DNA from: Iphione sp. A-MEVVRFRX5
Taxonomy: Eukaryota
DNA: 64,000 nucleotides
NCBI GenBank assembly: GCA_976226885.1
Contig: OZ320313.1
Coordinates: 155,992,001-156,056,000, forward strand
Direction of reading: 5' to 3'
Shown here: positions 1-64,000 of the stretch, piece after piece
Layout of the letters: each line of letters begins with the position of its first letter
Position numbering within the stretch: position 1 is the first letter of the stretch
Made by a program: the position numbers and the translations under genes
The notes under the pieces: model-generated
Seen by the model: only the letters and a program-made list of their open reading frames with translations
Told to the model about the DNA's origin: nothing
The model's database searches: none

Positions 1-2819
1 GAATTGTCCTTTTGCTGTATATATGCACTGTACGAGCCAGCAAACGGGATACACAAAAAATTATGAAAATGCATAATGCTCGTGGGGGCCGACTTCTTAT
101 TGTGACACTAGATGGTAGCACGAGTATTAGCTCCATCCTGTGAACACAGACTGGTATTCTATGTATCCGATTTTGTGAAATGTATATGGGGTCCATGCAT
201 GAGACTTTGGTTGCTTTGACATCTGTTTCTGCATACACAGACAGTCTTATATCATGTATGTGGCGCATCCTCTGTCCTCCCCTCTATCATTCACTCTCCC
301 CTTTCCCTGTGTCTGTGTCCTATGTAGATTTGTGTGTATATGTCTGCTTCTATCTGATCTGATGGAAATTCTGACAAATCTGTGTAAATTGTACCTTTTC
401 TGTCAAATATGTGTAAACTAGGTGTTTTCGTGCACATTCTTGTGAATTACTGTCAAACCTGCGTGAAGTGAGTTTTTTTTGTGTGTAAATCTCATGAAAT
501 GTAAAATGTGTCAATTGTGCATTTCCTATTCAAATCATATGCAACTTTTTATATATGTATACATGGTCTACTCCTAAGACTAAGATTACTATTATTTTCA
601 TGCTACTGGGGTATTCAGATTCATGCATATAGGAAAATTTACAGACAATGTCTGTTTTGAGCACTAGACCACAGACCTGTACACACAAACCCGTACATAT
701 GGAATAAGTCTAGTTTGTTCTCATGGTACAGCAAATCCTCACACACAGGTATCTGGGATACGTTTTTACAAGATCAGATACACAGAATATGGGCCTTAAT
801 CGGGCCCATACCTGGAGCTCCGAACGGTGGGGATTAGTTTTTTGATTCAAGTAATGTTCCCAAGTTACTCTAATGTATACTATAATGTATTGTTGTCAAG
901 CATTTCTGGGTATTCATATATTTGAATATTAATTATTGATTCAAATCCTCATAATTCTGATGCATGATGTCCAATATGTATTGTACCAGCCACTGCGTAG
1001 TAAAAACATAACTCCAAATTGAGAAAAACAGGTTTATTGCTGAAAACAACAAGTGGTAACCCCAGAATGCCTGCTCCCCTCCATGGCCTGCCCTTACACA
1101 CCTACTGAAGCCAGAGAGAGCGCTGGGAGAGCTGCACTCCACGACCTGGTGCCTCACAGTGCCACATGCCGCATGCCACATGCCACATTCTGCACTCTGC
1201 ATCAGGCACCATCACCATCCCGCCCTCAGAGGGCGCCTACAGTATCATTCAAAGGAATGCCTTGAAGCATCCCCAGGCATTTAAATTGGAATGCCCTCTT
1301 TCTGAGTATTCATATATTTGAATAGGCCTATGCTACCCTTGGATATGTATGTACATATCACATTCTCTATTTTGCATTCAGGGAGACCTGTTCAGTTACC
1401 TTGCGGCTACCTTGAAGTCAGGTCTGTCTATATTAACCTTACATGTCTAATATAGCTGTAGCAATGTGCTGACAGATTACATTCCTACCTCTGTAAAAGT
1501 TGAGGAGAAGATAAGGATCAATTGGACTTTTTTATGAGGCTAAAACATGAATATTGGTTTGCAGGTAGGTGTTTTTTCCCTTTTTTTAATGTTAATTGAT
1601 ACTTAAAGCAGCATATATATATATGGCAATATCACTTCTACTGCTCAGGTTTTACTGGTATCATGTGAAAGCTAATGATGCAAGGATGGAACAAAATGGT
1701 GTTATGTATAAGCCTTTAGCATTATTCATTCAAAATAATATTATAAATAAAAAACCTTACACCTGGAAAATATGTAGGCTCGGTTCGGTTTCAGGAAAGG
1801 CAGATTTTTGTTACTAGGCAACAGATTTCCTTGAGGAATAAACGATAGTTAAATTATACCTATATGAACTATATGTACCTAAATACCCCTTAGCCATATT
1901 TAATGGCAGATAAGAGCAGATAATACAGGGACATCTTTCCTATGTTCGTATTCGTAAATTCCTAACCGGGTCTTCGTCAATCTCTTCTGGGTATACGTTG
2001 GTAAAAGCCCTGAACAGAGTGACGATTTCTAGATTACTTCGTCAACCTGGTCTAATTGAAGAAAAAATTAATGTGACCCAGATCAGACTTTCTACCACAC
2101 ATATTTGTGCAAAATAATATTGATCCCCCCTTGAATAATGTTCTCGATATGAGTCATTCATTTGACTGAACGGCCTGCAGATATAGATGCTTTACTTTTA
2201 AAAACACCTTGATGAAACTTAATATCAAATACACTACGTAGCATACTATCTAGTATATTTACAACCAATGCGGCATTTAAATTGAATAAGGAATTTATGT
2301 TCAGCTTTCCAATGTTATGTGAGCACATTCCAATCCGTTATTTTTATTCATTGTGTCTGGGTGTGAGGTACACCCTGTTTGAACTCGTTATCTAGAGAAC
2401 ATGCCAGAGTACGCATTGAATGTTGAAATGTGTTTTACATGGAAAGGTAGCACGTGTAAGACAAACAACATGTACAACCTGAAGTAAGGTCGTGTCCGGT
2501 GAACGGAGAAGTTGAATTAATGGTTATTCCGGGTCAGTGGCCCCATGCTGAGGGATTAATGAGGTTTATCAGTAAAACGATGAGAGATGTAACTCGTACA
2601 AAGAAGATACGGCCGTCGACAGCATTGCTGACCATTGGTATCTACAGACATTATCATTACATTGATGTGCGACTGTAGAAATGTGTCAGAATTCAATAGT
2701 TGAACAGGTCAAGCTATGTGTTCTTTCAGCACTTACATAGCGATAAGTGCTGTTTAATAGTCTAGATAGAATTGCAAATATGGCACCTTTGTAATGACGT
2801 TTAATATATATTTTTCCAG

Positions 2820-2840
2820 ACTGAGTCAATTAACACGAAG
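2820..2840 (+). other. Candidate 21-nt micro-exon of an unidentified plus-strand transcript (TESINTK if phase 0)
   Basis: atatttttccag|ACTGAGTCAATTAACACGAAG|gtaagt: consensus acceptor and donor, length a multiple of 3. Partner exons were not established. Confidence 0.45.
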
Positions 2841-4008
2841 GTAAGTATGGTTTCATATATGATTTCACGTAGGACAGATTTGCTTCGTGGTTTGATTTAT
2901 GTTTTCCAAAATTCATGATGAAATGCCCTTTTTATTCCTTTTAACATCCACGCTTGTTTTAATTCACTAAACTTTTACCTCTGTAGGGGAGTAGAAAGAA
3001 TAACTAATACTAAACGTATTCCGTACTGTTCTTTCATGTTCATCCTTTTATTCAGTCAAATATAATATATTGTCACTGATAATACATACATCAGTTAGGT
3101 TGCGACTTCGACTGCACGTATTGAGACGTGATGATAACAAACGTTCTCGTTTTAACATGGCACCCATTATATCATATCTGATGGGGTCTCTCATCATCAC
3201 ACCTGAATGCACCAGGTCGCCACAGCTGTCTCGATCTTAGAAAAGCAGGGCATCCACAGTGGTCCCTGAGAACCGCTACCACCTCTGGTAGCCTCCCCAT
3301 GTACACCCCCGGATTATAGTCATCCGTAGCTCCAATATTTTTATCTCCCATTAATAAACACCGGCCACATCACAAAAGGCCACTTTCTCGCCCTGTACTC
3401 ATAGCACGACCAACACCTTTGAACAGCACCCTCTCTTTGTACGGTCATGGCTCGTGTATACATGTATAGCTATTCATTCTTACAATTACAATGTTACAGC
3501 CATGTGCTCAGTGGCCACAGGTGGCACATTCTGCATGATCCAGCATGTTTCAGCACATTAATACATGTACATGGCTAAACGTGAGACTTTCTTAAGACCA
3601 AAAAAAAAGATTCAGCTGTTATAATTGCTAAAGCTACATCTCCTGTTTGCTACGTATACACAGGCGCCTCTTGGCAGATTGATGAAGAATATCTCTTTAG
3701 GTGAACCAGTTTTACTACACTGTCAAATACTTCAGATTACAGAATCACTAAATATCATTCGCTAGTGCATAAAAATGCATAACAAATGTCGCATTCCGAC
3801 CAGATAATTCTTCCCTTGTATCAAATAACGAAATAAAATTACCTGTATAAATAACACCGAATACTGTAACGATCTAGGGGTACCTAATAATATATTGCAT
3901 ACAATACAAAACTATAATATAATAATATTTCTACTTGAATCGATAATCCAATGGAAAAGAATATTGCTTGAGTTGCTCTCCGTATAATTTCAAGTCAGTT
4001 TCTTCCCC

Positions 4009-5367
4009 TCAATTAAATATGTCATCCACATCTCCAAGAGGGTTTATGCTCTCCCCTGGACAGCGTAGGTAGCGGCAGGATTTGAGCTTCTTGAACATCT
4101 CCTCAAGCGATTCCGGCGTCTGTGTATCCTCCATGAAAGCTTGTTCCGTTTCTTCCCTCCGGTAGCCGTTTTCGTTCAGGGAGTGCTCTTTCAGGGCGCG
4201 GAAACTTCGCGGTCCCGATGCAGTGCCACCTGTGGCAATGGTACCCGTACTGACACCTTCAGCCACTTGTTTCACTGCTGATGTTCCCTTCTCTTTGGCT
4301 GCTGGCTGTTCAGTATTCTGTGAAGTCGTCTCATTGAGTGCCAATTTCCGCGCTGCTGCAGTGAGGACGATGTCGGCACTTGACCAGCTGTTTTCATTGG
4401 GCTCCTTCTTCGTTGGCTTGGTGGCTTTACCCTGTGTCTGCTTTGGTTGTTCTGGTCGGTCTCTGTGTTTGTCCACCTCGTCCTCGACCTCCCAGAAAGG
4501 AATGAGCGCCTCGATGACGTGGCCATCCTCGTCCTTGTAGAGATCTTCGCGCGAGTCGGCGAACAACCTGCTCACCGAGCAATACACTGAACTAACACCT
4601 GATGGCGGGCCGGACATGTGGCGGGAGCGGTCGAGGGAACTCTCACGAGAAGATACGAGGTCGGCGGGAAAGTCGTTTCGTCCTCTGGATCCGGCCAGGG
4701 AACTGTCCTTGGAGGAGTCGCGCGAGGAACCGCGAGAACTTCCCGTCATGAATGCCTGGCGCCTGGACCTTCTCTCTAAGAGTGGCGAACCGGACGGCGA
4801 GCTTATCGGCGACTTGCTGTTGCCGATGTTGGGAAGCGACGAGCTCCTGTTGTGCATGTGGCCTCGCGTCCTTGCGGTCGTGGCGTTGTTTCCTCTGTTG
4901 ATGGACGACTTCAGCAAGGTCTCCCGCAGTCCGGGGATGAGGCTCGACCGACGAGACGACGGTAGCGACGACGGAGGCGTACCATCCATCGAGCGGCTCA
5001 ATCGAACATCGGGGGCGCTCGCCGCTAGGTCGCACTGCTGTTGCAGTAACCCGCCGGTATTCAGCACCAGCGGAAGGCGATCACCGTCGACTACGTCGCT
5101 GCTTCGCCGGCGGATGTGAAGCTGACGACAGCGACTGTTCTTCTCGCGCTGCAGCTCGTCGGCCCTGTCCCTGACCTTCGCCATGTCGGCGTCGAGTCGC
5201 GCCAGCCGTTTCTTGAGGTCGGCATCAATCGCCAGCTTCTCATTACTCAGTCGACGATCGCTGCGTTTCAAGTAGCCGTTCACCCGGCGCGCGCGGCCGG
5301 CCGGCATGAGCTCCATGTCCATCATGAAGCCTTCAGGTACTGCCCCGACGAAACTCTGCAAGGTCAT
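4009..5367 (-). CDS. Single-exon 452-aa uncharacterised protein: N-terminal coiled coil, Ser/Arg-rich disordered middle, C-terminal 'LEEMFKKLKSCRYLR...IF' motif (CCDC190-like)
   Basis: Long GC-rich ORF with an in-frame stop upstream of the ATG. Heptad-like segment LSNEKLAIDADLKKRLARLDADMAKVRDRADELQREK. The C-terminus resembles, from memory, the CCDC190 C-terminal motif (K..RNAHYLR...ES...L...IF). A splice acceptor (ttggtttcag) near 5727 suggests a spliced 5'UTR. AATAAA signals lie on the minus strand near 2930-3050. Confidence 0.85.
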   Translation of the reverse strand: MTLQSFVGAVPEGFMMDMELMPAGRARRVNGYLKRSDRRLSNEKLAIDADLKKRLARLDADMAKVRDRADELQREKNSRCRQLHIRRRSSDVVDGDRLPLVLNTGGLLQQQCDLAASAPDVRLSRSMDGTPPSSLPSSRRSSLIPGLRETLLKSSINRGNNATTARTRGHMHNRSSSLPNIGNSKSPISSPSGSPLLERRSRRQAFMTGSSRGSSRDSSKDSSLAGSRGRNDFPADLVSSRESSLDRSRHMSGPPSGVSSVYCSVSRLFADSREDLYKDEDGHVIEALIPFWEVEDEVDKHRDRPEQPKQTQGKATKPTKKEPNENSWSSADIVLTAAARKLALNETTSQNTEQPAAKEKGTSAVKQVAEGVSTGTIATGGTASGPRSFRALKEHSLNENGYRREETEQAFMEDTQTPESLEEMFKKLKSCRYLRCPGESINPLGDVDDIFN

Positions 5368-8300
5368 CTCGGCTCTGGATATAACGCAGCTGTGAACAGT
5401 GTCCTTCCTTATGTCAGTAAAAGTATAGCGTTATGCGCTTTAGCTTTCGATTCTCTAGGCGCTCGTTCAACTTCGATCTCTGATGGTGATATATTGCCAA
5501 TTTCTGCCTCGGCAATTCTTTTATAGTGGGTTTCTGGGTCTGTTTTCATTAGGATTGAAATTTCTCAGTGACAGCTTGTTCTATGGAAAGGTGTGCTTTC
5601 TTTCTGGTTGAGGACACGGTCGGTCAATTTCCTGAAACAACGCATTGGAATTGATTTGGGTCGTCCCAGGTTATGTGTGCACAGTGCTTGGGGCGTCCAA
5701 GGAATTCCCTCTGTGTAATGGCGTCCCTGAAACCAAAATCCTCAGCGTAAATATCGAAAATGATTTCCCACTATTGGACTATATATAATATACCAGTTCT
5801 CGGAGGACTAGCGTGAGCCCATTAACGTAACCTGCGTTCCATATCTCGAGGGTAATAGCACCTTTAAATATATATGTGCATATTTATATCTTCTCAGGAC
5901 TTCTAAGAGGGGTTCATAGAATTATTATTCCAGATGTCATACGTTTAAACTATCCGAGCATCAATTGATAATGAGTCAAATCTATCTTGATCAATGAATT
6001 GTATTTTATTTGGCCGAAGATGGCATATAACTTACACTAATCCGACAAGGTAAACCAATAGCCTAGTTCACTTTTCAATATCGTTTAATTTTCTAGAGCA
6101 TGTGTTCTGAACAACTTGTGGCAAAGCATCTGACCTACGTATTTCGAGCTATAATTCAAGTGAACAAAATTTTGTAAAATTTGTTGACCTCGCCAAGAGA
6201 TATTCACAGGCCAATATTGTGTTTTAGGGGGGAGGGGAATAACGTTCACACAAATTACACAAATTACGTTTTGTCCAGTAATGTAAAAATTATGGCTCTT
6301 TAGTCCAAAACGTTTATCAAGAGATATTTACTCTACGACGTATTGATATTGGCAGTATTCCAAACTCAGAACCTTTCCCATACTAAACGCCCTCCCCTCG
6401 TGGGTGGGGCTCTTGCAAAAAGTGCTCTTGGGTAAAGCGTTGCCTTTGGCTGATCTGTAGAAAACAACCACAAGATAAAAAATGTTTTCCGGTCATTGGT
6501 GGCATATTCTATGGAACAGATATGGAGCTTCAAGTTTCATACTGTAAAAGGCATTTGAGCTGATACTATGTACCGTTCTGGATGATTGATATTAGGTGGA
6601 TCTATAATATTCAGCACACATGAAGACAAATCAAAACATAAACGAGTTCATGAATATTTTTGATAGGAGGAAAGTACTGTTATCAATGATGTCGAATCAG
6701 GATCCAGAAATATACACATTGAGAGGTCAGAGTCAAGATATCAGAATATATATTCTACATAAATATATATCTAAAATGTATCAAATAAGGCCCATAAAAA
6801 TGAGATATTTCTGGTAACCTGACCGACACAGATTTCTGACCTGATGGAATGTTTTATTTTTCTATCGTTTTGTGAATGTCTTCAGAATAAACAAAGCTAC
6901 AGTCGCATAGATACAGTATTTTCTTTCATAGACTATTGGCTTCCATGACCGCTGAAGTGATAGTTCCAAGCTTGGAAAGTACTGTCTAGGGTTTTGACCT
7001 TTAAATGTATGTGATATAAAAACGCATACATATCAACCGTATTTTTTCAACATGTTACCAGAAACACAGATAATTGGGAGGGGGGAATTAACAATAGTCA
7101 TGGAATAATGAAGATTATCTTCACGATGTTCAGTGGGACACGGAAATCCATTTACCATATCCAGGTAATGTTAATGAGGGGTATTAAAGCGCGTCTGTTG
7201 AGACCGGGAAGTACGTGGCCTGAGGCCCTTTCTGTATCTTCCACTTTTAATAGATATTAATCTAATATCTTCTATCCTACCATATTTCTTCAGCTGACTG
7301 CTGGATTAAATCCGTACCGAGAAAATCTTCACATCTTATGATACGTAACTACCATGCCTAAACAAAGCTATTCAAATCAAAAAGTAAATCTGTTTTACCC
7401 TTGAAACTCCATGCAGACGCTTCACATATGTATTGAATAATTCTTTCATAGCGTAATAAAATAGCTCTCCTAAATAAATACCATGCTACAACCAAAACTA
7501 TGTCACGGTCGATGACTGGGTTAGAAGCATTAACACGGCAATTGCTATATAGTTTGAATTACAAGGCAACAACTTACGAAGATGTTATCTTAAGTATACC
7601 GAACATTTGGCGAAGACCTTCACATCGTCATATTCAAAGCGTTGTCTGAATAATGCGTGGTTTATTTCACCTATTTTCACACTGAATTGAGGAAATCGTT
7701 GGTTTTAAGATGTAGTAAAAGATAACAAGCATTATGTTGATTACTCGGTAATTTTCAGGGGAAGTACAGTATTAAAAAAAAGGTTACAGTCGGACGAAAA
7801 TCCCCACGTTTATTACTATCATAGAGTCTTGTCCGACGAACAGAGTGGTCGGTTCAGTGAGTAAATAATGCAATTACCTTATACATGTACGTATTTAGAG
7901 TAGGTAGAGATCTGACTTAGATTTTTAACAAAAACATTGAATTAACACAAGGCAATCCTATACTTTTCTGATGCAAACGCAGGCTTACCGCCGTCATTCT
8001 CCATGACCCATATGATTGTATATCATAGAAAATGTCCACGACAGAGGCGACGCAAGAAAACAAAACTCCATTACGACGGAAGCTCCATTAGCTATGTTTC
8101 ACAGCACAACTTTAAGGGGTATAAATTCAAAATTAGGGACAACATAAAAATGACTAGTTTAAATGACTCTAATTAAGTATAGGGTCTGTGTTGCCGATAT
8201 GGTGTGGACTACTAAGGTTGGAAAATACCACTGTAGACACCCGAGGTCATTTTCCTACTCACTGTTTCTGGTCACTGGCATCCTATTAAGTTAGCTATAA

Positions 8301-8581
8301 ACCAGTGACCATAATGCATCCTTGACACAGTGATTGGTAAATAATACAGAAGAAAGCTGAAGTCATTTGCCAATATTCATCAATGTAATCACTATCATTT
8401 TATTAATTCATTTGTAAACCAGTCATCAGACAACCTCTAGATAAACATAATAACCAAAGAAATGTTCCTGGTCTAAAGGCACTTAAACCACCCTCTTAGT
8501 CTCTATTTTCCTATCATCCCCCCAAAGCTAATTTTTCTATGTATTTCTGCAATTTTCTGGTTTCAACTCTTCTGATGAAAT

Positions 8582-8675
8582 CTGGCCAGGACAGGGTAAG
8601 GGTTTGAGCCCAGGTCCTCAGCATGAGCAGTCTTTGTAGGACCGGTGCTGCAATCCACTACACCACGAAGACTAC
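8582..8675 (-). mobile_element. tRNA-derived SINE head
   Basis: Minus strand A-box TGGTGTAGTGG and B-box-like GGGCTCAAACCC at tRNA-like spacing; no complete cloverleaf. Confidence 0.65.
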
Positions 8676-8856
8676 ACAATAGTTGCAGCATTATTCTTTG
8701 TACACTTGCTCAAGGTTTAACTATTGCTAGATGCTTAACTGTGCATTGCATGAAAGGTAAAAGATGAATCATTGTTACACTTTCGATATTCTCTTTAATT
8801 TATGCGAGGGAAACTCCAAACACCTCTTTCTTTCCAATATTCTTATCTAATAAATG

Positions 8857-9052
8857 CATGTTTAGCAAGACTTCCACAAATATTTGCAGCTCTTTCATAA
8901 ATTCAAGCATCTTTAGCCAAACTTCCAGGAATATCTGCCACTTTTCATGAATTAAACACATCTTTAGCACTACCTCTGTAAATATTTGCTCCTTTTTCAT
9001 AAATTAAATGCATTGTTAACATAGCCTCCTGAAATATTCTTTCTTTTCCATT
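8857..9052. repeat. Degenerate ~51-bp minisatellite, about 4 copies
   Basis: Units begin cat(g/c)tttagc...aaatat(t/c)tgc...ttttcat(a/g)aatt. A 17-aa periodicity is visible in ORF 8800-9000. Confidence 0.75.
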
Positions 9053-9152
9053 CTTTAATGTGGGGTAAGACCTGCCACACAGCCCCTTCTCTTCCATTCT
9101 AATTTCTTTTTTTTAAATTATAACAATCTTTCTTGCATTATAGGTTCTTATA

Positions 9153-9190
9153 CTCTCTCTCTCTCTCTCTCTCCCTCTCTCTCTCTCTCT
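9153..9190. repeat. (CT)n microsatellite
   Basis: Direct read. Confidence 0.97.
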
Positions 9191-9873
9191 ACAAACCTTG
9201 ACTGGGAAAGCAATAGACCCATCGGTTATCATTGGTTTGGGTGAATTCTAGCAGAAAAATGTCAAAACTATGACATATCTTCTACATACATTTAAATAAT
9301 TTCCAAGGCGCTATGGAAATTCAGTTCTGTTCATTTGATCATAGAAAGCAGAAAAGTAACATCTGAGTAGCTTATTTCTGAGGTCTGAATGGTAAATTTC
9401 ATGTTACTATGGTGTCGTAGTTTTGTTCATAGAGTAAAAAGGCGAAGGGTCAAATTCACGGCTGCTGGGACAAGACAGCCATCTCAGCTATCAACTCGCT
9501 GGCCATCAAAGCTTTTTGACTGGGAGGGAGAGGGGTTGAAAGCCAGCTGAGCTATTGCCCCGGTGAATCCAATTCTTTTGCCTGGGTCAGAACATTGCTC
9601 AGTTGTTAGGGGAGGTTCGTTTATATCAGATAAAGCCATTGTCAGCTGTCTGACTCTCACTTTATTTACCATATATGCCTACTGTAGGTAACATATGCCT
9701 AGGGTATTTTCGTGGCAATAGGTGACTGCATGCGGTCTGTATTGTCGTCCCTAGGTGTTTTGTGGAAAATGGTGGCCAATGAAGTGAAAAGGAGGGCTAG
9801 GCAAAGAGGCGTTTTCATCTGCCGGTTAACCAAGGTATTACAGATCAGGGTATACACTAGACTCTCACCCTGC

Positions 9874-10048
9874 AACCAATCAGGTGTGGTGACCACTCGC
9901 CCAGGGTGACTGCTTTTGCCCAGAACCAAATGAAATTTCATACAGCCTCTATATGGTATGCTCTACCTAGGGTGACCACTCACCCAGGGTGACCATTCTG
10001 CCATTAAGACCACCATTTTCAGTATGAAACTATGTTGTCTGATTGGTT
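9874..10048. mobile_element. Small foldback/MITE-like element
   Basis: 10-bp inverted ends aaccaatcag/ctgattggtt and two 23-bp direct repeats ggtgaccactc(g/a)cccagggtgac at 9888-9910 and 9971-9993. Confidence 0.5.
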
Positions 10049-10082
10049 CTGGTGAGCACGCCCCTTTTGTAGGTGACATTGA

Positions 10083-10140
10083 AGGCTCAAGCCCAGGTCG
10101 CCTGCACCGTAGGGGCGTTTCCGACTTCCCCAACACAGAG
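10083..10140 (-). mobile_element. Second tRNA-derived SINE head (more decayed)
   Basis: Minus strand tgttggggaagtcgg...gacctgggcttgagcc. Shares the gacctgggct core with the 8.6-kb copy. Confidence 0.45.
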
Positions 10141-10213
10141 CACAACAGAGGGCAACAGGAACAAGGGGCTCTTACTCATCGAATTCAGCACTTTTAGGAG
10201 GGAAATGAATTTG

Positions 10214-10313
10214 GTAGTTTGACCTCCTAATCAATGCCTTAGGCAATTATTCGCCTTAGGCGACCACTTTGAGTAAATCCTTTCGGTGGTTGCTTTAGGT
10301 GGAGGCAACTGTA
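10214..10313. mobile_element. Degenerate MITE remnant; a related end lies near 58370-58412
   Basis: Imperfect palindrome ccttaggcgaccac...gtggttgctttagg ending ggcaactgta. A similar end (ggcggtctttatctgggcggcaactgtt) is near 58385-58412. Confidence 0.4.
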
Positions 10314-13300
10314 TCACAAACAGTGACTTACTTGGTTATATCCTTCACATACTGTTGGGTGAATAGCAGACTCAGCATTCCAAATTATGATTAATTGTAT
10401 GCTAAGCACTGTGATTTAGGTAGAGATCCTGTGCCACGTATATGTACAACTTACTGCGAAATGATGGTATAATCGTAGCGGTGTGGATTACCCAGTATAA
10501 TTCAGGTATTTAAAGGTATTACCAAATTGTGCGTATATCTAGAGTCTTGGAAAGCTGATAATAACGGTAATATAGTGGCAATCCGTGCTAATAGTACTGT
10601 ACTATTAAGTTAATAGCAATCCCTAAAGGTGAGGGGGTTTCCTTGTATACCTGGTATTAGATATTTATATCAAGAAACGATCCGCACTGGTATTTTTGAA
10701 CTTTCATACCTTGACGTATGGAAAGAGGTCAGAGTAAAATGAATCCATCGAACAAATTATGCATGACAAGAATACGTATAGTCAATTTTGCGTGGCATAT
10801 GTTCCTCAGAAGACTCTTTCTAATGATGCCTGTGTATTTCCTCCATAGATTAGGTAATATCACAAGGATTGTAGGTGAGAAAGGATCTTCTTGGAGAATA
10901 GTAGTCTATAAATTCTAAATACACAATTTAAGTACCTAACACATTGTATTTTTTGATATTTTATCTAAGGGTACCTTGCAATTAATTCAAAACGATGCTT
11001 TCACCTCAAATAAGAGCGTAAGTAGAGTTTCTTGCTTCTACGACAACTTTAATTTTAGATTGGATTGATGGATGAATACAGAAACGCGATTGTGACGTAC
11101 AAGAAACATTCATTTGTTTTAATAGTTAAACAACGCTATAGCCAAATAGGTCAAAGTTCACGGACAAGAAGGTCGTTTACTGCCTAAATACGTTTACATA
11201 CCTCACAGACAAGTCTTATGAACCTGGATGAGTTTCAACTATGTAGCTAGCAAGTCTTGTAAAACAGCCAAAATTTCGGTATATTATTTGGTGACTTTTT
11301 TCATATGTAACTTGGCATCCCCCTTGCCCTGCTCCCAGCAGCTGATGAAGTGAAAGATAAATACTAATGATTTTCCCCAAGGAAGAGGTACGTTTCTGAG
11401 TTAGGGAAGAATATATGGAAAGAGGATATATAGCTGCACGCAATTTGATCAGATATATGTATATTTTTATGCTATGCTTACTTACATGTATATAAAGGCC
11501 ACTTAAAACGAGAATTAACGGAGTGACGTTTATTACCATAAAACCATGTTTATATTTATTATTTTAGAAGAAATCTTCTAGTGTTATCAACACCTTCAGA
11601 CCGAGCAAGGTATAATTTCCTTCTTTCATACTTGTGAAAAGATATTCTGTAATTCGCCTCTGTATAAATCTATTGCAACTTCTTACTGCGTTGCAATGTG
11701 CTAATGATATCAACAGTACAAATAAAGAGCTTTAAGGGTTTCTTTTTCATTTCAAGTTCTTTATTTTAACTCAGTAACTTGATTTTCAAGTAATACGCAC
11801 AAGAATCAGAGTGTTTAAATATTTACAGGAAAGTGAAAAAGCCTATACAAATATAAACAGATTCAAATTGAAACATCACAGATGTGTAAGGTGATTGACA
11901 TGATTCCATGGAAAATAGAGAAAGCCGAAATTCCAGTATAAAAAATAGCCCCATGGTGTTGCCGTAATTAGAAATGTATCTGATTCAGTCGTTCACATTC
12001 TGCCGTGGTGCATATACATGTATTCATAAAATGGCAGTAACTTTTAAAACTTTCAAACAAAATCATGACTTAGTGAGGTCAGTTGGATATGTAATAATGA
12101 TGATTGATGGTTATGTTAAATACACACTATATGTTATCTAGATTCATTGTGTTATTTTTTTATGTCAGATTATGAAATGTTTCATGAAATAAAATGATTT
12201 GATGATTGAACTGCAGGAGATTTCTTACAATCGTACACTCAGAGTTATTGCACAATATAATTTTCACTATAATTTTCTATCCAATTAAGAATTACTGGGT
12301 GAATATAATTGAATTAAAATACTATATAAATAATAACGATGCCATATGTACACTGTTACCAAGACACACTGGTAAGATTAACAAATTACAATACAAGTAG
12401 GTGTAATCATGCATAATATAAAAATCACACCTTGGGGTGACATTCTTCAGGAGATGTAAACTGTTCCGTCTACAGTCAAATGCCACTTAGCAGACACACC
12501 GAAATATGGACATGGTCTGAAATCAGGACAGTCCAGAGTAGAGCTTTTTTTTATAATAACACATAGTCGCTAAACGGACATGACCTGAAATCATGACACT
12601 TTTGGCCAGAACATATGGCTATTTACACTGTGGCGTTTTACTGTAAAGCATGTATAAAATTCCAATTACATCCTGCATGTTTCTCAGTTTGAGACGATGT
12701 TGAGTTTTCTTTGGTCGTCGATATTACTCTTCAAGAAAAGTGGAAGACAGTTTACATTGATTTGGTCTGACAGAAAGCTATGACCATCAGTCTGTATGAA
12801 GGTTATTTTGATCACCACGTCTAAAAAGTTGAAGAATATTCAGAATAATCAGCATTTTAGCACCAATGAGAACCACTTATGTAACAAGGTGACAGCCTGT
12901 ACTTGGATCAGAATTCACACCGGACCGGACGGCGAATTCTGTATGCACAACAAAGTTTGTCATCACAAATGACACAGTATATAATAACGAGTCAATGTGA
13001 CTGAGCAGATTTATCAAGTCCAGTACGGACAAGTTCTCCCTAACAGTATGCATGCATGTATTTTAACATGAGAAGACAAAGATTATCGCTGAGTATTTCC
13101 CGAAATTTTAGGCTTTAAGCCAAGGAAACTTGACACTTTCGCAAAGTCACTCGTTGTGCGTGTGCAGAGTCCAGCGACATATGCATTCACAAACGCTTCA
13201 ATAGCTAGTAGTGTGTACCGCATCGCGATTTCTCGCGTGATTTGACAGCGCCGAGAGTTGCGTAGTCAGCCTCTGTCGTTCCTCTTGTGTACTGATCAGA

Positions 13301-13824
13301 GAGTCTGTAATGTATGTTATTGTGCGTCTGTGTATCTGTATGTGCGTTACGAGCTGTATAACTACGGATGGAACCCGTCTGGGATCTATCTTCGACTTGA
13401 TGCGATTCTTTGTCTTCCCCCGCCCCGACAACGACGGCGACAACTTTTCCTGCACCCGTTTCTCCCCAGCCTGGCTACTACGGCTACAAACTACTACGTC
13501 TGCAGGACAGAATGCATGTGATGAAGTTCTCGACAGATACCGACCGAGTCGTAATTAAAGCGACTGCGACGAGTCCTCCGTCCTTGATGCTCCGCGTCCC
13601 TGAGAACGTCACATGGCGAGGAGGGAATGTTTATGACGGTGTCATCATGACGTATCTTCCCAGCACGCAAACGCCGTCTTGAGGTAGCACGCCTTGTTCA
13701 GTTGACTGATCGGTGGGATACGTTGTAATAGAGAAACCCATACAGTCCTTGAGGTATGAAGTTTTTTTTTTGACATGGTTGTCGTAAAGAATACATTACC
13801 TACGTTGCATTATGTTCCTCGTGG

Positions 13825-13897
13825 TCAAACGATATTGTCATTCACGCATTTGTTACCCTGGGGTTTATAATCACCGCAACATTCGGGTCCACATGGC
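13825..13897 (-). CDS. Astacin exon 15 (last coding): MPCGPECCGDYKPQGNKCVNDNIV-stop; not in ORF track
   Basis: Acceptor aacttttcag|, phase 2 matching exon 14. PC..CC..Y...G..CV resembles the tail after TSP1 in nematode-type astacins. TGA at 13825-13827. Confidence 0.82.
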
Positions 13898-16800
13898 CTG
13901 AAAAGTTAACAGATGCAAAACGTATAAGTAACACTTCTGTTCTATACTGAGAAGCTCAACAAACGAAATAAGGCCTAATAAAAAAAGTTCTGTGTTTCCG
14001 GTAACCTGACCAACCCCCATTTTGCTCCCAATGGAATTTTTTATTTTGTTTTCGTTTTGTGAATATCTCTGGAGTAAATAATGAGAGAAACATACACTAT
14101 ACACCAACTTGTTCTTTGGGTTACTAGCTTTCATTTGGTATAAGTTCCATTAACACCCAAGCACTGGTAATACTACATACAGTTGTTGGTTTAAAGCGCC
14201 GTTGACAGTGGAAAAAATATGATTTAAAAAAAAATGCCACCTGTCGACCTACCCTCTAATTTTCAGCCTGTTACCGGAAACAGAACATTTTTGCACTTAA
14301 GTATCCGCTATAGAACCGATGCATATAGGTCTATTCTAAGGCGCTGTTCACATACGTCCTGACATAAAATCTGTCCCCGGACACGGACATGGAGGATACC
14401 CCCAACAGAGATCATTGTTAAATGCTTCCTCATGGTCCCCACATGTATTTTACTATAGGCTCCTGTGGAATCCGCGTCCACGTCTGGAGAAAACCCATCC
14501 CAGATGGTTTGACATCTGCACCCATGTCCATGTCCGGAAATATCTGTATGTACGTGAATGCCTATAGTAGTAAAGGCAGGCTGGAAAAAATCTCTCTTCG
14601 TGTCTGGGTGCAGAACGGAAAAATCAGGATGTATGTGAAGAGGCCATAACAATAAATCTGTTTTGATAAAATGAGTACATAACTGTAGATATAATATCTT
14701 CTATATGCATGTAGGTTTCTTTTTGTCTGCATGTCACGAGATCCAGACAGTCAACATCCAAACAAAATTAAACAACCATCTAGTGCTTATGATCTACAGC
14801 ATGGATATGACCATAAATCAATAACTAAAGGTTATCTATTAATCATTTATCTATCTATCCATCTATGAATCTACTATACGGAACATTTATCTATCTAATA
14901 TATGGACTATCAACTTACATATAATATACACGAGCAATGTATCTCAGACACCATTCTTGACATTTTTTTTCGTTACACGGCGCTTCGCGAACTGCCAGCC
15001 TGCAAAATATTGACAGTTATGTATTTCTATGCAATTTATCAAAATGAAAACTGTTTAAATTCGAGTTTGTATTATCTGACGAATGACACCGTTCGTCGTC
15101 TACATTAATCTCTGGACGTCAGAAGTTATAATAAGAAAACTTTAAAACGCTTGTTAAAAAGGCTTGTAACTTTTGGCACAGTCTACGAGGATGTAAATAA
15201 AGGCTCAAGAAAGTTTACTTAGAAAAGTAAATCTGTCAAAAAAAAAACTCTACTCGGAGAATGAAGGTGCCCATAACTCACTCTTGTTGGTAACCGTCAG
15301 ACCTGGTGCAGACATAACGCCACCGCTCTCGACCACAGCCGCCGCAAGGTTTGGAACAGTTCGACACCTTCTCCCACATACAAGTTTGTCTTTGGTAGCG
15401 ACGGCCAGAGTTGCGCGAAGCGGGTTGCCCTCTTCCTGCAGCTGGTGCTGGGGTACGCCTTGTGGTTGTAGTCGTTGGTCTGGGTGTTGTCGTCGTGGTC
15501 GTTGTTCTTGGTGTTGTTCTGCGTGTCGTAGTTGTGGTTGGCCTGGGAGTTGTGGTTGTTGTAGTTGGTGGTGTCGTTGTTGTCCTTGTGGTTGCTCTTG
15601 TTGTTGTTGTTGTTGTTGTTGTTGGTGTTGTTGTTGTAGTAGTTCTTCGGGTGGTAGTTGTAGTTGGTCTGGTTGTTGTTATAGTCGTGGTGCGTAGGGT
15701 CGTGGATGGCCAGGTTGTGGCAATTTCTTGATTACGGCCAGATCCTGAGTTCTGACGGTTAATACCTCCACGGGCTATATTAATAGAATAACACGTAATA
15801 AAGATAAAGATAAACCTGGAATTGATGATATGGTGGTCGCGGCAGAATTTCCACCGTACATGGTTCTGAGCCTAGGATTACCAGTAAGTAAATTATAATG
15901 GAAAGGTTTCAGTGTTTTTGGTTTTAGTACATATAAAACGTTCGCTGTTACCATATAGTTAGATTCTATTGTTAAGGTTAAGGAATGCTTATAGTTCTGA
16001 TTTGGGACTGACCTAGCTGCTTGATCCGGTCCATGATGAGCAGAACGGCCGAGTGATTGAAGAGCTGCTCCTGCCTGAGCATGAAGACATTGTCAGACGC
16101 TCCGGTGAGCACCTCCATGGTGGCTCGGTTCACCCGCGGGCCAACCCCGATGGCGACGATGTGAATACCCGCTTCGCGAGCCTGCATGGCGCCCTGCACG
16201 ATGATGCCCTGAGGAAAATTCTGCGGGAAGTTGGAGTCGGTGACGATGACAGCGACGTCCGGCACATCGGCGCGGTTCCTCCGGGAGTCGCGCAGCATGT
16301 CGTGCTGTAGCAACCAGAGGGCTTTGTAAGGGTTGGCCTCGAAGGCCTGCAACAGCACCCCCTGGAGGGCGTCGCGGATGTTCTCGCTGGAGCGGGTAGC
16401 GCCAAGTTGGACGGTGACGTTAGCGTACTTGTTGTAGCTGATGATCCCCACCCGGTCTCGGTCGCTTGCCAGCTGGGCCCGCTCGATGAGCGCCTGGACG
16501 AACCAGGTGTAGCTGCTCCAAGGCTTGCGCTCACGTGAGCTCACGCTGCTGTCGAGCAGGACCACCAAGTCCATGCTATCCTCGTTGGAGCTGCGGTCCC
16601 TCGGTGGAGACGGTGGGGACGCTGTACACGGGGCAGGCCGAGGAGGGTGCGGGGTCGGCCTGGGGGAGGGCGTAGGAGGGTCGGGTCGAGAGGTGATCGG
16701 CTGCACCTGTCTACTGTCACAGTACGGACCGTAGTAACCGGAGCGACATTCACATACTTGCGTCACAGGAGAAGACTGCCAGCAAAATGCGCCGTTATGG

Positions 16801-19800
16801 CAAGGATTGGTTGGGCAGGCTTGTTTAACTGTAAAGAAAAAAAAAGGTGCAAAAAGCTCTGAAAGGAGCATGGGTATGGAGAAATAAATGGCATCACTAG
16901 ACAGACGTCTAATTAATGTTAGATAGATATGATCAGGAAAATATTCCTTTCAAATCTATTTTTACCACACGTTTTACTTCAGTATTTACCATACGTTCCA
17001 TCAAACCCGCGATCAATGTTCTTAATATCACCTGTAATCACTTGCATTTACTACAGAAACAGGCAAACTAGTGCAGTACTATTTTGATTTGATGACTTAT
17101 ATAAAAATGTAGATGAGAAGAGGGTCAAAGTAGGGAAAAGGTAACGTAAAATTCTTTATACAATGCAAACATACCAGCAGAATAATGAAACTTGAATCCT
17201 CGTCTGTTGTTGCGCAGACTTGTTCGTGCAGTTGACTTGAAAACGACAAGCATGTCGGCCCCATCCGACAGGAATGTTTCAGTGGGAGTGCTGCGACAGC
17301 ACAACCTGTCGAATAACAACATTTCGTATACAATGTAGTCTTGCATAGCACTAAGGGCGAGCAGGGGACGATTATAATGACCCACTTTCAAACTTAAACT
17401 ACAAAGACGTAGATAACCAGAAAATAGAAAAAAAAGTTTTTTTTTTCAGTCTGACAGGAAAAAACCTGCATTACACACCCATTAAATTTCGAGAACATGA
17501 TCGGGGAAGGAAATAACCGTAAACTATAGCGTGTATTTATCTGTTCAGGGCCCTGCCTAGACAGGCGAGCCATGGCATGGTTATTCTCATACCAAAGCTG
17601 ACATAAACCGAAACGGGTGACTCCACAAAGGGTGCGCCAAAGAAAGGCAGGAATTTGACTCGCGACACAGAGGGGCAGGTGTGCCCCCAGCAGGCTCACC
17701 TTGGGCCCGTCCTCCCCAGATCCCCGTTGTGGCGAACTTCGACCCAGTGGCGACATCTGTTGGAAAAGCAGTACAGTCCGAACTGTCCAGTGAACCAGAG
17801 TTTGACCCTGTATCCTTGCTGCGCCTGATGGGGGAGAGCCAGAGGTACATGGCATTAGTGATTAATTTTGCTAACGTGTTACCCTGAAAGGTATTCGTGA
17901 TGGCCGCTATCATGCATCTATCATTATTTATAGATCTACAATGAAAATGACTACCATTGTCAAGCCGCTGGGTAATTTACACTACGGCTTTGGAATGTGA
18001 GGCCCACTGTCCGAACCTTCACCTGACAAATACTAATGTGCCTCAGGCTACGTTATTGTATTTTTTTAAGTAGAGTTATCTATCTCGATGGAACACAATA
18101 GAAGACAGGGAAAAGACGTTCTACTATCTCTGCATTACCTGGTTATACAAATGCAGTAGAACTCAAGGAGGAAAGTGTTACATGGAAACTTAAGTACGCA
18201 TACTGTTTGTATACTGAAAAAAGGAACCAAGTGGCGAGATTCCCCTCAAACGTTATGATTTATCTTAATATAGGCACATAGGGGGTATTAACATAAATGT
18301 TATGTCTGAGATACAGGTGTGTTTGATTTAAAAACACCTCCATAGATCTAGAAGTGCACACAACATATGCACAGTGTAGACTTACAGTGATCTTCCAGCT
18401 GCATTCTGTGCCAATGTCATAGTATCCCCGGTTGTACTCTGGAGAACTAACCAGGCCAGGCGGTCCCTGACCTTCAGGCTGGGCTGTAAGGGCACCTCCA
18501 CAAACGTCTAAAAATGGATAAATTTACAGTGAATGAATTCAGATATCTACAGTATGTACAGTAAAAATACATTTTAAGCCAAATTATATGGGAGAAACAT
18601 ATAGTTACATTGTATTTCCAACCCTCCTATGAGAGCTCAGCTTTAGGCAGGGACCGAAACTGACCTATTCCGGGCCCGGTCTTATTATTCAAGGGATTCG
18701 ACTGTGCTTTTATCAAATTCTAAATATCCTCCATTATTGCAAATAGGAGCATTGAAACACATTTATATTACACTAATTCATAGTCTGAATGCGTGCAGAT
18801 GAATGATGTGATCTATGATACATGAATGAATACGTGGAGATATTGTCTTGTGCAGTTTACTATGCAGTGGGTCATGGAAGAACAACAAATATTGTCGGCA
18901 ACGTACTATTGACTACCACGTCCTCACAGAAACGACCTCCCAGACCATCTGGACATCTACAGCGACTGCAGTCCTTCGGGTCCTGATAACCCCTGTTCGC
19001 ACAGGACCTAGGCAAAGGTCTCGTCCGACATCGGCCTGTAATGTATACAATGAAGTGTGTTATTATGCATAGAGACACAATAAAGCCCCCCAAACTGAAC
19101 ATACTTGTTTTTCTTACTACACGCATGTTACGTATACGTCATAAATGTACATGAATGGATGGTCCACTTAATACTACACATACATAAAGAACACCGATGG
19201 AAGAAAACGGGACAAATGACATGCCAGACGTGGTTTCTTTCGGTTTTTCAAAGAGAAGCGATTTAAGACTTGTTCGTTATTCACAAAGCAATCAACATGA
19301 AATATTCCTCAAGGAAAACAATGCTTTGACATGAGACGCGCCAGAATTTTCTTGCTCAATTTTGTTAAAACGAAGTGTTATGTCAGATTCAGACAAAGGA
19401 AACATTGATAAATCTTGGCAGTGTTGTCGTCATTGAAAAAAAAACGAGATCTACTGGAGTATGTAAGGAGGGAATTAAAGAGTGCAAAGGTGGAAACCTA
19501 TAATCATAGCCATCCCATAATGCAATACCCGACTAAAAGCAAAGGGACAATTACTGTATAGGTGTAAAGGCAGCGGTGAACTAGGCCATGGTAAATTTGT
19601 ACAACGTCCTGGGACCTTGTGTAACTTGCTAATATCCCACAGTGTGATCAACTTTAAAGATAGTCCCTTCGCGTTCTTGTTCCTTATAATAGAGTCCGTT
19701 TGATCGTAGCGTAAAGACTACAGCCTTGAATTTTCACCTCTTAAATTGCAGATGGAGATACAAAGGTAACGGCCTAGAGGAGGTATTTTGTCGACGAGTT

Positions 19801-22800
19801 CCTTGCTCTGGTTAATTTGAGTCAGCCATACCGGTATTTTGTGACCGAAATAAGATGCATAAAGGAATATTAGAGCCAGTTCCTTCCTGATATGCTTTAA
19901 ACGCTCGTCACATCGACCGAAATTCCCTGTCTTTTGATACCAGGCTCAGACTTTACACAGTGAGTCATACGGCCTAAGAAAGTCTTCACACAGCTACAGA
20001 CACATGCGTGGGCAACTCTATGTCTAAAATAACAAAAATATGTCTAAAATAACAAAAGTATATCTATTTTGATTCTAGTGTACTGTTATGCTTGGACATA
20101 TTTATTGTACGGATGGACTAGCATATTCCATTTTACTCTCTGTTTCTTAGAATTTAAATCTAGCCATTTCGACACTCCAGGAATATCTGGGGCGTATTGT
20201 ACGTGTCATCCAGGAGACTATATATAGTGTTTTCATTGCAGCACGTCATCCAATCTATACGTCGCCTTTTACACCTGTGCCATAGTCCTTAAACAGTGCT
20301 CTGTACTATGCCCAGTTTCTACATCGCCCCCAAAGCCACTCTTAAAAACACATGGTCATTTAATAAAACATTCAGCGTCCGTTTTAAGCAGCTGCGGGTT
20401 TAGAAAACTGTATAGACTTCAATGAGTATAATATGTATTCCTAAGATCGGCTCCGGCTCTCCTTCACCTTAATTAATATGGTGAATATATTATGGAAATA
20501 CCCGTAGAGTTAATTATGGTGATGTATATCATTCAGCTGTTTCATTCACCAAAACGCCAGGCCTCAATACTTTTTGCCCACTTACTTTAGTAGTTTCCTT
20601 GTCATTAGCACTTCTTTGGTGTGAAGTGCACTAGTTTTTAGAGAAATTAATTTGGGAAAATATAAATCACTATCAATGAGATAAGAAACAATACTCATTA
20701 TAGTTGGGAAAAATCAAGAGCTCATATACACTCACTAGTACAGTAAGCTAGATTGATGATCTTCATATCAGCAAATGAAAGTTCCACTCTCTGTCCAATC
20801 GTGCGCTGGTAGCGAGAATCTGCGGTCTCTACTGTGGGACGACCATTAACGGAGAAGGCCTGCAAAGAAGGAGACACTCATGTAATATATGCATCCATTT
20901 TTCTTGCATACTAATTTAGATTTATTTGCCTTGAGAGAACCTCTGTTCATCCTGTAGTTCAAAGGCATTGGTCAAATTGGTTTAGGTATGATTGCGTGCC
21001 TATGTGTAATCATATTTCTATGTGTGACCAGGGTTTTTTCATATTACATGTGACGCCATTTAAACAGGTCAGCTATTTTATAGTAAGGTATTATAACAAT
21101 TCATTTTCAATATTTCAATCCCTTTTAGGTTACAGATGTATAGGAGGCTTTCACGCTGCGGATAGAAGCTAGAGACGTTCACGTTGCGGATACAAGCTAG
21201 ACTTTGCAACCAACCCTCTAGTAGTGCGATCCATCCATAATACGAACACTTTTGAAAAGAACAAATACAGATCTGCTACACCGTAACATGTTCAATAACT
21301 TTAAAAAATCCCTTCATGTCATATTACCGCATGTCTGACGCATAAAATATGTGTATTCTTTTAGTTCGGAAATGCACTGATAGATTCAAAATCCGCTTCC
21401 TCATCATCTCATAGTACACGATTTTCTATCAACTCACCTGACACACAGAGCGTTTGCTAAAAAATACGTATAAAAAGACCACAGAAACTTTAACTGATCT
21501 AAAATCCGAACGTCATACCGGTAAATGTTGCGGAAGCCTGACAGGAATACGAACTCATCTATGATCGACATACCAACCCAAAAGAATATTCTACTATATT
21601 CTGAGTTGTTTTTTCCATGTTTTTTCCCAACAGCCACGTCTGACACATATGTAGATAGGCCAAAAAGCTACACAGTAATGATGATTCAATTTTTTTGCCA
21701 GATATACATCACAAAACTACGAGGAAGGATAAAGAATTGAACCAATCCGACAAGTAATTGTTTGACATCAAATTGACTCATATTTAGAATGCCTTTCTAA
21801 ACAGACCTTCAAACTTTCACCCTCCAAACTCAAACAACCATATTCACTATTTAGAACTGTCATTTCATGCGGACATAGTGTAGTTGATGACCTGGTCGAA
21901 ATGGTGATAAAAATGTATCTGTATCCAGTTAATGCACTGCTCGATAGAAAATCCTGATATGCCTTCCATTCTTCCCTCTTTCAACAATCAGTACATAAAG
22001 TACAAAATGTGATCAAGGTCACTAGGCCACTGTACCTGGAGATACAGCGTATAGAAATTCTGACGACGAATTACTACTTAAACGACTATTAGAGCTTAAT
22101 AACCTTTAATAGACTATAAAAATCTATTAAGTGTTGTATTCGCACAGTAGAAGGTTGACGCTTCATGGCAATGACATCATAAAGAATCGTAAAGAAAACG
22201 TCAGAATCCTGATATTGTCATCGCTTAACATGAGGTCATACGGAGTTTCTAGTAGCTGACAAATATTTATAACCCCAGTCTAATTATCACATGCACTATT
22301 CTAATTAGCCTCGACTGTATATTGGAGAGTAAAAATTGACGTACCAAAGGAAAGGTAATACATCTACGTGCAAACCAGGTAGTTTCTTTTGTTCGCTTTA
22401 TGGAAATAGAACAAACGCGAGAGGAATGGGCGTTGTTTTCCAGTGAAAAGCTAATAAGTTTCTTTGTACCTAGGGCCTGAAGGAAACTCTTCTGAAGAAA
22501 GTCCCTTTGTCCACTGGCCTCTTTGATCGCCGACAACACTCGTGCCCCGGTCGGTTATCTGGAGTTGCCCTCCCACTCGTCTTCAACATTCATAAAATCA
22601 ACAGACATCCCAGGCGCTTTCAGCGATCCAGTCTCGACCACACCATAAATCACGCCCCACCATTGATGGCAGACGAAATCCGCTTAGGATTTAAGAAAAC
22701 GCCTTTAGATGGCTCTCTACCAATCCACAGGGCACCGGGGTAAAGGTCATAGGGAGCAGGGGTCACAGCAATAAAGAGATCGGAGACCCACTAAATAGGA

Positions 22801-25800
22801 TACGAATGCCTAGCCGTGACAGGAGAGAGAGGAAGCTGTTGTACATGAAAGAAAAGAAACGATTATCTGCTTGGAAAGGAGTTGTTCGTACCTTCCTTGC
22901 GGCTCTGGTAATTATGAGATGAAGTAAATGATAAGGATTCTTTACGTTCTCGAGACGAATAAAAACATTAAGGCGGTTTCTACTACGAGACTAATGACAT
23001 ATGCCGCTTACTACCAAAGCGCCAGGCAATTAAGATAATATAAATTTAGGTTCGATGAAGCGAGAAGATAAGGTTGAAGGAACTAAATACATATATACAA
23101 AATATACAAGTATATATACAGTGTATATATGCATGAACTTATATATACATGTATATTTCAACCCAAAGGACATAAGAAAAACGTGATGTTTGGATTATAC
23201 ACAAGTACCTCAGTTGATGCCTTTGAACCGGGTAACCAGCACCTCACTCTACCTTTTAACTAATCAGTCGTCCCAGTTAGGTGGTCTTTCCATGTACACC
23301 TATTCACGACGCTTCCAGATATGTAGGCACTATGTCTGCTGCCAGATGAGGCTGTTTGACATCCAGGTAAGCCCGTAATACCTACTGATGTGGAAACCTA
23401 TTATGTTCACACACCTGTATGCAGGAAAACCTAGTGACAGTGTCTTTCTCTGGCTTGTCCTGCACGTTGTGCCTATATATCTAAATGCATGGATACATGT
23501 ACATGGAGAGACTACCTTATTAGAATGTCGGTTGCAATGGCTGGCCGTTTTAATGGCTGACAACCCTAACCACTACAGGACATATTGACTGATCACCCTG
23601 GCCATTTAAACACTGCCATTTCTTACTTCGGCCATATTGACTGGCATTGCCTTATTAACGGGTGTGTGGTTAAAAAGATGCATTAAAGGTATACAACATA
23701 CTTTCATGTTCAGTGTATCACGGTATCATTCATGAGGAAATCCCGAATCTTAACATGCTGACTTTTAAAGATATTAATGGAATTTTACCCCCAAATTGGC
23801 AGAACCAGAAGTTATAACATGATGCATGAGATTTCAGTTACGTCCTTGTAAAAGGTAAATTGTGTTTCGGAAATACATAACACTCGACACTGATTGTAAT
23901 GCATGCATACCCAATGTTAACAGACAATGCCATAAGTCGTGGATATGACGTATGCTCTGTCAAGATGAGAAATCTATAGCCATAATTACCAACGCCCATA
24001 GATAAACTTTCCCCATAAATTACGCATTTGTATGCATGATACGTGCACATATCAGACCGATTTCCCAGAAAGACATGTTTATGGGCGTGTTAAAAGGCAT
24101 CCAAAGACGTTACCTGCGGGCACAAACCACGGACAGATACCTTCGCAGTACCTTAGACCTCCTCGACAAATTATAAACTTTGAAACAAGCTGACGTCACT
24201 AATGAGAGAGCAACTCCCAAAATGAAGACTGAAGTGCAAAGACCCCTTTGTGCTGTCAGCTGATAAAACCAGAACTATATCACGAGTTTTAAGTTACACG
24301 AAAACATAACACTTGTCAAATATTGATCAGTTGATGGCTGAATTAAAAATCATATAGATGATTAAAACCCATGCAGATGACCAGTAGCATCAACAAACCA
24401 GGACATCGCAGGTGATATATAGTCTCGTTTCCATGATGGCACGATATAACATATCTAAGATTTGTACAACCTTCTGTGACAGTGAATTTCCATTGGATAA
24501 TAAGGGCAATAAGGTCAGAAGGGAAACGTCTCATGGTTTCCCCCAACAGTTCATATGTTAAAGAACTTCGGGTGATGCACATTCTTCTCATGACGCTTGA
24601 CTGTATCTCGATATCATAGAACTTTGTGCTCTGTTGGATATTGCCAGTGTACATGTTTCTAATCAGAAATAGGACAGAGAGGGGCGAGGATGAGAAGAGA
24701 GTCTTCGGATGGGCAAGAATTTTGATCCCTGCCTTTTTGACTTAAAAGTACTGATATCTTCCTGTTTATTACATATAGAGAATAATATCATATAGCCATG
24801 TCTCCTTTATATTACTTAGCCTTAAAGTTAAAATACAGGTCAGGGAACCCTCAGTGAATTCACTTTGATCAGAACATTTCAGCTCCCAACAGAAGTTACC
24901 TCTATAATAACTAGCATACAAACCTGCCATTACAAATGTCAGGAACCCTATGATAGACCCCATTCCGATCATTCTGTGGGCTACAAGATTTCTAGCTAGG
25001 TGACCTTAATTAGGGTAAAGTGATGAAATATTTTTAATGCTCGGTATTTTTTGATAACAGGTAAACACAAATCCTTAATGTAAACATTCTTAATGCCAAA
25101 TAAATGCACAGCCATCTCTCTTTCTTCCTAAACGTATGAGGTAAATGTACACATAATTATATCACTGTACCTCAAGCGGTCAACATTGCATTCAGATTCA
25201 TTCAGGTTTCGTTGATGACCTCACCTGGTGAGGTTATGCTGTATTCCATTTATATAATTGCAAGACCATTCTAAAATAATAAATCACCAGTTGTTATACA
25301 TCTCTACCTTTCATGATACAGTCAACGACCGTTTGGTTGGCTTATCATATGGCTAATTGAGCTAATTATATCTCATCAAGCAACCTGCATTGAAGGTAGA
25401 TATACATAAAGATGCTGCGAAAACACACCTTATTGAAACTATACATGCATCAGGGGTATGTCCTCCCCACCGACCCCACCCCAAGGGTCCTTGACATAAT
25501 ATGTCTAAGACCCTAATCTGATTCCTTTGCTGTAATCTTGAAATGACGTTTATAACAATCGTAAAATGTTGTTGTAGCATGTGAAAAAAAAAATAACTCA
25601 ATCTGAGCAGATTAAGCTTTACCTTACCATGGCACGGTAATGCATGACCGAGCCAAGGTCGTACGGTACGTTCTTGTCCTCTATGAACTTCGCGAGTACC
25701 ATGGCGAAATTTCCTTCAGCTCCTGGTGAAATGTTTTCACTCCTGATCGAGATGTATTCATCCCTATCGATCCTCTGATGCTCGTGGAACAAGCCCAGAG

Positions 25801-28800
25801 AATGGCCAATCTCATGGGCGATGTACCCGGCCTGTTTGGGGAACAATATCACATACCATGCAGTCGAGGAAATCCTAAGCGGATCGTGCGATCTTATGAA
25901 GTATGTGTATGGACCAATGTTCTGTACCGTAAACATTTGAAACGCCATATTTACACTGTGCGTGCTTTCAGCGTATTGCGACGTGGAAAAGCAGGTTATG
26001 TCCCATAAACTGGCATTATGTTTAGATGTTGAAGTATACAAGTTATTAACAATCATCTTAAACTTAATCAACTGGAGCACGTGTTTTTATTACTTTAGCA
26101 ATAAAATGTAAATCACTACTAATTCTGAGCGAGACAAACCATACGTACAGAAGAAAAACAGGTGTAGGAGAGGTAGATGGGTTGAGGCACAATCGAAGAT
26201 CTACCAATAAATGAATAACATCTGAAATGAAAATCACATAACAGTTAGGCATTTTATTAAAGAACCGGTTCTTTGTCATGTTAACTGCTGAGAACTGGTT
26301 AGTTTCTTCCTACGATATCATTATTCGTAAATTATCCGAAAACAATGCCATAATAATACCATAGACTTAGTAAGGTCCACAATGATTTACAAATAATACT
26401 AAATCTATTCATCAGAATTCTTCGTCGCTGCAAATATAAGGCCTGTTATCCAGGAAACCATATCCAGGTCCAGAAATGCAGAACACTCCATGACAGTCTG
26501 TAAGGCGTGGAACGGGCTTTCTGGAATGCATCCTGGGTTTATGGGAAATGGGCCTGATAAAGCTGTATGGACTGGCAATTTGCCGTGAAGTCAATGATGT
26601 AGGGACATGGGACGTACCCCCATCCTGGAACTTTAGAGAAGAGTATGTGAGGGTTGGTAAGACGGCGATTCACGCCCACCTGGACGAACTCTAAACACGT
26701 GCCCTGCGTCCACATGTCTATGGCAGATTTGATCAAACGCGACTCGTGCTCACCTGAAAAAAAAACATGGGTAAGAATAAACTTTCACAAATGGAAATAA
26801 CGTTTCCTATTCAGAGTAATAGAGTTATGTTCAATCAAGATAAGCCTGAATGGCTTACATGGATAGCACAGGGATTTTCATATTTTCTGGTTATTTATAT
26901 ATATATATTTGATTTATTTTACAAAACATTTTCCAGACGAACTGCGCCCCTCCCATAATAACCAGTCTAGATTATAGGTCTAACTACTGGAACTGGTCTA
27001 AATATTGGAACTACCTCTAGCAATAAGTGTACATGTAGTTGGCAATTGTTGAAGATATTTCTGTGCGTAAAAGGCAGTTTGTAACATTTTTCTTATTCAT
27101 CCCTTCAAACATCTATCAGTAGATCTCAAAAACATTGCCTCTTTTACCGGAGAACGCTTTTAACTTTGTTTTATCACAGTTTTAGAAGAAGAGCCTTTTC
27201 TCCAAAGTGGCTCGTGAATACCGACACTTTGCCGCAGGGCCACTTCTGAATTTCTACACAAATGTTTAGGGGGGACTTACGCAGAGAGCCGTCAACCTTG
27301 TAGTAGATCTTGGTGTCCCACTTGGTGACCGGGAAGTCGGAGAAGCGGCGGATCTTGCGCTTGACTCGCCGTCGACTGCCGGTGGGACAGGTGTTGTTGA
27401 GCTGCTCACTGAGTGAGAGGATCTGGTTATCTTCTAGTATTTGGTCTTCTTCGATACAGCTCCAGTGATCGGTTGATGGTAGAGTTAACTGAAGTGTTTT
27501 ATGGGTATGCATTGTTAAATCATCAGCATAGTCTGCCCTGTCGACTACAATGTTAAAAATTGGTTTAATTTGGTAAAGTATCAGTATACAAACATTCTGT
27601 CAAGTCATCTACCGTGCGAGGTGGGCACAACGTAATGAACTACGCACTTTCAAGCTAACTATGATGCCTAAAGGGTATAACTTGATAAAGCATATACATA
27701 ATATGTTGAGTCAGCTGCAGGGGCATATATTGATGTGACCTAATAATGCTTTGACTCTATCTGTCAACACCCGAGTGGTTTTCTCTCACACGTACTTCAG
27801 ATCCGCCTTCCCCTTTATCCTGCAGACACACGTACTTCAGATCCGCCTTCCCCTTATCCTGCAGACCTGGTTTCCATGTTACTGTTGCATTTGCATTGTG
27901 TTGTGTTATTTTTAGCAGCAAGGGATAAACAATATTAGTGTTTTCTTATGTAGATTGCATTGGTGCATTGCATGTGCACTTTGTGAATGCCCGACTCTGG
28001 GTTATCCTTTATTGGTCCATGCCCAAAATTTCACACAATGCAAATGCAAATGCACGAGTTGCATATAGCAGATAGCATTTGTAGGAGGCAATAATATCAT
28101 TGAATCTATGTTAGATGAGTAAAAGAACGTGTGATTACCACACATTTCTACACATTGTCATCAGATTTGCCAGTTTTGGGATAGTTCTACATCAAATACT
28201 CCAGTTTTAGAGCGTTTCATGTTTTCACAGGTTTTAGAATGATTTTACATCAAAATTTGCCAGTTTTCGGATTTCTTTAAATCAAATTCACCAGTTCAAA
28301 CTTTTTTCCTTATTATTACATAATTTAACACAGGTTCATACACACTCTTATCTTTAACAATGCACTCGTGGTACACGTCCAAATGCAAACCAAAAGGAAT
28401 CCCTGTGCATGAGTATGCATGAACCGGCTGTAATCAGATTATCTCGATGCAATGTACTTGCTCGCTCGCACATGTTCATACATGTACAAGCAAGTATGGA
28501 ACCGAGGCGTTACCCTGTTACACTTGGTTATGCTCACCTCCACTTGTCTGACAGTGCGCCTTGCGTTGATGCACCTGGCGGCAGCCTGCCTCAGCATCTC
28601 GCAGCGTTTCTTGCGAGTTTCACAAGGTTGACAGGATTGACACTCCCTCCACTGCTCCACTGAACAGTTGTACATACTTTGTTCTTCTGCTGTGCTGTTT
28701 GCACTCAACATCATGCGGGGAGACCACACTATTCGTCTTTCTAGCAGGCCCTGTTTAAGAAAATGAACAGTCCAGTTGAGCTGTCAGCATTTGTTAAAGT

Positions 28801-31800
28801 GGCATGGACTGTAAACATTTAGAATTAGGATCAAAAGTTCATTAAGTATTCTTCGCATAAAAAAAAACATGTAAAGAAAGTTATAAAATAGGCTATTATA
28901 TTAGATCCACCTACGCTACCCCAGCGTACATCATTGGATGACACTTCCTGTTAAAACTAGAAGATCGCTGTCTCTGCTAGAGTCCGTCAAAGAGCATAGA
29001 TTAATAACGTTATTTGCTGTCGTTGCAGGTGTCTGTCTTTGTGAGATTTTACGTTCCTGATATTTTGGACTTCACATGTTGCAGAGGGTATGTCACACTA
29101 TATTCAAAATACATGAAGAGCGTGTACTTTGGAGAGCTTCTCCCCCTTAAAGTTAACTTTATGTATGTTCTTCTTCTAGTCTTTCGCTAAAAAGCAACAA
29201 ATCAGATAAACAACTACATGTAATACCATCCAACAACAACGATTAAGTATATCGTACTGCATAAAACAATAAACTATCATTCATTCAAATGCGTTAACAG
29301 GGTGATCTTCGTGTATGCAATGTGTATATATAAGGACATGGCCTTAAAGGGATCCAGGCTCGTAAGTTCGCTTCAGAAGGTTCATGTAGTGGTACATCTG
29401 TAGGGCGACGATCGTTGTAGGAGGTTCTTAGTGTCATCCAGCATGAGGAAAATGATTGTCCTCTTAGTTTTCCGACATGTTTGTTTCATTGCCTCTACGT
29501 TTCCGTAATAATGCAGCAACTCATACTCAGATCGGAAAGCTGTATATATTGGCATGTCTCTGGGATGGTAGTTAGTCTATAGGCGCCAGGGTGAAGGGTT
29601 CCTGCTCCCATGCTACAGTCAAGTGGAGTTTCGGAGCCACAGGGGGAGGGGGTGAGACGTTCTGGTTGGGAGCAGACCTGGAACAGTGCCCAACCGTTGG
29701 TAGACCCATCCCTCCTGGATGGCTGGACACACACGACAGGATGCCACTGTTTCCGTCCACATCAAAAAGCAGGGTAATATAAAGGGAAAGATCTTTGGCA
29801 ACGCGTTAGATGCATCTATAGTGGTTGATATGGAGGGTACATACTTGCAAACCGATATAACCATATCTATGTATCCAAGAATATTTTTTCCCTTTTTAAA
29901 ATATATTCCAGCTTGCACAGCTGCAATGCCAATGTCTCTGTGAACGGTGCATCCTGCACAAGATGATTTCAACGACACAGTATTAAATAATGCAGTACAA
30001 AACGATTCTCGCCGATGGGGACATTTAAGTATGAGGGAAATCCAGTCAAGAGGACCCCTTAACCTAGGCTCAGCATTGTATGATATAGAGGAAGGAAGGG
30101 CTCTCGCAGGCAGGCAACTCTCCAATAAGGTCATGGTTGGCTATTCCCTAGAATAGTTCCATTCAAGAATTGCCTTAAGAGAAAAAATTTTCTATTTTCA
30201 TTCAAGGTAATACGAAGCCTCTATTTTGGCAGTGTTTTAATTGCCAAGTACATTCATGTACTTACAGTTGCTTCTGAGTACCCTTCGTGCATGTTCTACT
30301 TTCTACAACAAGTCCCTTCACTAGTTAATTACACTGTATGCGAGGATTTAATGAGGCGAGGTTCATTGTATTCAAGTACGACCGTGGTCACTGTTTTACG
30401 CATCAGTGAATCGCCATTGCAATGCTTCGGGAAGAAAAACAAAAGATGACTACAAGATAACCACAGGACATCCTGATACAACACAAGCGTAGGCCTCCGG
30501 TCTGAGGACTATTTGCAAAGAAATCTGGGTTTCTTTCCCTCATGGGCTTACGTGACTGTTCTTTCAGATACTTAAAGTAAACGAGACTTGTAAACGAATG
30601 GCTGGCAATAACAATGCAATCATTTGAAGCGATAACAGTAAAATATGGTTTGTATCAGAGGCGAAACAGTAATAGACCTGTAAAGGTCAATGTGACAACC
30701 TAGATATGAATTCAGGCAGAAAGTCGGTCGTTTGGTGATAATACCTCCAAATTAGACAAGTGCTATTACACCCTCCCTGTATGTGTTCAGGTAGCCTTGT
30801 AGGGGTGCATGTCTCTAGATTCTGACGCATTCACAGGCTTGAATGACTCTGAACGTGACTCAAAGAGTGTGAAGAACTCCAGTCTGGAAGAATACTGCAG
30901 TAGTGCCTTCGGGTTTAAAGCTGACAGCGTAAAAGGGATTGGGACTTTGGTGAAAGGTATCCTGGTGGCTCTGGTGGTATCAGGTTGTCACAAAGGACCT
31001 ATAGGACGTTTGCAGCATCACCTCATGAATGATGCCATCTCGCGACGGTTTGGGCCAAAGGGCCCCCCATGTAGTTAAGGGTAATTTTATATGTCTTGCA
31101 CTGACGTAAAATATAATGCCAAGCCATTTTGGGATAGGGCAGGGCCAGGAGTCCTGAGCAGGGAAAGGTTGGTTTAACCCAGAACCATACACAGGTAGCA
31201 CCCATGTTGCAATTGTTCACGAGTAGTTGAGATGAAGAATTTCGAAATATGATGCATATCTGTTTGTATATAAACCAGGGGAGATATAATAATTAGGACC
31301 TGTCCAAAAGTTTAGATTATATTTCTATTTGTTATGTTGTTGCGGTAATTTATCTTGATCTTTTTGTACTTGCATTACCTGAAAAGCCAGAAAATGGGAC
31401 CAGCTGAGATATCCTTCTAAGCATTATAAACCCCATAAAAAAACTTAGAGAAACCTACTCAAGCTCGGCATCATTAGGCAGGTCTATTCAGTAACAGGAA
31501 AAATTGGAGACCCCTACTAGTTCGGATACTATGGAAACGGAGATGGTCCCTGCAGCTTCATTACTTCAGTTGGCATACGTAGGATGCCGCATAGAACATG
31601 TTTTGTGGGCTGGAAAGGTCCCTTAGGAAAGAAGATGTAAACTTGTGAGCATTTCTGTTAAATGGCCACAAAAAAGAGTCAGAAAGATGAAATTTCCAGT
31701 AGTAAGGACAAGCAATGGAGAAACGACAAATACACTGCGAAAGTATAAGGTGGGAAACCTCGAATGACAGGTAGAGTACAGTGGGAGACCTGGAATGAAC

Positions 31801-34800
31801 AGATGTGTGAGATATTCCAAGTGAAAAATTGGAGAAAGCATTTAACTCATATGCATTGGAATAAACATAGTTCTCATTCCCAGATATCCTTGGCAATGAT
31901 TTGAAAGCCCAGCGGGGTGGCACATGTCGTAAAGGTTCACCTGGGGAAGGAGTTCTGTCCAGGAGGGGGTGTAGGATTAAACATCAAAGGGTAGTGCACC
32001 AAGTGCCCTCCAACCGCTCCGTCTCTACCTCTCCTACATGGACCTTCCCCCTTTCCCATGTGTGTAACTTGCCATCACCAACAGACATTGTCCCATTGGC
32101 AGAAAGAAATGGGGACAACCAGGCCATAACCGGGTCAGTAGTTCCAGGTAATCTTCCTTTTTCGCCACCAGTTGCCCGGCCCGCTCACTATAGCAGCTGA
32201 TAGTGTCTCCTTTACAATACTCTCAGGCACCGGAGGCTTGCTCTCTCATTCAACTCACCAAGCTTCCTCAACTTCCCTCTTTCTCCTTTTCATCCTTCCA
32301 CCCCCTTGCCTTGAAAGGTCCACAGCCATTGACAAGAGGCGTCATGGTCTGCTTCAAAAGACAAGCATCTCACGGCATCGGCGAGACGTAACTAGTTGAT
32401 AACTTCCGGCCAATAATTGTGCTCGCTGGGGCCAACCCGTTCGTTATTGGAGACCTCACGATGGGCAAGGATGCCTACAGTAAGGATAGGATGCTCATCA
32501 AACCTTTGCCATTGATGTACCTGGGACATGTGTCCTGAGCAAACAGCATCAGATCGATTGTTTACTCGCATTGTTAAGGCCTTTGAGAGGCGGCCTCCTC
32601 GCTTGAGAGGAGGAGGGTACCTTCTCATCTCATGCTTCTTACCTCGAAGCTTTTAGATGAAGGACCTGTATGGAGTGGATATACATGTATACCATAGGCA
32701 TAGTCTCTACGCCATACATATGGTAAAGCATTGGCCCACACAACACACTCTACCTGATATATGCATCATCTCTATCAGACTTCGTTATTGCCACTGCCTT
32801 TTGCCTCCTTCACGTCCATCAATGCCTCCATCACATCAGTGTCCGCACAAATATTCCTTTACTCAACACAACTATTTCCCACCGCCCAAACCAGCGCTCT
32901 CACCATTACATCGGGCGATACATTGGTTATACTTAATGTTTAAACAGAAACTCAACTTCTGTCACTTCGCTGTCTTTTACTCCTAGGCTTGCTACAGCTA
33001 CCCCTCTGACTTCACGTCAGATCAAAAACAGGCTAGCCCTTGATGCTGTTGTCCTACATAATGTTGAAAATGTTCAAATGCAGTGGTGCACATAATCAAG
33101 TCTTTAATCTGCCCATCTATTTTCTTAACTTGTTTGGTTATGGAAGGTTCTATTGAGATGCACCTTTAACAGCAATACCGAAATAATTAGATTTAGCAAG
33201 GTTAGCAGACCTTTTCATCAGTTAAAATGCTGTGGCACCCCTGGCAGTCAGCGGTACTACCCTACAACCGCAGATCCAATATTGGAACTGACACTGCTGA
33301 TAGCTTCAGGGCGAAAATGATTCAAAATGCCAGAGGGGGTAGGATCATCAGATTCATTACAACTGTCTTTACAGTGTTGGATATCTTTCCTTTGCAATGC
33401 CTGTAATTGTTTTGCCTTTAGAAGTGAAACGGCGGGCAGCAGGAAGGAACAGAGGACACCGGAGTGAGCTGCGAACGTTTGGCTCGCTGCCCAAAGTCCT
33501 GGCTCGGCGCCATAGCTGGGATCAGACACCTTTTGGAGTCAGACCCCGCGGAGACATCCCTTGCCCTACCGCTCCCCGCCTATCTACCTTCAGGCCAGGA
33601 AGAAGGAAAGCAAAAGGAGGAGGGGGAGGGGTATGAGGAGGTCCACGACACCTGCTTAGCTAACTCTACAAATTCTCTGTTCATTCCGGTTTGATTACCT
33701 TTCTAAAATGTCCTCCTGAAAGGCTAGTTCCCAAAGGCTATTCACTGCCCCTTTAACATGAAAATCATGATGATATATTGCAGTTGGTGGTCACTGCTGT
33801 GGCCGATTCGATTGTGCCGTTAACGTAATGCTCTGGTTGTTGCGGTAACTATACATTGTCCTCTTCTGTATACGTCAAGCAGCTGCCAACAATAGGGGAA
33901 GATGCAGTCTTTTTCTAGCTACACTCGGTGACCATAACGAAATCCAACGTTTGGAACTACATAAACATGTATTACAGAGTCTCTAACTCCTCCCAGCAAA
34001 ACATGCCGTTTCTACTACTCTATACAGGTAAAGTATCTCCAAACCAATACATGGTGTGCTGGCGTTGAATAAAAAGGGTTAACACAGGAAGCTCGTTTAG
34101 GCAACCTGTTCTGATATAATTGGTGCTCTGAAGAGCTGATTGGGAAGCGAGACGTATAAAACCAAAACAATCTTAAACAATGCCAACCTCACATGGCTTC
34201 ATCGTTGCCCAGACAATGTTTTCAGGATGTCAGCATAGTCATCTATCTCTAAGCCGTTATTATAATATATTCTAGCTAGCTAGCTAGCGAAGCAGAGATC
34301 GTAACAGAGAGGATAAACATTGTAGACTCCATGTGTTCCTTCACAAAGCTCACTGGAAGGGTAACGATGAGAAAGTAGTACTTCAGAAGGAATACTGAAG
34401 TCTTTATCGTCCCTGGAGACTTGCACATTAATGTAAAGGAAGCACGGTTCATATGCGCATGTTACTCATGTGTATCCTGGGTACATGAGCGTGGGAAGTA
34501 ATGCTAGCTTCTTAGTTTATATAGCATAATTACAATGTATATTAACATTTCAAAAAATGATATAGCAGTATACACTCGCCCGCATGAGGAACGAGTGTAA
34601 GGGATGGTTTGGAACACAGCATTTAAAAGCATTAAGAGGACTACAGATGTGCTCCACATAATATGACTGCTTTATACGCTGGTGATATAGGCCTTGCTCT
34701 CCATAGGGAAGGTACATTGCAAACGAACTCTCACAATGATATTCATGATGCGAATAAAAAAAACGAGTCAGTCTTATGATGTTACATTAAATACACTAGG

Positions 34801-37800
34801 GACCAGGAGGGTAAGTAAGAGTAGAAGACTATTCCAGCAGGAGAGAATGCAGACAAAAACCCTAGACTAAGTGGGCTTTGCGTGCTGCCTTTCGGTTGGA
34901 AGAAAGAAAAAGTACCAAGTGGCCGAGGACAGTGTACCTAACACGATTCCTGCGTCGTGAGACCTCCTTTTGTTGCCGACTGGTTGGGGGAGCCAGCGTT
35001 GGAGAAGGTAGGATAGGGAGAAGGAGACGGAGGACAGGACAACGAAAAGGGGTTTGCCATCCCTTACGACCACATCCGTATCACGTGGCTGTGTTTGCAT
35101 AAACCCAACAATCCCCCCCCACGTTCATAGTGTGTGATCCAGATCAGGTGGGGCCTACCGGGCCTTCCTGCTCGTATGCATATGAAGAGTCCTTCAGGAT
35201 CTCCTAGCTGGAACCAGTCCCTGTCTTAGTGATGCTCCTCTTGTTTCTCGGGAGTTTTGTTTCGGATTATGTTCACACAATGAGCACCGCATCATGGGGG
35301 GAAAGCCGCCGACCAACTATATTGCACGCTACAAACTCTCAGTGGATGCATTATGGGGACATGTCGGTACGTATGTGTCCCATGACAGTATAAATGGTAT
35401 TAATTCACTGCCTCCTTTCGCAACATAAAATGCCGTTTCCTTCTCTCCAATACAAATGAAAGCTCCTTTTCCAGCAGTCGGGGCAGGAAAAAAGGGCAAT
35501 AGTGTACACAAGAAGGTCAGCCTTGTATAAGCGTTGGCGGCCTAGACTGTTTATAATCCGTCAAGTCAGACGTGTCGATGCACTTCAGTCATGAGCCTGC
35601 ACGCCATGTCACAACTTACCCATGGCCCCTGCCAGCCATTCACCCTACCGACCTCCCTTCTCTCAGCCTTGCCCACGACACCAAGGGGCTCGGATGCTTC
35701 CTAAGCCGAAAGGGACAAATTGCCGAATGAAACGCCAATTACGTGTGTGCACACGTATAGTGTAGATGGTATAATTATATGTGGTGGTTTGAAACGCTTG
35801 GGACAGTAGTGTTCTTCCGTTACTAGTTCAACCATTCATTTATTATTAAAAAGTGCCCCATTAAACAGAACACATACAATCATTATCCTGGCACAATTTC
35901 CTCTACAACGCTACACATCAGTTAGTTTCTTGTCTCTGTTCCCAATTGGTTCCTGAAATAATGCATCATTATTTGGCATGTGGTAGTCGTATTCAGCAGC
36001 GTCCAAGTGAGCTACATCCTTGAGAACTGAAACGTAGCTGAGATCCAGACCAGATGCTGAATATGTATACAGGGTAGCAAAGGGAATCAGGACCTTCTCA
36101 TCCAGTTAGGGTTTCATTCAAATGTACTTTCTATTTTCGGTAGGGGGCTAAACCCAGCCGAGTCGCGAGCAAAAACTCATAGTCGGTTTACCTGTGATCA
36201 CTGAACTGGAACTATCTGGCTTTCTTACTGATGTCCGAAGTTCAATTTGGAGCCTCCCTCCATTCTTCACCGAACTAGACACTCACACAGATACACACAC
36301 TCACAATCACACACACAAACACACAAGGCAAAAGCGGCCCACCTCCGAACTCAGGCTAAACATTTCACAGTCGCCAATGATCGTTGAGACCACTCCCCAC
36401 CGGACCAACAATTGCTGTTCAACAAAAGGTTGGAAACTTTGTCTGGTCCGGGATATTCAGATCGAGAGTGAATGTTTAAGTAGGGTTGCGCCTTCATCTT
36501 ATGCTATCGACCTGAAACCCAGTTTGACAGCTTAAATGGTGGGTTCAAGATCACCTGCCAACTGACCGACAAGGATAGACTAAGTAGGTGAAGATCAGGG
36601 AGTTAGCTTTAAGTCAAGAAGGACAAAACTACAGCTCGAGAGCTGCATGAATCATCTACATAACGTGCCCTCCATTTCTAGTAATTGTTTATTGAGTAGA
36701 ACAAAAGCCTAACCTAGATTATTTGTAGAAATAAACGTTGTCATGGATCAATTGTTTCCAAGGGTAACTGAAAGAAGGAAGCTGTATACCCGAACATGAA
36801 TGTAGAGCAGACTAGCCTATTTGATCGCCGATGACAAACTGACAAATGGTTCACATCAGACCCCTCACTCTATGCTCTATTTGATACTGTAGCCCCTGGT
36901 GTATGTAAGGATTCATGTGTCTGGGTACCTTTTGACAGCAGCGATGCTTGCTGACTGCTAGTTATGAATGCAACTCTTTGTATTGGGCTTCAAATAAAGA
37001 TGGGGATAAATCAATTCAACTTGACTCAGACCACGAGGCACTACCAAATAATAGTCTGCACTAACTAACGCTTGCATGTCCTATGATACCTACATTAAGA
37101 TCGTCACATTAAATCAACTAATTATATGTAGGTAGAGCAAAACAAGTGGATTCATGAAAAAGGGGTCAAATCAACTGGAAAGAAGGTCGTTTCTTTTACA
37201 GTTGCTTTTTCATTTTTCTAACTAGGGCACTATCTATGCTAGTGGTCGAGCTTGGAACCATACATTTCTTCTTCGGGCACCTTCCATTTGGTCAATGTTA
37301 GCCATTCTTGCACCAGCCATTAAGGATGTGGTACTGGTACTGTGACTAGTGTGTCATGTCCTGTACGTTTTCATTGGCTGGTAAATATACCAGGGCTTTT
37401 TAACTTTAAAGTTAAGTGGTAGATATATACCAGAACATTGCCCTGGACATTTTGTTCAAATAAAATAGCCGAATAGTTGGTATCTAGTACCTTACTTCTT
37501 GTAGCGGAACCCATTTAAAGCTAGGGTCTTCCTGTTTATCAAGCTGAATTAATTCAATTTAGGAAGTTAATGTGCCTTCTCTTGTTTTATGTCCAAACTG
37601 TACACTGTGGTTGTCCTGCTTCTAAAGGCACAAAGGGTTACTGTTTTAAGAGTGGAGTAGATATATGAACACATGAAGATTCTCCCATAAATATATTGGT
37701 CGGTGGAGGAAGTCAGAGAGACGAGGGAGAGAGGACGAAGAGTGGTAGCTAAGTGCATGCCTGAGGAGAGGTAACAAGCAACTAATAGGAGGCTGAGGAG

Positions 37801-40800
37801 AGGTAACCCAGCAACTAACGATAGAGATATACTACGTGGTTAGTAATTGAGAGTATTCACTAGCATGCACTAGTGTATTTCAAACAGACTTTTTTGTCAT
37901 CTAAGGCTCTAGCAGGCAGATGCCTTGACAGCCAAATTTGACCTTACCACACAGTAGATGCAGATGTAAGTCGTTCGAAAAATATGTATCGCAGGCACAG
38001 TATAGAATGAGCTGTGAATAACACGAGAAAAAACTTTTTTTTAATTAAAACCCTGTTTTAACTGCACCAATCGATGCAGAAGCGTGCCATATGGTGCTAG
38101 TTCTCATCCCGCAATGTGAGCAAAGTTATACAATCGTTTACACCGGACGTCGGTCTATAGTTTCGTCAAGCTAGTCGGCGATATATGCACACGAGAGAAG
38201 TACTACGGTGCTTGTTCCGTCATTCATGCTGCCGAGTCAGTGACCCGTGGGCAAGGTCAGGGGCGTGTTCAGCCGGGCGTGAATCGAGCGCACGACCCTC
38301 CTTCCCATCGAGCTCACACCAGTCATAATGAACACAGAACAGTCCAGGCAGAAAGCTATACAGCATGGAAAAAAAGGGTTTGATGGCGACAGCGGTGAGG
38401 GTGGATTACCCGAGTGTTGGAGCAATGTTAGGAAAGAGTGGCACATAGAAATCGATCTTGGAGCTATAATTGCTATACCGTCAATCATTCATTGTATATA
38501 CATGTACATACGTTTAATGGTATAATCTAGTCTCTTGAGATCATTTTTTCTCACTTTTTAGCGTGTGCCGCTTGCGCATACGCGTGACTCGAAAGACCGC
38601 GTCGTTGATGCTCTAGTTATGACATCATACTGTACCGGAAATAGGCCGAACATGAAGACGAGGCTGTTGGGTCCAGGCCACCAGGTGGCGTGGACCTAGA
38701 TGGCCTATAAGTAACCCCCCTTGTTTCCCCTTGGGGCACATCGACAAACTGAACGTCTATACCCCTGAACTGATTCCCTGCATGTACGTGCGTTGGTGCA
38801 AGTTGCTACAGCAAGCGGGTTATTAACCATACTGGCCTATTATTAGAATCCATATATCTTTATGATAACTCATCCTTAATCCTATTTTGCTGTCCTGTCA
38901 AGTTCTCATATGTACAAGAGTGTTTCTTTTTACTTGTACACCTGTCTCCCACTGCGGTTATTACTAACGCATCACTTTGGATTGAAATGTCATTTTTCTG
39001 CAATTTTTTATCCTTAATAACACAACCACACGGACAGCTACAGATGCTATCAGCGGTCGTTTGCATGACTAGGTCATTGAAAAGGCATGAAGAAACGGCC
39101 ACATGATGTATCTCGTAACACCCAGTGCGTAACCACCAGACCCTGAGACAGGAAACATAAAATATTGCCGTGACGATAATGAACCAACCTTGGGTGGTTT
39201 CTTCATTGGCAAGGATGCTTAGCACAATCCCATTCGCTCGGATATACGTGCAGGACGTCATGGTTAAGGTAGCCAGGGAGAACAAGACAGACTCGTTTCA
39301 TGAATAAATGAAGAGAAGGACAACAATGAATCCATTTTCAACGCCCTGCTCTGCTTTGGCATAAAGAGCGTATACACTGCCAGCTCGTAGTGTGGATAGA
39401 TATATCTGTATACATTATACGTACCTATGAGGTCAACATAAATAGAAGGGGCCCCGCAGTTAATTGATTTGTGATGTATCTATAATATGCATGTATGTAT
39501 ATATGTATAGTATGCACATACATGTATACATGCATGTGTGTAATATTACTCCTGTAAGGGCCCTGGCACGTTAGATGCCAAAAAACTGCACCTGCTTCCG
39601 GAGGCTTTAATCTTCTTTTCTGTCAAGACTTCACATCTACGCCAACGGCAATCACATCCATGTGATTGCCCTTGCAAGGTGTATGGTTATGTAGGTTATT
39701 TGGGATCCTAATTGTGAGGCCCACCTGTCAATGGATACGGTTGCCTAGCAAAAAGTCGTAATTCTACCCTGGTGGGTCGTAGTTTTCTCAGGTAGAATTG
39801 TCCTCCAGCAGGCGTTCAGCTGGAAAAGGTGTGCTCATGTCAAGACTGCCTGGAGTTCACCGTAGACAACTGGGCATGAGAGGAGGAGGAGACAGCTTCA
39901 GGTTATGTAGCCCCCAGGTGTTGTCCTGGTGACTTCTCCCAGTTACAGCCATGACAATGTAACCAGACCTCAGCAACCATGCTGGGTCTTGCCAGACGCG
40001 GTTGTCAGCTTGTAATGAGGAGCTGAGTGAAATGCTTTTTAACTGGAGCTTTCCGCCTTAAGATGACATTGGCAAGAAACTGAAAGGGAGGGAGTGTCCG
40101 TTTGGGGTCCACTATATAAGAATGGTCCCTAGAGCCTAGCCAGCCTTACATACAAACGCAGGACGACTTCGTGTTACCTTCAGGACATACGCATTGTAAA
40201 CCAACAACAACCATCACATTACATGGCCCAAACCCTGAGGCCACCGATCCCCATGTACCCAACCCATTCACTCGTGTGCTCTCTCCAAATAACGCCTTCA
40301 AATGACGGGGCAAAGAAAGTAATGCTAGACAGTTCCATTGTACCATCGTCCAATGTTGGCACTGTCATCTTTCTCTTTTGAGAGGGACACTGGATAAAAA
40401 AAGACTTCTAAACCTGAGTGTCCTGTCTATAATAGTCGGAAGTTAAATTCGAAATGGTGAAAAGGAACAACCACTGCATAAATATGAAAGAGGCTATTTT
40501 GTCTGAATACCATGCAAGCTATGGTTGGAGACAGGGTGACAACTCTGCATTGCCGATAACTATGGGAAAGTTTATCATACAGAGGAAGGCATTGCCTGTG
40601 CAATAAAAGTCGGTCGAAGAGAGTGCGACCATAACTTGGACTGAAAAATATTATGTAAGAGGTACATAATGGCTTTTAAGGTAGAAATAAAAAAGAGAGT
40701 AGCTAGTATGCAGGAAGGCGTTTCCGACATGAATGGCTGCTTGGCTAGTTGTAAGTCCCACTTGGCTCCGAGCCCTGTCTGTCTGAGGGGGTCGGGGGGG

Positions 40801-43305
40801 GGACTGGCAGTGCTAACCTCTACCTGTGCGGCGGCTCTCATTCTCACCTCACAGCAGCCACCACACATGTCAGATGGGCCCAAAGGACGGGACGTTCCCA
40901 TGGAGGATACCTGAGGTCCAGGTCCCGGTCAATGCTGCCCGCGGCCTCCGAGTGGCTTCAAAGTAAATGAATGTCAATGCAATATGGAAATATACATACT
41001 CTGAATAGATTCTGGAACTCCCTCGCCTTATGCCGTGTGTATCTGGAGTTCCGGGAGAGATATATGAGAGATATATCCGTGTAAACATCAGGCTGTGCAC
41101 AATACCCTGTTGCATGCACATGTATATGGCCCGGAGCCGGATATGTTTACAGAGAGAGTCTATTAGATACACGGCATCTTTTGTGTCTTCATAGATACTG
41201 TTCCAACAACAGCGCCCAAAACGTCGAGGTTAATAGGTACTGCAGGGAATTAGTCTTTCCGAGTTTCCGAGTGCAACATGGACCCTAGTATAGCGCGAGG
41301 AGTGGCCAGCCAAGGATTGGAGGGTCGGGGCAATTAAAAGGGGCCGCATCCTGGACGCTTTGACCTTCATCGGTCAGAGTTCAGGGAGATCTGTCACCCA
41401 CAGGTATAGAACACTAGCCAGCACTGGGCGCAGTGGCCACTCCTCCTTCCCAATGAAAGGGACAGGCCACTTCATGCGATGCACTAACTCACCTATGCTT
41501 CGTTTTTATACCAATATGTGCATGGGTATGTTTGCGTGTCTGTCTATATGAATGGTCTGACGTGTATGTAAGATTGGATGTGGTCATGTACCTGTGAACG
41601 GTGAACCAAAGACTTACGTCGCGATAGATATCGTGCTACCTTGCTACGTTGCAGGAAGTTCAACTCATTGGTGCACCTCTGCGATCTTCTAAAGACCGTT
41701 TAGTGTAGCAGTCCTGGAACCCCTACGTACCTCATCAGCATCGTGGTCTCTTCTCTTCTCCACTCCCCCTCTCTATCTCCCTCTCCCCTGTCTGTCTGTC
41801 TGTCTGTCTGTCGGTCGGTCGGCCGGTTCCTGTATACCCTGTGTCCACCAATGTATTTGCTTTACCCAGTTCTAATAACAGGTAACCTTCCTCAAAGTTG
41901 GCCTCTCGAGTGGGAAATGACAATAGAGGCGTGTCAACGTTTGTTGTCTGGTCAACGATAAAGCAGGGGTGGTAAGACCGGGGAGGGTGGAGGAAGGGCA
42001 TCGAGCACAGGACGTGACAATCGCCAATGGTCTGTTTTGGACAGTAAGCATTGCTATTGTTGAGTGATAGGGCAGTATTTCCACTGCAGCCGGCCCTCTC
42101 AAAGGACCACTCAGCGCAGACCTACCGCCACTTGCAATCCGCTCAGCCGTCATTGTGCGTGTCTTGACCTTTGACCCACGTTTGAGTGAGTCTGACTCCC
42201 TTCTCTCTTTTGTATTCGACCCACCTCCTTTTCCTCCGACTTCCACCGTCTGCTCCCCAACGCCTTGCACCTACCTCCCACCAACCACCACCACCCCCAC
42301 TTCCATTTTCTTTTACTGCGGGATTTCTTGCCAGAAGACTCCGTCAGACTTCCTTGGGGCGCCGCCGACAGACTACTTTAAAAAGCCAGCCAGAAAAGAG
42401 GCCACGCTATGTTGAATCTTTACATAAAACCTGACTCGGCCCCCAACCACGGCCGCCTCCTTCTTCCCCCCATTGGCCTATAAGTGGTTTGGTTCTATCG
42501 CTTGTGGGGGGAGGAGAAGGGAAGGGGGGGCAGGAATATGGTCTGACTGTGGATACATACATGCGGTTGGAACAGAATCAGACGAGTTAAGGAGGTAGAA
42601 AAAGTGGGCATTTTCATTCCTGTGGTTTATATGACAACGGGCTCCACGTGGCCAGATCACGCGGACGAATATAAAAAGATAATATTGTTGTGTATACTTG
42701 ATTGCCTATCGATTGAAAGCATTCGGTGTTGGAACTACTTGACGGTTTTCTGACCAGGTGTGACCAACGACGCGTCTCATAAAAAAAACAGACCTGAAAG
42801 GTCCTATATGCATATATGTACATGTAAATTTATAGCTTGTATGGAGTGTAGGCCTTGGCAACTGAACTATTGTTGCAGCAATTTATACATTCCCTCAGAG
42901 ACAGTATGTATGTGATCAGCGCCGTGTGAAGCAGACTTGGCTAGGGATAGTACTTGTCTCAGTTGATAAAGTGTCTGAAAACGACCAGGTCGATGAAAGC
43001 TTCTTCTCTTTCTCTTAAATATATAACTTTAAGGAAACTTTTCACCTACTCTCCAGACTACACTGTAATGGGATGCGGGTAATTGACCCCGGGGTGATGA
43101 ATCACTTACCTTACAGGCAACAATCACAAGGAATAGGAGCCTTTGATGCGAGGCTATCTATAGACTCCCAGACACACCCTCATTAACTAAGTCTCGCTGC
43201 ACTTCCTAAGTCACAATAAGGAAAAGAGAGAAAACTTACCTGGACAAGGAGAGAGGAGGAATAGATCCACAGAAGGATGTACGCTGAGTAACTCCGATCC
43301 AACAT
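13825..43305 (-). CDS. Multi-exon astacin-family (M12A) zinc metalloprotease, BP10/SpAN- or nematode-astacin-like: SP-pro-astacin-EGF-CUB-EGF-VWA-Thr-rich-TSP1-CC tail; 15 coding exons, about 997 aa
   Basis: Exons 43240-43305, 28538-28750, 27281-27488, 26618-26753, 26149-26221, 25628-25831, 20736-20859, 18907-19035, 18386-18507, 17700-17824, 17175-17305, 16013-16828, 15282-15774, 14919-14999, 13825-13897. All introns are GT-AG with matching phases; the sum is 2994 nt (998 codons including stop). Zinc motif HEIGHSLGLFH, Met-turn SVMHY and furin site RRRVKR are present. Confidence 0.88.
14919..14999 (-). CDS. Astacin exon 14: TSP1 C-terminal part (ELAVREAPCNEKKCQEWCLRYIARVYY); not in ORF track
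   Basis: E..CN...C TSP1 ending. Acceptor aatattttgcag|, donor AT|GTAAGT, 81 nt, phase 2-2. Confidence 0.85.
15282..15774 (-). CDS. Astacin exon 13: Thr/Arg/Pro-rich mucin-like stalk + TSP1 N-terminal part (CMWEKVSNCSKPCGGCGRERWRYVC); not in ORF track
   Basis: Open minus-strand frame rich in ACN codons. Acceptor aatatag|, donor GA|GTGAGT, 493 nt, phase 1-2. The plus-strand poly-Val and poly-Cys ORFs are its antisense shadow. Confidence 0.92.
16013..16828 (-). CDS. Astacin exon 12: second EGF + Pro-rich linker + complete VWA domain
   Basis: CPTNPCHNGAFC...CECRSGYYGPYCD, then DLVVLLDSSVS ... RVGIISY ... AVIVTD ... GIHIVAIGVG. Acceptor ttttctttacag|, donor G|GTCAGT, 816 nt, phase 1-1. Confidence 0.93.
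17175..17305 (-). CDS. Astacin exon 11: CUB C-terminal part (LCCRSTPTETFLSDGADMLVVFKS...RGFKFHYSA)
   Basis: S.G..M.V.F.S......GF...Y CUB signature. Donor G|GTATGT, 131 nt, phase 2-1. Confidence 0.95.
17700..17824 (-). CDS. Astacin exon 10: CUB middle (AQQGYRVKLWFTGQFGLYCFSNRCRHWVEVRHNGDLGRTGPR)
   Basis: Frame not shown in the ORF track. Acceptor ctctcccccatcag|, donor AG|GTGAGC, 125 nt, phase 0-2. Confidence 0.93.
18386..18507 (-). CDS. Astacin exon 9: CUB N-terminal part (CGGALTA...VSSPEYNRGYYDIGTECSWKIT)
   Basis: CGG...SP.Y...Y....C.W.I CUB signature. Acceptor ccatttttag|, donor ACT|GTAAGT, phase 1-0. Confidence 0.95.
18907..19035 (-). CDS. Astacin exon 8: EGF-like (SCANRGYQDPKDCSRCRCPDGLGGRFCE)
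   Basis: C.N.GY.DP..CS.C.CP.GLGG..CE pattern typical of BP10/NAS astacins. 129 nt, phase 1-1. Confidence 0.96.
20020..20061. repeat. 20-bp tandem duplication
   Basis: atgtctaaaataacaaaa(a/g)t twice. Confidence 0.9.
20736..20859 (-). CDS. Astacin exon 7: end of catalytic domain (AFSVNGRPTV...IGQRVELSFADMKIINLAYCT); not in ORF track
   Basis: Canonical AFS.NG.PT...IGQR..LSF.D...IN..YC. Acceptor cttctttgcag|, donor A|GTGAGT, 124 nt, phase 0-1. Confidence 0.96.
25628..25831 (-). CDS. Astacin exon 6: zinc-binding HEIGHSLGLFHEHQRIDRD and Met-turn YDLGSVMHY
   Basis: Extended HExxHxxGxxH motif with catalytic Glu intact. Acceptor ccccaaacag|, donor ATG|GTAAGG, 204 nt, phase 0-0. Confidence 0.97.
26149..26221 (-). 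CDS. Astacin exon 5 (GCYSFIGRSSIVPQPIYLSYTCFSS); not in ORF track
   Basis: Matches the astacin GCWSYVG...Q.I.L...C motif. Acceptor attttcatttcag|, donor TCT|GTACGT, 73 nt, phase 2-0. Confidence 0.92.
26618..26753 (-). CDS. Astacin exon 4 (LIKSAIDMWTQGTCLEFVQ...PHILFSKVPGWG)
   Basis: Typical astacin 'AI..W...TC.F' segment. Acceptor tttttttcag|, donor GG|GTACGT, phase 1-2. Confidence 0.92.
27281..27488 (-). CDS. Astacin exon 3: end of propeptide, furin site RRRVKR, start of mature domain (KWDTKIYY)
   Basis: Acceptor cacttcag|, donor C|GTAAGT, 208 nt, phase 0-1. Confidence 0.9.
27787..27865. repeat. Near-perfect 40/39-bp tandem duplication
   Basis: cacacgtacttcagatccgccttcccctttatcctgcaga twice, differing by one T. 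Confidence 0.95.
28160..28300. repeat. Degenerate ~32-bp minisatellite
   Basis: Recurrent catca(g/a)attt gccagtttt units. Confidence 0.6.
28538..28750 (-). CDS. Astacin exon 2: Cys-rich propeptide (GLLERRIVWSPRMML...CINARRTVRQVE)
   Basis: Acceptor ttttcttaaacag|, donor GAG|GTGAGC, 213 nt open, phase 0-0, six Cys. Assignment rests on phase and position. Confidence 0.75.
37761..37818. repeat. ~32-bp tandem duplication
   Basis: ctgaggagaggtaac(a/cc)agcaactaa twice. Confidence 0.85.
38631..38827 (+). mobile_element. Possible short solo LTR
   Basis: Begins TGT, ends TTAAC, flanked by an identical 5-mer CATAC (38626-30, 38828-32). Internal TATA-like ctataagt at 38705. Confidence 0.35.
41788..41822. 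repeat. (TCTG)n/(TCGG)n microsatellite
   Basis: Direct read. Confidence 0.9.
41830..42200 (-). mobile_element. Decayed non-LTR retrotransposon (LINE) APE endonuclease fragment in astacin intron 1
   Basis: Frameshifted pieces LTQTW (about LTETW), VEILPYHSTIAMLTVQNRPLAIVTSCARCPSS (about E.L...PL.IV.VYRPPSS) and HPCFIVDQTTNVD (about C.I.GDFNVD), in the expected order. Confidence 0.4.
43240..43305 (-). CDS. Astacin coding exon 1: signal peptide MLDRSYSAYILLWIYSSSLLVQ
   Basis: ATG with A at -3, a 22-codon hydrophobic stretch, and donor CAG|GTAAGT at phase 0. It joins phase-0 exon 2 to give ...LLVQ|GLL, a plausible cleavage site. The link spans a 14.5-kb intron and is inferred. Confidence 0.72.
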
Positions 43306-45236
43306 TGTTGAGAGAATCAGTGATCAGGTGAATTGGCAGACTTCTTCGTTTCGTGTCACTGAGATGCTGTTTCACTATTCAGTCATTCAGCAGGAGAATG
43401 ATGCCAGTCTTCTGCCAGATGTGACCGATGTAAATTGACGAAATCAAGTCTGTTTAAGATTTTACCTCTAAAAGGCCAATCCTTTTACAGTGGCTGCGAC
43501 TGATGCTGCAGCGATTGCGGCGGTGACATCCGAGTTGTATGTGTGGGGGTGACTGGAGGTCGGTTTTTGGACGGGTCTCTGGTTTTCTTGCTTCCCTGCT
43601 GCTACCTGCACCGATGCTGAATATGATGCTCTTAACCACAAGGCTACTGCTGGACGAACGTTGTTGCCGATCAGTGGACAGCTTCAAAGCACCAGGCGCC
43701 AGGCACTCAGCTGGCGAGGCAACACTAGGCACAAGTTCTGGTTCTGGCTGGAGACAAGAGCTCTTACTTGAAGAACAAGGCACCAGTTTTTTTTATCCTG
43801 GTCTTGGTGGTTGCACACTCCTCGTCCTACACACACGGAGAGAGCATGTCTGCACTACAAGTCCTGCTGTACGTGCGTATCTATGTGTATTCACAAGCTG
43901 TGCCTCTCGTCCCACGGTGGTGGTGGCCTGGTTGCCAGGCCTACGTGAATGCAAGCAACCAGGGGTTCCCCTTCCCCTTTTAAATGATCTGGCGGTGGCG
44001 GCGGCTGCTGCTCTGACAGCCACCGGATGGGCGGCTGCGCTCGCGTTGGCCAGAACGAACGAGAAGGGTGTGTGGTAAGGGGTGTCGGTTGGGGGGAGAG
44101 GGAAGGAGGGAGGGTGCAGGGGGTAGACCAGGGAGGGATGGGCTGAAGAGGGCCAGGGGAGACGAGGAAAGAACGACAGGGTGAGGAAGAAGTGGAGTCG
44201 ACGCTAGCGCCGTCTGTCGCACGCCGGGTCGCGCTCGACGTCTCCACAAGCTGCAGTCCGCTGTGACCCTGTGATCCACAGACAGCTGACTGGCAGCAGC
44301 CGAGTGGAGCAGAGGGGGCGGGACGGGAGGGAGTGGAGGGTGAGTGGGCACCTGTGAGGACGAAGGCGTGAGGGAGGGGGAGAGGGAAGCACCACACAGG
44401 TTGGGAGGAAGCAAGGCCGTGGCGGATTGGTCGAGGGCACCGGGAGAGAAAACGGTGAGAAAGGTATCCGTAGAGGGTTTCCACATGTGACGCTGGAAAG
44501 AGCCGGGGGAGGGAGACGCCCAGCGTCGAGGCAGTCAGCGGGCCCACCTGGGCAGGTAAAAATTGGCCTACGCCGTCAGGCTGACTGACTGGCGGGTTGG
44601 CCTGGTGGCTGGCTGGCGGCTCGCCGGCTCGGTACACCTGTCGCTTAGAGTATACCTAGTTCGTCAGGTGTTCCGGTCTGTGAGAACGTAAACTGAAGTC
44701 ACTCGAACATCAGAGTCACATCCCAAAGCACGACTTCCACCTCCCTCGCATCGAGCAGATGATAAAGGGCGATTCTCCTTGGTGGAGAGGAGGTCGTCCT
44801 TTCTAATTATTTAATGAAATAAAACAACGACATTAGCGATCGAGAATTACTTGCCATGCATGTAAACCGTACATAGAAGACAGACAGAAAAAAACCCTCT
44901 TCACTGCTTGTACAGGCTTATCTGTGCTCTAATTGAATACATGACATCGACTAAATTGGAGTCTTAATGAGTTAAAATATTATACCACGTTCTTACTGGT
45001 TATACAGAATATCTGTGCTAACTATGAAATTGGTCATGCACACAGATTGTACCCAGTGCCCTGCTGCTGCAGGTTACAGAGAACTGGACCCCAACGGGCA
45101 AAATGAACTTACAATATCGACGACAACGTCGTCGTCAGTACTTCGGACTCAGTTTGAACGTTTCCTTAATCTCTTCTTGGTAGCTGGACTCTGTTGGGGT
45201 GAGCAGCCTTTGAATAGTCCCCCCTCACGATGGCCC

Positions 45237-45245
45237 CTTTTTATA
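45237..45245 (-). promoter_or_regulatory. Candidate TATA box (TATAAAAAG) upstream of a putative non-coding first exon of the astacin gene
   Basis: Minus strand cc-TATAAAAAG-gggcc, followed about 130 nt downstream by donor ATT|GTAAGT (exon end 45113). Correct orientation, about 1.9 kb upstream of the signal-peptide ATG. Confidence 0.4.
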
Positions 45246-48200
45246 GGATCTCGAGCAGGAGACGCCACCTGAAACCGGAAAATATCATGACGTTAAAGCA
45301 ATTGGAAGCCAACTTGCCCATGCATCTAACCGCAGACTTACCAGGACGTGTTCCATGCGTATTATTAACTGAATTACCCGCCTCCTCTGTGGTTAATCTC
45401 CTTCGAAATAACAACAACTCGTGTCGCCGTCATGCATGTAACCGATCAGAGGAAATATAACTTCTAGGTAGATGACTCCCTTTCACAAATATATTCTTTC
45501 CTACTATACTCCGGATGAAGGATCTTTTAGATATCAAGGCGCCGAGGTTTGGACTAAAATGGATTCATTTTATGTCGACTTATTCTTACAAATATTGGGC
45601 CTCGGATTTCCAATGATTGACCCGTAAAATACATTTTCCTAATATCTTGTTGATTTGTGTATGAATCATGTAAAGAGGTATTAAAACTTCAATATTCATC
45701 CAAAGAAATGCTATTGTGGGGGAAGCTACGTACATATTCCGCTCGCAGTCTGAACGTATTTTTGCCCTTTATTAGACCTGTGCGTTCGTCTGTAGTGTCC
45801 TGTATAGACAAACTCGTCGTAAACGCTGGCAGTCTATCTGAGATGCATGGATGGTTTTTGGCCGCAAGGCGGGAAGCATGCTTTAGTGGCGGTTGCTTAC
45901 ATGTTATGTCCCTTGAATGAAGACCACAATAATGCCCCAGGGAAACCGAATACATTGTATCGTAACCTATACCTACAGTAGCATCAAAGATTGAAATCTT
46001 CAGAATTTCGCTTCTTTACAAGAAGAGCCTTGAATGAAAGAAGACCCCCCCCCCCGCGCGCTCCTGACTAAAACCAACCAAACAACACAGGAAAGATATA
46101 ATACTGTGCATGCTCTGTAACCTTCTAAGCAGGTACTGGAAAAAGAGGAGACAGTGAGCACGTTGCATGATTTTTCCCGAGATTTCAAGATTTCCACATT
46201 CGTCTGCAACGCTCTTCCTGTCGAGGAAGGTTTCCATACGTTTTTATGCCAATGAGGGATACCTGGCTTCCATTGGCCACATGTTCTGTCCCACTTCCAC
46301 TGAACAGATCGGAAAACCAGGTTGACCCTTATTGACCCCATTTACCTTCATTGACACAAAAGTGAATGCAGCATTTCTTCTGCCAATCTTTTTGGGCGAA
46401 CACTAATTTACAGGTGTACACGATAAGGCAAACAGAAAGACTGAATGGGCAAATCTACGTGTTCATGGATGGGGGTCTGTGTTTCTATTGCCTCAGTGGC
46501 CTAACCTACATTCATTACACAGAATAAGGTTAAAAAGTGTAATGGGATCCACTGCACTGGAAAGAACTGACGTTGATCATTACCGGAACTTCAGACAGTG
46601 GAAGCACTTTTTTTCTGGTTTCCTGCACATACGTATTCAATAATCATTACTTTCACATTAGCCATGGCATCCAGAGATCATTTTCTTCTCGGATTCTTTG
46701 CCTGTGCAGCTGGTGTCGTGCCTGAAGAAATTGTTCATTAAGTTGGTGAGGATCCTGTTTGGAAAGGTCTTGTGTCCTTATATGTACGAACAAGTGCTGC
46801 TGTCTATCCGGAAAGCTGATCCCATTACTGATTGCTCTGCCTTGCTGCCTCTGCTGACAACTGTACCTGTGATATTCTTTCAACTTACAAATCTGGCTCT
46901 GATTCAAGGCTTTCTTAGGCAGGACATATTACTCCAGGTAATAAAAAAAACAGCAATGAACGCAGACTACATGAATGGATCATACACTGATCATTGATTA
47001 TTCGGTCTTGTCTTTTTGAACGTTCCAGTCATAGGTCTTCCCTGAGTCAATGTCCTCCAGTAATACAACGGTTAGAAACACATTTTCATTGTAGCAAATA
47101 CATGTATTTCAGGGAGTGTACATTTTCAGTAAGAGACTAATTTTTCCACAGTAAAGATGTTTTTCTGTGAGGAATGCTTATTTTCTAATTAAGACATCGC
47201 TAGTGAACCAAATAGGTATAACACAGTGGTGCTGTGTCGGAGTTACTGTATATTGATAAAACAAACTAGACCTAGAGACTTTCTTTCGTAACCTATCGGC
47301 TGCCTCTTTGTGCTGATGCATTCAAGCATTAGAGCCCTGTGGGCCAGAAAAGGGGACTCCGCTCATCTTTTACTGTAAGAATTCAAATGACCCCTCAACA
47401 TTACAAAGGAATCGCTTTTTTGTAGTACCCTTCAGATGGCTAACACACAAAGAAAAATTATTCTTTAAGATGATTACTTACGTTTCTTGTCCTCAGTATT
47501 CAATTGGGGGTAAAGGGAAGTTTCTCTCAATAACCCATCTCACGAGGACGCAATTATATTTTTATGTTAATGGTTTATATGCTTTGGAATGAAGTAAGAC
47601 TTAAACACATGAAAAACATTTGAGAATAACCCTCGGAGGTCATAAGACAATTTAATTTCTGGCGCAGCCACATCTCAAGGTAAATCACCCTACGTTACTC
47701 GTCCACCAACTGTCTGACTCGACAAAAAAACACTTGCCTCCCTGGGCGAGGGTCCCTTCCTGCCTTTTTTGATCCTCGCCATAAGTCACCCAGTGCGCTT
47801 TTCTAGCCTCTAAGTCTCCGAGTGACAACTAGCATGCAGTATCTTAATTAAGGAAATGCGGCACAATTTCCGGCCAGATCAAACGAGCTAACAAGTGTCT
47901 GGCACCCACCGGGGCACTTTGCGGGCTATTTGTCACGCTGGATAGGAGTGTTTAATTACACGCTGTTGGGAAAGGTTACCATGAAGTTTTTAGATGTGTA
48001 GATCTTTCAAATGTTAATCCAGGGTATATACATACACTCCAATGAACAAAAGAGGATTCAAGAGGGGAAGAGGAACGAAGCCTTTCAGTCATACAAACGC
48101 TTCAATCTAACACCCTTGGATTCTTCCCTCGTTTTGCCTTTGTTATGGCGACCTGAAGTCCTCCAACTCCACAACCGTCAAGCATTTAATCTAAAGCTCA

Positions 48201-48299
48201 ACCTCGGGTTTGGGAGCATGCAATCTACGTATGACTATTGGGACATGACTTTTCTCATGTTGTGGAACTCAGAGACATGTTCCTCTGTACTATACAGAT

Positions 48300-48440
48300 G
48301 TATCATTCCAGAGGCTTTTCATCTGAGTCCCGCTGACCGCCAGGTTTCCTGGATGAAATATATGTTTGCATCCCGAGAAATGACTAAAGCGAGGTCTGCT
48401 CTATTAAAACAAGTGTTATTCATCTTAACCATTTGACCAT
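48300..48440 (-). mobile_element. Possible LINE endonuclease N-terminal relic
   Basis: NTCFNRADLALVISRDANIYFIQETW resembles N.RSL.NK.D.L......DII..QETW. Single motif only. Confidence 0.3.
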
Positions 48441-48775
48441 GAGTGCTTTTTGTTGGTCAGATGAGGTCAGATATGTCTACTTGACTCCTTAATCTCTCAG
48501 CCACGGTAACGTACCAATTCAGAGTATGACTCTTGTGGTTTTGTACGAGCACAGGCAGAAACTGCCTAGGACGATACATTAAATCACTGCGTGGAATCCT
48601 CGCCTGGGCAATCATGGCCTCAGGCAGTTGTTAAGGTCACATGCTTTGCCTATTTCCTGGTTACAAACTAGTGGTTTCTTTCATGAGCCTGATGTCCAAT
48701 ATTGGCGTGATCCCACGTGATTCACTGAGGGCAGAAACACATACCGTCAAAATATATATCAGGGAGTAATGCAAC

Positions 48776-48817
48776 GATATTTACATATATATTTATATTT
48801 ATATTTATATTTATATA
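48776..48817. repeat. (ATATTT)n AT-rich microsatellite
   Basis: Direct read. Confidence 0.9.
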
Positions 48818-51800
48818 TGTAATACCTTTTAATGTCCTGTATGGTAATCGGTGACTTACAGGTGATAAAATTCTGAGATGAAATGTGAAAGTAGGAACCT
48901 CACAACTTAGGACACATCTGGCTACCTTTTGAAAGCGTCCCCATTCAAGGGGTGTTGCCGGTCCTGCACGATGGTAACCAAAATGCAATGCTGTTCCAGC
49001 TAAAGTTTCCGCAGTCAACGGGTGTCCCCTATCCCCTGTCTTATGTCTCCTTGGTTTTAAGCTTCTACTATTTATATGATATATACACTGTGTCCATCAT
49101 GAACTAAACTGAGGTATCCCTGAAGTATTACTTATACAACAGTGCCCGAGAAAAGAAGTGTCAAAGTAAGAGCAAGGTTGATTAACCAAAAGCTGCGTGG
49201 CGCAAATGCATCTGTGGCAAAGGATTGAATGTTGCCAATGATGGAGTGAATATTATAGTTCAGGGATTCCCATACTGTATGTCAATTTTCTTATAGTAAA
49301 TGACATGTTTTAAGATGGAATAAAGGTTTCAGTGGAAGGTTTAAGTGAATGCTGGTAGCCACCACTCCCGCCAGCAATTGGTTAATTAATGTGTCAAATC
49401 AGTCACGTAGTCAGTCATTTCATAGACTCTTTCTAAAAGGACAGCTTGAGTTCAGAATAGAACTTAATGTCTTGAATGAGCGTGTTCATAGACTAGTTAT
49501 ACTTCTCCTAAAATTTCGAACAACCAATCCTACATAAGATATGGCCTCAGACCAGTGGAAGAGATCATTGCATTTACTGCTAAAATAAACAATTGTAGAT
49601 TACACAAATACAAAACATCTTGTCTTTTTTCGAAGCGGATGACTATTGTAAAATGATTCAGAAGTGTTTTCTGTTTATGCTTTCTCCAAGAGTACAGATG
49701 CTTGGAACGAGCTATAGACCCATTATTATACTGATCCCTATGTGTAGGAGTCTTTTAAAAGGTGGAGAAATTTCAAAGTGCATACAGTTCACTAGAAATC
49801 CTATAGTGGGGGGCATGCAATATTCATGAGAGCCATTCGGTTTTTAGAGAGAATAAAGGCATTTTATTGATTTTCCCTCCTTGTTCAGATTTTTTTTATC
49901 AAAGTCGAACCAGGATGACATTAATCAAATCACTTTCCATATTAAAGGAAAGTATTTGGAGACCATTCCTTCCAAATGCTAGCATACAAAATTTTAGGAG
50001 CCCAGCTTCCGGTTTCTAGTGAATGTATCCATAAAAGAATATGTACCCAGCAAAACCGTTCTCCTAAAATTCTAGCATCGTCTGCAGAAAAGTGAGTAAA
50101 TAACTATACTTTACAAAAGTTGGTGCTGTTATCAGGTAATTATGCAGGTGTGCAAGGGGTAGTACCCCTATGCCAATTCTTCATTGTGCGTAATAATAGA
50201 GTTACATTTTTTAGTCATTGTACATAAAATAGGTAATTGCATTAGAATTAGCAAGTCACTGTTGTTGTTCAGGGGCGTACAATGTATTCTATACCGATAT
50301 ATACATGGATACCTGTGTTCAGAACAGATTTATACCTTTTAAAAATGTACTTATCTAATATACACCTGCAACGAAAGCATTTCATCTAGAAATATCTAGG
50401 AAAAATATCACGAAGAAAGTAGCCTTTCAATGCAAAAATAATCAACCTTGGTAATTTTAGTTCAGTGTAAAAATGTAATTACATTTCGTGGGTTTCCTGG
50501 ACAGACTGTGGTGGATCTACTTCTTATACCTGACATGGACAAAAGCAGTGTCACAAAGGTGGCTGTTCCTATGATGCAGAGAATTATGTGACATTGCTTT
50601 GGGAAAATGTAGGCCGTAAAGTTCGATTTTGAACCAGGTACCGGCATTTGCTCAATTTATTTCATGGCTTTTTGGATGTGACGAAGGGCGCACCGATTAT
50701 TCACGACCGCTAACTCTGGAGCAGTTAGATATTGACCGGTAAATTATAGTTGCTTGGGCGACAACGATCATCAATCGTTAAAATGGTTCACTGCAATCTT
50801 TGTTAGGTCGAGGCACTGTGACGGGAATACCTGATGTGATTTGCTTATTGATTTAATTCTAAATTGGTAATGTATTCGGCCCTTTGATAAAAAAGGGTAG
50901 ATAGATCAGTGAATATGAACGAGCTGATTCTAAAATGGTCACAACCAGAAAGAGGCTCCCTTGTAGGAAAAAGTGAGGTGAATTGAGGAATTGGCTATGT
51001 GTTGGAGTGTCAACAAAAAGCGATATACACGTACAAGTTCACAGCTGCATTTTCTAATGAGGCAAAAGCCCAGCTGTGAGGTCGGAAGTCACGATTTTCA
51101 TTTATCACAGACATTAATGATATTAATGAAGCTCATACGTGAGCAGTCCCAAGTCCTTTTTTCCCAAAGAGATACATTTATAAATGACATACACGTGGGG
51201 ATCGATTTACTGAAGGACACTGAAAAACAGTGGCCAATAACGTGTTTCTAACAGTAAGGACATTGCTTGATTATTGGTATTGTGGAGTGTAAACATTTCT
51301 TCCGTTACGAGGAATGACATAAAAGCGCAATCTTTGTGTTCCGAGAAGGTTACTCATATTTGATGGGGGTTCTAATCATTAAGACACAACTGGGGGCGGG
51401 GGGAGTCTGGACAAACCCCGATAGTACAAGTAGTTTTATTTTCAAATACGTGCCATTTGTCCACAAATGTTTTTGAGTATTTGCATACTGTATATCATAT
51501 AATACGTTTCCAGCGTATACTAATGTATGGGAAGTTATATTGACAATATCACCACAACCTGGGACCGAAAGAGATCTGCTATTCAGGGGCTAGCTACTGG
51601 TCTCTAATTAGACTAAGAGATATGGCCATGATAACAACCATTTAGGCTGTTATCATGAGTCACTGTTCTATAGCGAGGTGATTTACTGTCTTAACCATTA
51701 ACTGTGTCAGTGTTTTCTTCATTTTCGAGTTCTTCTTAATCTGCATGTTTTCTTCCTGTTCATTCCAACCTTTGGGTCGGGCCATGAATTATGTTTGCAA

Positions 51801-54103
51801 AGATAAAAAAAGGCATCATGATTCGTGAGAGTAATAGTTTCACTTCCCTGATTTATAAAGGAAGAAAACATTTACTGTCTGTTGAACACAGGAATACATG
51901 TCTTTTATTAAACCTTGCACTGTCTGTACATTATCGTGAAAAAAACAACAACAAACAAATGGGTACTTGTATCGTGCATTGTCTGTTGACTGCATAACCT
52001 ACTCACGTGCGAGCAGTGTGGGTCAGTTGGTCTATGATTCAGTCAGCCCTTGTGGAATATGTACCTGTATTTCAGACGAAATGCATGTCTAAATATGGCC
52101 GTAGACAGGCACATCGAAAACCGACCGATCACGAGGGAAAGCGCACGGAAGTGCTTGAGGCTTACCTCATTATCATCACGACAACTCCTATACGTTTTCC
52201 AGATCCTATCCTACCTCACTCCACCTCCAGCAAATCTTACATCGCGTGGTGATGCATCTTAACTGTCGCTTTCCTCTCGAGTCAATCGTCGACGTGAATT
52301 CAGCGTAACTGCGAGTACATTGGTTTTTGAAGCAAAGTCATACATGTATAAGAAACGGAACTGAACACAATACATACACACAACGACTTCACTTTAGCAC
52401 TCTTGTGTGTTTAGCTATCTGTCACATAATATGACACTGCCCTATGATACTTCAATATTTACAACTTACCGGTTTTTGCCTATGTTTAGTTGATCCTCTT
52501 GACTGTTTTTATCACTTCTGTTTTCACATTGTGATTTTTCGAGTGTTTCATTGTACACCGAACCATGTTTCCCTACAACACTTTAAGGCTGAAAAGACAA
52601 CTTTAAACGACACATAAGTACCAGATAATGTATGAGGTCAGTCCATTAATTATGGCTATAATGTCCGAGTTTACGAGGCCGCAGGGGTAGTTAGAGTTAT
52701 TTCTGTTGTCAGTTTAATCCTCATCTGTAATTTTTACATTGGATCTCTCGGTCATTGTACTTTTTGTAAGGTACTAGGTATCGCTCCTGGTCACATTCAC
52801 TCGTTGGAGGATTGTAGACAAAACACTATGAATACCCTGGAAAGCCACCTTTGGGATATGTCTTCTACAGGGACGCGCCCAATAGTGCCATGTTTGAGAA
52901 AACAGAGTATATTTGCTATGTATGTATATTAAAATGTCCCCATTAGTCCAAATTAAGGACAGTTTGAAAGAACTGAGGGTATCCTAATTAACGGCTTTAC
53001 ATTCTACAGGTATATCGTATGATAAATACCATCGTCTGATCACAAAACACACTGTATTGTTGTCGTTGTCTAATAATAATCTATTTATCTATCTGGTGAT
53101 GAAGTTGCGGTTTGGGCACCTGCCAAAGTACATTTAAGCTATGAGAGCGTGTTACAAGGCCCCCGTGATGATGTCATTCTTAATGACACTACCAGCCGTA
53201 TCGTCACAGAGGCATCAGTGGATCCACATCACGTGCACGCATAACTGAAATGTAGTGAGGTCATTTCGAAAACCTAACACTACCATGTATTGTTTTCAAA
53301 TGTCCGGGAACAAAGAAACCATCAATAATAACCAATCAGCCATGTTTGATTAGCGAGGTATATTCCCACATGAGTGCCGGCAATGCCCAGTCATGGGTCA
53401 AGTATACAAACGCACGTTTTACTGTGGTTGATATCGTTTCCAAGGTGAACTTGTACTGGTTTCATCCTGATCGTCTGAATGAGCGGGCGCTTCGTGCTAG
53501 AGAACGTTTTACATCACATAAAAACGTACTGGTGATCGGCAACCGGGGGCAGACCCGACGACCCCGGAACTGTACACAACGATCCACTTTCTATTTCACG
53601 GCAGACCGCTGCTCTTACCACACAAACAAACAAAAAAACCTTTTTTTATTGCGATCCCGGTAGTCTTTTCCTAGTCATATCCACATGATGACCTGTGGCC
53701 ATTAATTTATGAAATGACTCTAACACAATAGAGAATCTCACAAGACGCAGTCATTGGGACTACCCTCAGCACATCGGTTTAAAATACGTTATAGCGCCAT
53801 GTGTTAGATAGCTTTGCGACTACATCATGAAATTGTGTGCTTTGATTTGTGGAACCCCTATTATGACGTCACTATAAGCAAAAATATCACGGTGTAGCGG
53901 TGTCGCTGACAGCTCATCGATGGGTACATTTCCTACTCTTTTTGTAGATCGCCGGTGCAGCACATTTCGTCAGTAAAATACAATGTACATGTATAGCGTA
54001 TAGCTTTACCATCGTTAATCCATACCGTTATCGGCCAAAGATCATTCTCTTGAATATAGGTGAGTACTTGCCTGCAGGTCTTTCTGTGTCTCTCTGTCTC
54101 TAA

Positions 54104-54130
54104 CTGTCTGTCTGTCCGTCTGTCTGTCTG

Positions 54131-54177
<47 letters not shown>
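54104..54177. repeat. (TCTG)n followed by (TC)n microsatellite
   Basis: Direct read. Confidence 0.95.
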
Positions 54178-55067
54178 AATCAGGAAGGTCAATGGGTCAT
54201 ATGACCTAAGGTTGATGGATTAAATGCCTGTAAAGTCTCTGAGGTAAGCTGATGCTTCTGGCTTTATCGTGACTATCTACTCGTTCGCTCGTATCAATCT
54301 ACATTTGCTCGTGTGGTCTAGTGATGCCTGGACGTTCAACTATGCTAAAACTCCCCTATTTACCACTGAAAATGGCGATTTTTCCCTACGTTTCACTCCA
54401 AAGAGCCAATCTAGAATGGTGCTGTAAGGGTAGTGTCAGAACCAATAAAAGGCAACGTTACTCTGCACGTTTACAGTTTTTACTGCAATTTCGGATGACA
54501 TCATCATCATGAAGCTACTTAAAGGAAACAAATCGTTGCTCACACATATTTGCCGCAGGAACACTTCTCAAAGGTACCTCTCGTCCACTTTCAAAGAGCG
54601 AAAAATCCAGGCGAAATTCTCCAGGTTGAAAGTAAATATATTTTTCATCCTTGGCGGTTATCTCCACTCAACCTACGTATTGTGCAAGTGAAGTGCATCT
54701 GGGTAAACAGAGACCGCGAGATGCAGATGGTCACAAAAGGGGCAGACAGTATAAAAATCTGTCGGAACATTGTCCGATAGTAAAAACACTACAATGGAAG
54801 GTGACCATAATTGGTATTGTATGTAAATTCTCGAGTGTTCAGAAGCGTGACTCTCTCAATCAGCCAAGAGGAAGAGTGTAAGAAGAAGACGTGAGCTTTT
54901 CATTGCTTTTTGTACTTCTTTCCCCAGAAGACATATTCAAGCTAACCACATCTCAAAGATCATACTCATGGTATATTCATAGTCCTCGCATGCTCGCACG
55001 CAACAGAACTACAAATGTTAAGAAAGAATTTCTAGCTTGCTGTTAGATTCTGAAGTCATTGCTTTTT

Positions 55068-55155
55068 CCAAAATAAAGGAGAAAAAGGAGATCTTTTCCC
55101 CCAAAAAAGTAGAAAAGGGAGATTTTTTTTCCAAAAAAGGAGAAAAGGGAGATCG
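55068..55155. repeat. Purine-rich ~30-bp repeat, 3 copies
   Basis: caaaa(a)aggagaaaagggagat units separated by T runs. Confidence 0.75.
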
Positions 55156-57082
55156 TAAAGCATATAGACACAAACATAGAATCACAGCAAAGGTTCCTGT
55201 TGTCAAAAGGTATCAAAAGTCTAAACAATTAGTTCTTCGAATTGATAACATAGGGTCCTGTAGGAATTATGGCCTTTACATGGCTGTCCTGCAGCAAGTA
55301 GACACGCACGAAGGTAGAGGATACACGACCGCAAAGAGATCCAGGGACCAAATGTGAGGATTTAAGGGCCGAGAAGCATATAGACAAGTCTCGTCTGATC
55401 TAGAGCCAGACCCATTTCCTGTGTACGCTAGAAGGGAAAAAATGCACCGCTTATAGTTACCCCAGCCTACCGCCTCAGCTCGCCAAGACCAAGACAATCC
55501 TTTACTCCTGGCCTCTTCCAGGGAATCACCAAATCTTGGCCTCTTACAACATTACGACTCTGGCGAGAAAATAGCAAATGCCGTGATGCCAAAGCGGTAG
55601 TTTTTACACTTTTGCACAGGGATTATTTTAAAAAACACTCGAATCTTTCATATCTACTGACTAATAACGTACGGCTGAATTAAGGAGAACAAACATGAGA
55701 ACAACACCAATCTTTGCGTATAGAAATGTATATGGAGAGATGACAACTTAAGACAAATTCGCAAATCACATCACGACTGAAGTATATTACCATGAGTCTA
55801 TCTGACTACAACATTTCAAATTATCCTTCTATGCGGTTAGGCTCAGGCTGGACCTACGAATGGTACAAGCTTACTTGAAGGCTGGTAAATCTAAACGCAA
55901 TTAGAATGCAACTTGCTAAAGCTTAAATCAAAATAATGTCACAATCCCATCTCAAATTATAACAGTGCTGATTTCAAGTCATGGCCACCAGATGATGAAG
56001 TAGTGCGTTAAATCCACGTTGTCTCCAGATAATGAACATATCAAGACGGGCATTATCCTATCCACCAAAGCATGCCCCTGTTTAACGGCAAGCCCCAAGA
56101 GCACGGACAAGAGAGCGGTATTAATGCATGTGTGCATTGTCGATCAGGATATTTCATGTAATAGTTGCAGGCATGCAGTCTCTATAACACCAAGTGGTCA
56201 ACTAGATATGTTTTCATAGAGGTACTGGTCGTAGTGATATGGCTAGATACGTTTTTAACAAATTTCGAGTTCGGAAGGTTTTTGAGGATTTTCTGCCAAA
56301 CTGCTGTTGTGATTAAACAGCAACAATAACGTTCTTGGTTGAATCTCATTTGATGTACATGGTAAATCAATGAACTGGACTGAATCTAAAACAATTGTCA
56401 GAGACAACAGACAGTCTATCCCATGCACAGCTCGTTCGCTAAGAACGGCCCTTCACCCAAAGATCCTTAGGGTAAAGCCATAAATCTTAAGAATTATCAC
56501 TATGGGCATTAAATCACCACATATATGGGTGAGATGACCTAACAACTGTGAACTAATTTGTATGCTGCTGTACGCCAGGTAGTCTAATCATGGTAGAGAA
56601 ATAAAGTCCATATATGCAATTCCTTACCAAACGGACTACAAGTGGGGTGCAATGGCATTCCTAAAAGTTCTTGAGAGTAACTGGCTAGTTGCCCACGAGA
56701 AATAATAATGGCCTTAGTTCCTGTCTATATATCTACATGTCTATATATCTACTGTATGTTAGGCACTAATTAGGGTGATTATCTGTGACTTGTGATGGCC
56801 AGAAGGAACGTAGGCCAGCTCTGTCACAGTTGTTTACGGGCTTGTATAATGCAGTTGATACTGATGTCTTTCTACGTATTTACAACTGAAGCCACTGGAA
56901 ACAGTCTCGGGATGTCTGCAAGATTTCCTGGCATTTCTGACTAGGCTTTCCGAAATAAAATAAGAATCTATATTGAAGGAATCATGCATTAAAGCACACA
57001 GACTGCATGTCAATAACGATCTATTTTTGATGCTTACCCAAATAATACGACAAAAGAAGGCTGCCTATTGTTCGAACTTCAT

Positions 57083-57975
57083 CTAGAACTCAGAAGTAAA
57101 TATAAATGTGACATTACCATGGTGTCGCAGTTGCACACGCAGACAGAAACCAGCCTTCTTGGAACACTTCAAGATTACGCTGGCTGGCACAGACTTCTCA
57201 GCTGCCCTCATCTCGATGACTGCCATGTGCACATCTATACGCTTCATAACGGTCTGGGGATCGCCTCCACTGTACATGTTGGAAAGTATATGCTTGAGGA
57301 GTGATTGCATTAGTGGCTCTTTACTCTCGTTAAGGTGGTGTTGGCTGGGAAGAATATCACCTTTACATTGGAGAGATGGATGTAGTGGGGGTGAGATGGG
57401 ACATTTTCTAGGAGCAATGCCACCTTCCTCTGCTGCGTCATCTGTTGAAGGCCTGGAGCCACTGCTGAAACAGTGATGGCAAGAGGCATGTCAGGAATCA
57501 CCATAAGGAACACCCCAGTTGTAGATGTCCTGTTTCTGTAGCCATCAAGGAGCGGGTTGCCTCCCATGACACTGCTTCACTGCCACCTCAGGAACACTGG
57601 CTCTCTCAGCAGAAACCTTCATCCTAGAGATGCAATGCCTCTTCTTGAATCAGGAGAGCCACCCTTCAAAAGCATTGAAGCTGTGCACGCCTAGTTCCTT
57701 GCTGACTGTTAGGGATGTATTCTTGATCATTGGCCCTGACACAGGGACTTGCATCGCGCTGACCTTTGTGAACCATATAAACATGGTCTCAGCCAGGGTG
57801 GTGAGGTACAGGGGTCATGTACCTCCTATTGGCTGCTGGATTGAATGCCTTGTCATAATCCTCCATGATGGAGGCTTTCCTAGTCAGGGTATTGTAGAGC
57901 TGTGTCTCTCTTGTCTTAAGCTTCAGGGACTTCTTACCACAACTGTTCTAGATTAGCCTGACCTTTCTCTGACAA
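57083..57975 (-). mobile_element. Fossil pogo/Tigger-type (TIGD/CENP-B-like, DDE_1) DNA transposase, internally deleted, with stops and frameshifts
   Basis: CENP-B-type HTH LAETMFIWFTKVSAMQVPVSGPMIK...ELGVHSFNAFEGWLS*FKKRH. DDE_1 segment RKVALLLENVPSHP...LSNVKVIFFPANTT. C-terminal segment AVIEMRAAEKSVPASVILKCSKKAGF. Confidence 0.9.
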
Positions 57976-58039
57976 GCACAGCTAATTCTCCTGAGTAGAC
58001 ATGGTTCAAGGAGCATTACAGCTGGACAATGTCCGGTAA

Positions 58040-58140
58040 GTCAGCGAACCAGTGGGACAACAGAAGGTGAGTCAGCAAAATGGCGGGACAACAGCAGATG
58101 AGACAGCAAAATGATGGGACACCAGTAAGTAGAGTCAGCA
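58040..58140. repeat. About 3 degenerate ~31-bp repeats, probably subterminal repeats of the Tigger-like element
   Basis: tcagcaaaatggcgggacaacagcagatgag / acagcaaaatgatgggacaccagtaagtagag, just upstream of the transposase start. Confidence 0.55.
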
Positions 58141-60706
58141 GTCTCTCTCATCAATTCTGCAAAGAAATTACCTAGGGATAACTATACAACGATTGAGATT
58201 TTGTCATGTTTGCTCACCTCTGCTAGTGGAAATAGGTCTTTTGGGATGCACCTATTAGTCTCTCCTCAGGTTGGTCATTCCTGTGAGTCGGTATCTTCCA
58301 TTAGGGTCCAACATATAGGAAATATACTGAAAATAGGTTTGTTTTGACCAAATCTGGTCTCTGCCCTTGGTTGGTATCTCCTGCAAGGCGGTCTTTATCT
58401 GGGCGGCAACTGTTTATAAAATTTCATGATTTGTGATGGGATATCACAATTTGTCGAAGTGCAGCTACTTATAATTTCACCCCTCCTGGAATGTTCTTCA
58501 ATTTACCATTACCTTGATTGCCTCGATAATACATGTTAAAACCTAAAATTATGATGCAAGTGTTACTGCAATGATTATTAGATAACTCAGAAGAGTATAG
58601 TATACACATTTCTTCAATTAGGTTTGTTTGGTTGATTTTCAATAAACAGCACTTACACCAGCGTATGCAAATGGATGAAGTATCTCCATCAATTGTGTTA
58701 CTCCAAAACTATGGTTATGTTACACAAAAACGAAATCGTTCCCGTGTATACTCATCAGCCGAAATCTTATAAGTGTTAAGGCCAATGGTTCCGTATCGAG
58801 TGCTATCATTTAAAGATAGTTGAGTCCAAATTAAGTCTAAATAGCCAAGCTCCTGCCTACAAAGGTCAAAGATAGCACAGGGTGAAGCAGTGGCCATATC
58901 TGCAATCACCTTTGCCACTTTCACTGGATGTCTTTTTGTCCCCTGTTTGTGTGTCTGCGTGTCTGTTTGTCTGTGTATTTGGTGTCAACCGGGTTAGCCA
59001 CGTTGATTCGTTCAGGTGAGATAAATTAAGAGCCCTTTATACTATTGGTAATATACATGTATTAATTGAGTCACCTATCAATGTCATATATATTAAGCCA
59101 AGAAAACACATACTTATTATCTGATAACGTCTTTAGTTCTGGGTTCCCGGTAACGTCCTTACTGACACACACAACAATTTAACGATGATATATGTTGGAA
59201 CTAAGTGACACTAGCGCAGATGAAACGCCAGTGATCAACAGTTGACGTCAATTAATTAGATCGTCCTTCGTTACTTTTGCTTATATCCTGGTGCAAAGGA
59301 TTTCCGACGGTAAATTACAAACACGCATCCCATGCTGATGGCTCTGGAGAAGCACTGAATCACCCCATTTTTTGATTAAAACTCTGCAATTGGCAGGACT
59401 CTTCGTTTTCTTCACTAACTACAGGACATTCTACCGAAAGATTCCATTGGCTTATTCCTCCCAATATCTGACCGATGCTCAAAGGTTTCAGTGATTTCTG
59501 ATGATATTACTGAAACAATTATTCGCATCTTAATGTCTCTGAAAACATGACATTGCGAAAGAATCTTGTAACTGTTCGTTACATATTACAGAAAAAATCA
59601 CTTGAATAATGTGAATATAATTATGAAAAATGCATAAGTTTATAATACCATTAGCAAAGAAAAAACTATAGTATATATAAGTTTGTAATACCATTAGCAA
59701 AAAAAGAACAACTAGCAAAAACTACTTTGTATCAAGTCACAGGTAACTGGAATAAAGTTAAAACAGGTCTTGATGCTGGGATGGATTATAAGGATTTTAA
59801 AGGAGTTATGAAAATGGTGGTACGGCAAATTCCCTAACAAGGTATAGCTTTAAAAATAAGTTAGGGACGTATACGATCTCTATATGCGATGATTCCCATG
59901 TACTGAGCGAGTGAATAAATAAATTAATAAAATATATGCATGATATGCATGTGTATGTACATGTATTTGAAAAACTAGATCCATGCTTAATAACTTGTTT
60001 ATGGTTATAGTACATGTACATGTGTACTCTTTACCACGGCGACTGGTGCAGAAATACCAAAATTTAGACGCATTTGACGAAAATGACAGACATTTGCTGA
60101 CTGCCTGTGCTTAAATTACATAGCATGACTACGTTTAATTTACAAATTAAAGATAGGGACGCAAATCAGACGCATCATTATGGAGACACCATGGCCCTTT
60201 GCCATAGGAAAATATACGGCAAAAGCCTACGGCCCGCTTGAAAGATAAACAGCACGTAACAAGGGATAAAACCGCGCAATCTGATAAAAGCTTGTTGAAC
60301 AAACTTAAACCGCTGGATACAGATCACAGATTTTAAGTATGTTTTTAAGATCTGCGAATTATTACTTCAGGTATGTAGAGCATAACGCCTATGACTAAAA
60401 GCCTTGTGCTATTCCACTTTCCTGTGAATTTCGCATCCTTGCCAGCCTTCCCACAGCGAGTACATTTTCAGTTGTGTTTGCCAGACTCTTATTAAAAGAG
60501 AAAGAACCACCATTTTGGAATTTATTGTAGTTGGTGAGGAGAGAGTGGTCAATTACTAATGAAATTTAGAGCTTGAGGACATGGGGCATAATTAGGGGGG
60601 GGCAAGGAAAGAGAAGGAGATTGTAAGCCAGACATTTGGAAAGGGAGAGCAGTGAGAGAGACCGAGAAAGGAAGACAAATAGACAGAGACAGCAAGAGAG
60701 AGACAG

Positions 60707-60708
<2 letters not shown>

Positions 60709-60774
<66 letters not shown>

Positions 60775-60781
60775 AGAGAGG
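60709..60781. repeat. (GA)n microsatellite
   Basis: Direct read; it explains the poly-RE and poly-SL ORFs. Confidence 0.97.
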
Positions 60782-62417
60782 AGGACGAGGCAGAGTCGAA
60801 GGTAGTCATTGGTATTCCCATAGTCAATACACACCATACTCTTATGAATAGAAGCAGCTTGAATTCATAACTGTTGGCAAGACGTCAACTTTGCATGTTT
60901 CCCATAGTCTCTGGTAAAAAAAAGGATGTCAAGGTTTTAGTAGATCTTCCTGCTTCACATATCAGCTTGATTTTATATTTTGTTAACATGTATCTCTTTA
61001 TATTAAATATCTATGTTTATTTGCTATATTAACCTGTAATAGGAAGACCCGTGAAGTAATCGAGAGTAAATATTAGGATTATTCAAATAGAGAGGAAATG
61101 AAACTTTAGCCCATCCGCTGCAAAAATCTGACGCGTGATGTCCGAGTCACTGTTCTCTTGGATCACCATATACAAGATTGGCGGCTCAATTCCTGGTCCA
61201 AGCCTTTCTAAGATTCTATCCATAACAGGTTTATTTCCAGCTCTTCCTCACACGATACAGTCATTTTGCTGGAATGTAGTAATACAAGATACATCTCAAA
61301 GAATGCAATAACTCTGACTCTTCATATTTTAATCATAACTTATTATTGTATAAAGTATCATTGAATTCTTTCTTGTTATTTGATTTATTTGTCCAAAAAC
61401 TTTCTTCTAATTTTCCCTGGCCGAACAGCTGGACGAGGGGCCAATTGCAAGTACATAGAAGGGATGCTGTTATCGTTAGGCCTAGCAGGATATTTTGAAA
61501 CCAACAGAAGCGGGTCTTTCGTGAGTGGGAGTAGATTTCGTGCAGACATATGTGGCAATAGGAACACCCGGTACTGGGGAGGAATCCGTGTTATCTGTGA
61601 TCAAAAGACAGGCACATGGCCAACGAGAGTGACGAACAAACAAGTAGTGCACATACTTTGTCCCACACTGCTTTATATAGCTGTTTTGCTGACCCGCCGG
61701 TTACCTTGGATGATGGAAATATACTGACATTGACAATAATGTATAAACAATGTCTGTGATACTTATTTTCCATTAAGCAACTCACTCCGTGCTTCAAGGT
61801 GATATATATTCCCCGACACTCGCCCAGATGGTGACTCGTTATAACATCCATTTTTTTTTTTTTTTTTGGGGGGGGGGGCATTTAGAGTAACGTTATACAT
61901 GGAGTCAACAGTTCGAACATATTTATTTACCATATATTGAAGACTAGCAATCAAACGCACTACATGTATGTGTACACATGTGCACTCTAAGTTCATAATG
62001 CAGACAGATGATATCTGCTTACCTAATCAGTTAATGAGAGCATTCATATAACAGGGGGAACAGACATGGGTTAAAGCAGGTCATGTCTGACTAGACACTG
62101 TTCAGATGAAAAGAAAATGCTGATGAAGTATGTTGTCTGAAGGACGTCTGGCTGTACTTCACTCTGTTTTTTTTTCTCTTTTGCAATGTGTTCCCTTTAG
62201 TGAACATACACTGTGTAGGGCTTTCGCATAATATTCTAGTTTGTAACGAAGACGTTATTTTAAAGTCAAATGCCCATTGTATTTTTAAAACAAGGGCAGG
62301 GTGCACAGACTTAAGGCGAAGTTGAAACCCTATTTATAACCACATCGATTCCCGACCATTCTTGCTATTACAACTATTTGAGGTGGGAACCAAAGTATTG
62401 ATTTCTATAATTATAAT

Positions 62418-62598
62418 TACAGTGGAACCTCTCTACTAAGAAAAGCAAAGGGACTGACCAAGATTTGTCCATAAAGTGGGGTGTCCTTTACAACAGGAGT
62501 ATTTAAACATGATTATATAGATTTGGTTCAGTTTCCAGTCTGTCCATAGTGGGGGTGTCCTTTATAGAGGGTGTTCTTAGTACATGAGTCCTACTGGA
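62418..62598. mobile_element. pogo/Tigger-type MITE
   Basis: Starts TA-CAGTGGAACCTCTCTACTAAG and ends with a degenerate inverse (cttagtacatgagtcctactgga). Internal direct repeats tgtccat..gtggggtgtccttta. Confidence 0.7.
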
Positions 62599-64000
62599 TC
62601 ACTTTCTGACCATTTTAGCTATTGAGACCATTTGAGGTAAGACCAGAATAGTGGTCACAAATAGCGTTTCGACTGGACTACAATATCCAGCTTGACCTGT
62701 GTGAACACAATTGTAACCTTTTGTAAGATGCTAACGCTTGGTCTTTCATACCATTCTCTCTTACAGGTATGGAGTACCAGAGTAGTAGTGGGGGTATATG
62801 CTACTCACAGCTTAATATACTGCATATCCTCTCCCACTCAATACTTGGTAACTGTTTCAGATATTTTGCCCATTACTGGGGAGTCACTTTGCCCATTTTG
62901 TCTCCCTTTGCGGGCCAAAGCCAGAGCCTAACAAGCTTGACAAAAAATAGAAAAAAAGTGGTCAGAAATAGAGCCATGTTCCGAGAGTCAGGAATGGTTA
63001 TGAAAACGGGTTTCCATAAATTATGTTTAACTTAATATAGATCATGAATGATAGATAACTGGTGGCTGACAGATGCTAGATAAACGTTGAACAGGTAAGT
63101 ATAACAGGTTTGTGATAGCATATAGCAAATGCAATGAACTAGTCCCTTACTTGAGACTGTTGTTGTATAAAGTCACTGAGAACTAACAGATGGTGTTAGC
63201 ATTATCAGGTTCCTTCTACCTGGGATAAATAAAGAAATATACCAGCATGCTGCACTACATGTTGTTCACTAGAAACCGCAGGTAAATTGCTCATTCTACC
63301 CGCATTCTTCTGGCTATATTGCATAATGCTTGGTGTTTTCTTAACTGTACAGTTCCTTGCTATCGACAGTTAAATATGAATAACTGCCCTTCATTATAGG
63401 TTCATGTTTATAGTATCATGAAGCTTTTGACTTATGATTACATGAGTACTACAAACGGCCCTGGAATATGATAACCTGAGAACTGCACTATGTCCTACTT
63501 GGGGTAGTTTTCAAACCAATCAAAACTTAGATCATCTAACATAATACCGTCACCTGGAGTCATCGACCTCCTCTTTTAAAGCTACATTTTGTTAGTTGCT
63601 ACTGCTGGTGGTGATCTTGATAGCAGTGGTGCTGAACAATGAACAAAAAGAACGTTGACTATGTGTATTCAGTTCGCTTAAGAAAAAGTTGTCCTGTCCT
63701 ATATACATGTATCTATATGCACTGACATATGCAAATCTGGTATATCTGTCAAACCGTATTGCTACAGCTTCCTAAGTGCCCACAGTGACTAATGAGACAT
63801 AAACTTAATTATCCTTCAATATTACTCTCGACTCCATGTTAAGTTTCCGTGTCTTTTGTTTTAGTTGTACATGTATTGTTTATTGTAAGTTATTTACTGG
63901 TTATGGATTGCCAAATTGCCACAAAGATCTGCATACTACTAGAAGTTACAAAAAGGCCTAAGTTCCAATTCGTATGTTTTCTAACCTTTAATATGACAAG

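What the first reader, a model, noticed from the sequence alone, without database searches (positions are those of the whole stretch)
13825..43305. Secreted astacin protease carrying a VWA domain: astacin-EGF-CUB-EGF-VWA-mucin-TSP1
Seen: 15 phase-consistent exons give a catalytically intact astacin (HEIGHSLGLFH, SVMHY) followed by EGF, CUB, EGF, a full VWA fold, a Thr-rich stalk and TSP1. Known: astacin-EGF-CUB-TSP1 is the nematode astacin layout (DPY-31/NAS-36 type), and astacin-EGF-CUB-Thr-rich-CUB is sea-urchin BP10/SpAN; I do not recall a VWA module as standard in either. Inference: a protease tethered to collagen or other matrix through VWA/TSP1 on an extended glycosylated stalk, for example for cuticle, shell, tube, egg-envelope or mucus remodelling. 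This is the best candidate for an undescribed system in the window.
Basis: partly seen in the sequence, partly recalled or inferred. Interest (0 to 1): 0.75.

Follow-up and report, generated by a model that had tools for sequence, protein, structure and literature searches.

The report
Astacin protease gene with VWA domain
The window holds a real 15-exon invertebrate gene for a secreted zinc protease of the astacin family that also carries a von Willebrand A domain; the layout is kept in at least two other distant species and I found it in no named protein, but it is a new mix of familiar modules, not a new kind of system.

Summary
Confirmed. On the minus strand, 43305-13825, fifteen GT-AG exons form one open frame of 997 codons. 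The order is: hydrophobic N-terminus, Cys-rich pro-region, furin site, intact astacin (HEIGHSLGLFHEHQRIDRD, SVMHY), EGF-like, CUB, EGF, Pro-rich linker, VWA, Thr-rich stalk, TSR-like segment, Cys-rich tail.

Two raw public contigs from other organisms (L001, L002) carry exons 2-14 (L002 also 15) in the same order and phases, mostly with identical lengths. Synonymous sites are saturated and non-synonymous differences are about 0.2, so the gene is under purifying selection.

EGF and VWA share one phase 1-1 exon, 346 nt downstream of the last CUB exon. The VWA therefore almost certainly belongs to the protease gene. Its fold is confident, but its metal site (MIDAS) is degenerate. TSP1 is only weakly supported, and exon 1 is unconfirmed.

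No named protein in a 1.84-billion-protein library has a close relative of this VWA, and none of the 150 best hits has an astacin zinc motif. The organism is unknown but not vertebrate-like (CpG o/e 0.68).

The layout is the nematode NAS subgroup V layout plus an EGF-VWA-mucin insert. Matrix tethering is plausible but untested. This is a new variant of a known kind, of moderate interest.

The parts
43240..43305 (-). Exon 1 (candidate): ATG plus a 22-aa hydrophobic N-terminus (signal peptide or signal anchor), donor CAG|GTAAGT, phase 0
   Evidence: Sequence. It is the only candidate with a consensus donor in the 17 kb upstream of exon 2. It is not confirmed in L001 or L004.
28538..28750 (-). 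Exon 2: N-terminal pro-region with a conserved six-Cys module
   Evidence: Conserved in L001 and L002 (57% and 41% identity, six invariant Cys). No Pfam family. The AF2 model is unusable (pLDDT 57).
27281..27488 (-). Exon 3: pro-region (C-I-E-E-D-Q-I-L, candidate aspartate switch), basic cleavage site RRRVKRKIRR, start of the astacin domain (FPVTKWDTKIYYKVDG)
   Evidence: Sequence. Conserved in L001 and L002.
26618..26753 (-). Exon 4: astacin, N-terminal subdomain
   Evidence: Pfam Astacin positions 17-43, weak on this piece alone. Identical length of 136 nt in all three loci.
26149..26221 (-). Exon 5: astacin (CYSFIGRSSIVPQPIYLSYTC)
   Evidence: 67-69% identical in the tblastx blocks against L001 and L002; 73 nt in all three loci.
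25628..25831 (-). Exon 6: astacin zinc site HEIGHSLGLFHEHQRIDRD and Met-turn SVMHY
   Evidence: Pfam Astacin 87.2 bits, E 1.4e-24. Best PDB matches are BMP1 at 5e-15, then ZHE1, TLL1, meprins and astacin. 77-85% identical in the tblastx blocks against L001 and L002.
20736..20859 (-). Exon 7: C-terminal end of the astacin domain
   Evidence: Pfam Astacin positions 146-189 of 189, 35.6 bits.
18907..19035 (-). Exon 8: EGF-like module after the catalytic domain (phase 1-1)
   Evidence: Six-Cys pattern. Weak EGF-type Pfam hits in the orthologues. 129 nt in all three loci.
17175..18507 (-). Exons 9-11 (18507-18386, 17824-17700, 17305-17175): CUB domain, together a phase 1-1 module
   Evidence: Pfam CUB 17.2 bits on exon 9. 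CUB was hit by 3 of the 12 exon pieces scanned from the three species. The CUB consensus (CGG..SP.Y..C.W.I / GY.V.L.F / GF.F.Y) is readable in the peptides.
16013..16828 (-). Exon 12 (phase 1-1, 816 nt): EGF (16826-16707), Pro-rich linker (16706-16578), VWA (16577-16014)
   Evidence: Pfam VWA 71.6 bits and EGF 20.4 bits. AF2 pLDDT 85.1 and pTM 0.73. Foldseek target-normalised TM 0.82-0.85 to collagen VI alpha3 N5, VWF A3 and integrin alpha1 I. 58% and 45% identical in L001 and L002.
15282..15774 (-). Exon 13: Thr-rich mucin-like stalk (15718-15443; 92 aa, 66% Thr) and the first part of a TSR-like module (15391-15284)
   Evidence: Composition. Tandem repeat of period 27. TSP1_spondin E 0.035. 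CS.PCGGCG...RY.C is invariant in the three loci.
14919..14999 (-). Exon 14: end of the TSR-like module (PCNEKKC) and conserved QEWCLRYIARVYY; phase-2 donor AT|GTAAGT
   Evidence: 70-76% identical in the tblastx blocks against L001 and L002; 81 nt in all three loci.
13825..13897 (-). Exon 15: Cys-rich tail PCGPECCGDYKPQGNKCVNDNIV and stop codon
   Evidence: Conserved in L002. The acceptor and stop were read.

Best explanation
One gene encodes a secreted, multi-domain astacin zymogen.

Shown:
- The exon model is a single open frame with GT-AG introns.
- The catalytic site is intact.
- The VWA fold is confident.
- Gene structure is conserved and the gene is under purifying selection in three deeply diverged species.
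- EGF plus VWA occupies a single symmetric phase 1-1 exon, wedged between the CUB exons and the mucin/TSR exon.

Inferred mechanism:
- The N-terminal hydrophobic segment takes the protein into the secretory pathway.
- The pro-region keeps it latent, probably through the conserved acidic C-[IL]-E-x-D motif acting as an aspartate switch.
- A furin-type convertase cuts at R-x-K-R (RRRVKR|KIRR).
- The zinc site (three His of HExxHxxGxxH plus the Tyr of SVMHY) then cleaves extracellular matrix or envelope proteins.
- EGF-like and CUB modules help select the substrate, as in BMP1/tolloid and nematode DPY-31, NAS-36 and NAS-37.
- The VWA domain, the TSR-like module and the Cys-rich tail hold the enzyme on matrix. 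They are separated by a stiff O-glycosylated Thr-rich spacer.
- VWA binding is probably metal-independent, because the MIDAS is degenerate.

Evolution (inferred): the layout is astacin-EGF-CUB-TSP1 with an EGF-linker-VWA cassette inserted by exon shuffling into a phase-1 intron.
For: - Exon model: one ORF, all introns GT-AG.
- Same exon order, phases and lengths in L001 and L002.
- pS 0.82-0.91 against pN 0.20-0.23 over 987 nt. DNA similarity between the loci is confined to exons.
- Pfam Astacin, VWA, EGF and partial CUB.
- The catalytic exon is closest to BMP1, TLL1 and ZHE1 in PDB.
- VWA model pLDDT 85; best folds are collagen-binding A domains.
- Introns flanking exon 12 are 346 and 238 nt.
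- A Branchiostoma protein carries a collinear EGF-linker-VWA segment, 28% identical, E 3e-25.
- Nematode subgroup V astacins with EGF, CUB and TSP1 act on eggshell, cuticle and procollagen (PMC2824743, PMC11304992).
Against: - There is no transcript evidence for any junction.
- Exon 1 is 14.5 kb upstream and is not confirmed in the relatives. The entry into the secretory pathway therefore rests on this candidate and on the extracellular nature of every domain.
- TSP1 is sub-threshold.
- MIDAS is incomplete: Thr to Ala in all members, and the second Ser is His in L001 and L002. A classical metal-dependent ligand site is not conserved.
- Substrate, tissue and organism are unknown.
- CUB and astacin could only be scored in pieces, because the spliced protein was not searched.
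Confidence: 0.7

Rival explanations
1. There are two adjacent genes: an astacin-EGF-CUB protease, and a separate EGF-VWA-mucin-TSR matrix protein. The reader's model joins them wrongly.
For: No RNA evidence was available. In the window an ATG lies 14 codons upstream of the exon-12 acceptor, in frame (ORF 15978-16871).
Against: - The gap between exon 11 and exon 12 is only 346, 211 and 245 nt in the three species. It has a polypyrimidine tract and an AG, with phase 1 on both sides.
- The upstream ATG is not conserved. L001's ORF starts at a GTG inside the acceptor.
- The in-frame translation upstream of the EGF is the polypyrimidine tract, not a signal peptide.
- Exon 11 has no stop codon before its donor.
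Confidence: 0.06
2. The EGF-VWA exon is an optional cassette. Because it is phase 1-1, skipping it keeps the frame and gives a nematode-like astacin-EGF-CUB-mucin-TSR isoform. The VWA form would then be one of two products.
For: Exon 12 enters and leaves in phase 1, and exon 13 also enters in phase 1. The same holds in L001 and L002.
Against: There are no data on splicing. Strong conservation of exon 12 (58% and 45% identity) shows that it is used, but not how often.
Confidence: 0.2
3. The VWA domain is not a matrix anchor. It is a protein-protein module for oligomer assembly or for capturing the substrate (an exosite), as VWA domains are in matrilins and collagen VI.
For: The MIDAS is degenerate. 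The best sequence match in PDB is collagen VI alpha3, and the only named hit of the word search was a matrilin; both families use VWA domains for assembly (my knowledge).
Against: Nothing speaks against it directly. The fold matches do not discriminate between the roles.
Confidence: 0.25
4. It is a decaying or catalytically dead copy (pseudogene or pseudoprotease).
For: None was found.
Against: - There are no stops or frameshifts in 997 codons.
- All zinc ligands, the general-base Glu and the Met-turn Tyr are kept in three species.
- pN is far below pS.
Confidence: 0.03

Closest known systems
Nematode astacins of subgroup V (HCH-1/NAS-34, DPY-31/NAS-35, NAS-36, NAS-37, NAS-38)
   Same: The order is pre-pro, astacin, EGF, CUB, TSP1 (PMC2824743). 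They are secreted matrix-processing enzymes acting on eggshell, in moulting and at the procollagen C-terminus (PMC2824743, PMC11304992).
   Different: They have no EGF-VWA cassette, Thr-rich stalk, Cys-rich pro-module or C-terminal Cys tail. Orthology was not tested, because no phylogeny was possible with exon pieces. The TSP1 here is only weakly supported.
BMP1 / tolloid-like proteinases
   Same: They are the closest solved catalytic domains to exon 6 (E 5e-15). They have furin-activated pro-forms, and CUB and EGF modules that direct substrate choice. They act as procollagen C-proteinases (PMC11304992).
   Different: Tolloids have several CUB domains and calcium-binding EGFs, and no VWA, mucin or TSR. 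The window gene has a single CUB.
Sea-urchin SpAN and BP10
   Same: They are astacin-family proteases of an invertebrate deuterostome (PMC13319035). From memory, their layout is astacin-EGF-CUB-Thr-rich-CUB, so they share the Thr-rich spacer after a CUB.
   Different: They have no VWA or TSR. The layout is recalled and was not checked here. Their known substrate is Chordin (PMC13319035).
Ascidian Tast proteases (astacin with thrombospondin type 1 repeats)
   Same: An astacin domain is combined with TSP1 repeats, and they act on an egg coat (PMC9265791).
   Different: Tasts are type II membrane proteins without a signal peptide and have no EGF, CUB or VWA (PMC9265791).
VWA domains of mussel PTMP1, collagen VI alpha3, integrin alpha1 I domain and VWF A3
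   Same: They are the best structural matches to the modelled VWA (E 1e-14 to 1e-12; TM 0.82-0.85 normalised to the single-domain targets). All bind collagen or assemble collagenous matrix.
   Different: Sequence identity is 14-21%. The MIDAS is incomplete here, which resembles the metal-independent VWF A domains (my knowledge) more than integrin I domains.
Branchiostoma EGF-linker-VWA segments (XP_078687161.1, XP_078589338.1)
   Same: They have a collinear EGF, Pro/Thr linker and VWA, 27-30% identical over the whole exon. They share TD(S/A)NF after strand beta4.
   Different: They are very large multi-domain proteins with no astacin zinc motif.

Membership tests
Astacin (MEROPS M12A, Pfam PF01400) | Extended zinc motif HExxHxxGxxHExxRxDRD | tested here: met
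   HEIGHSLGLFHEHQRIDRD in exon 6. The motif is also kept in L001 and, with two conservative changes, in L002.
Astacin (MEROPS M12A, Pfam PF01400) | Met-turn SxMHY with the zinc-ligand Tyr | tested here: met
   SVMHY in the window; SAMHY in L001 and L002.
Astacin (MEROPS M12A, Pfam PF01400) | Profile match above the curated cut-off | tested here: met
   87.2 bits on exon 6 and 35.6 bits on exon 7, against a cut-off of 22.5.
Astacin (MEROPS M12A, Pfam PF01400) | Zymogen with an inhibitory pro-peptide (aspartate switch) and an activation site | tested here: inconclusive
   A basic site RRRVKRKIRR lies before the mature N-terminus, and a conserved C-[IL]-E-x-D motif is present. The role of the Asp is inferred.
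Astacin (MEROPS M12A, Pfam PF01400) | Proteolytic activity | not testable with these tools
   This needs recombinant enzyme.
Nematode-type astacin-EGF-CUB-TSP1 (NAS subgroup V) | Domain order astacin, EGF, CUB, TSP1 with nothing else | tested here: not met
   The order is kept, but EGF, VWA and a Thr-rich stalk sit between CUB and the TSR-like module, and a Cys-rich tail follows.
Nematode-type astacin-EGF-CUB-TSP1 (NAS subgroup V) | Catalytic domain groups with subgroups III-V in a tree | not tested
   No nematode sequences were available through the tools. The catalytic domain is split over five exons and was not joined.
VWA (PF00092) | Profile match above the cut-off and alpha/beta Rossmann-like fold | tested here: met
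   71.6 bits against a cut-off of 23.8. pLDDT 85.1 with alternating strands and helices. Target-normalised TM 0.82-0.85 to solved single A domains.
VWA (PF00092) | Complete MIDAS (DxSxS ... T ... D) | tested here: not met
   Window DSSVS, L001 DRSIH, L002 DRSSH, P0049 DTADQ. The Thr column is Ala (ANPY) in all four. The Asp of TD is kept.
CUB (PF00431) | Profile match over the about 110-aa domain with four conserved Cys | tested here: inconclusive
   17.2 bits against a cut-off of 21.4 on exon 9 alone. Three of 12 exon pieces hit CUB. The domain spans three exons that were not joined, but the consensus residues are readable.
TSP1 / TSR (PF00090, PF19028) | WxxW ... CSxxCGxG ... RxR ... C layered fold with a profile match | tested here: inconclusive
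   Only TSP1_spondin at E 0.035 and 14.8 bits, against a cut-off of 41, in the window piece. There was no hit at E<=1 and no TSR in the PDB profile search. There is one Trp instead of two or three, and an extra Cys (CGGCG). The domain is split between exons 13 and 14.
BMP1/tolloid subfamily | Several CUB domains interleaved with calcium-binding EGF | tested here: not met
   There is one CUB and two plain EGF-like modules.
Mucin-like O-glycosylated spacer | Long Ser/Thr/Pro-rich repetitive stretch | tested here: met
   92 aa, 80% S+T+P and 66% Thr. Period-27 repeat. Also Thr-rich in L001 and L002. Glycosylation itself is not testable.

The most novel reading that the evidence does not exclude
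This is the founding member of a lineage-restricted, anciently conserved astacin subfamily. It would be defined by an EGF-VWA cassette shuffled in as one phase 1-1 exon, together with a novel six-Cys pro-region module and a novel C-terminal Cys-rich tail. It would be the first astacin shown to carry a VWA domain, and so a matrix-docked processing protease in an animal group whose genomes are not yet annotated.
Probability: 0.45. Interest if true: 0.5.

Novelty: new variant of a known kind. Interest (0 to 1): 0.4.

Why it matters
Astacins such as BMP1/tolloid, DPY-31, hatching enzymes and ovastacin decide when extracellular matrices and egg coats are built or opened. Their non-catalytic modules set where they act.

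A VWA domain on an astacin would add a docking module otherwise typical of collagens, matrilins and integrins. The single symmetric exon gives a clean textbook case of exon shuffling into an older astacin-EGF-CUB-TSP1 frame.

The gene is also a marker for a group of organisms that is present in raw public assemblies but missing from annotated proteomes. It does not open a long-standing question, because the parts and the logic are familiar.

Tried and rejected
- Word search with the EGF-VWA stretch: only one raw-contig ORF and a matrilin.
- Word search with the neighbour ORF to name the organism: two unnamed ENA ORFs. The contig L003 has no astacin gene within 10 kb.
- Word search with the exon-6 stretch: ten short unnamed astacin ORFs at 43-57% identity. 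The two contigs I fetched (L005, L006) are other astacins without VWA.
- Cluster look-ups gave no names for any close relative.
- JGI metagenome scan: nothing.
- Rfam and tRNA scans of the window: nothing.
- Pfam on 20 open stretches in introns and flanks: nothing credible.
- Search for the counterpart of exon 1 in 1.2 kb (L001) and 11.6 kb (L004) upstream of exon 2: none convincing.
- AF2 of the six-Cys pro-module from three sequences: pLDDT 57, not used.
- Profile of the TSR-like piece against PDB: only a chance FGF21 hit.
- tblastx found no synteny outside the gene between the window and L001 to L004.
- There are no paralogous exons elsewhere in the window.
- Literature searches for astacin with VWA found no such architecture.
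- Rejected: a vertebrate or human origin (CpG o/e 0.68), and the reading of ATG|TAA at 14921-14916 as the stop codon. It is a conserved phase-2 donor, and exon 15 is conserved in L002.

Full report
**What is there.** The window has no N runs. The feature lies on the minus strand. Pfam, run piece by piece and by reference, gives these scores:
- Astacin: 87.2 bits (E 1.4e-24) on 25622-26086, 35.6 bits on 20725-20877, and a weak hit on 26542-26784.
- CUB: 17.2 bits on 18263-18523.
- VWA: 71.6 bits (E 1.3e-19), together with EGF at 20.4 bits, inside one uninterrupted 323-codon stretch, 15981-16949.

**Exon model.** I fixed the splice sites by eye from the sequence and from a related contig. A script then checked them.
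- There are fifteen exons, every acceptor is AG and every donor is GT, and all phases are compatible.
- The total is 2994 nt, giving 997 codons and a stop at 13827-13825.
- Exons, high to low coordinate:
  1. 43305-43240
  2. 28750-28538
  3. 27488-27281
  4. 26753-26618
  5. 26221-26149
  6. 25831-25628
  7. 20859-20736
  8. 19035-18907
  9. 18507-18386
  10. 17824-17700
  11. 17305-17175
  12. 16828-16013
  13. 15774-15282
  14. 14999-14919
  15. 13897-13825
- Introns are 238-1700 nt, except intron 1 (14489 nt) and intron 6 (4768 nt).
- The exons were concatenated only inside that script, to count frame and stops.

The spliced protein was not handed to any search or fold tool. All searches were done exon by exon, by reference. 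Domains split across exons (astacin, CUB, TSR) could therefore be scored only in fragments.

**Read-out of the product.**
- MLDRSYSAYILLWIYSSSLLVQ, a hydrophobic N-terminus.
- A pro-region with six conserved Cys.
- An acidic CIEEDQIL motif.
- The basic site RRRVKRKIRR.
- An astacin domain with HEIGHSLGLFHEHQRIDRD and SVMHY.
- An EGF-like module.
- A CUB domain.
- An EGF.
- A 43-aa linker that is 37% Pro.
- The VWA domain.
- A 92-aa stretch that is 66% Thr, with a 27-nt repeat.
- A TSR-like segment, CMWEKVSNCSKPCGGCGRERWRYVC ... PCNEKKC.
- A tail, QEWCLRYIARVYY-M-PCGPECCGDYKPQGNKCVNDNIV.

**Is it more than chance, and is it one gene?** The word search with the EGF-VWA stretch found a single close relative, P0001, an ORF on a 10.4-kb Logan contig (L001, run ERR14368249). 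The exhaustive search of 1.84 billion representatives added P0115, on a 140-kb ENA contig (L002/L004, ERZ26222911), and a more distant fragment, P0049.
- Both contigs are collinear with the window. Exons 2-14 are present in L001, which ends there, and exons 2-15 in L002.
- Order and phases are the same. Lengths are identical for exons 4, 5, 6, 7, 8, 10, 11 and 14 (136, 73, 204, 124, 129, 125, 131 and 81 nt). All sites are AG/GT.
- Over 987 aligned nucleotides of the equal-length exons, pS is 0.82-0.91 (saturated) and pN is 0.20-0.23. Amino-acid identity is 67-70% for all three pairs.
- Nucleotide similarity is confined to exons.
- This is an old gene under purifying selection in three lineages that are about equally distant from each other.

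**The exon 11 to exon 12 junction.** It cannot be answered with RNA here, but the genomic evidence points to joining.
- EGF and VWA are in one exon.
- That exon lies 346 nt (window), 211 nt (L001) and 245 nt (L002) downstream of the last CUB exon, behind a polypyrimidine tract and an AG.
- Exon 11 leaves in phase 1 and exon 12 enters in phase 1, in all three species.
- There is no conserved start codon or signal sequence in front of exon 12.

**Weak points of the observation.**
- TSP1. Pfam gave nothing at E<=1 on the 58-aa exon piece. It gave one sub-threshold hit, in register, on a 36-aa piece (TSP1_spondin, E 0.035, 14.8 bits against a cut-off of 41). A three-species profile found no TSR in PDB. 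The conserved pattern C-x-W ... CS-x-P-CGG-C-G ... R-Y-x-C ... C-N-x3-C resembles a TSR with a single Trp and an extra Cys. I call it TSR-like.
- Exon 1. It is the only ATG-initiated hydrophobic mini-exon with a consensus phase-0 donor in the 17 kb upstream of exon 2. I found no counterpart in 1.2 kb of L001 or in 11.6 kb of L004. Some upstream exon must exist, because exon 2 has a conserved acceptor and conserved coding sequence upstream of its first Met. Which exon it is remains unproven.

**The VWA domain.** AlphaFold2, on exon 12 with 27 aligned VWA segments, gives pLDDT 85.1 and pTM 0.73, with the expected alternation of strands and helices. The EGF is also well modelled and the linker is disordered.
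- Foldseek places the model next to mussel PTMP1, collagen VI alpha3 N5 and N2, CMG2, integrin alpha1 I and VWF A3 (E about 1e-14 to 1e-12; TM 0.82-0.85 normalised to the single-domain targets).
- Sequence search of PDB gives collagen VI alpha3, integrin alpha1 I, PTMP1 and VWF A1.
- The metal site is not conserved. DxSxS reads DSSVS in the window, DRSIH in L001, DRSSH in L002 and DTADQ in P0049.
- The MIDAS Thr column is Ala (ANPY) in all four, and only the Asp of TD is kept.
- A conserved integrin-like, metal-dependent ligand site is therefore unlikely. A metal-independent surface, as in VWF A domains (my knowledge), remains possible.

**The protease.** Exon 6 is closest to BMP1 (5e-15), zebrafish hatching enzyme ZHE1 (3lqb), TLL1, the meprins and crayfish astacin. 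All zinc ligands, the catalytic Glu, the Glu of HEHxR and the Met-turn Tyr are present in all three species. The basic site before the mature N-terminus is conserved as R-[VS]-K-R-K-I-R-[RT], which fits activation by a furin-type convertase (inference).

**How it most likely works.**
- Shown: an intact astacin zymogen gene with EGF, CUB, EGF and VWA, a Thr-rich spacer and Cys-rich C-terminal modules, conserved across deep divergence.
- Inferred: the product is secreted, kept latent by the pro-region, and activated by a convertase. CUB and EGF modules help select the substrate, as in tolloids and nematode subgroup V enzymes. The VWA, the TSR-like module and the tail dock the enzyme on matrix, with the glycosylated stalk as a spacer.
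- The nematode enzymes with the core layout digest eggshell (HCH-1), release old cuticle (NAS-36, NAS-37) and process a cuticle procollagen (DPY-31) (PMC2824743, PMC11304992). A matrix or envelope substrate is the best guess here too.
- Exon 12 is a symmetric 1-1 exon. Exon 8, and exons 9-11 taken together, are also 1-1 modules.
- A Branchiostoma protein has a collinear EGF-linker-VWA segment (28% identity, E 3e-25).
- Insertion of a ready-made cassette by exon shuffling is therefore the simplest origin. Skipping exon 12 would keep the frame, so an isoform without VWA is possible (rival 2).

**Comparison with what is known.**
- The layout is the nematode subgroup V layout (astacin, EGF, CUB, TSP1; PMC2824743) with EGF, VWA and mucin inserted, and with extra Cys-rich modules at both ends.
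- It fails strict membership of subgroup V, and also of the tolloids, because it has one CUB.
- Ascidian Tasts combine astacin with TSP1 repeats but are type II membrane proteins (PMC9265791).
- Cnidarian surveys list astacin-TSR proteins and, separately, VWA-TSR proteins (PMC5446238).
- Sea-urchin SpAN and BP10 are astacin proteases that cleave Chordin (PMC13319035). Their Thr-rich layout is from memory.
- Full-text searches found no paper describing an astacin with a VWA domain.

**Novelty test and its limits.**
- In the exhaustive search, 1402 proteins matched the exon at E<=1e-3.
- The 150 best are almost all large multi-VWA proteins. Named examples come from Branchiostoma, Haliotis and Batillaria. 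None contains HExxHxxGxxHE.
- The only matches above 30% identity that cover the VWA domain itself are the three raw-contig ORFs; the few other rows at 33-38% are multi-VWA or EGF-repeat proteins.
- The library includes recent NCBI models (XP_078... accessions). So no annotated proteome in that library holds an orthologue.
- Only 150 hits are visible, however. An astacin with a distantly related single VWA would rank lower, and the Pfam-architecture query could not be run.
- I therefore rate the architecture as probably undescribed, not as proven absent.

**Organism.** It is unknown. No search returned a named close relative. GC is 0.42 and CpG observed/expected is 0.68 over the window. That is far from vertebrate values, so I do not take the contig for human or vertebrate. 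The relatives come from long-read style assemblies of environmental or host-associated samples. From memory, names of the form ctgN_NNx_l are metaMDBG contigs, and here they carry eukaryote-like gene density.

**Verdict.** This is a new variant of a known kind, of moderate interest (0.4).

Noticed in passing
window 28538-28750 (-), exon 2: A conserved six-Cys module in the pro-region (Y-x-C ... W ... C-x2-C-x2-C ... C ... C-I), invariant in three species. It has no Pfam family, and long Cys-rich astacin pro-peptides are unusual. AF2 from three sequences was unusable (pLDDT 57).
   Followed up: partly
window 13825-14999 (-), exons 14-15: A conserved C-terminal tail after the TSR-like part (QEWCL[RM]YIARVYY, then PCGPECC..YKP.G..C). 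It has no family match. The apparent stop ATG|TAA at the end of exon 14 is a conserved phase-2 donor.
   Followed up: partly
window 16013-16828 (-), exon 12: It is a symmetric phase 1-1 exon. Skipping it would keep the frame and give an astacin-EGF-CUB-mucin-TSR product. Exon 8, and exons 9-11 together, are also 1-1 modules.
   Followed up: no
window 4012-5430 (-): A 473-codon open stretch downstream of the protease gene. It is Ser/Arg-rich and has no Pfam family. Two unnamed ENA ORFs are 40% and 35% identical. Only the N- and C-terminal blocks are conserved in L003 (55% and 70%). It is probably a large exon of an uncharacterised gene.
   Followed up: partly
window 43300-44700: A GC-rich stretch (GC 0.57, CpG o/e 0.70) just upstream of candidate exon 1, with long open stretches in several frames and no family match. 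It may be promoter or 5' UTR, or low-complexity sequence.
   Followed up: partly
window 60695-60780; 54089-54177; 8851-9038; 27787-27866: Simple and tandem repeats: (AG)43, (TCTC)22, a 51-nt unit repeated 3.7 times, and a 40-nt unit repeated twice inside intron 2.
   Followed up: no
L003 (ENA ERZ25767047, ctg38955_39x_rc, 2.6 Mb): The contig name ends in 'rc', which I recall as the assembler's mark for a rescued circular contig. Yet the 21 kb I read has sparse ORFs, GC 0.38 and a homologue of the window's neighbour gene. It looks eukaryotic, so the circular flag is probably an artefact.
   Followed up: no
L006:268-1287 (+) and L006:3224-3792 (+): An unrelated metagenome scaffold carries a C2H2 zinc-finger-like ORF. 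Next to it is a compact astacin gene in which the counterparts of exons 6 and 7 lie only 27 nt apart in one called ORF, followed by an EGF-like module. It is a different astacin, without VWA in the 6 kb available.
   Followed up: partly
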